Source of the DNA: Chiloscyllium plagiosum
Taxonomy: Eukaryota
Direction of reading: 5' to 3'
Assembly: GCF_004010195.1 (NCBI RefSeq)
Contig: NC_057718.1
Coordinates: 87,044,139 to 87,108,138, forward strand
Length of the DNA: 64,000 nucleotides
Numbering within the stretch: position 1 is the first letter of the stretch; each line of letters starts with the position of its first letter. The notes under the pieces were generated by a model. The model was not told the origin of the DNA and searched no databases. It saw only the letters and a program-made list of their open reading frames with translations. Shown piece after piece: positions 1 through 64,000 of the stretch. A program made the translations under genes and the position numbers.

Positions 1-785
1 AAATGTTCTAATCACTAAATTTAGTGGTGATTTAATTGGCAGCCCTCGCAATAATACAAGATATTGAATGTGCTACATTTCTGCACATTGGTGAGTCATT
101 GTGTTTGTCAAAGTAGAATAACTTATACTTACCTTCCTTGTTCTCCCTGTGACCATGGTGAAAAAGTACCCTTGTTTTTTCTATTTATAAAACTAAACAA
201 CTGTCATTGTCTCTGATTGGTAGAAAAAAACTCGATGTTCATAATTAAGAAGCAGGGTCTACTCTCCACTCCTCCACCTCTGGTCTCATGTAATATCCCT
301 CCCTTTGTCGCAATTATGCTTTCAGCCACCTGGGTTCTACACACTGAAAGTTCTTCTGTATACTTTGCATGCTGCACATGTCCATCTCTCTTGAAAACCT
401 ATTACTTTCACCACTCCTTAGAAATTATTTTCCTTGGCATGTTGTTTAATGTTGACTCTACCCCTGCAAAATCCCTTGAGATATTGGTCTATGTCAAAGA
501 AGCTCCTTTAAAGCAAATTGCATTTGAGGAAACAGCATTAAAACCTAGCTAATTAGTATTTTTAGATAGTCGCTTGACTACACTTTAAATTAAAACACTT
601 TTTTTTCACTTCCTAAAAATATACATAATTGCATTAATGAAAGTGTAAATAACAGAATATAGGAAGTAGGGGCTCACCTCCAAAGAACACAAGACAAAAA
701 TAATCACATCACAAGTTAAAAAAGGAACAAGAAAGTTGAAAACTATTAAACATAACATAAGATGAAAAGAAAACAACTTACATTT

Positions 786-1233
786 ATAGAGTCACACAGC
801 ATGAAAACAGACCCTTCGGCCCAACTTGTCTGCACCAACCAGACATCCTAATCTGACCTAGTCCTATTTGCCAGCATTTGGCCCAAATCCCTCTAAACCC
901 TTCCTATTCATATATCCATCCAAATACCTTTTAAGTGTTGTAATTGTACCCACCTCCATCACTTCCTCTAGTAGCTTGTTCCATTCACGTGCCATCCTCT
1001 GCGAGAAAAAGTTATCCCTCAGGTCCTTTTTAAATCTTTCCCCTCTCACCTTAAACCTATGACCTCTAGTTTTGGACTCACCCACCCGAGGAAAAAGACC
1101 TTGGCTATTCATCCTATTCATGCCCCTTATGATTTTATAAACCTCTATAAGGTCACCTTTCAGCTTCTGACACTCCAGAAAAAAAAGGGCTCAGCCCATT
1201 CAGCCTCTCCTTATAGCTGAAACCCTCCAGTCC
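786..1233 (-). mobile_element. CR1-clade LINE 3' end (ORF2 C-terminus + 3'UTR)
   Basis: ORF 864-1121 encodes LFPRVGESKTRGHRFKVRGERFKKDLRDNFFSQR, a typical CR1 ORF2 C-terminus. Confidence 0.9.
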
Positions 1234-1239
1234 TGTTGC

Positions 1240-1590
1240 GCCTTTCACAATCCCAGCATGTCCCAAAATACTCCACAGTCATCAAATTACTTTTAAAGTG
1301 TGGCCACGAGTGCAATGTAGGACATGCAAGGGACACTTTTCACATTGCAAGATCACAAAAAAAAGCTTTGTGACAATGACTGGTGAATCTTTCAGTGGCG
1401 TTGTTTTAGGGAAAAATGGGGAGAACTACCCTGCTTTTGCATCCACCTAAGAAAACAAATGGGGCCTCAGCTGAACATATCATCCAAAGTTTAGTACTTC
1501 CAACAGCCCCCTTGTCCTGTTCTAGATGCCATCCTTGAGTGGATTCACATCTTTTACTAAGAGGTGAGAGTGCTACCAACTGAACCACAA
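1240..1590 (-). mobile_element. Old tRNA-head SINE, probably Deu-domain (SacSINE1-like)
   Basis: Minus strand begins GTGGTTCAGTTGGTAGCACTCTC (A-box-like); related decayed pieces near 9960-10100, 51420-51500 and 61450-61620. Confidence 0.55.
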
Positions 1591-1795
1591 TTGAAATGCA
1601 GTAACATAATTAATATTTGTCATTATTATTGCTAGATTTGACTACCAAGACTGAGGCTGTACTTCCAGCAATGAGATTGCTAAATAGCATAGGCCTCTGT
1701 GAATTCACCTGAGTTATTTGGCATTTGCTGCTGAACATCAAGCTTATTGATGCCGAGTTCTGGTAACACTAAGGTCTGTAATTGTGTATTAACAG

Positions 1796-1882
1796 CATGA
1801 GTAATACAGGAAAAAAAGAACTGGGGGAGTTCACAGTTTTGCACGCTCTGACAGGCTGGCATCCCGAGATCATCCCACTCCG
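1796..1882 (+). CDS. ADGB: Androglobin coding exon (calpain-like domain; MSNTGKKELGEFTVLHALTGWHPEIIPLR), phase 2-2
   Basis: aacag|C...CG|gtaagc; peptide matches remembered human ADGB RRELGEFTVIHALTGWLPEVISL; the split codon CG+A joins the next exon in frame. Confidence 0.93.
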
Positions 1883-2329
1883 GTAAGCAATTGTGGGAAA
1901 ATTAATTTGCATGTCCCAGGTTAAATCAATAAGTTACTGTATTTATTAACTTGAATATTGGAAATAAGGTAGATGCTAGATTTTAAATGGACTTGTGTAA
2001 ACTATTGTGTGGCAAAATAACTGTTATACCACTATAATCTAGAATTTGTGATTGAATACTCCCAAAGCACACATCAAATGGCAAATGTGATCAAGAGAGA
2101 TCTCATGGAATTTTCAGCAACTCCCTCAAGTGTTAATAAGATGGGTCATCAAATTTTAAAAGCTTCACAAGGAATCACAGTTCTTCACCCTTGCCAATAT
2201 GGCCTTGAAACTCCCTCTCAAAAGTCTTTCCATCATGGACTACCTCAATGACTGCTCTAATTTTGGCCGCCCTCCTTTCCTGAGTCTATATTCTCTTGCA
2301 TTCCAGAAACTGCTGTCCAGCACTCAATC

Positions 2330-2572
2330 TGGAATTAAGAGTCCAATGATGACCATGAATACATTATCAATTGTCAGGAAAACCCCATCTGGTTCACTAA
2401 TGCCCTTTAGGGAAAGAAACTGTCATCCTCACCTAGTCTGGCCCACATGTGACTCCAAACCCACAGCAAATGTGGTTAATTCTTTAACTGTCCTCTGGGT
2501 AATTAGGATGGGTAATAAATGCTGGCCTTGCTAGTAATGGCCATGGCCTGTGAATGAATACTAAAAAAAAAA
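2330..2572 (+). mobile_element. SINE body and tail ending in an A-run
   Basis: CCATCTGGTTCACTAATGCCCTTTAGGGAA...AATAAATGCTGGCCT...GAATGAATA + poly(A); recalled as a common chondrichthyan repeat. Confidence 0.6.
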
Positions 2573-3271
2573 CTAAACATAACTCAGCTGTTCATCAAGA
2601 GCTAGCCTCACCAAGCCAGTCCTGCCTATTGATTTTCCCTGAGCTCCAATCTTGCTCAGTTACTGGATTGTTGGGACTTCATTGATAATTTTTTTATTTT
2701 CCTGATGATGATTGATGCCAGGCAAGGTGGCCTGAAGTAACCTTTTTTGTCCCTCCCTCCTAGTTTGAAAAGCAGTGTTACATTTATCAACTTCCAATTG
2801 CTGGCACTATTTTAGAATGTCGGGATTTTGGAAAATCAACATCAGTGCATTGACTGTCTCTGCAGCTACCTCTTTTTGCCCTCCCAGCATGAAGGCTGTA
2901 AGGTTCTGGGAATGTGTTGATTTTTAGCCCATTCCTTAAATTTCTGTAGCATCAGCAGGGAAAACTTATTAATTAGTTTATGTTCCTTGCTATTTTTAGA
3001 CCTTTGGTCACCTTCTATTTCTGCTATGTTATTTGTGAGACTTCTGTTGTGAAGGCAGACACAAGATTCTCACACAATCACATCAGTGTTAAAGTGCAGA
3101 AACTGGCTATTCAACCCATTGTGCCTGCGCCAGTTCATTAAATGAGTATCAGTACCTAGTGCCAATGTTTTTAATCTATATCCTTGCACACTACTTATTT
3201 TTTCCATAAAATCATCTGATGTCTTTTGCATACTTTAATTGAAGCTGCCTCCATCACATTTGCAGACAATG

Positions 3272-4039
3272 GATGTAGGTTTGCTCGCTGAACTGGAAGG
3301 TTCATTTCCAGACTTTTTGTAACCCTACTAGGTAACATCTTCAGTGTGCCTCTGGGTGAAGCACTGTTGATCATTCCTGCTTTCTATTGAAATGTTTGGG
3401 TTTCTTTGGGTTGGTGATGTCATTTGCTATGGTGACAGCATTCATGTGATGATGTCATTTCCTGTTCTTTTTCTCGGGGGTGGTGGACGGGGTCTAACTC
3501 GATGTACTTGTTGATAGAATTCCTTTTGGAATACCATGCTTCTAGGAATTCTCATGCATGTCTCTGTTTGGCTTGTCCTAGGATGGATGTGTTGTCCCAG
3601 TCGAAGTGGTGTCCTTCCTTATCTGTATGTAAGGATACTAGTGAGAGAGGGTCATGTCATGAACATCAACCAGCCACAAAATGACATGACCTTAGGACAA
3701 GCCAAACAGAGACATGCTCGAGAATTCCTAGAAACATGGCATTCCAACTGGAACTCTCAACAAACATATCGAGTTAGAACCCCATTTACCACCTCCTAAG
3801 CAAAAGAATGGGAAATGACATCACCACAGGAAATGATGTCACCATAGCAAATTACATCAACCCAAAGAAACCCAAACATATAAATAGAAAGCAGGAATTA
3901 TCAACAGTGCTTCGTCCGGAGGCCCACTGAAGATATTACCTAGTATGGTGACAAAACATCTGGAAATGAACCTTCCAGCTCAGTAAGCAAACCTACATCC
4001 AGAACCTCAACCTGAGCTACAAATCTTCTCAAAACTCCT
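3272..4039. mobile_element. Penelope-like element 3' ends in head-to-head inverted arrangement with TSD
   Basis: Both arms encode the GIY-YIG C-terminus (QAKQRHAREFLE.WHS); arms are reverse complements; flanked by ATTT(G/C)CAGACAATG. Confidence 0.88.
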
Positions 4040-4114
4040 ATTTCCAGACAATGCCTCCCATATCCTAACTACTTGCTGACTGACAAATCTTTTCCTCACT
4101 TCATCTTTGCTTCT

Positions 4115-4291
4115 TTTGTAGATCAGTTATCTCTCGACGCTTCAGGCTCTCTGCCTTTATTCCTGATGAAGGGCTTTTTGCCCGAAACGTCGATTTTGCT
4201 TGTCCTCGGATGCCGCCTGAATTGCTGTGGTCTTCCAGCACCACTGATCCAGAATCTGGTTTCCAGCATCTGCAGTCATTGTTTTTACCTC
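4115..4291 (+). mobile_element. Penelope-type 3' tail fragment with hammerhead motif
   Basis: TTC-CTGATGA-A-GGGC-TTTTT-GCCC-GAAAC-GTC at 4160-4191, followed by the recurrent GATGCyGCCTGA...CCAGCATCTGCAGTC tail. Confidence 0.8.
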
Positions 4292-4379
4292 ATTAAATCT
4301 ATACCTGCTAGTTCTTGTTCCTTTATACAACTGGGGCCAGTTTTTCCATGTCACCTCTTTTCAGTCCGCTCAGGGGTTT

Positions 4380-6400
4380 GAAACCCTTTATCAAATCTCT
4401 TCTTAGTCATTTTGTCTCAAAGGAGAACAGTCCCAACTTCTTCAATCTGTCTTCATAACTGAGGTTTCTCATCCCTGGAACCATTCTTATAAACCACTTC
4501 TGCACTTCCTCCAATGTATTCATATCCTTCCTATAATGTGGCACCCAGAACTGTTCACAATACTCTACCTGAGTTTTCTAAACATGACTAGTAAACCAGG
4601 GATGGATCTCTCTTGCTATTTTTTTCATGGAACCTATTTGTATTGAAAATTTTGAACCATTTCTTTAAATGTTTCCCACTGTTTAGTTAATGCCAAACAT
4701 TTTAATCTATTTACACAAACAATCTTAGACAGCTTCCCTCCTTCATAATCACGCTTTGGCTTTACTTAAGTTTGGGATTCTTGTTTTGGACTTGAGAATG
4801 TTGCTCTCAAACTTGACAAGGAAGTCTGTTGTATAATGTTTACGCTTATTGAGCTGATATTTTACTGTGAGATTACTAATTAAGTCTGCCTCATTATCCA
4901 ATACTCTATGTAAAATAGCTTTGAGCTAGTTGGCTTAACACATTCAGTTCCAGCAAACTGTTACGAACACAGTCTACAAGCACAAGTTCCAGACTACCTT
5001 TGTCAATTTGATTTTGTTTGTTGATGTGAAGGTTGAAGTCTCCCATGTTTATTACATTGTCTTTATTAAAATCTCCAATATTGTTTTGCTTGGTATTCTG
5101 CCTAACAGAAAACTTCTATTAGAAGCATTATGGAAATATAGAAAATAGGGGCAGAAGTAGGATATTTAGTCCTGGTCTTCCAGTCAGTGTGGTTATGACT
5201 GATCAGTCAATTCAGTGTAATGTTTTTGCTTTCTTCCCATACCCTTTGATTCGTTTAGTCCTAAGAACTATATCTAACTCCTTCTTATAAACATTAAATG
5301 TTTTGGCCTCAACCACTTCCCTCAGACACCTGGTTGAAGAAATGTCTCCTTCTTTCAGTCCTAAATGGTCTACCCTGGAACCGTAAGTTATGACCTTGGT
5401 TCTGGATTCCCAATCATTAGAAACATCCTTCCTGTGTTTACCTGTCTAGTCCTGTTAGAATTTTATGGATTTCTATGAGATCATCCTCATTCTTCTAAAC
5501 TCCAGTAAACATAATCCTAACCGATTACAGTCTCTCTTTATATGTCAGTCCTGCCGTCCCAAGAATCAGTCTAGTGATCAGCACTCCCTCTGTTGCCAGA
5601 ACATCCTTCCTCAGATAAATTAAAACCAAAATTACACATGATTCTCCAGGTTTAGTCTCATCAAGGCCCTATGCAATTGCAAGACATTTCTGATCTTGTA
5701 TTCAAATTCTCTCACGAGGAAAGCCAACATACCATTTCCCATCTTCATTGCCTAATGCACCTGCAAGCTTACGTTCAGCAACTGGTGTACAAGGATACCC
5801 ATCCTCCCTTTCACAATCTATCACTATTCAAATAGTAGTCTACCTTTCTGATTTTGTTAACAAAGTGAAAAATCTCACTGTCATTCACATTACGCTTCAT
5901 CTGCCATACATTTGCCCACTCAGTCAACTTGTCCAAATCACACTGAAGTATCTCTGCAATCCACACTCAGTTCACCCTCCCATCTAACTATGTGTCATTT
6001 GCAAACTTGGAAATATTATATTTAGTTCCCTTCTCTAAATTATTAATACTATCAACTAATCCCATCAAACATCTTAAACCCTTCTTTTTCCCAATCTTCA
6101 CACAAACTGATTCTATTTCCTGAGCTTCTGAGCCAAGATCCATACTTACCACTTTTCTTATATTACCTTTTATTATCAGGACCATTCCTCCTTTTCCACC
6201 TTTTTGAAATGTTAGGGAAGCTGGAATATATATTTCTAAACTTCAGTCAACATGGAATCATGTCTCTTTAATGGCAATCAGTTCAACTCATTTATGTATG
6301 TTTGTTTGCAAGTTCATCTATTTTGTTATACCTGTTTGGCACTTTCAAATAAAATTCTTTAATTTTATTTTTATTACCACAATTCTTTACAAGGACTTAT
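4380..6400 (-). mobile_element. Cluster of decayed CR1 LINE fragments
   Basis: Peptide remnants INNLEKGTKYNISKFANDT (RT) and ESVCVKIGKKKG..LMGLV (endonuclease); CR1-type 3'UTR near 5130-5350. Confidence 0.75.
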
Positions 6401-6524
6401 TTGCTTATGCTTGACAACATTTTATACCTTTATACTTTAACAGCTGCACACATCTGCCTGTACACAGTGGTGCTTCTTGATATGTTCCCAAACAGTACAA
6501 TTTACCTTTGACATTTTTTTCCAG

Positions 6525-6706
6525 ATCTGAGCAGTCTGAGAGAATCTGGTCCTTTCTGAAGACACTTCTCCCAGAGTTCACTTTTGCAAATGAGGAACCT
6601 GTTGTGGCCAAAGTGCCTTCAACAGAATCAATACAAAAAATTGGGAAGGAAAATGAAGATATTGTGGAAGTTGTCAGCAGCAAACCAATTGAAAAAGTAA
6701 GCAAAG
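6525..6706 (+). CDS. ADGB: Androglobin coding exon (SEQSERIWSFLKTLLPEFTFANEEP...EKVSK), phase 2-1
   Basis: ttttttccag acceptor, AAG|gtaaag donor; similar to ADGB DKVWELLKEILPEFKL; frame continuous with neighbours. Confidence 0.92.
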
Positions 6707-9091
6707 GTAAAGTCATTGTATTTCTTTTCAAGCTTATAAGTTGCCACTTGAATTAGTCTGCTGATGCATTGTAACATTACCTGTTTCTGAATATGCTTCA
6801 TCTCCTCTTTTGAGATCCTTATTCATGACTTTGTTATCTCAAGTTGCAACTATTGAAATTCTCTCCTGGTTGACCTGTCGCATATTCTGTAAACTTGAAC
6901 TTATCTAAAACTCTGCGGCCTATATCAAGCATATTTGCATCAAGCACCAATTACTTGTCACTTCTGTGCTCGCTGACAGAGATCAGTTCCTAGTGCAGCA
7001 GCATCTTGTTCTCATGTTCAAATCCCCACAACGGGTTGAATTGTATACTGTTTCACCAGCAGGTTTGATGGCAAAGGATCTTCCAAAAAATCCAGCCTTT
7101 TCTTGCCTGCCACTATCTGAAATTTCACGAAAGACAATGGAACGTTGGATGGCTCACCGCTGTTGGTCCTATAGATGCCCTTCACAGAAGACCTCATGCT
7201 ACCCACTTCACTATTTTACCTACAGCAAGTCATTGGCCCAACTACTTTAAGCTGTTATCAGGCAAAGGGGAATGAATAACTCCCTTATGGGCCATGAGAA
7301 GCACATTATGTTCCCAATACCCTATTTGTTCTTTACCATCCTGATAGAACTCTCAAATACATGCCCCCTCTCTCTCTTAGACACCTCCTTCACACTCTTT
7401 CTCAGAGTTCTACCAGTCTGACCCCACCTATATGCCAGGCTTACCTCTCATTGCTCTCAAGGGTCCTCTTTTTCATGTACCACATATGGTCATGGCAGTG
7501 GCTAAGAATCAAACCTGTTGCTGTTGGGACTACAGAGCTGTCAGCCATCTGATTGACCAGCAGCTCTTTAAATCAGGACTCCCCGCCAAGATTCAAATGG
7601 AATTCTTACCTTGAAGAGATTAATGCTATTCCTAGTGATAAACTGCTAATGGGTGACCATCAGGATAGCAGGTGAGCTGTCTACTCCCTGATATTTCAGA
7701 CAAGGGGAATAGGGGAATGGAGATCACAGTGCCCCATGAAATTCAGCCTTATCTATCTTTCTAACCTCGAGCAGCCTTAGATATCCCAGCTTCCATCTCC
7801 TATCAAGATCTCTGCATTCCTCCAATTCTCGTTTCTTCTGCATCCCCAGTTTTTATTGTTTCACATTGGATGCCAGTCTTTCATACTGTATGTGGGTTGT
7901 TGTTAAACATTGTCACATTACATTTCTGTGTAGTGTCTTGGAATGATTTTGTTACATTGAAGCCACTCTATAAATGCAGAAGATTGTTGATATTTGTATA
8001 TTCATAGTTTTATTGTTTGTACTTGTAGTGCTGTGACACACACACACAAACACATGCTCGCATTCACAATGTTCAAATGTAATTGCACCCTTTTTATTCC
8101 TTAGCTCCGGTAAAATTGAACCCTCTGAGATATCCTCTTTCTCCAGCACTACAATGTTCTTTTTAATCAATACCGGCATGAGATCAAATATGTTCTCCTT
8201 AACATTCTTGACCTTATCCTCACCAGTCTGTCTGCCAAAAGATGCATCTGTCTGTGACAGTATCGCCAGGAGGAACGAGTGCATACTCCTTGTCGACTCA
8301 AAGTCCTTTCTTCACATTGAGAATATCTTCCATCGTGTTGTGTAATGCTATCACTCTGTTAAATGACTTCAAACAAATCTAACAACTCAAGGTTGGGCAC
8401 CTATAAGATTCTGTGGGCCATCAGCAGTAGCAGAATAGTACTCAAAAAACAATCTGCAAGAAAAAATAGATGTGATGAGTCTGAAAGGCTTGCTCATGCA
8501 TACCTTATAAGTTTATAAGGATCGGAGTACAATGTTGTATCCCAGAGTGCTACATGTGCAAAGTACCTTAGCTTTACTATTTTCATGAGGTTATTGAATT
8601 TCTTGCTGCACTGCAAAGGAGTCCTGGAACTCAAAGAAGTGGCTATCATGATCACAACCAACTCCGTCCACACCCATACGACTGCATTCTTGGAGGTTCT
8701 CTATTTCCCTTTTGACCCAACTAACTTATCCTAATTGTTCTCGATCTCTGTCAGGAGGGTATGCAGGTTGGTTCCATGAAGTTTGTTGCTAGGTTCTTCA
8801 ATCTGGCTCCAGTCCTTCTCTCTCAAGTTGGACTCCTTCCTCTAGTGCTGCTATTATCCTCATCTATGTAGCAAAGATTTTATATTCACCTCCTGGACCA
8901 GAACTATACCACTCTTGTTTGTCTTTCTTCTAGCCCCATGACTAACAGTCCATTCAGGGCATGTTTTCAGTGTATCTGCAGTCTCATCATGTATCTGTGT
9001 GCACTGTCTTGATTTACAATAAAATGGACAGTTTGGTGAACAGGAATAAAGTATGTATGCACTTTCAGTAACTTGCTAATTTGTTTTCCAG

Positions 9092-9220
9092 AAAAAGCAG
9101 AATCAAAAGATATTGGGAAGAAAAAGAATAAGGAAGCTGAATACAATAAAGATAAAAGCAGAACACTGATTCAACGACCACAGTCTGTCTCTCAAAGTGT
9201 TTCACAAATTCTTACAGAGA
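9092..9220 (+). CDS. ADGB: Androglobin coding exon (EKAESKDIGKKKNKEAEYNKDKSRTLIQRPQSVSQSVSQILTE), phase 1-1
   Basis: ttttccag acceptor, GA|gtaagt donor; similar to ADGB EKADARDIGKKRSKD; 129 bp, open frame. Confidence 0.9.
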
Positions 9221-9597
9221 GTAAGTTATAGACCTGGTGACTGAGCGATGGGTGAGCTCTTCCAATTTTTGCTCTTGATCTGTCAGCTCTGCATTTCCTT
9301 GTTGGGATTACTAGGAGTCACTTTATCAACAACTTTTAATGTAGCAACGCTATCTCCTCCTGTATTAACAGCAGTAGGTGAGAAATTCAACAAAATAACT
9401 GATTAATAAAAATGCTTCACCGCAGGCATTAATTTTGATTTTTTGTTAGAGTGAAAATAGTACCAGTAGATAATAATCTAGGTTCATTTGGCTTTTTGTT
9501 AGTCATTGTATACTTTTATTTCACATGAGTCTATTTGAATTCAATGCTATCTGTTTCTTTAAAAAGTTTGTATACTCGGGCAATGTTTTTATGTTAA

Positions 9598-9723
9598 TAA
9601 AGCAAAGAACTGTAGATGCCAGAGAGCTGAAATTAAAAAAAACAGAAATTGCTGGAGAAACTCAGAAACCAATTCTGAAGAATGGTCACTGGACTCGAAA
9701 CGTTAGCTCTGTTTTCAGCAATT
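9598..9723. mobile_element. Short inverted Penelope-tail remnant with + strand hammerhead-like core
   Basis: Minus tail 9598-9665, then TT-CTGAAGA-ATGGTC-ACTG-GACTC-GAAACGTTA at 9673-9705. Confidence 0.65.
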
Positions 9724-9760
9724 CATGTTTTTGAATGTTTTTATGTTCTCTGTGCTGCAG

Positions 9761-9855
9761 GTCTTCCTCCACCAGTGATGCCACGGATGATGATCTATGC
9801 TACCTACTTCCCACTACAGCTGTCGGAAAGGAAGATTTCTTTACTTGGGCAAATG
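9761..9855 (+). CDS. ADGB: Androglobin coding exon (SLPPPVMPRMMIYATYFPLQLSERKISLLGQM), phase 1-0
   Basis: tgctgcag acceptor, ATG|gtagta donor; similar to ADGB HMVVYATFTPLYLFENKIFSLEKM. Confidence 0.92.
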
Positions 9856-10376
9856 GTAGTATAAGTTGCACGTGCTGTTTTACAAGACGTTTATGTGACT
9901 TCTATTCCTGATTGCTGCTTTGGTAATAAAACTACAGTTCAAGTGATTTAAAAGAAGGAACTTGCAGTCAGTTAACTTTCTTGACCTCACAACATACCAA
10001 AGTCCTTGACAGCCATTTTAATATTTTTGAAGTGTCTTCGCTGTTGTAATGTAGCTAACGTGACAGCCAATTTGGACACCAGAAGCTATCATTATCAGCA
10101 ATGTTAGCAGCCTCTGCTAAGTGCAAAAGACTTGTGAACCTTGTTTTTGTTGCAGTCATTTACTTTTTCTGCTGCTGAATTAATGCCTCATTATCCATCT
10201 GATTGCATGCTTGATATCTTTTGGTCCTAAAGAAGATTCTTAAACATCACAAAAAAAAGGTGTGTTTCAGGCCTGATATTGATAGGATAAATGGATTAAA
10301 GGTAATTCATTAAATAAACTGTGAGAAATATTTAATGAAATAACTGAATATTTAATTCCAAAATACATGTTGTAAT

Positions 10377-10725
10377 GGGTGGCTCAGTAGCTCAGTGTTT
10401 AGCACTGCTGCCTTACAGCACCAGGGCCCCAGGATCAATTCCAGCCTTGGACAGCTATCTGCGTGGAGCTTGCACATTACCCCCATGGCTGCACAGGTTT
10501 CTGACCAGTGCTCTGGTTTCATCCCATAATCCAAAGATGTGCAGATAAAGTGGATTGGCCATGCTAAATTGCCCCATAGTATCCAGGATACTGCAGGTTG
10601 GTTAAATGCAGGGTTACAAGGATAGAATGGGGAACGGGGTCTGGGCACAATGCTTTTCGGAGAGTTTGTGTGGACTCAATGGGCCAAATGGCCTCTTTTT
10701 GCACTGTAGGGATTCTGTGACTCTC
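10377..10725 (+). mobile_element. HE1-like V-SINE (tRNA-derived)
   Basis: tRNA-like head GTAGCTCAGTG..TAGCACTGCTGCC, V-domain GTGGAGCTTGCACATT..CCC, CR1-like tail. Confidence 0.88.
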
Positions 10726-11103
10726 TGGTAATATTATGAAGAATAAAACTAAAAGTTAAGGATTGGGGGTGATTTTTGGACATTTGCAAATAATTAATTA
10801 TAAAATCCTCGTGTAAAATATAGGAATAATCTAACATGCAATATGAAAACAAATTAAAAGAGATTTTATGAATATATTATAAGGAAAATAACTAAGTTAA
10901 ACCATTGGTTCCTTAGAGATAGTTACATGAGAAGTTATCATGGGGAATGAGAAAGTGACAGAAATTTTGTGTCCACTCCTTTTTGCTTGTTTATTGAGAA
11001 AATCATACACATGAATTGTCAAAGTCTGTACCATACATAACCATACCCATTTCATGCTTTGTCTTGTTTCAGTGACTTTATATGGTTCTTCTGCAAATTT
11101 CAG

Positions 11104-11278
11104 GCTGATTCCTCAGAGAAGTTGCGACACTATGGACTTTCTCATGCGCATAGCCACCCAGTAATGGTTACTAGGACTAGGTCGTGTCCCCTCATAAACC
11201 CTCCAGAAACAACACCAGTTCCACGATGGAAGCTCATCCGACCACGAAATCGTGCTCTTCCAATAGCTGATCCAAAAG
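11104..11278 (+). CDS. ADGB: Androglobin coding exon (ADSSEKLRHYGLSHAHSHPVMVTRTRSCPLINPPETTPVPRWKLIRPRNRALPIADPK), phase 0-1
   Basis: tttcag acceptor, AAG|gtattt donor; diagnostic match to ADGB ADSAEKLREYGLSHICSHPVLVTRSRSCPL...PPWKLIR. Confidence 0.96.
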
Positions 11279-12248
11279 GTATTTTTATTTTAAGTTTGAC
11301 AATTGTTATGATCCACAAGAGGATCCTAAAACCAAAACAACTAAATTTAGTGAATGATCCCCAAATAAAGAAATCACTACCAAGGTTTTAAGTTTTGTAA
11401 GTATTGAACCTGAAAAGTGCTAGTCAGTCTCAAATTGCACTGGAAAGGCAAGATATCTCAACTATTTGAACAGTTGGTTAAGCAAGCCATTTTATGCTGC
11501 TTTTATGCAGTGGCTATGCAATGGAATCACAAAAAGCCAGTGCCCAAGTTCAGCAGGGAATAGGGAAGGCAAGTAAAATATTGGCCTTTATTTCAAAGGG
11601 AATGGGGTATAAAAAGTAGAGAGATTTTACTAAAATTCTGTCTTATACAAGCAGGACATTGCTGTCAATCCAAAGCATTGTTCTACCTATAACACAAGTG
11701 AACCATGAATTCCAACGTCAGTGTGATGCCAGCATGCTGTCTGTAGGTTCCAGCAATTGGCTGATGAACTCAAAAAGCATGTTACTTATGTAGTGTGCTA
11801 TAAACAGAGGAGCACAGTGGTAGTACCCCTATATCTAAGTCAGAAGACCTGGACTCGAGTCCCACAAGCTCCAGAAATGTGTAATAACCTCTCTGACCAG
11901 GTTGATTAGAAAATATCTACAGGCTGTACTCAATTAGTCCCATTTGCAAAACCCAAAACCCAAAACAAAATGTCTGCTTTTAGATGTAATCCCATGACTG
12001 TGCAGCACTTGCTGAACAACCTGATTATGCTAATACAAGCAACTAATTTAATAGCATCACTTGAGCTCACAATATGGCTCACTGGAAGTATCAGACATTC
12101 ATGTACAGGGACCCATTTTTCTGAAAACAAAAGACTGTTAAAGCCTTGGCTTGGAGAAGCAATAGTACCCTATCACCATCATTATGGCAAGGCCTTGGCC
12201 AATCAATCAACTTAACAACCAGTCAGCAGCCTTTTATCCTGAAGTATA

Positions 12249-12422
12249 CAGAAGAACCTCGACTATCCGAAGGACATAGGTGGACAGTATTTCGTCCGGT
12301 TATTCGAATTCCGGATAATGGAATGCCAGATAACATAGTTTAGCCAAGCATCGGGACCTTGTGATCTTGCCAGATAATTCAAAATTCGGATAATCGAATG
12401 CCAGATAATCAAGGTTCCTCTG
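12249..12422. mobile_element. Tc1/mariner-superfamily (Tigger/pogo-like) MITE
   Basis: TIRs CAGAAGAACCTCGACTATC / GATAATCAAGGTTCCTCTG flanked by TA on both sides; decayed relative at about 34377-34515. Confidence 0.8.
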
Positions 12423-14129
12423 TAAATTGCTGTGTTCATTTAAAATTTGGCATTTTTTTCATTTGCAAGTGCAAAAATGTGAAACTTTAGCAATCTGTCT
12501 ATTTTTTCCAACTATGTTTAATTTCTTTACTCCCAACTGACTGTTCACACATTGCTCCTTGCTGACTTTCAATTTGCAGAATTACTCCCTGAAGATTCTG
12601 AGCAAAAATGACTTTCTGCTGAGAGTTCTTCTCCCCATTTTCTGTCTCATCCTTCTTTCAGCACCTTGTTTGCTTCATGTGGGTTATGCCCATCCTGTCA
12701 GTTACGTTGTATGCAAAGTGAATACCTCTGTTAGTTTACCCATGTCTTAAAAGAAACTGATTTGTGCAGATTCCTTTAAGTCTGCAACAAGTTGTTCAGT
12801 GTCTGCCACTACAGATGCTTGCAACATGAAAAAGTTGTGCAAAGCACAAATATAGCCACAGCTAATAGAAACCAATCAACATGACCTTCATAAGTCATCA
12901 ATCTCCTTCAGAGGCCCTGTTGCAGTCCTTCCTGCATTTGAATGTGTGTCCAGCTGTACAATATTAACAAAAGGTGCCAGCTGGAGCACTGAGTTCCAGA
13001 GTAGCAATGCCAGCATCAAATAAGTGTTATATACGGATTGGTGTCATGATCTTTATACCCAGCATACTTCTGTTGAATTTTAGCTGCATGCCATCAAAAT
13101 GACAATTAGGAAAGCAAGGAGGAGCTACAAAATGAACATATTAACCAATATAACATTCAACAGTAAATTATACTACAGGTGCATGAATAATAAAAGAAAA
13201 AGCAGATTATGGAGAGGGTCACTGAGGATACATAAGACAGACTTGCAAGCAATTTTGAATGGTTACTTTACCTCAATATTAATCAGGAAGACAAAGTGAA
13301 CATGGCATTCTATGAAATGATCAAAGAGGTTAAAACTAATTTTTTTCTTCTTTATTGCTTTTTGATATTTCGGTATTCCCACCCCTAGTTTCTCTAGTAC
13401 AACTACATGGCTAGCTTTGCCAGTTAAGTGTCAATTTCGGTTTGTTTTAGAATCTTGTTATCACAGACAAGATTAAAAAAAAATTAATCACCAAAAAAAT
13501 TAATAAACTGTTTTAGGTTTTCCTAACAATCATGTGCTTTCATGATAACTTTTAATGATTTTTTTTAATCTCCAGAATTTTAAAAGTAATACAAATTCAG
13601 AAATGCTGTAGTGGTATTTGAAATCACGAGTATAAACCCAGTAACATTATTGCAATATAACCATACCAATACTTGTTCCTACATTATTCAAAACTACTGT
13701 TAAGATTGCTCTGTGGTTCTCCACTACTTTCTCCAGGATAATTTTGGCTGCTGTGTAGCAGTTTATTATACAGTAGGAATGGGTTCTTTTCTCACTTTAA
13801 TACGTTGCATGGACAATGATGAGAGTGAACTGAAACTCCAGTTCCGCTCCCAGACTCATCAACAGTGTGTTTTTGAAAAGATGGGTTTCTAAACCCCTGA
13901 GTGTGCGATCAATATTACCTACCAGCAGTAGGATTTTATTTGTTTACAGAGGTTTATTCATTCCCATGTTCACCCCACTCACACAGACTCAAGAAACATG
14001 CTGTTAAAAGGGATGGTGCCCTTTTCCAATTTAGAAACAAAGGAATACATATAATTCATGTGATTGATGCAGGCAAGGGGAAGAAGAGGTTATAGCTGGA
14101 TGAATTCAATATCTAAAGTTGTATATCAA

Positions 14130-14490
14130 AAGGTTTAAAGTAAAAAGGAAAATGGAGATGTGAGAGGCAATTTTTTTAAACAGAGTGTGGAGAGTGCCTG
14201 GAATGCACTGCCAGAGGAGGTGATAGACGTAGATACCAGCTCAACATTTAAGAGGCATCTTGACAGATACATTACTAAGCAGGGAATAGAGGGTTACAGA
14301 CCACATGGAGGCGAAAGGTTTTTAGTTTAGAAAGGTATCCTGAAGAAGGGCTAATGCCCGAAACGTCGATTCTCCTGTTCCCTAGATGCTGCCTGACCTG
14401 CTGCGCTTTTCCAGCAACACATTTCCATCATGTGTCAGCACTGGCTTGGTGGGCCAAAAGGCCTGTTCTATCATGTACTGTTCTTTGTTA
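14130..14490 (+). mobile_element. CR1 LINE 3' end, interrupted by a hammerhead-bearing insert
   Basis: CR1 C-terminal remnant (…RVWRVPGMHCQ/ WNALPEEVI..…FKRHLDRY) and 3'UTR. Confidence 0.8.
14338..14429 (+). ncRNA. Minimal type I hammerhead ribozyme motif + Penelope tail (young copy)
   Basis: ATC-CTGAAGA-A-GGGC-TAAT-GCCC-GAAAC-GTC-GAT; 92 bp identical to 22921-23012. Confidence 0.72.
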
Positions 14491-15308
14491 TCACAGGATT
14501 CCTCTGAAGAGGTCAATTTTTAGCAGGTCATAAAGTTAGTTGTGTGCATCTTCTTATGAGGAGGTCAGTTTTCTGAACTGATGGACTTGAAAATGGCCAA
14601 ACTTGGAGATTTAACAAAATGGCAGTCTTCTGTTTTATGGCATTGATGTTGTTGCCTTTGCTGCTGATGCTGTTTCCTGTTGTATTGTGTGCAGACTGAC
14701 TGGTTATCCCGTATGCTAATAATAACTAAGACTGGTTGTTTGAAGTCATTTTTGATTGGGTGGCCAATACTTCAATTGTCCACCCAGAATGATTTGAAGT
14801 TCAGGACATTGCTGCATAACAGGGTGAGGGATGGTGGCCATTCTCACTTCCTTATGTTTTAATTGGCTCCTTTACAGTTGCCTTTGTTACATTTTGAGTT
14901 CAGACACAGTGAGTCCTAGGAATCCATAGATTTTGAGTTCTGGATAAGAGCACAAATGCTTTTGTCTTGGTCTGTCCACTCAATGGAAGCACTGCACCCA
15001 TGATAGTTCAGCTAGTCATTCTGAGTTTCTGCGTAAATTGCAAAAGAGACCTGATCTGCTGCAGCCATTTTGGCAGCCTTTTAAAATCCATCTAAAAAAG
15101 AAAAAGGCAGTTCCAAAAACAGTCTATTTTTAAAGTTATGAAAATATAATGCCTTTACTGAACATTTGATACATGGAAATCTAATTTCTGGACCAGATTG
15201 CCACAACTTTTGGCCAAATCATTTTCAAACATTTTCTCTCACTAGTCAAGACCTCCTCTTCAACCATCTGATAGAAGTAACAGACTAAATACTTCTTCTT
15301 CTCGGCAG

Positions 15309-15399
15309 AGACCAAAGTAAAGAAACCTGATCAATTTATTGAAATCTCAAGCCCATTGGTTAACTACAAGATAGACACTACAATCATGCCACCAGAGAG
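15309..15399 (+). CDS. ADGB: Androglobin coding exon (ETKVKKPDQFIEISSPLVNYKIDTTIMPPER), phase 1-2
   Basis: ttcttctcggcag acceptor, GAG|gtgagt donor; similar to ADGB VKKPERFLEISSPFLNYR. Confidence 0.94.
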
Positions 15400-16461
15400 G
15401 TGAGTACAGCCACTGAAGGCAAAACTGTTTTATTTCACTCTTGTTTTCTTTTCTACTAGCAGGAGAATTATTTCCCCCAAACATTGAGTGCATTTTATTG
15501 TGTTTATCAGCAGGCACAGACATACGATTGTTATTGCCTGGTAAAATTCTTGTGTCAGTCCCTTGGGATGTTTAACTCCGCTAAAGGTTTTGTATTGGAA
15601 TTTAATGGAAGTAATGTAGGTTCAGCCTGCCAGGTGATGAACTAGTGGGAATCCCACATCATTTCATTGAGGAGGCCAATTGCATTAAGTTCTGACAGGC
15701 ACCTGGCCAACATTGAGAGATTCAGGATCCCAGGTCAAAAAAACGCCCCAATCCCTCAGAGCAGCCGACCTATCAGAGATTGGTAGTTCTCCATTACCAA
15801 CTGTACCACCACGAGGAACATCAGTTGCTGCTGATACTACTTCAAAAGCTTCCCCAAGGGCCATCATTAGATTCTTGCAATCAGGAAGTGAGGCCGGTGG
15901 AATAAAGAAGTCAGGAAGGGTTAGAAGTGATGATAAGATGGGTGGATTTCAGTAGCCAGCATCAGTTCCTAATGCCGCATCCCTCGATCAAGTACCAAGT
16001 GTCTTTGAAAGAGCCTGAGAGGCCTTTGACAAACCTGCCAGAATTTGCCTAGTAATGTTGGGAGATAGGGGAAAGCAATGCTCCTTACACTTATCCCAGG
16101 AATAATTGCTATCAATAGGTTTAGTAATGAGCCTAAATGACATCCTACCATGAGTACACATTGTCCCCATTGTCCGCTTCTGGCTTCCAACTTGATTGCA
16201 GGATGTTTACCCACTGTGGGAAACGGACATTATTATTAAATGGATCTGGCTGCCATGTCTGCTGTGTGACTGCATAAATTACAAATGATCATGTTGTAAA
16301 CTGCTAGTCTCATAATACCAGAATTAAATCATTTTTTGAACAGAAAGTCTGGTCAATTGGGTTGTGACTTCTTTTCTGGATCAATATTCTTTCCTTTACA
16401 CACCAAATAGATGTTTAAAATCAATGGTATAGTTTCCAAGTATCTTATTTTCCTTCCCCAG

Positions 16462-16591
16462 AAATGACCAAGTGCCCTTGATTAAAAAAGCTGTGAACAT
16501 TAGCTTGGCAGCTGTCAGTGAAAACGATGAGGCACTCGATCAGAATGATGATGAAGAACAAAAGGTTCTGGAGTCACCATTCTTTGCAGAG
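16462..16591 (+). CDS. ADGB: Androglobin coding exon (NDQVPLIKKAVNISLAAVSENDEALDQNDDEEQKVLESPFFAE), phase 2-0
   Basis: tccttccccag acceptor, GAG|gtaaaa donor; similar to ADGB SLIKKG...LPSVSETDE; phase compatible. Confidence 0.88.
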
Positions 16592-16666
16592 GTAAAATAA
16601 TCTGACCTCCGACCTGTTGGCAATTTGTTTAGCTGTGAATCAAAAGATTTCTAATTACACACACAG

Positions 16667-16820
16667 AAACAAAGACAGAAATTGTTAGAAAAAACTCAAC
16701 AAGTCTGGCAGTGTCTGCGCAGAGGAATTAGAGTTAATGTTTCGGGTCCAGTGACCCTCCTTCAGAACTGATGGTAGCTAGGAAAAGGTTGACATTTATG
16801 CAGAAGAAGGGGTGGGTGAG
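16667..16820 (-). mobile_element. Penelope-type tail with degenerate hammerhead
   Basis: Reverse complement reads GTT-CTGAAGGA-GGGTC-ACTG-GACCC-GAAACATTAAC; same subfamily as 9673 and 42783. Confidence 0.7.
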
Positions 16821-18300
16821 ATTTGATTTGATTTGATTTGATTAATTATTTTCACATGTACCGAGATACAGTGAAAAGTAATGATACCTTACAAATCATA
16901 CCTTACAGAAGTACATCAGGGTAATAGAACAGAATGCAGAATATATTGTTACAGCTACTAGAGAAATTGCAGAGAAAGATCAACCCTGATATCGGAAGGG
17001 TCCATTTATAATCAGATAACAGCAGGGGAGAAGGTATTCTTGAATCTGTTGGAATATGTTTTCAAACTCATATATCTTCTGCCTGATGGAAGAGAGAATA
17101 ACCGGGGTGGGAGGGGTCTTTGGTTATGTTGGCTGCCTTCCTGAGGCAGCGGGACTTGTAGACTGAGTCAATGGGTGGAAGGCTGGTTTTCATGATCAAC
17201 TAGGCTGCGTTCACAACTCTGTAATTTCTTGCGGTCTTTGGCAGACTAATTGTCATAGCAAGTTGTGGTTGATCTGGATAGGATGCTTTCTGTGGTGCAT
17301 TTATAAAAATTGTTAAGAGTCATTGTGGATATGCTGAATTTTCTGAGTCTTCTGAGCAAGTAGAGGCATTGGTGTGCTTTCTTGACTGTGATGTCAACGT
17401 GGACGGACCAGGACAGATTGTTGGTGATATTTACTTATACGAACTTGAAGCTCTTGACCACCTACACCTCAGCACCATTGATATAGGGGTGAGGACCAAC
17501 TACTTTGTTTTGCTGACATTAAGGGAGAGATTGTTGACTTTACACCATGCCACTAAATGCTCCATCTCTTTCCTGTACTCTGTCTCATTGTTGTTTGAGA
17601 TCTGACCCACTATGATAGTGTTATCAGCGAATTTGTAAATGGAATTAGAACTGAATTTGGCCACACCGTCATGAGTGTGTAAGGAGTATAGTAAGGGGCT
17701 GATAACGCAGCCTTGCCTAGCACCAGTAATGAGGATTATTGTGAAGGAGGTGTTGTCTTCTATCTTTACTGAATGCAGTCTGCAGGTCAGAGAGTGCAGG
17801 GTCCAATTGCAGAAGGGAAGCAAAGTCCTAGGTCTCGAAGTTTGGAGATGGGTTTTTGTTTGCAATTTAGTTGGAAGTGTTGAAGGTGGAGCCAAGTGTT
17901 GATGTGTGCCATTACTAACCTCTTAAAGCACTTCATAATGATAGATGTCAAAACCACCAGGATGTAAATGACTCACCATGGAATTCCCGGTTTTTGACCT
18001 GGCCATGTACTTATGCAGGTAATCCAGTTAAAATGGATGTCAAAGCTGCACAGATTCAATAAATAGGAGTCTGACAAAGGTGCCCTTGTTATCCAGATGT
18101 TCCGGAATGAGTGTAGGGCCATGAAGTCGGCATCTGCCATAGACCTTTGCAATGATAGATTAATTGTAGTGGATCAAGGCAATCTGGGAGGTTGGAGTTG
18201 ATGTGTGCCATTACTAACCTCTTAAAGCACTTCATAATGATAGATGTCAGAACCACCAAGCAGTAATCATCAAAGAACATTGCCTGATTTTTCTTTGGCA
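16821..18300 (-). mobile_element. Rex1/Babar-clade LINE, 5'-truncated and decayed
   Basis: RT motifs TGARQGCVISPLLYSLHTHD...IYKFADNT...LSLNVSKTK; VLTSIIMKCFKRLV..LDPLQ; (ATCAA)n tail at 16821-16842. Confidence 0.88.
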
Positions 18301-18954
18301 CCTGTAAGTTCTAAAATTAATTGTTTATGTTATGAGGCTTTAAACCAAAATGTTCAAATAATGCTATGCTTTGAATCAGCACTCAAAAAGAAGCTATTAG
18401 GAGGGAGTTCCCTGATTCCAGTGACAGTGAGGCAACTATTGAAAGTCTGTAACTTGAAGTAGTTGGTGGTCCCATGCAGTGGCTGACTTTAACCTTCTCG
18501 GTGGAGGAAGTTGAGTTCATGGGTTTTGAAGGTGCTGTCGAAGGAACCTTTATGGGTTGCTAAGGTGCATCTTGAATGTGGTACACATTATTGCCATTGT
18601 ACACCACTGGTGAGGGAGTGAATGTTTACGTTGATGGAAGAAATGGGGTTCATGCAGGCTGCTTTATTCTGAATGGTGTCAAGCTTTTTGAGTGTTGTGA
18701 GAACAACATAGATAATATTCCATTATAAATGAACAGACTTTAAGAGATCAGGATGTAAATGACTCACCATGGAATTCCCGGTTTTTGACCTGGCCATGTA
18801 CTTATGCAGGTAATTCAGTTAAAATGGATGTCAAAGCTGCACAGACTCAAATTGCACATATCCAAATTGCACATACTTATGCTGTCATTAAAAAAGAAAT
18901 GCATAATCAGTGTATGTGAAATATTTGTGGATAATTTGTAATATGCTTTTCTAG

Positions 18955-19008
18955 GAAATCCAACTGGAATTGATAAAATCAGATGCTCTCTTTTCAGTGG
19001 ACACCCAG
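18955..19008 (+). CDS. ADGB: Androglobin linker exon (EIQLELIKSDALFSVDTQ), phase 0-0
   Basis: gcttttctag acceptor, CAG|gttagt donor, 54 bp open; no recognisable homology, supported by splice signals and phase only. Confidence 0.7.
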
Positions 19009-20644
19009 GTTAGTAAGCAGCATCTGGGGAGTAATTTTGAGATGAAGACGGTACATTCATAGAATTAAGCATTAATTTAGAGTTGAATTTATTAACTGTT
19101 GATGATTATTTTAAAATTCCAAATTTAGTTTCTGACAACACATCACTGTGCAAAGACTTTATAATCTGAGTTGGAACATTTCTTTTAAGTACATCCCCAT
19201 ATATGATCACAAATTCCGCCCTCAATTCTAAAACTGCAGCATGTCTTTGTGTTCTTGGTCTTTAAGACATGTTGTGCTCTATTCAGTCAGATATTAATAA
19301 GCATCCTTCAAGTCACACCTTCAGTTTTCTTTAAATTCTTACCTAGTCTCTTTATGTTGTACTTTGTTATCCACTCCTATGCTGACTACATTCTTATTGT
19401 TGTCTTTGCGAACCCTCAGTTGTTTCCATATGGTCTTTATTCATCCACAGAATATCATATTATAGCGACTATTGCCTGTCTGGTCTGTACTTGATTCCCA
19501 CAATATGTACAGCAGTCCTCCCTAACCCAATATGAACAAAGGCCAATAAGGGAAGAATGGCTTTTAAATTTAGTAATGGGGAGTGAACAAGTGCAAATAA
19601 GGACCATAAAAGAAGGGGTACATCTATGTAATAGTGATCATAATATAGTACACTTTAAGATGATGATACAGAGGTGTGAATATGATGAAAATCATGTTAA
19701 TAGAGTTAAGAAAGGCTTACTTTTAAAGGCTTTGAATAAAATTTGTGGAAATAAAATTGGAAACTAAATTGGCTAACATTGATGTACAATAACAATGGAA
19801 AATGTTAAAATGGCATTCTAAGATAGTGCTGGGAAAATGCATTCTGATAAAAGGGACTCCATAAATGCATAAAAACATAAGAGAACAATAGAAATGGCCT
19901 TTGAAGCAACAGTAAAATTTTTGCTCATCACAAGACTACAGCTGTCATGTCGTCAATCTGAAAGGGCAATTTCTCTACTAGATAGCCAGTGGCTGGAGTT
20001 GACTCATTGCCTGTGGCAGATGCAGGGCAGTGTGATCCCTGAGGTATTGTACCAAAACATATACTCCTTTAAATTGTAGCTCTCTAGTTGTAATGGCTGA
20101 AATTCCATTGTGCTTTTTTTGTATCTGCTGCATCTTAGTGGTCTTTGTACATGAACACTAAATATCTTTGGGCCTCCACTGCCAGCTCTTCAACATTTAA
20201 AAAATATTGAGTTTAGGTCCACATGGAGGATCTCACATTTAACTGCACCGAAATCCAACTTCCGTTATTGGCAACACTCGTTTATTCTGTGAGTGTACCT
20301 TTGTAGTGCTACACTCTTGCCTACATTGCTTAACATGCCTCTAACCTTTGTATATGATACAGGAGACAGGATTATAGGACTTGCTGTTTTGGAAGTCATT
20401 AATACATTGAGTGAATAGTCAAGACCACAGCAAGGATATATATGGTATACTGCTTGTTATTTCTTCCCAAATTAAGTGTGTAAACATCACAACTATTTAC
20501 TGCCTTTGACCACTTAGCCAAATGTTTAAATAGGTGAATAAGTTTCCTTCAATTACAGAAGCTTTAATTTTAACTAACAGTCTGTTATGTGGACAGTATT
20601 AAAAAAAACACTTTCAAATAAATATCATTTTTGATTTTTTTCAG

Positions 20645-20761
20645 GAAAGACCACTTGAGTCCATAAAATCAGGTGGACAGCATTCAATAACTTCTCATGG
20701 TACTAAAAGTCAGCATGGCAGCAATACAAGTCGGCATGGCAGTGTATTTGAACATAAAAAA
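20645..20761 (+). CDS. ADGB: Androglobin linker exon (ERPLESIKSGGQHSITSHGTKSQHGSNTSRHGSVFEHKK), phase 0-0
   Basis: T-rich ttttttcag acceptor, AAA|gtaagt donor, 117 bp open; paralogous to exon 36565-36651. Confidence 0.8.
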
Positions 20762-21779
20762 GTAAGTTTCTGAAAACTTCTCCAGAATGTTTCAAGAAAG
20801 GATTGTTAGTATAGTATTTGTCAATATTTTAGGATAACATTTTGATTTTTGTACAATTTGGCAGACTTTTGGTATGAATCTTTTTCCAATATTCAATATA
20901 CAGTACACATTTCAACTGAAAACTTGTAACTATAGTACTGGAGTTCTCTTGTAGACTAGCTTGTTTTGGAATGCATATTGGTCCCCTGTTGTTTCCCACA
21001 GCAAAGAAAAAAATTGTTTTACTTCCTCAATGCCCTGTTTCCAACAATTGAATTTCAGACTTTGAAGGACTATTTTTTTCTGTATTTTGTTATGAAGGCT
21101 TCGTATTTGATCTTAAGAAAAGATCTTGGGTTTGGAGAATGTGGATAACTGGATTTATTTCAAATAGACAAATGAGAGGACATTGGAGCATTGTTTTTAA
21201 ACAGGGCATTTCTTAGTAGTAGGAGAAAGAGAGGACTGCAGACGATGGAGATCAGAGTCAAAAAGTGTGGTGTTGGAAAAGCACAGTCAGTCAGGCAGCA
21301 TTCGAGGAGTAGGAGAGTCTCGTTTCGAGCATTAGCTTTTGTCACTTGTCTTGTGATAACTGCTTGTTTACTGACCTGCCTGGCTTTATTACTATCAGAT
21401 TTCAGATTCTGTTTTGGAGTAGTTGGTAAACAGTCTGTTGAATGTGAAGCTTCTCACATTACTTCTCCTGTTTCTGAAACAAAAGTCTCGGTGTGAATAC
21501 AGTGTGATATCTGACGGTTTTCTTAAAGAGCATCTGAAATAATCTAGGTGCTGTATTTCCTGGGGAGGCTGTGTTTGCAAAGATCCCAGAGACAACTGGT
21601 TGTATTTGGTAACCTGCCCACACATTCCAGAACACAGACAGACAGATGAACACCTTGTCCTTTTTACCTTGAAGAGCTAATCATCGTTGACCAAAAGTGA
21701 TGCATTTTTCTACCTCTGTAGAGAGAAATCCATTTTCTTGTTTTCCTTGAGCTCACACTTTGCGCAATTATTGTGTGGT

Positions 21780-24060
21780 AGTTCCTCAGATATCTTCTGA
21801 AAATCTAAGTATAGTATACCTTATCCAGAGCACATTATACTCCTTGAAAAAGCTCCAGTAAAATGATTAAACATGATTTCCCTTTCGCAAAACTATGCTG
21901 ACTCTTCCCAATTACATTGAGATTTTCTAACACCTTCCCAATGACAGATGTCAAGCAAACTGGCCCATACTTTACTTTTCTCTGCCTCCCTCCCTTTTTG
22001 AATAGAGGAGTCATATTTGCTAAATTCTGATCTGATGGGATCTTTCCAGATTTGGATAATTTTGGAAAACTAGCACTAAAGTATTTACTGCCTGTATCTC
22101 ATGAGCCTCCTCTTTTAAGACACACAGACAAATTCCATCAGGACCCAGAGATGTGTCAGCTCACAGTTTCATCAGTTTGCTTAGCACCTTTTACCAAGTG
22201 ATGGTAACTTCACCAAGTTTTTCTCTCCCTTCAACCTCCTGATTTACAGCTATTACTGGAATGTGTTTTTGTATCCTCGAAAGTGAAGACAGAAGCAAAA
22301 TATTGCTTCACTTCATGTTCCAAGTCTTTATTATCCACCATCAGACCCCTATTCTCACTCATTAGAAGGCCACACTCACGTTACTTGTTCTTTTCCTTTT
22401 TCACCTGTAGAAATTGTTCTTTGTGTCCTCTCATATTTTAATTTATTTCTCCCAATTCATCTTTGAGTCATGCTTTGCCATTTTTTATATGTTGTTTAAT
22501 TATCTGATTTGGTACTCACTTGTACGTGGTTATAATCATTTCCTTAAGCTTGATCCCTTTTTAACTTCTTTATTTAACCACAAACAATAAGTCCTCCCTT
22601 CAGAACTTTTCCCCTATAGTCAATTTTTTTTGTAAAAATATACTTTATTCATAAAAAAAGAAATCTTTATGTCCATGCATACTCACAAAAGCAGTTCAGA
22701 TCTATACAGACTTTGAGGAGAAAGTGAGGTCTGCAGATGCTGGAGATCAGAGATGGAAATGTGTTGCTGGAAAAGCGCAGCAGGTCAGGCAGCATCTAGG
22801 GAACAGGAGAATCGACGTTTCGGGCATTAGCCCTTCTTCAGGAATGAGGGAAGTTGGTGCAGCAGGCTAAGATAAAGCTCCCTATCTTTTATCTTAGCCT
22901 GCTGGACCAACTTCCCTCATTCCTGAAGAAGGGCTAATGCCCGAAACGTCGATTCTCCTGTTCCCTAGATGCTGCCTGACCTGCTGCGCTTTTCCAGCAA
23001 CACATTTCCATCTCTATACAGACTTTGTATCCAGAGAAGGAAACAATCATTCTGGTTTGACTTTTTCAATAGTTACAACTAATCTAAAGGCATTTCTTAA
23101 TATATGCTAGGTACTAAGACCTATTTACATGTATCTGAGGCATTGAGAGGTCCAATAACTGAACGCAGTCTCATTGTAATATGCAGAAAGACCTTAAATA
23201 ATGATATTCAAAATATATTTATTCTGAGTACTTTTAAATATCCCTGAAAAATCTGCCATTTCTCAATTGATCTGTCCCCTAACTTAGTATCCGAGTTTAC
23301 TCCAGTTAGCTCTGCTTTCATGGCCACATACTTGACCTTACTTAAGTTTAAGATAATAGTCTGAGAACCACTCTTCTTTTTAAACCTAATGTAAGATTCA
23401 ATCATATATTGGTTGTTGCTATCTAGGAGTGCCTTTACTCTGTGGCTATTAATTAATCTTACTGTATTACGCAATAGCAAAATTAATAAATGACCTGCTG
23501 TTTGGTTGGTTCCAGAGTGTGCTGTTCTAAAAAAACAATTTCAAAGGCTATTTATGAAAGTCTCTTCCAGCCTACCATTGCCAATCTGATTCTTGTGGTT
23601 TAAGTGTAGATTAAAAGCACCACAATTCTTTAACCCAAGCAGCCATATTCTTTACCGTCCACTTCATCCTACATTGCTGTTACACTTAGGATGCCTATAG
23701 GTTACTTCCACTGGTGACTTCTTTCCCCCAACATTCATATTTTCCAAGGTAACCTCAGCCAGTGTGGGAATTGAACTGTATTGCAAACCAGCCGTCCAGC
23801 CTACTGAGCTAACTGACCCAGTTGAAAGACTCTCCTTAACCTCTTCCCTCATCTGAGGCATGGTGAACCTCAGGTTGAAGCACCACTAGTCATCTCTCTC
23901 TGATGAGAAATCAGCTGTATGGTTTGGTAGTACCATGGTGACTTTACCTTTATTCCTCATCTCTATCCAAACAAGTTCTACATCTTGATCTCTTGACCCT
24001 GAAGCAAAGTCTCTCTAACAATTGCACCAATGATATCTGTGACTAACAGTATTACCATTC
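21780..24060 (-). mobile_element. Decayed CR1 LINE fragments hosting younger insertions
   Basis: YRPVCLTS-like remnant near 21945-21970; ORF remnants 23208-23480 and VEVTYRHPKCN at 23664-23861. Confidence 0.65.
22716..23012. mobile_element. Fold-back Penelope-tail insertion with a hammerhead motif on each strand and 15-bp TSD
   Basis: Arms about 22749-22876 and 22888-23015 are reverse complements with one visible mismatch, 11-nt spacer; TSD TCTATACAGACTTTG at 22701-22715 and 23013-23027. Confidence 0.92.
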
Positions 24061-24091
24061 CATCTTAACCCAGCATCCAGTTCTGCTTAAT

Positions 24092-24739
24092 TGTGATAGT
24101 CATAAAGCTAATCCATTTTTCTTTATAAAAGCTGTTCCTTGGCTCAAGGAGACTCTGTCCTTGATTTTTTTCAGAGGGGCAATAAACCAGGCCAGACTCC
24201 GGTCAGTCTGGTTTGGTACAGAGATGAAAAAGATTTTGGGAAGCCTTTTGTTTATATGTAAGCAGATGAGATTTAAGACCAAAAGGGTCATGCTTCAGAG
24301 GTGACTTGTATAAAGAGAGGGGAGTGGTCAGCTCTTGAGCTGAGCATTTTTCAGTTCAGTCTTGAACTGGGAAGTTCAACAAGGAGCTGTGTGGAAACTA
24401 TCTCTCTTTTCTGCCCTTCAACTTCAACCTGTCAGCATGTGTTCCATTTATACTGGTTTTTAAAGGGAGTTTGCAAATTGGGACTGTTGTGTATATTTGG
24501 AACAGCTTAACTAATTCTAGTTGAATAGGCTGAGTTCTGTAGGGGTTCTTTCTTCTGCTCTTTGTGTTTCATTGTGTAATTTTGTGAATACATTTTTTGT
24601 CTGTTTTAAAATCTAGTAGTCAGCCTTGCTAACTTAATCTGGGTACTTTTCACTGTACACTTACCGAAATAAATTGCAAAGTTAGGTCTAGGGCTGTCTG
24701 TTTAAGGATGTTTTGAGTGGTCTGGCCTAATCCATTACA
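24092..24739 (+). mobile_element. Solo LTR (Gypsy-type), same family as 58012-58623
   Basis: TG...CA ends; 3' part GCAAAGTTAGGTCTAGGGCT...CCATTACA is the reverse complement of the start of 58012. Confidence 0.7.
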
Positions 24740-24857
24740 GTGATAACCCCTCAATATCTAGTACTCAATACTTGTCATTGTGTAGCCACATCTCTGTAAT
24801 GGATATCACATGGTATTTATTTACTTTAGTACATTTTATTATTCGACAGTATATAAT

Positions 24858-25344
24858 TGAATTGAATTAGCTTTATTGTCATATGCACTCAAATGAGTAC
24901 AGTGAAAAGTTGATTAGTTGCCACTTACAGTGCCATCTTAGGTACAAAGGTACCTGGGTACAGCTTCTTGGCTACAGATTAGTTACAGTGTAACAATGTC
25001 ACCAACACATCGTACCATCTTAGGTTCAGAGTACCCCTGGGTACAATCCTTCGCTACAGAACTGAAAAATGAAGAAAAAAAAGTTACAGCTATACACAGA
25101 ATAACCATAGGTCAGAAAAACAAGATGCAAAGTTAAAAAGACAAACATCACTGTCGGTCTCCAAGGGGACTCCACAGCAGGCCAGTGCAGGGGGCTTCCA
25201 TGTGGTCTGACTGTTAGCTGTCGCTGTGCTACACACTGGGCCACTGCCCCTTCTTCGCTCTAGACCCTGATGTCCCCGCTTTGGGCCTCAGACGAGAGGA
25301 AAAGAGGGAGAAAAAAAGAAAAAGAACAGGAGGTGCAGAAGCAA
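24858..25344 (-). mobile_element. Non-coding retroposon with Rex1/Babar-like tail
   Basis: Tail TTTTCACTGTACTCATTTGAGT..ATATGACAATAAAGC + (TTCAA)n on minus; relatives at 26400-26872 and 39376-39898. Confidence 0.6.
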
Positions 25345-26135
25345 TCATCCCAACACCCACAAATGGAGCTGCATCAGGACATTATTTAAATGGGCTACAA
25401 CACACTGCAGCACCCAGGAACTAGGGGAAGCTGAGGACAAACACCTGCATAATGTATTCAGGAACAACGGGTACTGATAAGTGCAATCCGCCAATTCCTG
25501 CACAACAAATCTAACAAGAATACACAACATGCCCAGAGACTCTAGCCACCCTGTCTTACATCAAAGGCATCTTAGAGATGACGACCAGACTGCTCCGACT
25601 CCTAGACATCATGATAGCCCACAAACCTGCCACCACACTGAAACAGCTGCTGATGAATCTAAAGGACCCTGTACCAACAACCAGCAGAACAAACGTCATA
25701 TACAAAATACGCTGCAAGGACTGCAACAAACATTACATTGGACAAACAGGCAGGAAACTAGCCACCAGGATAGATTAGCACCAAGTAGCTGCCAAAAGAC
25801 ATGACCAACTATCACTGGTTTCCATACACACAGATAAAGAGGGACACCAGTTTGACTGGGACAATGCATTTATTCTGGGACAGACTAAACAAAGACACGC
25901 ACGGGAATTCCTGGAGGCCTGGTATTCAAACCGGAACTCCATTAACAAATATATAGATTTGGATCCCATTTATCAACCTCTCAGAAACAGAACCAGAAAT
26001 GATCTCACCCACCATAACAAACTGAGACAGATAAATAGCAAACAGGACAGAATCCCCACGCTTCGCCAGAAGCTCACTGATGATGTTACCTAGCATGGTG
26101 ACTCTACCAGCTCAGCAAGCAAACTTACAACCTGA
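25345..26135 (+). mobile_element. Penelope-like element, RT C-terminus + GIY-YIG endonuclease + 3'UTR, decayed
   Basis: HPNTHKWSCIRTLFKWATTHCS; NVIYKIRCKDCNKHYIGQTGRKLATRI; partial hammerhead CTGATGA-TGTTACC...GGTGAC at about 26077 with GAAA lost. Confidence 0.92.
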
Positions 26136-26399
26136 CTTTATTTATATTTTCATTTTGCTGCCTTTATAGTCTTTGTTTTAGTTAATTTTTCTGTGGTTGA
26201 AGATGGCATTGGAGAGTGGCTACACTATACAACACTTTTCACTATTTTGTAGCAAGATACATGTGACAGTAAATAAATCAAATACACATTAGCTACCTTT
26301 CAGTCTTCTAGCACCTCACCTGTGATTGTAGATGATAGATTTTTAAAATATTAAATATATGCTTTATTTTCAAAAAAAATCTTTAGACACACATATATC

Positions 26400-26872
26400 T
26401 TCCGGTCCAACATGGCAGCTTGTCCACTCTGGAGAAGGTCCATTGTTTTTTTTCCCTTGTGTTTTTAACCCTTCTCTTTGGACCTCCGGCAACTCCTGGC
26501 CTCAGCTCATCCATAAGGAGGGGTCCTCTCGGCCTGGGCGTAGTGGCCTTCAGCTTGGCATGGACTCAGCATGGACTTCGGGCCTTAGGTGATTCCAGAA
26601 CAATCTTCCAACCTCATGATCTTCAAGTGAAGCCTGGTGTGGTCTGGAACTAAGGCCCAGTATGGAGTACAAGCTAGGTCTCAGCATGGTCTGGATAGGA
26701 GCACTGTTATTCTGAAGTTCTACTTTTGCAATGCTGGACTTTTTATTTCTCTAAATGAGATCTTCTAAATGAAGAACCTGTTCCTGGGTACCTAAAGTGG
26801 CACTGGAGGTGACAACTTGTAAACATTTCACTGTACACGTTTGAGTACATGTGACAATAAAGCTGATTCTAA
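26400..26872 (+). mobile_element. Non-coding retroposon with Rex1/Babar-like tail
   Basis: Ends TTTCACTGTACACGTTTGAGTACATGTGACAATAAAGC; homologous to 24858-25344. Confidence 0.55.
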
Positions 26873-27942
26873 TAGTCACTAGAGCAGTTCAATTCTATAG
26901 TCTTTGTATATTGAGAACAAACAAAAACTTTATTTCCACTTCGATAAGTTTATATTTGCATACCAATCAGGAATGTCTCCGCTAGGGTCCTGCAAATTCA
27001 TCTGAGTTTATTGGACTTTTTGCCCTCTATGTTCAAAAAGCTGAACTACAACCATCCAAATGGTAAATTACATCCAGACATTTTTGATATGCACTGACAA
27101 ACATAAAATCTTTCTTTGAACAGTAAAACAGCCCTACTAAAAGTAGAGCCACAAAAAATTATTTAAAACTCTGAGTGTTCCTCTCCACGGAAATCTTTAG
27201 TAAAAGGCGAAAGATTTATACGATCTGAAGAGAAACCAGAGTATACTACAGAATCGTACCAATTCCTCGTACCCAATTGGTAACGTCCCTCCTTAACATT
27301 AGATTGAGCTGTCGCAACTTGTATCCCGGGGACATATACTAACATAGATTAACATTGTACGAGGCAATATTAAACCCTGTGTGGCAACATTTGTTAAATA
27401 TTAAGTTTTATTCCTTTATTTTAGTGTTGAACCTTATGCGTATGTAGATGAGCTGCGTGTTGTGTGGGTTGGGTTTACAGTGACGTGTGCATAATTCTGA
27501 CAATCAGCGTCTATGTTGCATATTCATCCTCTTAATATGTTTGAACATTCGGATTAAAATTTTTCAGTAGTACATGAAGATAATATTGCATTGCTTCATA
27601 TGGGAATCCCCATGAATTTAATGACAAAGATGCAGAGCTCGGAGTAAGAGAAAATACGGAAATGACTTTCAATTCGGTTGCCGCTGCGCTGAAAAATGTT
27701 GACACGTTTATTGTTGTAGAGGTAAAAACAATGACTGCAGATGCTGGAAACCAGATTCTGGATTAGTGGCGCTGGAAAAGCGCAGAAGTTCAGGCAGTTA
27801 TATTTGAGCAAAGAAACGAAGCTTGATCAGCGATTACTATTTTAAATGTTGGTCTTTATACACTAATCTTGGATATCCATCGTAATCGCCGCCAAAATAA
27901 ATTACCAAACTATTGCGGAAGTTTGCTTGAAACTACATCGAT

Positions 27943-28097
27943 TCTGGATTATTGGTGCTGGAAGAGCACAGTAGTTTAGGCAGCATCCGAGGAGCAGTAA
28001 AATCAGGATGCTGCCTGAACTGCTGTGCTCTTCCAGCACCACTAATCCAGAATCTGGTTTCCAGCATCTGCAGTCATTGTTTTTACCTGGTTGATTT
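27943..28097. mobile_element. Short fold-back Penelope-tail insertion with TSD
   Basis: ATTCTGGATTA.TGGTGCTGGAAGAGCACAG...GGCAGCATCC versus its reverse complement downstream; AAACTACAT(C/A)GAT at 27930-27942 and 28098-28110. Confidence 0.8.
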
Positions 28098-28819
28098 AAA
28101 CTACATAGATCTTGAGCATTTATGGCCAAGGATCAACCCTGCGTGATTGCATCACCATCACAAAACTGGTTAAAGCCGCCGTGTTACAGAGTAATGTCGG
28201 AATTATCTGTGGCTGTACAGTGAATTCTTAAATGCACTTGTAAAATTATGACCAGATTTTCAGATGCAACAGGCAGTCATTTCAGGTATTTTGTTTTTGA
28301 CGCACTTTTTAAAAACAATCATCTTTGAGATGTGCGCACTTAGTCTTTATAAAGCATTTTATAGTGTCACACTAAAAACTAAAAAGCTTCCAGTTTGTGG
28401 AAATTTTAAACATGCGTGCCTAACGTACATGGACGCGAATGAAACTTTAAAGATTGGCAAGTAAGGCCAGTGTTTCCGTGGGCCTTAGTGTTGACGCTTT
28501 CACTTGTTGAGCTGAGTAGGAAAGTACCAAATGCACAAAGAGCATACTTCAAATATTTCCGAAGCAGAAGAAATTTACAACATTCCATACTCACGTCAGC
28601 GTGTAGAAACTAACTAAAGTAGCGTAGGTTTAAAAATTGAAATTAATATCATTTTGCTTTTAATGCTCAGGCTTGAAACATTTAGTAAAAGTAGTTTATA
28701 ACTGTAAGTGGTTGTTTTAGTAAATTTTAAGTGATCAAACAGGGGTCTTTACTGCTATAAGTAAACAGTTGCATCAAGCTATGCAACACCCTCAGTATGA
28801 AAATCCCAAGTGCTAAGGA

Positions 28820-30770
28820 TCTTTTTATTTCAAAAATATATAAACATATTTTATATCTATACATACTCACAAATGCAGTTTGGCTCTGTTCAGTAGCGTA
28901 TCAAGAAAACAAACAAACAAAGCTGAGGATAGAGTTTGACTCTATCCAAACAAACCAAAGATCTCTCTTACACATACAGGACTATATTTACATGCATTTG
29001 GGGCACTAAGAGGGCCCGATAACTGAACAGGCCCCCTGTAAACAACAGCGGGAAGACCTCAGGTCTTTCCCCACTGCATCTTCGCAGCAGCTTTAGTGTG
29101 TCCCTCAGCACATAGTCCCGGACCTTGGGATATGCCAGTCGCAACCCTCGGTTGAGGTCAACTTCTTGATCTGGAAGACCAACAAGTTTTGGGCAGACCA
29201 AAGAGCATCGTTCACTGAGTTGATGGTCCTCCAGGCACGGTCAATGTTTGCAGTTACTGGACTGCAGACTGTAGAGCGCAGAGTCCTGCATTATGGAGTT
29301 GCTTGGGATGAACCTCAACAAAAATCCATCTACCAGGCCTGCCGTCAAGGAACGGCCCCCAGCATTCTCAAAGATCCATCCCAATGATTTTCTACAACCT
29401 CTACCATCGGAGAGAAGGTACAGAAGCCTGAACACACGCACCAGCTGGTTTTTGAAACAGTTTCTACCCAACTGTTGTTAGAATACTGAATGGACTCACA
29501 AATTCTTAACATTCGCCTGGACTTGTGTTTTTTGTTTTTGCTACTGTTTACCTATTATTTACTTATTTATACTACTTAACTCTGTGATCTTCCTGTATTG
29601 CTCACAAGACAAAGCTTTTCACTGTTCCTCAGTACACGTGACAATAAATTCAATTCAATGCCTTAGTGCTTGTTGGAAAGTTCTCGTGATGAGGCATTCT
29701 GCCAAATGACTTTGACAGTCTATTCAGGGAACCACGCAACAGGATCCATCCTCTCCTTTTCCCACAGAGTCTCAAGGATGCTATGTGCTCACTACTTTCT
29801 GATGTATTTGTGATCAAATTTCTCCACAAAGAAAGGTGATATGGAACGGTCCAACTACTTAGAGCATTCTGCGGCAATGAGGCCAGTCCCATTCTTCACA
29901 TCACCAGGGAACAGATAGAACTTCAATGCATAGTGACACTAAGTATTTACGTATGAGGGTCTATGCACAGCTTGATGCAGCTACACACAAAGGTGGCTAT
30001 CAGGATGAAGGTGGCATTGGGTACATTCTTCCTCTTGTCCAGAGTTTTATACGTTGAGTCAATGCAGGCATGGTCCATCTTAGACCTCCAGATGAAATGT
30101 AAAATAACTCAGGTGACTGCAACTCACAGTTTTGTAGAATGGACCAGACATATGCCACATACAACAGCAGAGAGAGTACCTCACACCTGATGACCAGGTT
30201 TTTGACAACAATGGAGAGGGAGCAGTGCTCCCAAAAGACCAGTTTCTGTTACAATGCGCTCCTCCCAAGATTTTGTGCATGCCCCAGTCCCTCCAAACTG
30301 TATTCCCAGGACCTTCAAATAATCTGACCTGATGGTGACGGGATAAAGGATCAGTTGGCCCAGTTCCCAAAGAACAAGGCCTCGCTCTTGCCTCGATTCA
30401 CTTTGGCTCCCAAGGCCAGTCCATACTAGTTGCAGATCCTCATGAGTCTGTGAACTAATGATGGAACCGAACAGAAAGCAGCAACATCTTCCATGTACAA
30501 GGAAGGCTTTAACCTGCAGGTCCATGCGGACTGAAATACTCATCCCTCTCAGGCTCTCATTCTTCCTGATGGACTCAGCAAAAAGCTCTGTATAACACAC
30601 AAACAAGGCAGAAGACAGTGGGCAGCCCTGTCTGACTCTGGATCTGACCGGGAAGCTCTAATTCCCATCCATTAATTGAGGCTGCACTAATGGTGTTGGT
30701 GTAGAGCAGTCAGATCCAATTGCAGATTCCTTCCCCAAAACCCATTCTGGAGAGCATATCACATATACAT
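28820..30770 (-). mobile_element. L1/Tx1-clade LINE ORF2 3' half, decayed
   Basis: Remnants (S)VRQGCPLSSALFVCYTELFAESIRKN, YLKVLGIQFGG...KSWEERI, LRLAYPKVRDYVLRDTLKL. Confidence 0.85.
29233..29658 (+). mobile_element. Rex1/Babar LINE 3' end nested in the Tx1 element
   Basis: SILKDPS..FLQPLPSERRYRSLNTRTS; tail AAGCTTTTCACTGT...GTGACAATAAATTCAATTCAAT. Confidence 0.82.
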
Positions 30771-31548
30771 GTGCGATATCCTGTCATTCTCCTGGTCCAA
30801 GCTACTAAGTGCTGAGAACCTAACTGTCTCCACTGTTAGGAAAGATTGGTCTAGCCACATTGCTTTGGGAACTCCAGTTAGTTGCACTGCACTGTACCAG
30901 CTCTCCCTTGTGGAGACATTATTGCAGAAAAACACTTTGACCACAAATACATCAGGCAGTAGTCAGCAGGTAACACCCTCAAGGCCTTGCTGGAAGGATC
31001 GATCCCTTGTTTGCTTCCTTGAGAAGACTGTCAAAGCTAATAGGCAGAATGTGTCATACCAACACTTGCATATCAGCACCAACATGTAGCCTGGTGGTAT
31101 AAAGAGCTCTTTCCATCAGAGCCTTCTCACATACCTGAAGTCTGGAGAACGATGCAATAGTTTTTGTCCAAGCTCATTCTGAGCAACTATGTAACATAGA
31201 TCTCTGTGCTCTATGTGATGTTCCCAATGACACATACCAAGACACAGACCAACTACACCTAGACAATCATTGTAAACACAGTGTCTATTTATTTTTGGGC
31301 CTTTAAAAACTGTGGACTGCAATGAGAAAGAACATCTTAAAAACAGGATTCACCGGGAAGGCTGCATAACTTGAAATCTAACATGAACTCTATTTTTATA
31401 ACTGTGGATTCCTACAATGTGCACATCATCAGGGGCTGAGGAGATGTTTACAAATGAAGCTGTTTGGTTCTCAGCTGTCTGAGCAGGTTGAAAATGAAAC
31501 AAGTTACAAAGGCACAGACACAGAGAGAGAAGACACAGAAATGATTGG

Positions 31549-31865
31549 TCGGCACGGTGGCACAGTGGTTAGCACTGCTGCCTCGCAGCGCCAGAGACCC
31601 GGGTTCAATTCCCGACTCAGGCGACTGACTGTGTGGAGTTTGCACGTTCTCCCCGTGTCTGCGTGGGTTTCCTCCGGGTGCTCCGGTTTCCTCCCACAGT
31701 CCAAAGATGTGCACGTTAGGTGAATTGGCCATACTAAATTGCTAGGTTAGTAGTGTTAGGTAAGGGGTAAATGTAGGGGTATGGGTGGGTTTCGCTTCGG
31801 CGGGTCTGTGTGGACTTGTTGGGCCGAAGGGCCTGTTTCCACACTGTAATCTAATCTAATCTAAT
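31549..31865 (+). mobile_element. HE1-like V-SINE, young full-length copy
   Basis: GGCACGGTGGCACAGTGGTTAGCACTGCTGCC..GGGTTCAATTCCC (A/B boxes), V-domain, (TCTAA)n tail; CpGs retained. Confidence 0.93.
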
Positions 31866-31940
31866 AAATGTGTGCAATCGTCCTCTCCAGCAGAAAGTGC
31901 AGTTAAAAATAACTTAATTTAAACCTAAAAAAAACAAATA

Positions 31941-32362
31941 CAGTATATACTCGAGTACTAATCGATCTCATGTAAAAGACAACACCCTATTTTTGGCCAA
32001 ATAACCTGGAAGTTTCCATATATCCCATGTAAAGGTCGACCCTAGTTCTTCACAGGTAACAGATCAACATTTATGAGTCAGTGTGCTGGCCATCACGTCC
32101 CATTCTAGCTTTCCAGTCTGCCAGTTGTTCAGCTCCACTCCCAGTCTGCCAGTCCTTTGGCTGTTCTCCGCTCCAGGTTTTCAGAATTACTGTAATTCTT
32201 TTTTTTCATTTAGAGATCATTTGGGTTTCTACTAATGATACGATATGAATTTTGAGGGGCATGAATTTTAGCCCCTCAGCAGTCGTATCCATGTTATAGT
32301 CGACCCCATGAATTTAACTTTAAAAAGTCAAAACAATTCAAAAATTGCTCGAGTATATTCGG
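31941..32362. mobile_element. Tc1/mariner-superfamily (pogo-like) MITE
   Basis: TIRs CAGTATATACTCGAGTA / TGCTCGAGTATATTCGG, TA on both flanks. Confidence 0.75.
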
Positions 32363-32914
32363 TAGCTTTCATGAATTAGTCTCTGTGAGCTGTGAATTTT
32401 GAATTGATAAATCAGAGACATTTTCCAAGTGAATCAATCATTCTGTACTTCGTATGAACAAGTGAAAACTTCTACAGAAAGACAACTGAACACCAAGGAC
32501 CTGTAGAGCTGAAAAAAGATCATTTCAACATTGGAACTGGGAAGCAAAGACCACTGAAATGATTTTCAGTATTTTTCCCACCTTATCCAATAATCTGTTT
32601 TTTCCCTATTCGTTTGCTTATGTGTGTTTATATGTCAATGATTTATATCTGTTTATCTGTAGCTGTTGTCTAATTACTTGTAATAAATAAAAATTCTTGT
32701 TTAGTACAGAAACTTAGCCTGTGTTTTCTATCAACCTTGGCCTGAATTGTGAATCACCAAGTGTCAAGCTGTAGCTCAGTCAACAGAATGATGGCCTGGG
32801 TTCTCCAGGACACTAGCAGCATATTGCCAATTGTGAATTATGTGCCATCCGTAGGTTAGGACAAAGAGAACCATTGATATTCAGCAAATTACAGGATAAG
32901 CTTATCTGTAATTT

Positions 32915-33231
32915 TTAGATTAGATTCCCTACAGTGTGGAAACAGGCCCTTCGGCCCAACCAGTCCACACCGACCCTCCGAAGAGTAACCCACCAGACCC
33001 ATTTCCCTCTGACTAATGCACCAAAGACTATAGGCAATTTAGCCAGGCCAATTCACCTGACCTGCACATCTTTGTGACTGTGGGAGGAATCTGGAGCACC
33101 CAGGGGAAACCCACGCAGACACAAGGAGAATGTACAAACTCTACATAGACAGTCGCCCGAGGCTGGAATCGAACCTGGGACCCTGGTGCTGTGAGGCAGC
33201 AGTGCTAATCACTGAGCCACCGTGCTGCCCA
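32915..33231 (-). mobile_element. HE1-like V-SINE
   Basis: Reverse complement of the 31549 family; (TTAGA)n at left end. Confidence 0.92.
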
Positions 33232-33660
33232 AGATCTTAAAATGTAAACTCAAATCCAGGAAAAACTTTTTAAAAAGGTTTTACCAATAAGGCAACAGGA
33301 CACAGTCTGGTGCAGTAACTCAGGAAGCTATACCTAGGTTATAAATATTATCGATTAAAACAAAGCAGCAACTTTACAGGTGCATTATAGCTCTTGATTT
33401 CCAATTCAGTTTAAGGTATAGGTTGACACTTGGTCTCTTGTCTATTTCCAAAACCCCACGGCCCCTCCCTTTTCAATTGGATGGCAGGATATCTTAACTT
33501 CTTGATCACCAAACGCTGTTACTTTTTACTTTTAAAGCCACATCCCACAAACATGATCACTTACAGCAATACAATTTTAATAGCCTAAATTGGATGAGAC
33601 CTATTGCTAATTGGTTTATGAGGCACATGCTCAATCTCCAATTTTCTGTTAAGAATGATG

Positions 33661-33980
33661 CTGGAAATGTGTTGCTGGAAAAGCGCAGCAGGTCAGGCAG
33701 CATCCAAGGAACAGGAGAATCGATGTTTCCCCCTTCTTCAGGAATGGGGAAAGTTTGTCCAGCAGGCTAAGATAAAAGGTAGGGAGGAGGGACTTGGGAG
33801 AGGGGCGTCGGAAATGTGATAGGTGGAAAGAGGTCAAGGTGAGGGTGATAGGTCAGACTGGGGTGGGGGCGGAGAGGTCGGGAAGAAGATCTCAGGTTAG
33901 GAAGGCGGTGCTGAATTTGATGGATTTGACTGAGACAGGGTGGGGGGAGGGGAAATGAGGAAACTGGTGAAATCCGAATC
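33661..33980 (-). mobile_element. Penelope-type 3' end with 15-bp TSD; hammerhead helix II deleted
   Basis: CTGTTAAGAATGATG at 33646-33660 and 33981-33995; same tail as 22716 and 53350. Confidence 0.85.
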
Positions 33981-34552
33981 CTGTTAAGAATGATGGACAG
34001 TCACTGATGTCACCACCCACTATATCCTGATTGGGCCCTTAAGTTGTCAATTATTCGTGGGTCCATCCTCAACATTAAGTTTTGTTATGGTGACTTTGAC
34101 TTTTTACTAAGAGGGTTGGTTGAAATGTTCTTTTCCTCTTTGTTCAGGAAAAGGGAGCCATTTGCAGTCAGGACTAAAAGATTAATACCCTTGAGCTGAT
34201 GACTAATCCTTTGTTTCATTGATAAAGTTCCCATTAAATCAGGCAATTATTTATCACTGACCTTTTGATTCTGATTTTTGATTTGATATTATTGTCACGT
34301 ACTGAGATACAGTAAAATGTATTGTTTTGCATGCGAACCAGTCAAATCATACCTTACATGAGTACATCAGAGTAATACAAAACAACCTCGAATATCCGAA
34401 TGAGACGGGCAGGGATCTGATCGTAAACAAAGGAAGCATTTACGGGACCTTGAGATCTTGTTCAGATAATTCAAAATTCGGATAAATGGTGTTCGGATAA
34501 CCTAGATTGTTCTGTTGAACAGTACGCAGAATATAGTGTTGCAGCTTCAGAG

Positions 34553-35312
34553 AATGTTAAAAATCAAACAACACCAGGTTATAGTCCAACAGGCTTATTT
34601 GGAAACACGAGCTTTCAAAGCTCTGCTTCTTCCTCAGGTGGTTGTGGAGAAAAAGACAATAAGACACAGAATTTATAGCCAAATGAGTACAGTGTCATAG
34701 AGATGTGATGATACATTAAACAATTTTAGATCAAGTCTTTCAACTTTTAGAATGGAATGTTTTTTCTGATCTATGATATGTATATCCCAGAACGTCTTTT
34801 AAATTACATTCTCAAGAAAAGCCTAGCTTTTCTAACAACAGGTGTCATCTCAGCTCAGACAATGCATTAAGGTGTGAGGTCTGTCTGTGTCCCAGTGTTG
34901 AATTAGACTGGTTCTATTTCTAAAGTGGGATTAGAGAGTTTTACATGGATTCATGCAGTTTTAGAGCAAAATAAAATGTAATTCTGCAAAAACAAATTCA
35001 CCCCATAAAACTTATATGTGTGCGTGTGTAGGAGAGGCAGAGTGAGTGTGTGCATATGAGTGTGCATGCATGTGATAGAGAGTGTGTGTAGGCTTGGTTA
35101 AGTGTGTGCGAGTGTGATGGGGTAAATGCATGTAAGAGGGTGCATGCATGTGTGTGAGTGCAGGGGGTGTTTGTGTGTACATATGAAAGCGAGCTTTTGT
35201 ATGAGAGAGAGTCTGCATGGGTGTGTGTGTATAGGAATGTGTGTGAGTGAGTGTATAGTACAGTGGAGTCACCTATAGTGTGACGTGAACCCAAGATCCT
35301 GGTTGAGGCCAT
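34553..35312 (-). mobile_element. Penelope-like element 3' end (third family) with CA-rich 3'UTR and degenerate hammerhead
   Basis: Minus strand encodes GLNQDLGFTSHY (PLE C-terminus), then a CA-rich tract (35012-35260) and CTGAGGAAGAAGCAGAGCTTTGAAAGCTC; tail repeated at 48668-48752. Confidence 0.75.
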
Positions 35313-35423
35313 TCCCACGGATATCGAATTGCAATAAATGTTATCGCCTAAGTAATCTGCCACCATTAGAAATAGGATAACAGGTGTGAGCCAGGAATTT
35401 AAACAGAAAAAGTACAATATGGA

Positions 35424-35730
35424 GTGGCATGGTAGCTCAGTGGTTAGCACTGCTCTCTCAGCGCCAGGAACCCAGGTTTGATTCCAGCCACAGGTTTGCA
35501 AATTCTCCCCATTTCTGTGTGGGTTACCTCCGGGTGCTGTGGTTGCTTCCTACAGTCCAGAGATGTGCAGGTTAGGTGAATTGGCCATGCTAAATTGTCT
35601 ATAGTGTTTAGGGATGTGCAGGTTAGGTGCATAATGTAGAGGAATGTGTCTGGGTGGGTTACTCTTCGGAGGGTCAGTGTGGACTTGTTAGGCCGAAGGG
35701 TCTGTTTCCACACTGTAGGGATTCTATGAT
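35424..35730 (+). mobile_element. HE1-like V-SINE
   Basis: tRNA head, partial V-domain, tail GTTTCCACACTGTAGGGATTCTATGA. Confidence 0.88.
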
Positions 35731-36564
35731 CATAAGTATGTAAGTTAGCTCACTGAGCTGGAAGATTTATTTTCAGGTGTTTCGTCACCATGACTAGGTA
35801 ACCACACTGTAGGAATTCTATGATTCTATGATTCTATGATCCAGATTGTCTGAATTTGTAAATTCAAAGAATTGTGGTAGTGATAATTGTAAATATATCA
35901 ACAAATGTATAACAATAGTACTATGAGATAAAAAAAAAGACACGGAGAGAGCTGTTGTATATGGATCCAAAAGAATTAATACTTAATTGAGTGCAACAAA
36001 TCAATCCTGCCAATGATGTCATGGAGAATTGGTAATAGTGAAGAAGAAACTGGTGGACTCAGACTGAGGTGCTGTTTTTCTAACAGTTTTTGTAGTACTG
36101 TAGGTCAGATTCATATTATTTTCAAATACTTACAGAAGTTCAATAAACTTCATACTTTATACTCAACAGGACATTTCCAATTAAATCAGAAAAATGGATA
36201 TCCTAATACACACCAAATTATTTCAGGCTTGAAGTTACCTACATACAACAGATCACACCTATCTAGTCCTTCAGCACACTCCAGAATTCTCCCACTCTAA
36301 CTGGAAGCCAAGTCTGTAAAATAGGACCAATGTTTCTTCAAGAAATATATACTTATGTTAGTGGACGAAGATCAGTTTGATCTGAGTTTAGAAGAGGATG
36401 AAAGAAATGCATACAATATGAGAATTAATATTCTAGATGTTTCAATTGTCTTTCATTTAAGTTAAATTTGTGCGATGTTATTGTCAGGCTAGTATTCTTA
36501 CCCAAATAAGTAAAGTTATAAATTTCACATTAACTATCACATTTATTGCTGTGCTCTTTCGCAG

Positions 36565-36651
36565 GAAATTGATTCCACAAAAGCAAGTGGTCTGCTTTCA
36601 TCAGTGTCTCATGGTGCTAAAAGTCAGCATAGTAATATAGCAGAACACAAG
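36565..36651 (+). CDS. ADGB: Androglobin linker exon (EIDSTKASGLLSSVSHGAKSQHSNIAEHK), phase 0-0
   Basis: ctctttcgcag acceptor, AAG|gtaagt consensus donor, 87 bp open; paralogous to exon 20645-20761. Confidence 0.8.
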
Positions 36652-37880
36652 GTAAGTTGATAATCATAGATAATCTAGAATCTTTCAAGTAGAGTATTTG
36701 GAACTGCAACATTTGCAGCTTTTATGTACATTTGTTTAAGTTCCATTCCAGAGGGAATTGAATGTGGGTAACCATAACAGGAACTCATTTGAACATCTGG
36801 TTTTATTTCATGGATTGTATGTATAATGATTTCTACGTGATTTTTGTGTGTGTTCTGTATATAAGCATGGAAGGCGTGACAGAAATGAATGGGAGCTGAT
36901 TGAGTTTGGCAATATTACTATTTCCTGAACACAGTTTGCATGGTTGGCACAATGAATCCCCTATTCTATTTCATTAAAAGCAGAGGTAAACATGCTGTAT
37001 GTAATTTAATGGTATTACATCTATTTCTGACTGGCAAAAATTAAGCATTCTCTACAGTGAGTGAAGTCTTACCAGTTCTTCCAAGAAGATGGTGGAATGG
37101 GAAAATGTTAGATCGGTGGGCCAATGATTTCCTTCATCTGTCCTATCTTACTGGAATTGATGGTAACCAGTTTGCACAGATCCTGAATTGTGGGCAAAAT
37201 GGGAATCGACTGGAAACAGGGGGCTCCTCACAGATTCTAATAGATGCCTGGATTGCCTTGCTAGGCACCTGGCTGGACTGGCTTGCAAGGCCTCATATAC
37301 TTACTGTCATCCCCACACTAACCTAATGGAACACCTAGGAATTGGTGGGCCACACCAAGACCATCAGTGAAAAGATATTCCTTTCATATTGACAGTCTGG
37401 CAGCTATTGCTACAACTTTGTTTTACAAATTAGTAATGTTTTCAGAAGGTACCTCAAGAAAGTTTGATGTTTTCTCCAGATGACTACTCCTGGCACCCTG
37501 TGTATTTGCCACCTCTACCAGTAAAAAGTACTAAGTAAGAGCTGTTTGAGGTAGTTTGCTGCCACCAATCTCTTTGTCTTTGCTTTGTCCTAGGCCTATC
37601 TAGTGATTGATGGTAGTGGATACGTTACTGTATAGTATCTACAGAGGAGGCGCTATGGTTAGATAACAAAATTAGCATATGAGCAATAGTATAATTACAT
37701 TTAATCAGACATAATTACCAAGACCTGAGGAATCTGATGCATCTAGTCATAGTGTCATACAGCATGGAAACGACCTTCAGTCCAATCAGTCCATGCTGAA
37801 CATAATCCCAAAATAAACTAGAACCATCTGCCATTAGAGGGAAATGGTTTTGAAAGCCCAAATCCCTCCAAACCCTTCCT

Positions 37881-38208
37881 ATTAGATTAGATTACATTAC
37901 ATTACAGTGTGGAAATGTAATCTAATCTAATCCTTCGGCCCAACAAGTCCACACCGACCCGCCAAAGCGCAACCCACCCATACCCCTACATTTACCCCTT
38001 ACCTAACACTACGGGCAATTTAGCGTGCACAATTCACCTGACCTGCACATCTTTGGACTGTGGGAGGAAACCGGAGCACCCGGAGGAAACCCACGCAGAC
38101 ATGGGGAGAACGTGCAAACTCCACACAGTCAGTCACCTGAGGCGGGAATTGAACCCGGGTCTCAGGCGCTGTGAGGCAGCAGTGCTAACCACTGTGCCAC
38201 CGTGCCGT
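37881..38208 (-). mobile_element. HE1-like V-SINE inserted into a CR1 3' end (37748-38480)
   Basis: Near-identical to the reverse complement of 31549; host CR1 sequence on both sides. Confidence 0.92.
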
Positions 38209-38894
38209 CCACATGTATCTATTCATGTATCTATCCAAATATCTTTCAGACATCCACCACTTTCTCAGGAAGTTCATTCCACCCACAAACACTCTGTGAA
38301 AAGAAATTTGCCTGTTATGTCATTTTAAATCTCTCTCCTCTAACTTTAAAAATGTGCTCCAGTCTTGAAATCCCCCATCCTAGGGAAAAGACAACTACCG
38401 TTAACTCTACCTATACCTCTCATTATTTTATAAACTTCTATCAGATCACCTCTGAACCTCCTACACGCCAGTGAAAAACGTATCTCCAATACCTTAGAGT
38501 AGAACTATTTGGTTTCCACTTACAGACTGTGTGACCTTAATTGAATGGATGGAAACAATGTAACATGAGCATTAATTAGAGCCATTACTCTATAGAACTG
38601 ATGGAGATGTCCTTTTCATTCTCACTTGGATAATGGCAGCATCCATCTCCATCAGTGAGGCTGCTTTCCTTCCAAAGCTGCAGGTTCTTAGGTTGGACTT
38701 GCAGCCTCAAAAATTCACCTGTTGTTGTCTTTAACTGAATGGTAAATGGGGAACTCAGTAATTGGAAGATTGCCTCTCAGAAGATCATACCTATGGGAGA
38801 GTTGGATCAAGAACTGACCAAGACCATCAATTATTTTTGAACTGGGTAAGATTATGTCCAGTGTGGGCTCAAATTCAATAGAACAAAGTAATAT

Positions 38895-39220
38895 GGGTGA
38901 CACGGTGGCTCAGTGGTTAGCACTGCTGCCTCACAGCACCAGCAACCCGGGTTCGATTGCAGCCTTGGGCAACTGTCTATGTGGAGTTTGCACATTCTCC
39001 CCGTGTCTGCGTGGGTTTCCTCCGGGTGCTGCAGTTTCCTCCCACTATCCAAAGATATGCAGGTTAGTGAATTAGGCAATCCTAAATTGTCCTTAGTGTT
39101 CGGGGATGTATAGGTTAGGGGGTAAATGTAGGCGAATGGGTTTGGGTGGGATACTCTTTAGTGGGTCAGTGTGGATTTGTTGGGCTGAAGAGCCTATTTC
39201 CACACTGTAGGGATTCTAAT
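38895..39220 (+). mobile_element. HE1-like V-SINE
   Basis: tRNA head, V-domain and tail. Confidence 0.92.
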
Positions 39221-39317
39221 AGATAAACATGGTATAATCAAATAGATTTCACATGTAAGACAGAATTTGAGTAACGGTTGCAATAAAAATCTGGAAAACT
39301 TACCCTATAGAAATTGG

Positions 39318-40156
39318 AGCGGAACAGTGGTTCAGTGATTAGCACTGTTTTCTCAGTGCCAGGGACCTGGGTTCATACAATAGAATAAAATAGAATAGCC
39401 TTTATTGTTACACATACTCAATGAGTATAGTGAAAACTTTATATATCGCCAATTACAGCAGTAACTTAGATACAAAAGAACTTGGCACAGCATCTTCTGT
39501 TACAAGAATTTTTGCAGAAACAAAATGTCAAACATTACAGAAAAGAGTTCAGTACAGCAGACCACACTGGCACTTAGCTTCCAGTCTGCACCAGGCCCTG
39601 GCTCCACACCGCACTGGCGACACACCACGCCAGAAGGCTGCTTCGGGAGGCTGGGAGGCCGCTGCACAATGCTGGAAGTGACCTCCAGAGACTCATCCGG
39701 ATGCTAAGAACTGTTGCTCACCGGAGGCCAGAATGGTCGTCCGAGGCCAGGAGCCAAAGGGAAGAAAAGAAGAAGGAGAAGAAGAAAAAAGAAACACTAG
39801 GTGGAAGAAAAAGAGAAGAGAAAGAAGAAAAGAAGAAGAGTGGGTGGAGTGGAGAAACTTCGACTGGAGTGTTCCACTCAGCCACCACCCTGAAAAGAAT
39901 TCAATTCCAGCCCCAGACAACTGTCTGTGTGGAGTTCTCACATTCTCCCTGTGTCTGTGTGGGTTTCCTCCAGGTGCTCCTGTTTCCTCCAAAAGTCCAA
40001 AGGTGTGCAGGTTAGGTGGATTGGTCATGGGAAATGCAGGGTCACAGGGATACATTCAGGGGATAGGTCTGAGTGGCATGCTCTTTGGTGGGTCTGTTTG
40101 CACTTGATGGGCTGAATGGTCTGCTTCCACACTGTAGAAATTCTATGATTCTATGA
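39318..40156 (+). mobile_element. HE1-like V-SINE split at its B-box by a minus-strand insert (39376-39898)
   Basis: Head ends GGGTTCA at 39375; body resumes ATTCCAGCCCCAGACAACTGTCTGTGTGGAG at about 39900. Confidence 0.8.
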
Positions 40157-40267
40157 AATTGATGATTCAAAGCTAATTATTAGCTTGAGAAAGGCAGGAT
40201 TGGGAAAAAAAACTCTCAATAGCAAACTAGCTCATATTAGATATACTTTTCACTTTAAGAGGTGCAT

Positions 40268-41062
40268 ATAGAATCATATAACACAGAAACAGATCCTTTG
40301 GTCAAACTCATCCACATCAACCAGATTTCCCAAAATAAATTAGTCCCATTTTCTTGCATTTTTCCCATATCCCTTTAAACCTTTCCTATTCATGTACCTG
40401 TCCAAATATCTTTTAAATATTCTAACTGTACCAAAACTTACCACTTCCTCTGGCACTTCATTCCATATACACATCAACCTTTGTGTGAAAAAATTGCCCG
40501 TCAGATCCCTTTTAAATTTTTCTCTTTCTCACCTTAAACCTATGTCCTGTAGTTTTGAACTCCCCTATCCTAGGCTATTCACCTTATCTATGCCTCTCAT
40601 GATTTTATAACATTCTATAAAGTCACCCGTGAACTTCCGATACTCCAGGGAGAAACATCCCAGGCCTATTCAGCCACTCCCCATAACTCAAACACTCCAG
40701 TCTTGGTAACATTCTTGTAAATCTTTTCTGCACCCTTTCCAATTTAGTAATGTCCTTCCTACAGCAGGGCAACCAGAACTGTACCCAATACTCCAAAAGT
40801 AGCCTCACCAATGTCATGTACGGCTATAACATGTCATCCCAACTCCTATACTCAGTGCTCTAACCAATGAAGGCAAGTGTGGCAAACGCCTTCTTCACTA
40901 CCCTGTCTACCTGTGATGCTACTTTCAAGAGACTATGTACCTGAATCCCTGGGTCTTCTGTTTGACAACACTCCCCAAGGATCTACCATTAACTATGTAA
41001 GTCTTGCCCTGATTTCTAATACCAAAATGCAACTCCTCACATTTATCTAAATTAAATTCTAT
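40268..41062 (-). mobile_element. CR1 LINE 3' fragment
   Basis: LVRLLLEYWVQFWLP..RKDITKLERVQKRFTRMLPRL; FNLDKCEELHFG. Confidence 0.92.
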
Positions 41063-41217
41063 TCTGAAAGAGCAATTCGTAAGTACTAATCTGAGATTGA
41101 AATATAACTGTTTTATGTAAGGAAGTTGAAAAAGTAGATCTGTGGTCTGCATCAAATTCATTAATGACAGCAAGTGTATATGTATTTTTCTCCCCTTTTA
41201 AATATATACATATATTT

Positions 41218-41720
41218 TTTGAGAAGATTTGTAGCTCAGGTTGAGGTTCTGGATGTAGATTTTCTCGCTGAGCTGGAAGGTTCGTTTTTAGACATTATAC
41301 TAGGTAACATCATCAGTGAGCGTCCCGATGAAGCACTGGTGGCATGCCCTGCTTTCTATTTATGTGTTTAGGTTTCCTTGGGTTGGTGATGTAATTTCCT
41401 GTGGTGAATCATTTCCTGAGGTGTCGTTCTCTTTCTCAGGGGGTGGTAAATGGGATCCAAGTCAATGTGTTTGTTGATAGAGTACCGGAATGCCACGCTT
41501 CTAGGAATTCTCATGCGTGTCTCTGTTTTTCTTGTCCTAGGATGGATGTGTTGTCCCACTCGAAGTGGTGTCCTTCTGTATGTAAGGATACCAGTGAGAG
41601 TGGGTCATGTATTTTTGTGGCTAGTTGATGTTCATGTATCCTGGTGGCTAGTTTTCTGCCTGTTTGTCAAATGTAGTTGTTTTACAGTTCTTGCAAGGTA
41701 TTTTGTAAATGACATTAGTC
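41218..41720 (-). mobile_element. Penelope-like element GIY-YIG 3' fragment
   Basis: Same family as 3272-4039 and 25345-26135; SINKHIDLDPIYHPLRKR. Confidence 0.88.
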
Positions 41721-41834
41721 ATATGTGTTATATATGTGTTTCATTATCTGTTGCTGGTAACCATTAAAATATCTGACCTGTTGGAAATTGCCACCTTCGC
41801 CAATTTACACAATCAATGTCTGTTATCTTCAGCA

Positions 41835-41966
41835 AGGAGAAAGTGAGGACTGCAGATGCTGGAGATCAGAGTCGAAGAGTGTGGTGCTGGAAAAGTACAC
41901 CCGGTCAGGCAGCATCCGAGGAGCAGGAGAATTGACATTTTGGGCATAAGCCCTTCATCAGGAATG
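41835..41966 (-). mobile_element. 132-bp Penelope tail starting at the hammerhead, with 10-bp TSD
   Basis: ATCTTCAGCA at 41825-41834 and 41967-41976; reverse complement starts CATTC-CTGATGA-A-GGGC-TTAT-GCCC-AAAATGTC. Confidence 0.85.
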
Positions 41967-42094
41967 ATCTTCAGCAGAATTATTTTCAATTTGGGAAGGA
42001 GCAGGGCATGAGGATTTCAGCTCTCAGTAGCTATTTGCAAAAACATATCTCTACATTTTACCAGAGGTCCCTAACTCACAGGTGCCTTTCCTTA

Positions 42095-42570
42095 GCCTAT
42101 TTGATTCACTCCACACGATATCAGGAAAAAGCTGAAGGCACTGATACTGCAAAGGCTTTGGGCCCTGACAATATTCCAGCAATGTGTAATGAAGACTTAT
42201 GCTCCAGAGCTTACCGTACACCTAGCCAAGCTGTTCTATTACAGCTACAACACTGGCATCTACCCAACAATGTGGAAAGTTGCTCCAGGATGTCCTGTAC
42301 ACAAAAGGCAGGACAAATCCATCCAGGTTAATAACTGCCCCAGCAGTCTATTCTCAGCCATCATTAAAATGTTGGAATGAGTCATCAACAGTGCTATCAA
42401 GCAGCATTTGCCTAGCCAATGAACTGCTTGCTGACCCTCAATTTGAGTTCTGAAATGGTCTGCCAGCTCCTGACCTCATTACAGTCTTGATAAAAAAGCT
42501 GGACTCCAGAAGTGAAGTGACAAAAGATTTCATTTGCCTGAGTGCAGCATCAAGGTTCTCTAGTAAACTT
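42095..42570 (+). mobile_element. CR1/L2-group LINE RT fragment
   Basis: AKALGPDNIPA / KTYAPELTVHLAKLFYYSYNTGIYPTMWKVA. Confidence 0.8.
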
Positions 42571-44107
42571 ATGTTCATTTGTAAAAATGTTGGCAGCCTC
42601 GTGATTATGTCCAATGACTAACTGGCGTGCCAGCCAATTGGGATCTAATTTGTCCAATATTACATCAGCTATGATCATAATGAAGAATATTTAATAGAAT
42701 TTAACACACTATATACAAGATTGTAAGATTTCTATTTGCAGATTCCTAAGTCAGTGTTTGCCTTTACATTAGAAACAGTTTTGTTCAGAGGAGGGCTATC
42801 AGACCCGAAATGTTAATGCTAATTTCTCTTCACAGATGCTGCCAGATCTGCTGTGCTTTTCCAGCAATTTCTGTTTTTGTTTCTGACTTACAGCATCCGC
42901 AGTTCTTTTGTGTTTTTTATTTGCCTTTAAATTGTTGGACTTTGCTGAACATGGTGAACTAGATTTAGATTTTCAGCAAGAAACACACTTTTGGAAAGTA
43001 TGTCAGAACCATTCAAAAATTCCTGGCTAACCATTCATTCCCAGTGGCATCCATGGCTCAAATGGGACAGTCAACATTAACAAAGAGTGTAGGATTAAAA
43101 ATAGCAAAAATGTGATATCACCCAGACATAAGCCAAATGCATCATTATGAAAGGAGAATTATAACTCAAAGGAGTGTGGATAGAGGGACTTATAGCAATT
43201 TTAACAGACAAAAAGAGTTGGGGATGTATAACAGAAGAATGAACCCCAGGAACGCTTAGGATAAGGTCAATAGGTGTTTTAGATGTGATTTGAAATACTA
43301 TTGTGCAATTAATTGTCCAAATGGAATGACAAGGTTTCTGAAATTACACATGACTTTGAAGGTTTTGCCTGAGAAGATGGTGATATTGATCAGACAGAAG
43401 AAATTGTATGAGTTACAAGAAGGTTCAGTTTCGTAATTTACATTTTAGTAGCAGACTCATTCAGTTGTCTTGAACAATGAATGCACATCTACAGTGTGTA
43501 GAGGAGATTGGTCAAAATGTCACCTAGATTCTTTAAATAATAAGGATCAAACTAAGATTTAGAGCCTTCAGAGTCCTATCTGCTTGGAGATGAGATCACT
43601 AAAAAAATGATGACTTCCTGCAAAATAGATGGGGTAAATCATTTTGTCAACATAGTCGTCATGTCAAGTAAAATATCCTTGTGCAAAGTCTCAAATAAAA
43701 CTGGGCATGGAATATGACAAAGCAGTTGTTTATAGGATGCCGCTGTTCTACAGTTTACACAATTTGGACATTATTCTATTCCCTTAACAAGACCTAATTT
43801 GTGTCATCAAAACATTAAGCAGGTGTTATTGGCCTCAGAAGATAGGAGTTTAAAGCAAGAGGATGGTACAAAAACATGTAAGATTATTCAGATTTGTTTT
43901 CTGGCATGGCCTGAACTCTGTGCTTTCATACCCCAAATCTAAGATCTTTACAGGTAGTGCAGATTATTATGAATTGGTAATTAGTTGTGTTCAGACACGT
44001 AGGATAAGCTTTCTGTTTGAATTGCAGATAACAAACAATAGTAACTAGATGGAAGATTTCTCAAAAGTGTATTTTTAAAATGTTTGATCCATGATTGCTT
44101 TTTGTAG

Positions 44108-44600
44108 TGCAGGACTTATACACTTAATCGTAAGGTCCTGAGGTGTGTTGCTGAGCAAAGAGACCTTGGAGTTCAGGTGAATAGTTCCTTGAAGTAGAGT
44201 TGCAGGTAATAGGATAGTAAAGAAGCAGGAGTATGAGGAGTATGGATAGGGTAAATAGACAAAGTCTTTACCCCAGGGTATGGGAGTCCAAACCTAGAGG
44301 GCATAGAGTCATACTCATAGAGTCATAGAAATGTACAGCGTGGAAACAGACCCTTCGGTCCAACCCGTCCATGCCGACCAGATATCTCAACCCAATCTAG
44401 TCCCACCTGCCAGCACCTGGCCCATATCCCTCCAAACCTTTCCTATTCATCCAAATGCCTCTTAAATGTTGCAATTATACCAGCCTCCAACACTTTGTCT
44501 GGCAGCTCATTGGGTGAGAGGGGAAAGATTTAAAAGGGATCTAAGGGGCAACTGTTTCACACAGCAGGTGGTGCGTGTATGGAATGAGCAGCCAGAGAAA
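44108..44600 (+). mobile_element. CR1 3' fragment containing an oppositely oriented CR1 3' end (about 44306-44511)
   Basis: ESKPRGH|...GERFKRDLRGNCFTQQVVRVWNE split by a minus-strand tail ATAGAGTCATAGAAATGTACAGC. Confidence 0.8.
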
Positions 44601-44629
44601 GTGGGGATGGGAGCATAGGTAATGAGCAT

Positions 44630-45440
44630 GGAGGATGGTGTTCATTTTCTGAAACTTTTAAACTCAATGTTGAGTTCCGAAAACTGTAAGGTACTTAGGC
44701 AGAAGATAAGGAGTTGTTCCTCAGGCTTGCATTGGGCTTCATTGGAGCACTAGAGCAGGTCTGAGACAGAAATGGGAACAAGGTGGAATAACAGGCAACA
44801 GGAAACTTGGGGTCAATTTACAGACAGACAGTAGGTGTTCCATATAGCAGTCATCGCGTCTGTATTTCGCTTCACTTGTATAGAGCGGACCACATTGTGA
44901 GCAGTGAATGCAGTTGACTAGATTGAGTGAAATACTAGTAAATCATTGCTTGGAAGGTGTGCTTGAGGCCTTGGTTGGTGAGGATGGAGGAGGTAAATGG
45001 ACAAGTGTTACGCCTTTGGCGATTAAATGGGAAGGTGCTGTGGATGTGTGGGGTGGTGTTAGGAATGGACGAGGAATGGACTGAGGGAATAGTCCCTGTG
45101 GAATGCTGACAAGTGAAGAAAGGGCAATATGTGTCTTGTGGTGGCATCCCAATGGAGATGGTGGAAATGCTGTCTTCTGATCCTTTGGATGCGGAGGCTG
45201 GTGAGGTAGAAAGTGAGGATCGGACAGACCCTATCATAGCTGTGGGAGAGGAGAAAAGGGTGGGGGCAGAAGTGCAGGAAATAGATCAACATGGCTGAGG
45301 GCCCTGTCCACCACAAAGATAGGGAATCCTCAGCTGACTAAGGGAAGAGATTTCTGAGGCCCCCCATTGTGGAAGATCAGATACGATGGAGACCGAGAAG
45401 CTAAAAGAATGGAATTAAATCATTACAGGAAGCAAGTTGT
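44630..45440 (-). mobile_element. Penelope-like element RT C-terminus/GIY-YIG fragment, decayed
   Basis: DRVCPILTFYLTSLRIQRIRRQHFHHL.WDATTRHI; CPFTSSILTNQGLKHTFQ; HCSQCGPLY. Confidence 0.75.
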
Positions 45441-45948
45441 TTAGTCAAGGCTGTTTCTATTTTTGGTCTTTACTTCTAAACCTATGATATCTCTGTGGAA
45501 CTGTGTTGTCTTCATGTCTGTCTTTGATTAAGTGGATATTGTTTAAATTTGAATTGTAGCTTATTTGTTAACCATTTTTGCAGTTGCTTACAATTAGTTT
45601 TCAGTTAATTGAAAAAGACTGATGGACATTTATTTTACTCTGGATGTTAGTACAAAAAGGAGACAAATTGATCATTTTGGTGATTCAGTAAAAGAAATAT
45701 ATTTCTGATACAATCCATAGAATAGTAATGGGACTTGGTTACTAATGCAATCCCCCAGCAGGATCATATTAAGGATTTTACATTGGAACTCAGGGACACC
45801 TAGAAATCGCATGCTGCTGCCAGATAAATCTGTTCACAACAACACATAGAATCTAAACAGGATGTGTCTTATAGATCTTAGCTGATTTTGTAGCACTCAT
45901 TCACTTTTGCTTACTTGAAGGCTGCTAGTCTCTTACTTTTCTGTTTAG

Positions 45949-46122
45949 CACAAAGAAGCAGCTAACTTGTCACGATTGGGAGCACTGAACAGTCAAGAAA
46001 GTGCACTTGTTACTATACAGCACCATACTTCATCAATGCTTCACCTACAGCATATGCCAGCAGTTTACCTAGTAAACATACTACATCTGCTTCAGACAAA
46101 TGGTCATGTCCGAAAGTCAAAA
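45949..46122 (+). CDS. ADGB: Candidate androglobin linker exon (HKEAANLSRLGALNSQES...GHVRKSK), phase 0-0
   Basis: ctcttacttttctgtttag acceptor, AAA|gtaagc donor, 174 bp stop-free in phase 0; no homology support. Confidence 0.5.
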
Positions 46123-46227
46123 GTAAGCAGTTCTTAGTGGGGTCAAGGGAGACTTTGGTCAGTCAGTAGGTACCACCAAAGTCAGTCAAGTGGCTTATCA
46201 GTTCCAGTCCAGGGGTTGGCCATGGTT

Positions 46228-46352
46228 CATCAGGGCTTATGTCCAAAACATCAAATCTCCTGCTTCTCAGATGCTTCCTGACCTGCTGTGCTTTTCCAGC
46301 ACCACACTCTCAACTCTGATCTCCAGCATCTGCAGTTCTCACTTTCTCCTAG
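46228..46352 (+). mobile_element. Degenerate Penelope tail with TSD-like flanks
   Basis: GGGCTTATGTCC-AAAACATC then the standard tail; TTGGCCAT(G/A)GTT on both sides. Confidence 0.7.
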
Positions 46353-47782
46353 TTTGGCCATAGTTAGTTCTGTAGTTTAAGTGCAATCCATCTGGGGATT
46401 ACAGGTACATCAGTTGGAGTACTCTGGAGACATTAATCTCATGGGAGCAGGTGGGACATTTTTCCTGCAATGAAACAAAGGGAAAGATTAAGTATTCTGG
46501 AAGTGGATGGACAAGCAGTTAGTGGTGATGAAGGAGCAGGAGAGATGTTGAGGTATTTCTGAGTGACTAGGAAGCACAGAGGGCAGGAAGGGTTAATTGT
46601 TTGGGAGGATAAGGTGATTGAGATTCATTGAGTGAACCCAATATATGCAATGGTGAGAGCTGTAGTCTTGGTGTGATAAGTTCAAGTGAGTGTTGAACCT
46701 ACAAAGTTGAGATAGTGGAGAGAAGATAGGCACACTTATCAATGCAGAAGCACAGAAGATTATTGACCTTTTGCATTGCAAGGCAATCCTTTATATCAGG
46801 ACTTAGCACTGATCCAGGTTGCTATCTGGATCCAAACTGTCTGAGTCTGGTGGTGTAGCATCCTTTGACGGTCAACAGGAGAAAGGACTGCCCTCCTCTC
46901 CACCACCACATCCACCAGTACCTTCCAGGTTTCTGGGATTGAGATTTGTTTTCTGAACTGTGTCCTCAGTGATAATGGTGGAGAGCAGTTCCTGCTTGCA
47001 GCAAATCAAATGATGTGCAGCTGGGCTTTACATATGACATCACAAGTATGAATGGTGGAAGATCCCGCAGCGGTAAGAATTTCCACTAGTCCTGCTGTAC
47101 AATCGCATAACAGGATACTGAAGAGCCCAGTTCTGTAATAATAAGGTGAAGAGTGGACAATTGTGTGAGAAAAGCCTCTCCGAGCCAGGATGGATCAGAG
47201 GTCATGAGTATCATTTAATAAAATACTTGAACTGAAAATGAGAAAATTCAGATTGTGTCGAATAGCATATGCTATGATTTCCTGTCACTCTCTTCTCCAT
47301 CGGGATGACAGTTTCTCAAAGGAACAGGAAGGTTAATTCTCTTTGAAAGAGGGTCAGATATATGGTGAACTATCTGGTGGTTGTTGAGAACCATAAAGCC
47401 AATTGGGTTCCAATATGGTTCTTGGGTTATGTAAAACCTGACAATCCAATCATGTAACTTAACGAACACAGCATATTTTCTGCTGATATTTGTTTGCAGC
47501 AGACTTATTTTGTACAAGTTCCTCAATCCAAGCTTATTAAATTTCTATTATGAATCAGAATTTTTGAACAATCAGCACCAACATTTTGACAGCTACATGC
47601 ACATTGATCGGGAAATTAATTAAGTGCTCAGGGATATTTTATTACATTAAAGGTGATATATAAATGACTGTTGTATGTGGATCACAAGGCCTTGCAGTGT
47701 TTGTTTTTATGTAGCCAATGCAAAGGAATAAAAGATTGACACACTCCTGACATGAAACATAATGTTTCTTGTCAATTGAAAG

Positions 47783-47860
47783 AAAATGGTTTTCCAAGGT
47801 GATGCAGCCAACAACACGTCACGCTTTCTGGAATCGCCAGCTGAAAACACCTTTCCTTTA
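47783..47860 (+). CDS. ADGB: Candidate androglobin linker exon (KMVFQGDAANNTSRFLESPAENTFPL), phase 0-0
   Basis: 78 bp open, CpG-containing, followed by a 79-nt GT-AG interval; both splice sites are weak (gaaag| and TTA|gtaaaa). Confidence 0.42.
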
Positions 47861-47939
47861 GTAAAACTCCCAGCTTGTAGATATATTTTTGTATATCATC
47901 CTTCTGACTGTGCATTTTGCTTTGTTTTTGTTTTGACAG

Positions 47940-47985
47940 GAAGATACTTTGTATGTTCGACCCCCACTGGAGAGTTTAATTGAAG
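47940..47985 (+). CDS. ADGB: Androglobin linker exon (EDTLYVRPPLESLIE+G), phase 0-1
   Basis: Strong T-rich ttttgacag acceptor and AAG|gtgagt donor; supplies the 0->1 phase change needed to join exon 61683. Confidence 0.82.
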
Positions 47986-48333
47986 GTGAGTTACCACACA
48001 GAACAGAGTTTTGTGAGTAGGATATCAGAATATAAGGTTGAGACAAGCAACTGAAAAGTAAGCTATTATCCTTGTCATTATTCTCATGGCACTTATAAGT
48101 GATCTTGGTAAGGAGGAGTTGCTTAATCTTCTTGGTGTTTAGTTTAATTATTAAATAACTGAATAATGGAATTTTCTGCTCGTTGAGTGATTCTTTCATT
48201 ATATCGTTAATAATGGCTTCTTATTCTTTGAAATAGCCAATTGAATCTTGTGTCCAATGTTTTAAAAAAGATGCAATATGTAGGGATGGTATTGTGCTCC
48301 CTTGTGCAAATCATAAAATTCTTAATGATTTGA

Positions 48334-48647
48334 AGATTAGATTAGATTACCTTCAGTGTGGAAACAGGCCCTTCGGCCCAACTAGTCCACACCAACCCTC
48401 CAAAGAGTAACCCACCCAGACCCATTTCCCCTCTGACTAATGCACCTAACACTATGGGAAATTTAGCATGACCAATTCACCTAACTTGCACACCTTTGGA
48501 CTGGAGGAGGAAACTGGAGCACCCAGAGTAAACCCACACAGACACGGGGAGAATGTGCAAACTCCACACAGACAATTGCCTGAAGCTGGAATTGAACCTG
48601 GGACCCTGGTGCTGTGAGGCAGCAGTGCTAACCACTGTGCCACCCAA
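48334..48647 (-). mobile_element. HE1-like V-SINE
   Basis: Full head, V-domain and (TTAGA)n tail. Confidence 0.92.
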
Positions 48648-49539
48648 TGTTGAGCTGGGGTGTACAAAGTTAAAAATCACACAACACCAGGTTATTGTCC
48701 AACAGGTTTATCTGGAAGCACTAACTTTTAGAGCACTGCTCTTTCATCAGACGGTTGTCATGCTCAATTCTTCAAGTGCGCAACAGAAGCTGTTTGACTA
48801 ATATTGTCTTCCAACTGGAACTGTCAACTGCAATCCTATTACCATTTCCTTTTCCCAATTGCAGAATCATAGACATTACATGGATGTTATTTTCTCTGTT
48901 CTGTACATCAATGTATCTTTGAGCTCTGAAATAGCTGCTACTCAATCACTATCTGTCACCAAATAATTAGGACAACTCTTGGCAGCATATAGTTGTGAGT
49001 ATTATGTGACAAGCCTGCAGCTCAGTCTCTTCATTTACTTTTGCTGTCCCCTAACATTCAGTGGTTTTCCTTTTAAACAGTTTCTTCAAGACTGCAGGTT
49101 TTCTTGATGGTAATTTCCAACTTCCTTTTCCTCTCTAAAGTCATTATAAGTTCGTTCAAACAGTTTCTACCATAGAATTGAAAAATGGATGTTACCAAAC
49201 TTACAGATTACATGCAATGGAACTGTGACTACAATAAATTACCTCTCCTCATCCTAAATTACCTCTCTCCTCCATTATCCAGCTGGGATATCCTTACCTG
49301 GTCTCATTCCTATCTATCCTGTTATTGCTAAAGAGTATTCCATAATGCAAATTTTTCTTGCTCCTGCATCATTATGTCTGGAATCAGCCAAGAATTGGCT
49401 GCCTCAATCTACCATTGCCAACTTTGTCTTCAGCTGTTGAGGTCCTAAGTTCTGGAATTACCACTACTCCTCTGTGCTGCTTAAAACCTAAGTTTTCAAC
49501 CAAATATTTAATGTTATTCTATTGAAGCATTTTGAAGTT

Positions 49540-49724
49540 TTAGATTAGATTCCTTACAGTGTGGAAACAGGCCCTTTGGCCCAACAAGTCCACACTGACC
49601 CTCCGAAGAGTAACCCACCCAGACCCATTTCCCTCTGACTAATGCAACTAACACTATGGGCAATCTAGCATGGCCAATTCACCTGACCTGCACGTCTTTT
49701 GGACTGTGAGAGGAAACCGGAGCA
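49540..49724 (-). mobile_element. HE1-like V-SINE, 5'-truncated
   Basis: Tail and part of V-domain only. Confidence 0.88.
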
Positions 49725-51569
49725 GGGATGATGCAATGTAGGTGTAGGTTGGTTTTGAGGAACATCATATTCTATTTCCCTCTTTTAAACCGATCTGAAT
49801 GTTCCATGCCTGGTTCTCTGTCCTAGCAAATTACTGCCCTCTCTCCAGTCTCCATTTCAAGGAGAATGTTTCTGTTTATTGAATGTTTTTCAAGAAAGTG
49901 ACTCACTACTAACTCTCAATGATAGTTAGAGTTGAGCAATAAATGCTGTCCTTCTTGTGACTCCCACATCTTAACGTCATTGCCTGTAATCAATCTGCTG
50001 CTAAAATACTTACTCACACCTTTGACTATTCCAATGCTCTTCTGATTCCAAATCTCTTGCTCACCAATTCTCCAAATTCTGTAAATTTTAAATTATTTCT
50101 AAACTGCTTTTTCTCCTTCTACCTGTGTCACTACATTGGCTCATGTAAGCTGGATAACTCTGATTTAAAATTTCCAATCTCTCCTTCAGTCCTATACATC
50201 CACCCCACCCTGCAACCCAAACCCCAGAATGCTCTATTACTGAAACTCTGGCATCTTCTGCATCCCCATTTCCTGGTCCCTTGGGACTCACCTTAAAACC
50301 GATCTCTTTGACCATATATTTGGCATTTCTAGCATTGTCTTTGGTTGACCATTCATTTTGTCTGATTGCATCTTTTGATGTTTTTCTGATTAAAGGTGCC
50401 ATAAAATTGCAAGTTGTTTTCAATAAACAATCTGTCATACCAGGTAGCAAAAGTCAGCATAGATTATAAATATGTTGCATGAAAACAATGGCAGTTAATT
50501 GCTGAGCCTCTGTGGCATCATGTGTAATATAGTGTCACTCCCACCTTCTTGACTTCACTGATATCATGTTGCTAAACTGCTTCTAAACTTATTAATATCA
50601 TTCCTTATTACAGGTGGAACTACTTATTCTAATTTCTTATCTGTAAATACATGGGCACTTTATGAACTTTAAGCTTTTTCTCTCAGCCACTTCACGTCAA
50701 GCACTTTCATAAATCACTTGCCTTTACTTCATAATAAATCAGTATCATGTCGGTTTTTATCATGCCTGTATGAGAGGCTTTTCAGGGCTTTCTCATGAAC
50801 ACTTGCTGCATATCTTCATGTTTTACTTAGAATTCTACAGTTTTCTCCTCATTCCTACACAGGTACACAAATTTACTTTGCCATGTTCATCATTACCACC
50901 TCTTCACATTTGTCCTTTGTCCTTTGCTTATGCATGCATTCTCCAGAAGAAGCTATTTGCCACAACTCACATTAATAGATTAAAGAGAATCTGCTAAATT
51001 GAGCTTTCCGAATCATCGTCTTTCCACCAATTAGCAAATTTCCTCACATTTACCTGGATTTATGATGGGTTTATTTCTTGTTCTGGTTGAATGTCTGTTT
51101 AACCAATCCATTATCGATGCTCAGCTCTGTGTGTGTGTTTTTGCTAATTAAATCTCCCATCACAGAGTTCGAGAGAGTATAATTTTTAACGATTAGTTGG
51201 AAATCAAAACATTTAACTTATGTCCCCTTCAAAAGATGAAATCATATAATTTGAAGGATATTTAAAGATGAGCTGGAAGTGTCATGATTTTAATCCAGAG
51301 AATCTTTAAGTGGTATATCGACACCGTTACACTGGGTACTGTATAATCCCACATTACCTGAACATGACTAAGTCCATTCTGATGGAATTGTAAGTTTGTA
51401 AAGCATAGTCAGCTGATTATTCATCTATTGCTATTTTCTGGGCGTATGAGCCATACAAAAATTGATTGCTGCAGTGACTGCTATAGACAGTGTTGACCAT
51501 ACTTCAGGAACAGTCAGAGACTGAGCATACCTTGAAAGATAAGCCCTTGGAAGGTCCGATGCAATGACT

Positions 51570-52000
51570 ATGTGGTAGTGAATCAACTCCACAGAAGCCA
51601 GTACGCTGTCACCAAATCACCCTTTATTTACACATGAAAAGTCCTTAACTCTAGTACTGCCTCTTCAGAGTCAGCTATTAGATTGCCAGGATCTCTGAAA
51701 CACCTCTTTTTGTCATCTTTAAAAGAGACAAAACTGAAACTTCAGAGACAGCTCAGGTTGTGGGGCATAGGCTCCTGTAGGACGTATAGGAGCCTGGGGC
51801 CAATGTGAAATTCCACCTGAGCACAGGTACGCGCAGACGAGTTTCCACCACACATCTGAGTATCCTCCAACTGGTGCGCAGTGTCGGATCCAAGCACCGC
51901 CATCTCAAGGCAGTAAATGACAATGGCCATGAACCGGATGTCCACCACCACCCTGTGCCACTCCTCTTTTTATCTGTCAGCCAGGGCTCCTTGATTGAAC
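51570..52000 (-). mobile_element. LTR of Gypsy element A, interrupted by a probable L1/Tx1 fragment (about 51740-51955)
   Basis: ACTCCACAGA.GC..GTA...TCACCC.TTATT.ACACATGAAAAGTCCTT shared with 56600-56760; insert encodes EFHIGPR...PMPHNLS. Confidence 0.6.
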
Positions 52001-52001
52001 T

Positions 52002-53300
52002 TGTTATTGACCAGGGAAAACATTTCAAGAAGGAAGCCCAGACCTTAACTTTGAGTTGTTTTGAGCAAGTGGAAAGTAGATATTCCAGGACTGATGTGGC
52101 TGGTCAAAAACACTTGGTCTCAAACAAAACAGCATTTATTTACAGAGTACTGAATGAAACACAAACAAAAAAGAGAAACGAATACAGAATAACTCAGCCT
52201 ATCTGAAAACCCAAACCTCTCTAAGGGCATCATAGGTTTGCTCTATTTTTAATGCCCTTATCCACCTATCAACATTACTTTGTTTAATTGTTTCAAACTT
52301 AATGTAGGTTGACCAGGTTCCCTCCTTTGATTCCTGAAACATTGTCTGTTGGCTTCTGACACAAGCTCATATGCATTTAAGATGTCTGTCTTCACCTCCT
52401 CATACACCCCAGATACCTCCTCTAACAGTGATGCAAATACCTCACTAGCTCGACCTACAAGTTTTTTTTGGATCAACAACACCCACATGGTCACCCAAAG
52501 GTGCATTTGTTTAGCCACCTTTTCAAAATGAGATGAAAAAGTTGTCTACATCCTTCTCATCAAGTTTAGGCAATGCTTGAATATATTTAAACAGATTTTC
52601 ATTAGGCCTTTTGCTACCATGGGTTTGCTCATCCTCACTCTCTTCCTCACTAAGCTTACCTTCAGCCTTCATCTCCATCCTTTTAAACTGACTTTCCTCT
52701 TTAAGTGCGAATTTCTGCCAATTTCAAACTCCTTCTTTCTTCCTTTCCTCTCTCTCCCTTTCTCTCTCTTTCTCTCTCTCTCTCTCCCCCTTTTCTTCCT
52801 ACTGAAGCAATTCATTCTTTTTCTCTTTCCACTGCTTTTAATCCTAATTCAAACAGTTTCATTTCTGTTGCCCTTTCCTTATCTTTTGCCTGTAGCTCAA
52901 GTTGCTTCATTATAATTGAATTTTAACCATCTCCAAAGATTCTGATGGCAATTCCAGCAAATTTAAATACTGAGTGATTGCTGTAATTATCTAATCTTTC
53001 CTCACGGAAAGAGGCAGCTCCAACTCCAGATTGTCTGCAAAGTCCAGCAGCTTGGACTTATTTACCTTTTGTAAAACCCCCAAGTCATTTCTTCCATCCC
53101 CAGAAAACTTGTGGTGACTGAAAGAGCCATTGCTATCCTAAGCACTGTTTAAACTAACCGAAATCAACATCCAGAACAAAGGACTCTTAATACCTACCAC
53201 ACACTGCCTTCAAGTCAAACAGCCCTAACCCCAAATCGGAGCTATGGAACAAATCCCACAAAGAGCGTCAATCTGTTATGGACCAGGCCACACCTCCTGG
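52002..53300 (-). mobile_element. Gypsy element B (Gmr1/SCAN-type gag), LTR fragments + decayed gag
   Basis: KLVGRASEVFASL..EVSGVYEEVKTDILNAYELVSEANRQCFRN; LTR pieces at 52002-52225 and from 53274 (TGTTATGGACCAGG) match the solo LTR at 58012. Confidence 0.82.
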
Positions 53301-53349
53301 AGTCTCTGCGTTTATGTCCCCTCTGAGAACAAAACCCAACAACAACATA

Positions 53350-54580
53350 GCTGAAAATGTGTTGCTGGAAAAGCGCAGCAGGTCAGGCAGCATCCAAGGA
53401 ACAGGAGAATCGACGTTTTGGGCATAAGCCCTTCTTCAGGAATGAGGAAAGTGTGTCCAGCAGGCTAAGATAAAAGGTAGGGAGGAGGGACTTGGGGGAG
53501 GGGCGTTGGAAATGCGATAGGTGGANNNNNNNNNNNNNNNNNNNNNNNNNNNNNNNNNNNNNNNNNNNNNNNNNNNNNNNNNNNNNNNNNNNNNNNNNNN
53601 NNNNNNNNNNNNNNNNNNNNNNNNNNNNNNNNNNNNNNNNNNNNNNNNNNNNNNNNNNNNNNNNNNNNNNNNNNNNNNNNNNNNNNNNNNNNNNNNNNNN
53701 NNNNNNNNNNNNNNNNNNNNNNNNNNNNNNNNNNNNNNNNNNNNNNNNNNNNNNNNNNNNNNNNNNNNNNNNNNNNNNNNNNNNNNNNNNNNNNNNNNNN
53801 NNNNNNNNNNNNNNNNNNNNNNNNNNNNNNNNNNNNNNNNNNNNNNNNNNNNNNNNNNNNNNNNNNNNNNNNNNNNNNNNNNNNNNNNNNNNNNNNNNNN
53901 NNNNNNNNNNNNNNNNNNNNNNNNNNNNNNNNNNNNNNNNNNNNNNNNNNNNNNNNNNNNNNNNNNNNNNNNNNNNNNNNNNNNNNNNNNNNNNNNNNNN
54001 NNNNNNNNNNNNNNNNNNNNNNNNNNNNNNNNNNNNNNNNNNNNNNNNNNNNNNNNNNNNNNNNNNNNNNNNNNNNNNNNNNNNNNNNNNNNNNNNNNNN
54101 NNNNNNNNNNNNNNNNNNNNNNNNNNNNNNNNNNNNNNNNNNNNNNNNNNNNNNNNNNNNNNNNNNNNNNNNNNNNNNNNNNNNNNNNNNNNNNNNNNNN
54201 NNNNNNNNNNNNNNNNNNNNNNNNNNNNNNNNNNNNNNNNNNNNNNNNNNNNNNNNNNNNNNNNNNNNNNNNNNNNNNNNNNNNNNNNNNNNNNNNNNNN
54301 NNNNNNNNNNNNNNNNNNNNNNNNNNNNNNNNNNNNNNNNNNNNNNNNNNNNNNNNNNNNNNNNNNNNACCCTACTCCGACCTATCACCTTCACCTTTAC
54401 CTCTTTCCACCTATCACATTTCCAACTCCCCTCCTCCAAGTCCCTCCTCCCTACCTTTTATCTTCTCCTGCTGAACACTCTCTGCTCATTCCTGAAGAAG
54501 GGCCTGTGCCCGAAACGTCGAATCTCCTGTTCCCTGGATGCTGCCTGACCTGCTGTGCTGTTCCAGCAATAAAGTTTCAA
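53350..54580. mobile_element. Inverted pair of Penelope 3' ends flanking an assembly gap (N 53526-54368)
   Basis: Left arm minus, right arm plus, mutually reverse-complementary; hammerhead motif on each. Confidence 0.8.
54488..54523 (+). ncRNA. Minimal type I hammerhead ribozyme (best-preserved copy)
   Basis: ATTC-CTGAAGA-A-GGGC-CTGT-GCCC-GAAAC-GTC^-GAAT: helix I ATTC/GAAT, helix II GGGC/GCCC, palindromic ACGT helix III, GUC site at 54517-54519. Confidence 0.78.
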
Positions 54581-54589
54581 CAATAACTG

Positions 54590-56830
54590 TTTCTTTACTT
54601 CCCTGTAGGTTGGGTTTGTCTGTGCAACCATTTCTAAGGCTGACCCTTTTTTTAAAGAGTTGATGTAAAAGTGCCAGGATGGATGTCACGTTATGTATGA
54701 ACGTTCTGTAATACTTTGCCAGCCCAAGAAATTACCTAAGCTCCTGCATACCTGAGAGCCAGGGCACCTTTTATCACCCTCACTTTATTTTCCAACAGGT
54801 GTAACCCAGTCTTGTCAACTCTGTAGCCCATTTGGGGCGCCTGGAACACACATTTTCCCCTTCTAAGGCAAGTATCTGCCTTGGAAAAATACCTTAGTAC
54901 TATGTCCAAGTTTTCTAAAGTGGACCTGAGGTAGACTTTGCAAAATATTCCCCCTGGTCCATTGAAATATTGAACAGGCTGATGATACTCCAAATGGCAG
55001 TTTTGCATATTGGTACAAGCCCTTAGTATTAATTGTAGCATACTTCTGGGAATCCTTGTCCAAACATAATTGCAAATGTGGCTTATGTCCAGCTTTGTGA
55101 AGGACAGCATCCCCTGCCAGCTTTGCATGCAAACCCTCTATCTGAGGGACTTGGTATCTATCCAGCTGTGAAAAGTGGTTTAATGTTTATTTAAAATCTC
55201 CACAAAGGCAAACGACCTGTCAGGCTTCAAAATTGGTACGATTGGTGCTGCCCATTCTGCAAACCAGAGTGGTTTGATGATTCCTTCACTTTCCAGCCTT
55301 CTGATTTCTACCTCTACTTTTGCCCATATGGCAAATGGCACTGGGCAGATCTTGCAGCATTGTGGAATTACTTCCTCTCAACTAGCAAGATGGTCTTCAT
55401 CCTCTGATAATCCCTGGACCTTCCTGGAAGATGTCCGGGTATTTAATTAGGACTTCACTTGGATAGTCATTTTCTAATTGAAAAATGTTGAGCGAATCTA
55501 AGTGAGTCTCTTGCAACCAATTTTATTCCATTATTTATGGGCCCAAGCTTTTTACTACAATCAGTGGTAACTGAACCACTTATTTTTCGTAAGGGACTGG
55601 AACTGAAGTTGTACTCTTAAATCTGCAAACATTCCCCAGTATAGGATCTCAGCCTAACCGAGATCTTGTACAAACTTAAGGGCTGGAGCCCAGAGGAAAG
55701 TGTGTTAAAGACTGTTTCTGCAATCACTGATATGGGTGCACCGGTATCAACCTCCATGAGAAGCAGATGACCATTTAACCAAGTGTTTATTTTGAATGGT
55801 CTGATTTGCATGTTGCTAAGCAATTTAACTCGTCCAAACCAGGTGCTGGTGGACTTTCCAGAGTATGATACACTCCTGGATACCAGTCTATAAGTTTTCT
55901 TTCTCAATTTAAGTCTAACAGAACTCTTTAGGATTACAAGAATGGCTTGCTGGCCTGGATCCTGAAGAAAATTTTAACCATTTAACAGAGGATTGGCTTT
56001 GTTTCAGGATTTTGTTATGCTGACCTAGAGACCCTCTGTTCAGGATATGTCCAGAATGAGGCAATGCAATTGCCTTCACTCATGTGGTGTTCCCTAAGTT
56101 CTGTTGGATTGGTGAGGATGTCCACTTCTATTATATGCTCCACGTGTCGCATTTTCCAATGATGAAGCCAGTAGTACCTCCTGTTTGAAGAAGTTCAGTA
56201 GGGCTTCAGTTAGTGGGCATTTTTGCACAGTTAGTCATTAATCCCACATGCCAAACGGTCTCTCAGGTCTCATTAAAAGGTTAAACCAAAGTCACATGCA
56301 TCTGCCAGTCTTCTTAACCTCATAAAACTTCTGATACAGATCCCCCTGGCTCTCGAATTGCTGAGTAAAAACAAAAGCATCTTAGAATTAGAGGAGGCTT
56401 GGGATCATAAGAAAGTTGGTCTCCAATTGACAGAAAATGCATTCTTTCCACATACTGGGCCCAGTCCCCGACATAAGGGTTGAACGTGTCAAGCTTCCCA
56501 AACAAAGGCATGATATAAGAAATGCTCATCCCGACTCAAAGACAACTGTTGCGAGCGTGTTTCTTCAGGATCAAGTTTTACTCCGGTCACCACCGAAATA
56601 ACTCCACAGAGGCTGGTATCCTGTTACCAAGTCACCCCTTATTTACACATGAAAAGTCCTTGATCCTGTTACTGCCTTTTCCAAGGCAGCTGTCAGAGTG
56701 TTAGAAGCTCTGACATTCCTCTTTTCATCTGCCTGCTAGGACTGCTTGATTGGACCAGATTTAAAGCCCCAATCAGGGAACTCATATTCTATGAGGTCCA
56801 CCTAGCTGACCTCATTACAACCACTATAGT
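54590..56830 (-). mobile_element. Gypsy element A: LTR (about 56590-56830), gag, protease and RT, decayed
   Basis: MPLFGKLDTFNPYVGDWAQYVERM (gag); LNGHLLLMEVDTGAPISVI (aspartic protease); FTKLD...KYATINTKGLYQYAKLPFGVSSACSIFQ (RT). Confidence 0.9.
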
Positions 56831-57599
56831 AGTTGCCCAGAAAGTTTCAACTTTTGATGGGCAGTTAACTGACATTGTAACCCTCTGAAAAGCCTCTTAC
56901 ACTGAGTTAGAGATTTTGGAGAGATACAGTTACCTGAACAATTAGCGTGGAAATGTTAGAGGGACTGAAACCTGCTCTCGCTCCTGGATAACTACCCTGC
57001 TCTCCAACCTCTCCCTCAACCCAGAACAACTTAATGTTGGTTTCCTAATGCATACTGAGACCCACCTACCCCCAATACCACCCCCCCACATCCAGGCAAC
57101 TAATCCTTGCACCCAACACACCACTACACACCCCCTCACTCCACGTCACCCTACCTCGTGATCCACTTGTCACCTAAAAAAGACCCAATCCTCCTGCCTC
57201 TCAAACTCATCACTCACTCAACTGCCATCACACTCACTCACTCACACCCATCTCAACCACTTTCCTTCTCCACTTGCCTTCTTTCAGTAGCTTGTCAAAG
57301 AGCTTTGAGACTCTTTACCTTTATTTACTTACTGGATTACAGCAATTAATACTGTAAAAATGGAATTACCTTCTACAAAAATTCCTTATGTTGCTCTTTG
57401 CAAGGTTTGCTGCACTGCCTGAGTTACAGTGGATTCTCCATTGGAAGTTGGGCCTGAAAGATTATGGGAAGCTAAATTGCAAATTTTATATGTGATCTGG
57501 AATTAAAGATCTTGGAACACAACCACCAATGCAACCACTATTTCTAGGGCCACTTCCTTAAGTATTGTGTGATGTAGAATATCAGGCCCTAGGATTTAA

Positions 57600-60500
57600 C
57601 AGCCTTAATCCCATCAATTTCTCCAACACCATTTCTCTAATAATACAGATTTACTTCCATTCCTCCCGCTCACTAAACCCTGTTTGCCCCATCATTTCTG
57701 GTATGTTATTCATACTACTCCTTTCTGAAGACAGAAGCTAAGTGTGAATTTAGATCGTCAGCTATTTCTTTGGTTCCCATTATAAATTATCCTACTTTTG
57801 ACTGTAGGGGACCTATATTAGTTTTCCTCGATCTTTTTCTCTTTACTTATCTGTAGAAAATTTTCAAGTAGTTCTTATGTCCCCCTCAATATTACTCTCA
57901 CACTCTATTTTCCCCTTCTAAATCAATCCTTCATCATCCTTTGCTGACTTCTAAACTGTTTGCAAACCTGTTGATTTTACTTTCCAATTTTTATGCATCT
58001 CTTTTGCATCTTGTTATGGACCAGGTCAGACCCTCTCAAAACATTTCAAGAAAGTAGCCCAGACCCTAACTTTGCTTGTTGTTTTAGGCAGGTGTTAAGT
58101 GGATATTCCAGGAGAGATGCAGCTGGTAAAACCACTTAGCTTAAAACAAAACAGAATTTATTTATGAGATTTACCGAATGAAACACAAACAAAAGAGAAC
58201 AGAATACCAAATAACTTAATCTTTCTGAAAACCCGACAAATTATCCCAAATGCTTAGAACAATCCCCATAAGCACCCTTGGCACAAAAGGAAAAATCAAA
58301 CACAGGGTCTTACGAGAGAGAGAAATGGCAGAGGGACTCAGCATGGAACACTTTCTTCCATGTAGCTGTTTCTTGGACCAGCAGCCTCAAAACTGACTGC
58401 TGCTTTCTGTGAACAGCCAGACTGCTAAAACCAAACCAGAGAAAAGCTGAGCTGGGCGAACTGGCCATTCACCTTTCATTGTACAAGTGCTTTTCTAAAA
58501 AAAAAACTTGATAGCATTTTTAAATGGATCAACCCCAGACATTTCGGAGTCTGTGTCTTTACGACCCCTGAAAGAAAAAAAACAAGGACAACCTAACCTT
58601 GTTAAAGGAGCATCATCACCACATTCTAACACTACCTCTAATGTTCCTCATAATGCTTCGTCTGGTCACTGTTCTCTTTTTACATTTGCGCCAAACAGGA
58701 ATAAAAAAATTTTTCTAGTTCACGCATTTGCTCTTTCAATGTTTGCCATTGCCAATTCACTGTAATTCCTTTCAGTGAAACTTCTCAATCTATTATAGCC
58801 AATACCATCGTAGATTCCCTTATTAAGATTCAGGAACCTAGTCTTAGAATCAGCTACTTCATTCTCCATCTTGATGATAACTCCATCATATTCTGGCCAC
58901 TGATCTCCAAGGGGTTCTTCACAACTACATTTCCAATTATTCCTCTCATTGCATAATACCTAATCAAAGATGGCCCATTCTCTCGTTGGTTCCTCAATGT
59001 ATTAGTCCAGAAAACCATCCTATATCTACTCTACGAGTTCCTCCTCTACTGTATTTTGACTGAGTTGATTCACCCAAAAATATGCAGATTAAAGTCACAT
59101 ATAATTACAGATGTTCCTTTGTCGCACATATCTCTGATTTCCTGTTTAAAGCCTTTCCCAACATCACCACTACATGTTGGTGGTCTGTATGCCACCCTCA
59201 TTAATGGTTTTGCCCCTTGATAATTCTCAAATCTATACACACAGATTCTAAATTATCTGAACTAATATCGTCCCTCAATATTGTGTTTGTATCTTCTATA
59301 ACCAGTAATGCAAACTTCACCACTTTTCCTTTTTGACTCCTTCCAAAATACTGAATACACTTGGTTATTCAGCTTACACCCCTGGATACCCTGCAGCCAC
59401 ATCTTTGTAATCCTAACTACATCTATTTGTGCAATTAATTCATCCACTTTATTTCAAATGCTCCATGCATTCAGACACAAAGCTTCAGGCTTGTCTTTTT
59501 AACATTCTTTGTCCCATTCCCACTTTTTCTAGCCATGGCATTGTTTGATTCTAACCTTTGATTCCTCTGTCTATCATTTCTCTTATTCCCCCCTTTCTGT
59601 CTTTTGTTCTTGTTTTTGTTTCTCGTTCCCTTGACTTCTTGCATAGGTTCTCATTCCCCTGTCAGAGAATCATACAGCATGTCAAACAGACCCGTCAGAA
59701 TAATTGTCCATTCCAACAAGGTTTCCCATTTGCCTGCATTTGGCCAATAACCCTCTAAATCTTTCTGATTCATATTTCTGTATTCATATGTCTTTTAAAT
59801 GTTGTAACTGTGCCTGCATCTACCACTTCCTCTGGCAGTTCATTCTACATTGGAGCGACCCTCTGTGTGGAAAAAGTTGCCCATCATGTCCCTTTTAAAA
59901 CTTTCTCCTCTCACCTTAAAAATATGCCCTCTAGTTTTAAACTCCTCTATCAAGGGTCCAGAAATATGGCAAAGTGAGTACCAAAATGCAGACCCATTAC
60001 CTGCCAATTGTCACAAAAGGTGATGTTGGGCGCTAAATCTACTACTTCATTGTAGCAATTGGTCCATGATGTTACTTAACATCAGCTCTTCTTGCTTAAA
60101 TGCTACAATTTCAGCTTGTCTCAATTCATAGCCCTCTATCTAACACAGAAGGCTGGGGATTCAAATTCATCACACAATTTAGGCTGATGTACCAGCTCAT
60201 TATCATAAGTTCATAAGATATAGGAGCAGAATTAGACCATTCTGCCCATTGAGTTCGCTCCACCATTCCATCATGGCTGATATGCTCCTAATTCCCATTT
60301 TCCTGCCTTCTCTCCAGATCCTTTCAACCCATTACCAATTAAAAATCTGTCTAACTCCTCCTTAAATTTACTCAGTGCCCCAGCATCCACTGCAACATCC
60401 ACAAAAGAGGAAGCATCCACTGTGCAGAATATTTCAGTTGTGGTCTCACCAATGCCTTATATAGTTATAACAATACTTCTTTACCTCTATATTCTATTCC

Positions 60501-61392
60501 TTTAGCGAGAAAAACCAATTCACTTTTTTTATTATCTGCTGTACATGCATGCTAGTTTTCTATGACTCATGAACAAGGACACCCAGATCCCTCTGTACCA
60601 TAGCATCCTGAAGTCTCTTCCATTTAGAGAAGTCATCTTCCCATTTTTCTGACCAAAATGCATGACCTCACACTAACCCACATTAAACTCAATCTGTCAC
60701 ATTTTGGCCCACTCTCCTAACCTATCTGTCCATTTATAAGGTTTTTTTTTCCTCATTGCAATTTACCATCCCACCTATTTTTGTTATCTGCAAATTTGGC
60801 TAAAGAGCCTTCTATCTCTGTATCCAAGTCATTAATGTAGATTGTAAATAGCAGGGGCCCAAGGACCAAACCCTGTAGCACCCCACTAGTTACATCTTGC
60901 CATTCAGAAAAAAAACTCATTTATCCTGGCTCTCTGTGTTCTGTCCATCAGCCAGTCACCCATCCAAGCGATTAAAATACCCTTAATCCCATATGATCCA
61001 ACCTTGTGAATTAACCTTTGTGTGCGGCACCTTATCAAACACCTTCTGAAACTCCAGTTATATTGCATCTACAGGATCCTCATTATCCACTTTGCTTGTT
61101 ACATCTTTGACAAACTCTCTCAAATTAGTCAAGCATGATCTGTCCTTCAAACAACCTGTTGGATAGCGTTTTGACTTTCCAAATGTCCTGATTTTGCTTC
61201 CTTGTTAATTGATTCTAATACTTTCCCAACAACGGATGTTAAACTAACTGGTCTATAATTTCCCACATATTGTCTCCCTCCCTTTTTGAATAAGGGTGTT
61301 ACAGTAGCGTTTTTCCAATCCGCCGCAACTTTTCCCATGTCCAGGGAATTTTGGAATATTGTAACCAATGGATCTACTATCTCCATTACCAA
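57600..61392 (-). mobile_element. Several decayed CR1 LINE fragments
   Basis: WKNATVTPLFKKGGRQYVGNYRPVSLTSVVGKVLESI (61147-61392); DELIAQIDVVRITKMWLQG (endonuclease); CR1 tails near 59665 and 60205. Confidence 0.85.
58012..58623 (-). mobile_element. Solo LTR of Gypsy family B
   Basis: TG...CA ends; homologous to 52002-52225, 53274 and (reverse complement) 24092-24739; flanks ATCT/TTCT resemble a 4-bp TSD. Confidence 0.78.
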
Positions 61393-61682
61393 AGTTTGTC
61401 TTTCATTGAGAAATAATAGCTTTGGGATGAAATATTAAACTTGCCTATCATTTCAGCTAGGTATGAAACCTCCCGGGTGGTATTTTGAAAGAATTTTCTC
61501 AGCGTCACATCCAAAGTTCCTTAACGTGATTCCACTTCTTGTCATTTCAGTGATGTTACTGCATGCAAATTGACTGCAGTTCAAAATAAATTAATCAGTT
61601 ACAAAGTACTTTGAGAAATTATAACAATGCATAATCTTCCAAGTTCTTTTATTTACTTAACGATTAAACTGATATGTTTCAG

Positions 61683-61836
61683 ATAGCACATCCACCTATC
61701 CCATTGGAAGCAACCAGTTATCGCAGAGTTTCGGCTTAATGATAAACGCAGATCATGATTTTAATGAACCATTAGAGTACAGAGTCAGCTGCACGGAAAA
61801 TTGGATTGATTATGAAGACTTTTTCAACTGTTTCCA
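61683..61836 (+). CDS. ADGB: Androglobin coding exon (DSTSTYPIG...RVSCTENWIDYEDFFNCFQ), phase 1-2
   Basis: gtttcag acceptor, CCA|gtaagt donor; ENWIDYEDFFNCFQ matches ADGB EIWLDFEDFCVCFQ (calpain FWMSFEDF-like motif). Confidence 0.93.
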
Positions 61837-62083
61837 GTAAGTCCATATTCCTGCAATTATTATTCATTTGAGCAGTTTCAAATTTAAGTTTTTCTAATTC
61901 TAGTTTTCAACTAATCCTTCCTGTCTCAAAGTCAGATTTGAACAAATCAGGAATCAAAAATGATTGGGCTTCAATCCCTGGGTCTACAATAGGGTTCCAC
62001 CTACTGGACACCTTCAGCTTGGACCCTGCTGGCGTTCCTGTCGTCAATGGAAGGGCAGGCCCTTTTGCATGGGGCCGATAATG

Positions 62084-62378
62084 ATTAGATTAGATTAGAT
62101 TCCCTACAGTGTGGAAACAGGCCCTTCGGCCCAACAAGTCCACATCGACCCTCTGAAGAGCAACCCACCCAGACCCATTCCCCTACATTCACCCCTGACT
62201 AATGCACCTAACACTACGGGCAATTTAACATGGCCAGTTCACTTGACCTGCACATCTTTGTACTGTGGGAGGAAACCGGAGCACTCGGAGGAAACCCACA
62301 CAGACACAGGGAGAATGTGCAAACTCCACACAGGCAGTTGCCCAAGGCGGGAATTGAACCCGGGTCCCTGGCGCTGTA
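62084..62378 (-). mobile_element. HE1-like V-SINE, head partly missing
   Basis: (TTAGA)n tail, V-domain, B-box. Confidence 0.9.
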
Positions 62379-63559
62379 ATGTTTTAGTATGGAATAACAG
62401 CCTGTCGTCAAACAACACATGGAGTGCATCAACAGGAAGGAGACTAGAATGGAGATATAATTTTCATTACCTGAGTTTTTTGAACAAGTTGCAGACTCAC
62501 ATCAGGCTGAACTAGCAATGCAGATTTACAAGATATCACACCACATTGGAGCTAACTACAACGCCCAGAAAGAAGCAGGTCATAACTTTGTTGCACACAA
62601 TTAGAGGTTTTACACATCATATCCTGCTCAGACAAGTGATTTATGAGGAAATTGCACATGAGCAAGTAATTAACATATTTAATGTCTCCTTCAATCAACA
62701 CTACTATTGAGTAGGCAAAATTAAATAAGCTCACCCAGTGTTTTGGAGAAAGTGGTGATTAATTGATTAATGATTTATATCAGCTGATAGGAAATTGTGA
62801 ACGTATTAATTTAAAGGAAGAATTCAGCTGGGACCAAATCATTGTATGGGCTTAGAAGAAATGTTATTAGATTTTTTTTGCATTAAAGAAGTGTTGTTAA
62901 AGGCATTTCATTTGACCAGACAAGCAGAAGTTAGAAAATAGAATTATACAGAAATTCAAGGTGACATGGAGACATATTGCTAATTGTTAAGTTCTGGAGT
63001 GAAAATGTGGTTACAGTGGTCGTACAAACTGGTAGCACAGTAGCCACCAGTGTATCAATGTTATAACTACAGTGTTACCCAGAGTTAATAGTGAGACAGA
63101 CAAAGGCAGCATTGGGATAAATACTGTCCCACTAATACCACAGACTTTTTTTTAAAAGACGTATCATTTTAAAGTAATATGTTGCAGCAAGAAGCTTACA
63201 TTTCAGAAGCAAACAGAAATGCACAATGATTAACAAAATTCAATGAACTGAACTTGTTAAAGAGTTAAAGATGATCTACCTGGGTGAGTTTAATGGCTGA
63301 ACTCTAAGTTGCTAGAGTGCATAAATTTTGGCAACAGACTTAGATTGTGTTCTGGAAGCTGGATTCAACCAAACATTCAACCAACATGTGTAAAATTCAT
63401 TGGATAAGGAATTTTAAATCATGGAACAAGTGACTGCTACACTTCAATATAAAAAGAGAAAAATCAGAAAAACCATACGTGTAACCCAGAATCAGGATTG
63501 TCCATTTTTAAACAGAACAACATGGACAGATTTACTGCTAATTTACAAGGTTTGGCACC

Positions 63560-63735
63560 TTGTAAATTTTAGAGCTGAACTTCCTCAATTATTCAATGTG
63601 CTTGGAAAGCCAAAAACAACTTATCGCATCACCTTACATCCTGAATAAAAGCTTGTGTGTTTGTTTGCACTGGAGAGGTTCCTCACCCACTTTTGCAAAA
63701 GGTAAAGCAAGAAGTTGACTCAATGGATGAAATCT
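63560..63735 (+). mobile_element. Gypsy pol remnant (protease-RT linker)
   Basis: FRAELPQLFNVLGKPKTTYRITLHP ... PHPLLQKVKQEVDSM across a frameshift. Confidence 0.6.
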
Positions 63736-64000
63736 TCCCAATCTCTGAATAACATGAACAATGGTGAGTCAGTTGGAACGTATAGCGAGATAAGGAGAAA
63801 TTAAATCTTCTACTGTAGGCTTGAGCAACAGATGTGTGAATGAGGGTAACAATGTGCAACCAACATGTAAAAGCATTCTACTAACTATGTCATTGCTTGT
63901 CCCAACATTTGAATTTTATCTATGTGCCACACTGCTGAATGATCACATTACTGAGGAACTGTTTTGTTTCTAATATTGCATGTAAAACTTCATTAAACCT

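Follow-up and report, generated by a model that had tools for sequence, protein, structure and literature searches.

Hammerhead motifs from Penelope-like elements in androglobin introns of Chiloscyllium plagiosum are likely inert passengers

Several hammerhead motifs lie within a single gene of Chiloscyllium plagiosum, which raises the question of whether they cleave its pre-mRNA. The window analyzed was a 64,000-nucleotide stretch of contig NC_057718.1 (assembly GCF_004010195.1, positions 87,044,139 to 87,108,138). The host gene is androglobin (ADGB). Its coding exons were mapped on the plus strand near 1797, 6525, 9093, 9762, 11104, 15308, 16462, 18955, 20645, 36565, 47940 and 61680, and the coding region as mapped extends, in window coordinates, from -44,400 to 184,385. 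Every hammerhead copy in the window is intronic, which agrees with a preliminary description that had placed the copies inside one ADGB pre-mRNA. Of 16 short frames searched against Pfam, none matched androglobin or GIY-YIG. The hammerheads, which are the ends of Penelope-like elements (PLEs) and occur in both orientations, are likely inert passengers that spare the pre-mRNA.

Cores of the form CUGANGA...GAAA were found on the plus strand starting at 4163, 9675, 14340, 22923 and 54492, the positions given previously. Four are intact and keep the G10.1-C11.1 pair, but 9675 has U10.1 and fails the descriptor, so the earlier count of five plus-strand hammerheads stands for four. A strict hammerhead descriptor matched the window five times (4163+, 14340+, 22923+, 54492+ and 22841-) and first-order Markov resamples of it 0 times in 60, whereas an Rfam scan of the window at E<=5 matched no hammerhead family. 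The Rfam result is no evidence against hammerheads because curated models miss such minimal forms. In all five descriptor matches the CUGANGA box and an extra nucleotide precede helix II, and GAAA and NUH follow it. The window copies have a helix I of just 2-4 bp, and this helix covaries between families (TC/GA, AC/GT, CA/TG, TT/AA). Helix III is loopless as had been claimed, with loop 3 absent from every copy. It is palindromic in 68 of 88 cores collected without requiring a palindrome (ACGT in 55, AGCT in 12); the 20 non-palindromic cores include ATGT (5) and ACAT (4), which are CpG-type changes. The ACGT palindrome described before thus holds for most cores, but the GAGC-type family (34637- and 48750-) uses AGCT. 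The descriptor, the palindromic helix III, the covarying helices and the PLE context agree with the match to minimal PLE hammerheads proposed earlier. They support the motifs as genuine minimal type-I hammerheads of the metazoan PLE kind, in which helix III would require a partner. In the source elements the motif is a selected ribozyme, as the covarying helices of five families show. It would have folded as a strand-swapped dimer through the 4-nt palindrome, probably assisted by the RT-endonuclease protein of the element. Dimer self-cleavage is a putative property of the shark motifs.

The copies and their elements are listed in Table 1. The ten sites previously called minus-strand or decayed include seven on the minus strand; three are on the plus strand, and 22841(-) is intact. 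At least five more broken copies, missed in the preliminary description, were found in the window (21346-, 33741-, 35800-, 41324- and 46225+). Tandem Repeats Finder predicted four short arrays in the window, none at a hammerhead.

Table 1. Positions of androglobin and of hammerhead-bearing element remnants in the window
Feature	Position	Strand	Details
Androglobin (ADGB)	1797..61837	+	12 coding exons in the window
Family-D PLE 3' ends, paired head-to-head	3270..4034		GIY-YIG coding remnants; 9-bp target duplication; decayed hammerheads at 3344(-) and 3927(+)
Solo PLE stub carrying the 4163 core	4147-4291	+	Intron 1883-6524; predicted cut after 4191
Intact family-A minimal hammerhead (4163)	4159..4195	+	GGGC/GCCC helix II, 5-nt loop, 2-bp helix I
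Decayed family-B hammerhead (9675)	9671..9708	+	U10.1-C11.1 mismatch; within old fold-back 9620-9735
Intact family-A hammerhead (14340)	14336..14372	+	Intron 11278-15307; predicted cut after 14367
Solo stub with the 14340 core	14338-14431	+	Stub 5' end 2 nt ahead of core
Decayed family-B hammerhead stub (16765)	16656..16777	-	A9>G, G16.2>A
Single head-to-head PLE insertion	22716..23012		Long-tail arm with 22841(-), short-tail arm with 22923(+); 15-bp target duplication, 22701-22715 and 23013-23027
Family-D PLE 3' end	25300..26135	+	Broken GIY-YIG endonuclease frame, then hammerhead 26077 with GAAA half deleted
Family-A stub (33741)	33657..33864	-	Helix II deleted
Near-intact family-C hammerhead (34637)	34553..34648	-	AGCT helix III palindrome; G.U at 10.1-11.1
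Family-D PLE 3' end	41217..41719	-	GIY-YIG remnant; hammerhead about 41320, half of helix II missing
Solo family-A stub (41961)	41835..41967	-	Three CpG-type changes break core; 10-bp target duplication
Decayed family-B stub	42786..42885	+	
Decayed family-C hammerhead (48750)	48664..48758	-	
Inverted family-A arms	53346..54582		Flank assembly gap 53526-54368; 53439(-) with G12>A; 54492(+) intact, 4-bp helix I

The motifs in the window belong to the pLTRs, the ends that bear the ribozyme, of Penelope-like retrotransposons truncated on their 5' side. Among 29 endonuclease loci, 20 had a GIY-YIG motif 220-490 nt upstream of the family-A hammerhead and on the same strand (30 were fetched from 150 listed, one lacking the motif). 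GIY-YIG was recognized by eye and regular expression; Pfam was run on neighboring frames only, and no match was obtained. Family-D copies in the window adjoin GIY-YIG frames. An RT-like fragment with no Pfam match lies upstream of a family-A core (locus L001), and a CX2-5CxxC linker precedes GIY-YIG in family A (locus L008). Family A is provisionally assigned to the Neptune clade by this linker. A single exact hammerhead pattern has 63,857 copies in the genome, 31,926 forward and 31,931 reverse.

Sense family-A copies had a head-to-head partner in 56 of 119 cases, with 13 tail-to-tail and 15 direct. Tight units combined one long and one short tail in 44 of 48 and two long tails in 0 against 10 expected, in a table of which two rows have one arm in common. 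The 5' ends of stubs cluster just upstream of the hammerhead, away from the cut site. The fold-back center of the units gathers at the hammerhead 5' edge. Genome-wide, 295 copies start at the cut site and 333 start two bases downstream, showing no cut-site excess. Ribozyme-cleaved RNA was rejected as the main source of the stubs, with arm ends at +26..+30 in 0 of 96. A G of possible cap origin at stub 5' ends is suggestive, although mirror junctions confound it. The stubs are probably short reverse transcripts primed at either of two internal start sites 3' of the hammerhead, two sites being proposed because two tail lengths exist. About half of the copies were inserted head-to-head, and their RNA is predicted to form a long hairpin burying the core on either strand. 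The stub ends, with their long and short tails, 5' ends at the hammerhead edge and absence of a cut-site excess, record the insertion mechanism.

Folding predictions were made for the window copies. The RNA of the 22716-23012 insertion, whose 22841(-) and 22923(+) cores are identical and both intact, has a predicted minimum free energy of -289.5 kcal/mol with a core unpaired probability of 0.00. The arms with 53439(-) and 54492(+) are possibly one insertion with a fold-back spanning the assembly gap. Their loops differ, and a target duplication was sought for this pair and not found. The arm duplex is predicted at -306 kcal/mol, and the 54492 core is probably buried like that of 22923. The cut of this copy was predicted at 54519/54520, the site named earlier. 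In the 4163 copy helix II is predicted to be mostly unformed in its local context (P=0.05). Active dimers are predicted to cost +2.7 to +10.2 kcal/mol relative to monomers, and all six heterodimers of intact sense copies are uphill by 4.0-8.1 kcal/mol; nearest-neighbor energies exclude Mg2+ and core tertiary contacts and so understate dimer stability. In published work, minimal PLE hammerheads are described as inactive as monomers and weak as dimers (PMC4209133), and cleavage by the Anolis PLE hammerhead as absent unless the protein of the element is present (PMC11167929).

The preliminary description had proposed that sense copies scattered along a single ADGB transcript could pair with one another in cis, cleaving introns co-transcriptionally. 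The proposal draws on four intact sense cores within 50 kb that have the ACGU palindrome in common, and on a probability of 0.033 for at least four on one given strand, a post hoc figure. The four copies lie in four separate introns at successive distances of 10.2, 8.6 and 31.6 kb, and pairing between them would go through the uphill heterodimers above. The 22923 core is predicted to be fully paired with its mirror arm and the 54492 core probably so, and the protein requirement reported for Anolis (PMC11167929) weakens cis cleavage further. Rather than conserved elements, the stubs are young insertions bearing target duplications. The other 165 kb of ADGB contains one sense and six antisense intact cores, giving 5 sense and 7 antisense over the mapped span. 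The sense excess is therefore local, and it disappears from the window when broken copies are added. Window density is also ordinary, with 2.4 intact cores expected from a 1.69 Mb sample and 5 seen (P(>=5)=0.095). Cis cleavage is very improbable on this evidence.

Another reading is that intact solo sense copies sometimes cut nascent pre-mRNA, by trans pairing with PLE transcripts or with further intronic copies or with PLE protein, and are mildly purged from introns genome-wide. Its elements would be germ-line cutting by unmasked sense copies, selection favoring antisense or self-masking copies, and CpG methylation as a disarming fuse. Both ADGB and PLEs are likely expressed in the germ line, and protein help is possible for that reason. 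Intact potential partners number tens of thousands, and the motif itself is a selected ribozyme. Outside the window, intact cores in 1.69 Mb within eight genes lean antisense (25 sense, 39 antisense; p=0.10), as do solo intact cores (10 to 20, p=0.10, 95% CI 17-53% sense), while paired, self-masked intact cores number 15 to 19. This lean counts against the inert reading, as does the ~3 kb that natural PLE dimers are thought to span. Non-LTR retrozymes are also reported to be depleted from Xenopus introns (10.64898/2026.07.22.740005), a further point against inertness. However, neither ratio is significant. Family-A copies regardless of state number 128 sense and 120 antisense (SINE control 120:129), and their intact share is equal by strand (18/88 and 18/83), also among solo copies (9/50 and 10/43, p=0.61). 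Families B and C, at any intactness, show 23:30 and 33:45, which are not significant. The antisense lean comes mostly from family C (solo intact 1 sense to 7 antisense), whose broken copies lean likewise and in which AATAAA is frequent. Cleavage far inside an intron is compatible with splicing. Purging of sense copies is unlikely as an overall account, and mild selection against them may act; a literature search on intronic orientation bias of PLE hammerheads (supplements outside the search) found nothing.

Domestication of one copy as an ADGB splicing regulator, as for RECK, is the least probable reading and a very remote one. Domesticated intronic hammerheads provide a precedent (PMC6155905), and 9675 lies ~55 nt ahead of the coding exon at 9762. 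This copy is broken, and the intact copies equal genome-wide subfamily variants that have no self-sufficient helix III. RNA reads were examined over 9000-23300 in two single-cell runs, with 592 reads in X5 and 0 in X6. In X5, 97% of reads continue into unlike sequence, belonging to other repeat copies. No end pile-up was seen, and with depth in ADGB exon bins near zero the reads are uninformative on cleavage. An A>G difference at 22967 in RNA was ruled out as editing, as the mirror position varies among DNA contigs.

Inert passage through the introns is thus the preferred reading. Solo copies lack a partner within their own intron, and all copies decay rapidly through three core CpGs. A core change is present in 136 of 178 copies, CpG transitions make up 157 of 330 changes, and the three core CpGs hasten hammerhead decay. 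The motifs are most likely ordinary transposon debris of little consequence for ADGB. If germ-line cutting by sense copies did occur, there would be a ribozyme load across a whole vertebrate transcriptome. The value of the system is as a dataset, where ~64,000 exact copies permit a well-powered test of PLE hammerhead action on host pre-mRNA; the strand, intactness and pairing question is too fine for a 1.7 Mb sample to settle.

No report of shark PLE hammerheads was found in the literature searched, including the available part of PMC4209133 (supplements outside the search). The closest match is the metazoan PLE minimal hammerhead described there (Cervera and de la Pena 2014). Shared features are the core, the extra nucleotide before helix II, G10.1-C11.1, the short helix I and a loopless palindromic 15.2-16.2. 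Both also have several families per genome, mainly single dispersed motifs on truncated PLEs, and some close opposite-strand pairs. Coelacanth and Xenopus have thousands per genome, and counts of about 4,000-9,000 are given in that paper compared to 63,857 for one exact pattern in the shark. Helix II of shark family A is only 4 bp, unlike those described. EN+ PLE insertion units (PMC3846280, PMC8557442) are likewise inverted, 5'-truncated head-to-head copies with a target duplication, a palindromic junction and one tail per unit, of 30-40 nt and at one end only. In contrast, shark units are mostly 150-300 bp non-coding stubs centered at the hammerhead 5' edge. Poseidon PAc of Anolis carolinensis (Frangieh et al. 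2024, PMC11167929) also has a hammerhead at the pLTR-ORF junction and two reverse-transcription start sites setting the tail. Uncleaved RNA is its chief insertion template, similar to shark copies without a cut-site excess. Shark family A differs in its Neptune-type cysteine linker before GIY-YIG, as defined in PMC8557442. The amniote RECK, CTCL and DTNB hammerheads (PMC6155905) and non-LTR retrozymes (10.64898/2026.07.22.740005) are type-I hammerheads that are similarly intronic or derived from PLE ends. The amniote hammerheads are canonical and conserved, with a RECK-type helix III that allows monomer folding, whereas the shark copies are without loop 3, young and dispersed. The retrozymes form tandem arrays, while the shark hammerheads lie outside any tandem array.

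The five plus-strand hammerhead cores placed by the preliminary description at 4163, 9675, 14340, 22923 and 54492 were confirmed. A descriptor was used that comprised a CUGANGA box, one extra base, a G-C-closed helix II, GAAA, self-complementary 15.2-16.2 (hammerhead numbering), NUH and a helix I of at least 2 bp. It matched 4163+, 14340+, 22923+, 54492+ and 22841- in the window and gave 0 matches on 60 resampled windows. The 9675 core was rejected owing to U10.1. The other sites, listed earlier as minus-strand or decayed copies, were genuine and were broken, save for the near-intact 34637-. Among 88 cores found in 1.75 Mb, with the palindrome no search criterion, helix III was palindromic in 68 (ACGT in 55, AGCT in 12) and covariation of helix I was seen between families, so in the source elements the motif is a ribozyme fold under selection. 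The proposal that helix III forms only through ACGT was too narrow. Family C stubs (5'-truncated copies) at 34553-34648 and 48664-48758 (-) carried AGCT, so pairing with ACGT families could not occur.

One exact pattern of family A, which has a GGGC/GCCC helix II, occurred in 63,857 copies in the 3.56 Gb genome, evenly between strands. The query, a GIY-YIG fragment bearing a cysteine linker of Neptune type, gave at least 150 scored loci, of which 30 were fetched; the motif was present in 29. The family-A hammerhead lay 220-490 nt downstream of GIY-YIG on the same strand in 20 of these 29, and family-D copies in the window came straight after broken GIY-YIG frames. Judged by these sequence associations, the copies are the 3' ends (pLTRs) of Penelope-like elements (PLEs). 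The earlier assignment to the minimal PLE hammerheads was borne out by the upstream GIY-YIG and agrees with excerpts of PMC4209133.

The family-A core contains three CpGs (C11.1-G12, C15.2-G16.2 and C17-G1.1). Among 178 family-A copies, 15-25% had a base other than the majority one at these CpG positions, compared to only 1-4% at A13, A14, A15.1 and U16.1. The core was changed in 136 of the 178 copies, with 44 broken by CpG transitions alone. These CpGs fall on catalytic or dimer-forming positions, as at 41935-41961 (-), so methylation decay inactivates copies quickly. The copies look neutral, their disarming probably being methylation-driven mutation.

Androglobin protein mapped to the DNA gave 12 ADGB (androglobin) coding exons on the plus strand across the window. 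The exon at 11104-11277 was a 100% match to Chiloscyllium plagiosum androglobin and 98% to C. punctatum. With a 200 kb flank added the coding span was -44,400 to 184,385 in window coordinates. Every hammerhead copy in the window was intronic. Two exons of the Chiloscyllium ADGB protein appear to be skipped in the Scyliorhinus model (both) and the Stegostoma model (second), and are apparently alternative or lineage-specific exons of a low-complexity linker. About eleven copies of a tRNA-headed SINE of 300-350 bp were present, which we take to be probably shark HE1.

Other features of the ADGB region in the window
Feature	Coordinates	Strand	Remark
First ADGB exon apparently skipped elsewhere	9093-9221	+	
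Second ADGB exon apparently skipped elsewhere	36565-36651	+	
Reverse-transcriptase fragment (RVT_1)	17500-17922	-	ADGB intron; E=3.6e-10
U5 snRNA copy, full-length	27130-27244	-	antisense within ADGB intron; 104 bits, E=1.5e-17
Aspartyl-protease fragment, LTR-type element	55620-55973	-	ADGB intron; E=4.6e-5
tRNA-headed SINE copies	10375-10727, 31533-31865, 32910-33232, 35396-35726, 37856-38211, 38871-39220, 39900-40156, 48323-48644, 62079-62379	both	

Strand bias was assessed in 1.6 Mb lying within seven spectrin-repeat genes, whose orientation was set from Pfam PF00435 hits, and in the rest of ADGB. All sampled blocks showed positive T>A skew on the strand inferred to be sense. Intact cores outside the window numbered 25 sense and 39 antisense (p=0.10, 95% CI 27-52% sense), made up of 10 and 20 solo cores (p=0.10) and 15 and 19 paired cores. 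Over the whole of ADGB there were 5 sense and 7 antisense. Intact or not, sense:antisense counts were 128:120 for family A, 23:30 for B, 33:45 for C, 10:12 for D and 9:8 for E, and the SINE control gave 120 sense and 129 antisense. The intact fraction of family A was alike on both strands (18/88 and 18/83). Intact solo copies of family C in the sample were 1 sense and 7 antisense; many family C copies have AATAAA downstream, which is a confound for a sense-deficit reading. Sense enrichment of intact cores is excluded by the counts outside the window and over ADGB. As for the suggested selection against sense copies, strong purging is excluded by the strand counts in the sample and a mild sense deficit of intact cores may exist. 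The motif is real and was rightly placed in a known class; its density and orientation are ordinary.

Each of the four intact sense copies falls in a different intron, with 10.2, 8.6 and 31.6 kb between neighbours. What joins the monomers in the active strand-swapped dimer is a helix III of 4 bp plus a pair of 2-5 bp helices I. By nearest-neighbour energies, whose terms exclude Mg2+ and tertiary contacts, every one of the 10 dimer combinations was less stable than its two monomers apart, by 2.7-10.2 kcal/mol; for the six heterodimers the gap was 4.0-8.1 kcal/mol. Excerpts of PMC11167929 describe a vertebrate (Anolis) PLE hammerhead that failed to cleave unless the element's protein was present; none of the RNA-seq reads ended at the cut site. 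Taken together, the separate introns, the uphill dimers and the protein-dependent Anolis cleavage make cis cleavage of ADGB introns by dispersed copies unlikely, and the idea that they pair co-transcriptionally in one transcript is not upheld. Three intact family-A cores (181834-, 182933- and 183450+ in window coordinates, beyond the window itself) lie in the last of the mapped ADGB introns. The first two are tandem antisense cores 1.1 kb apart, a layout that would allow a natural dimer on the opposite strand.

Some copies form head-to-head units, two inverted copies (arms) in one insertion. The 22841- and 22923+ cores belong to a single insertion (22716-23012) with a 15-bp target duplication at its borders and one arm ~35 nt longer than the other. 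In the plus transcript, the mirror arm was predicted to pair with the entire 22923 core, leaving it an unpaired probability of 0.00. A similar unit, 3344-/3927+, had a 9-bp target duplication. The 53439- and 54492+ copies face one another over an 843-N assembly gap (53526-54368), with a predicted arm duplex of -306 kcal/mol. N runs were also present in many fetched PLE loci. A core-less family-A fold-back at 27924-28088, with a 7-bp duplication, had a weak mir-5928 score (35 bits, threshold 59); such hairpins can mimic microRNA precursors. A head-to-head partner was found for 56 of the 119 sense family-A copies in the sample and a tail-to-tail partner for 13. Tight head-to-head family-A units numbered 48 from the sampled blocks and window, two rows having an arm in common. 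One long and one short tail were present in 44 of the 48; two long tails were present in 0, compared to 10 expected (p=1e-5). This suggests a different priming start site for each of the two break ends.

Arm ends lay within 10 nt of C3 in 49 of 96 cases and at the cut site in 0 of 96. In this count roughly one end in five was uninformative, and differences between subfamilies upstream can pass for ends near -4 to -8. Genome-wide, 295 family-A copies started at the first base of the cleavage product, and 333 started two bases downstream of it. At five bases before C3, 3,864 copies had a non-consensus G and 1,861 a non-consensus A; at six bases before C3 the counts were 676 and 546. Mirror junctions made up ~945 of the 3,864 G-class copies. 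The ends peak at -4, 4 nt before the core, within an initiator-like TCATTCC, and are often preceded by G. Transcription might start at this peak, the stubs being strong-stop-like cDNAs of capped, uncleaved RNA, a tentative and rather doubtful reading. On another reading the peak would arise by microhomology-driven fold-back at the quasi-palindrome.

Minimal PLE hammerheads are described by Cervera and de la Pena, in excerpts of PMC4209133, as present in thousands per vertebrate genome, mostly as single motifs on truncated elements, with monomers inactive and dimers weak. The shark copies agree with these hammerheads. PLEs with the same layout as the shark head-to-head units are described in passages of PMC3846280 and PMC8557442. 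The Anolis PLE has two internal reverse-transcription starts according to excerpts of PMC11167929, and the two tail lengths of the shark units fit these two starts.

Follow-up and report, generated by a model that had tools for sequence, protein, structure and literature searches.

The window, i.e., the whole 64-kb stretch of Chiloscyllium plagiosum DNA that was analysed, covers exons of the androglobin gene (ADGB), the exon at 11104-11277 being 100% identical to Chiloscyllium plagiosum androglobin. Pfam searches of nine short candidate exons returned no family for any of the nine, and the identity of ADGB was established by homology (blast) instead. On the plus strand, tblastn of the protein P0002 delimits an ADGB intron between two further exons (20642-20761 and 36562-36651), and the insert described here lies within this intron, roughly 2 kb away from any exon. 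The same intron contains a U5 snRNA match (104 bits; 27130-27244, minus strand), antisense to the gene.

The insert, 297 nt in length, is almost wholly palindromic: two arms of 128 nt each (22749-22876 and 22888-23015) are reverse complements with a sole mismatch at 22859 and 11 nt between them, and the predicted fold reaches -267.6 kcal/mol (z -34 relative to 200 shuffled sequences). It is bounded by a perfect 15-bp direct repeat, an identical 15-mer at 22701-22715 and 23013-23027 that occurs twice in the 64-kb window, on both flanks of the insert, and nowhere else. An earlier, sequence-only reading had described the palindrome, its arms, the one mismatch, the 11-nt gap, the hammerhead motifs on opposite strands and the 15-bp duplication, and sequence comparison confirmed all of these. 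The features needed below, including two related copies elsewhere in the window, are as follows (PLE, Penelope-like element).

14338-14429, plus strand: solo tailless copy, 92/92 nt identical to the arms, beginning just before the hammerhead core (blastn and alignment)
20762-36561, plus strand: host ADGB intron (tblastn of P0002)
22701-22715, strand not applicable: target-site duplication, left copy, 15 bp (single copy at the empty site, run X9 record 18)
22716-22751, minus strand: PLE tail, 36 nt (33 nt if three ambiguous bases are assigned to the right arm; alignment with family copies)
22716-22876, minus strand: left arm, 161-nt 5'-truncated pLTR 3' end, with tail (blastn and alignment)
22814-22841 (read 22841-22814), minus strand: putative minimal hammerhead core, antisense in the ADGB pre-mRNA (sequence reading)
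22877-22887, plus strand: head-to-head junction, i.e., base 22877, unassigned, and 10 nt of element sequence of the right arm (alignment)
22878-23012, plus strand: right arm, 135-nt 5'-truncated pLTR 3' end, tailless, ending at the proximal 3' end (alignment)
22923-22950, plus strand: putative minimal hammerhead core, sense in the ADGB pre-mRNA (sequence reading against PMC4209133, in part)
23013-23027, strand not applicable: target-site duplication, right copy, 15 bp (15-mer match and empty site)
33661-33980, minus strand: longer single sister copy, 320 nt, 88% alike, with a perfect 15-bp duplication (blastn, alignment and protein comparison)

A blastn search with the insert recovered 11 further loci of the same or a sister family within the window. 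In an alignment of both arms with seven of these loci (nine ends), four subfamily ends are tailed and five tailless, terminating at the same two places within 1-2 bases; these two habitual 3' ends of the family sit 36 nt apart, and the outer ends of the insert coincide with them. The left arm runs 33-36 nt past the palindrome (22716-22751), and this overhang is the element's tail, which terminates at the distal 3' end common to other copies, a place (22716/22717) where loose contig ends pile up in all four runs compared. Within the 11-nt spacer, 22878-22887 is ordinary element sequence that longer sister copies carry directly upstream, leaving one additional base. Each arm possesses template sequence that the other does not, i.e., the 36-nt tail on the left and a 10-nt 5' extension on the right. 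A unique loop was rejected as an explanation of the spacer, as 10 of its 11 nt are element sequence present at that place in sister copies, and so were terminal inverted repeats of the DNA-transposon type, the ends being unequal and coinciding with reverse transcriptase (RT) start sites. Judged from the alignment, the unit is two truncated 3'-end PLE copies placed head to head and not a hairpin with a loop of its own; it lacks a reading frame and is likely dead.

The solo copy at 14338-14429 lies some 8 kb from the insert, inside another repeat, and a clear duplication is absent. The sister copy at 33661-33980 has lost 8 nt of the hammerhead stem II. An older fold-back of a sister family is present in the intron that holds the insert (27940-28088), with a tailless left arm, a right arm with a 34-nt tail, a decayed duplication (17/20) and a different centre downstream of the hammerhead core, which is absent. 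Strict settings of the duplication search found none for seven of ten intervals, and looser settings gave the one for 27940-28088. A single tailed copy at 41835-41967 has a 10-bp duplication. At 53347-54584, a gap of 843 Ns is flanked by two tailless copies of the family that lie inverted to each other (88% complementary); no duplication was found there, and the pair may represent either a single long inverted insertion or a join across the gap. In a different repeat family, a 730-nt region (3270-4001) aligns at 80% to its own reverse complement. Outside the shark, a 31-nt arm pattern matched nothing among contigs of metagenomes, prokaryote genomes and viruses.

The connection to an autonomous element comes from the longer sister copy, whose 5' end encodes a peptide matching the last 24 amino acids of the whale-shark protein P0125 (17/24 identical; pairwise E 4e-8, in-window tblastn E 0.027). 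P0125 scores 23.2 bits for the Pfam domain GIY-YIG (above the cut-off of 22.6) and 22.7 for RVT_1 (below the cut-off of 29.6), and it carries a CxxC-type linker, Neptune-like by the description given in PMC8557442 (in part). Through this one sister copy and a protein from another shark, the family is contiguous with the end of an RT and GIY-YIG reading frame, which ties it to an autonomous element. The PLE origin proposed in the sequence-only reading is supported. The position as terminal repeat of a frame with RT and C-terminal GIY-YIG, a mark of PLE membership, is in this way seen in a copy 88% alike; the link to the frame spans 24 amino acids, and an intact parent element was not found. Two further remnants occur in the window: a decayed PLE fragment at 44645-45433 (minus strand) with RT thumb, CxxC linker and GIY-YIG domain, for which a word search of 44938-45237 gave no homologues and HMMER gave four, and a second GIY-YIG fragment at 25677-25892 (plus strand).

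The locus was compared with contigs and reads from 4 of the 24 listed runs at 90% likeness; one of them, X1, possibly comes from the very sample used for the assembly. An orthologous empty site, suggested earlier as a check, was found in a related species (organism B, run X9 record 18), where the sequence runs from 23280 to 23013 and then directly from 22700 to 22627 with one copy of the 15-mer; the record covers flanks of 74 nt and 268 nt, with 10 differing letters in 342. Because this site is empty, the duplication is real and the insertion is younger than the split that left about 3% divergence in the flanks (ca. 97% alike), unless it is polymorphic. The claim of a single insertion event is borne out by the same record, and that of a young insert by its absence from this relative together with arms that differ at 1 of 128 sites. 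The insert shows further marks of an endonuclease-positive PLE: a target-site duplication with its empty site, an inverted adjacent 5'-truncated copy in head-to-head arrangement and a tail at one end within the 30-40 bp range (36 nt, left arm only). In X1, records 2 and 8 cover the left and right outer junctions with no mismatches and in opposite element orientations, but they enter the element by 20 and 21 nt, respectively, less than the 31 nt required for bridging. Among the pieces listed, which are the minority, none crosses the palindrome centre, and in run X5 none of those listed spans either junction. The family is very abundant, with 57,150 X1 contigs matched, and loose X1 contig ends gather at 22716/22717 (368 and 177 contigs) and slightly past 22757 and 23007 (177 and 147), which correspond to the family's two 3' ends.

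Both arms carry what reads, against PMC4209133 (in part), as a minimal hammerhead, with the conserved core, the extra base before stem II, the G10.1-C11.1 pair and a palindromic 15.2-16.2; the plus-strand motif has its predicted cleavage site after C22950. Helix I is weak, with three of four pairs and one U-U (the type has 4-5 bp), and the copy near 54.5 kb has four of four. At the Rfam gathering score, no hammerhead was recovered in the whole window, the U5 snRNA being the sole match. In predicted folds, the pair probabilities of stem II fall from 0.71-1.0 in a lone arm to about 5e-15 in the full hairpin, so that the earlier suggestion that the hairpin masks its own ribozyme holds as far as burial of the motif is predicted. 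That this masking matters is unlikely, because a single minimal hammerhead, the Schistosoma motif, gave no detectable cleavage in print (PMC4209133, in part). The anole motif required protein and was dispensable for in vitro insertion (PMC11167929, in part). We consider that the hammerhead would be doubled here only because it is located within 130 nt of the template's end, i.e., as a passenger.

RNA reads bear on the family rather than on this locus. Run X21, of which about 2% was read, has next to no depth in the flanks and is uninformative on the insert locus; 96% of its reads run on in a way unlike the insert locus and come from other copies. T>C changes at 22747 (212/721 on one strand, 17/273 on the other) and 22827 (49/126 and 24/200 by strand) compare with 3-5% and 6-7%, respectively, in contigs of organism A. 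Places with A>G or T>C number 34 in X21, compared with 14, 16 and 10 for the runs made up of contigs, but those with C>T or G>A are likewise up (34 against 27, 25 and 28). These counts, which are not locus-specific and lack matched DNA, hint at A-to-I editing of family transcripts; heavy editing has been described for a lizard Penelope (PMC5625713, in part). A functional hairpin in the ADGB pre-mRNA, whether as ribozyme switch, editing substrate or small-RNA source, might draw on the predicted 128-bp duplex and on the strand-skewed T>C changes at these two positions in family-level reads, but it is barely credible: the insert is missing in organism B and lies ca. 2 kb from the closest exon, the reads stem from other loci, and a single minimal hammerhead did not visibly cleave in published work (PMC4209133, in part).

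We are highly confident that the insert is the outcome of a single recent insertion of a PLE, in which two short 3'-end copies were joined head to head. The sequence-only reading had also entertained a non-autonomous ribozyme-hairpin element, which as a fixed-centre retroelement would spread as a 297-nt unit; in favour of this, the unit is clean, bounded by a duplication and has an RT start signal preserved at each end. A check for a shared centre, carried out through contig joints and depth, brought out many different centres and lent no support to a shared-centre family: among 804 fold-back joints in total, the best-supported 15 are 15 different left-to-right skips (their short sides measure 21-30 nt in the contig runs, and single joints are weak). 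Eleven of these best 15 land at 22916-22922, 1-7 nt before the hammerhead core and not at the predicted cleavage site, and the present insert extends 35-45 nt further upstream than this cluster. A same-centre copy would escape detection as a joint, and the joint table alone is insufficient to exclude such a family; however, the depth just left of the centre (22859-22860) is very low. For X1 and X5, respectively, summed depth at 22860, a rough bound and no copy number, amounts to 155 and 84, as against about 10 and 7 in the unique flanks and millions in the arms, and as a rough bound it leaves no room for a large family with the same centre. An identical 92-nt piece of the same subfamily exists as a solo arm at 14338-14429, and the second fold-back in the intron differs in its centre and lacks a hammerhead core. 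Judged indirectly in this manner, many copies with one centre were not found, and a fixed-centre element is exceedingly unlikely. An assembly artefact, whether it concerns the palindrome itself or its precise centre and length, is also very unlikely. Inverted PLE structures do trouble short-read assemblies (PMC8557442, in part), the centre is absent from the contig pieces listed, and the window holds a gap inside another inverted pair (53526-54368); yet both outer junctions are present in X1 contigs in opposite element orientations, the arms are asymmetric and differ at one base, and the duplication and empty site fit a genuine insertion.

How the two copies came to be joined is less certain. 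In L1 elements, both ends of a staggered cut can prime cDNA (twin priming), producing an inverted part inside one duplication. For the shark insert, the endonuclease of an autonomous copy elsewhere would cut both strands 15 nt apart; the plus-strand 3' end would prime cDNA from the distal (tail) start, halting after about 161 nt, and the minus-strand 3' end would prime cDNA from the proximal (tailless) start, halting after 135 nt, whereupon the two cDNA ends would be united, a single additional base being included, and the gaps would be closed. Both outer junctions begin at RT starts of a known kind and have the form of cDNA extending off a 3' end of the duplicated target, and the template bases that each arm holds and the other lacks are as expected of two separate cDNAs. 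In PLEs, two adjacent RT starts define the tail, and both strands are cleaved and extended by a predicted dimer (PMC11167929, in part); the available part of that paper saw no strand difference in start-site use. Twin priming from a 15-nt staggered cut is the simplest account, one locus being insufficient to decide, and within the confident reading as a PLE insertion we lean slightly towards it. A possible, if less probable, route to the same PLE insertion is that the tail-primed cDNA primed itself, folded back and was copied to the tailless position, the tip later losing 9 nt on one side. This reading is favoured in PMC3846280 (in part), and it suits arms that agree at every site but one; if the left arm were given back 9 nt, the palindrome would be perfect and base 22877, untemplated under twin priming, would be explained. 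It requires a second event, i.e., the tip deletion, as well as a reason to halt at the tailless start, an RT start site according to PMC11167929 (in part), and the one-base match at 22877 is expected by chance one time in four. Mechanisms beyond these two are rather unlikely. Extended to the fold-backs in general, the proposal that they preserve, in frozen form, the outcome of twin target-primed reverse transcription carried out by a PLE dimer, with a 15-nt staggered cut, a tail start and a tailless start, has in our estimation an even chance of being right.

An inverted truncated copy with a one-ended tail of 30-40 bp is known from PLEs (PMC8557442, PMC3846280; both in part), and dual hammerhead motifs on opposite strands, ca. 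100-700 bp apart, have been reported (PMC4209133, in part). Endonuclease-positive PLE insertions with inverted pLTR and tail (PMC3846280, PMC8557442; in part) likewise have an inverted 5'-truncated copy, a tail at one end and a duplication around the unit; the shark insert differs in that its parts are only 135-161 nt, the frame is lost and the whole is almost entirely palindromic, and its duplication is 15 bp as against 8-10 bp in the rotifer examples in the available part of these sources. It is thus a product of PLE truncation and inversion, as had been proposed, though not an "extreme" one, the layout being standard for PLEs. With the minimal hammerheads of metazoan PLEs (PMC4209133, in part) it shares the core, the extra base before stem II and the G-C pair at its base, the lack of a helix III loop and the palindromic ACGT; it departs from them in a stem II of 4 bp and a helix I with three of four pairs, and no shark family is named in the available part of that paper. 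Poseidon PAc of Anolis (PMC11167929, in part) similarly has two 3' ends separated by the tail and both strands cut and extended, whereas a model of inverted arms is absent from the available part of that paper and the shark family has a CxxC linker. Non-LTR retrozymes (bioRxiv 10.64898/2026.07.22.740005, in part) are likewise non-coding, hammerhead-bearing and PLE-derived, but are head-to-tail tandems with hammerheads on one strand, whereas the insert is head to head with one per strand; an assignment to them, which takes at least two head-to-tail units with same-strand hammerheads, was rejected. Our searches of the literature by title and start of abstract, which covered few subscription papers, returned none on shark fold-backs or on twin priming by PLEs. 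In L1 inversions, the stretch copied by the inverted part is another one, located upstream, whereas the two arms of the insert copy one and the same stretch.

We consider the insert an ordinary PLE integration product, real, recent and well bounded, with a layout already described for these elements. As a single locus it matters little, being one of very many short PLE insertions, intronic and absent in a relative; it is usable as a presence/absence marker between bamboo-shark lineages, and such fold-backs might supply a large amount of the double-stranded RNA that arises from shark introns. With its empty site, duplication and both start sites, it is also a tidy specimen for how PLEs make inverted copies and tails. 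Should twin priming be correct, it would provide a one-step explanation for the inverted copy and one-sided tail of all Penelope-like elements, and shark genomes hold enough young fold-backs for this to be tested through junction counts.
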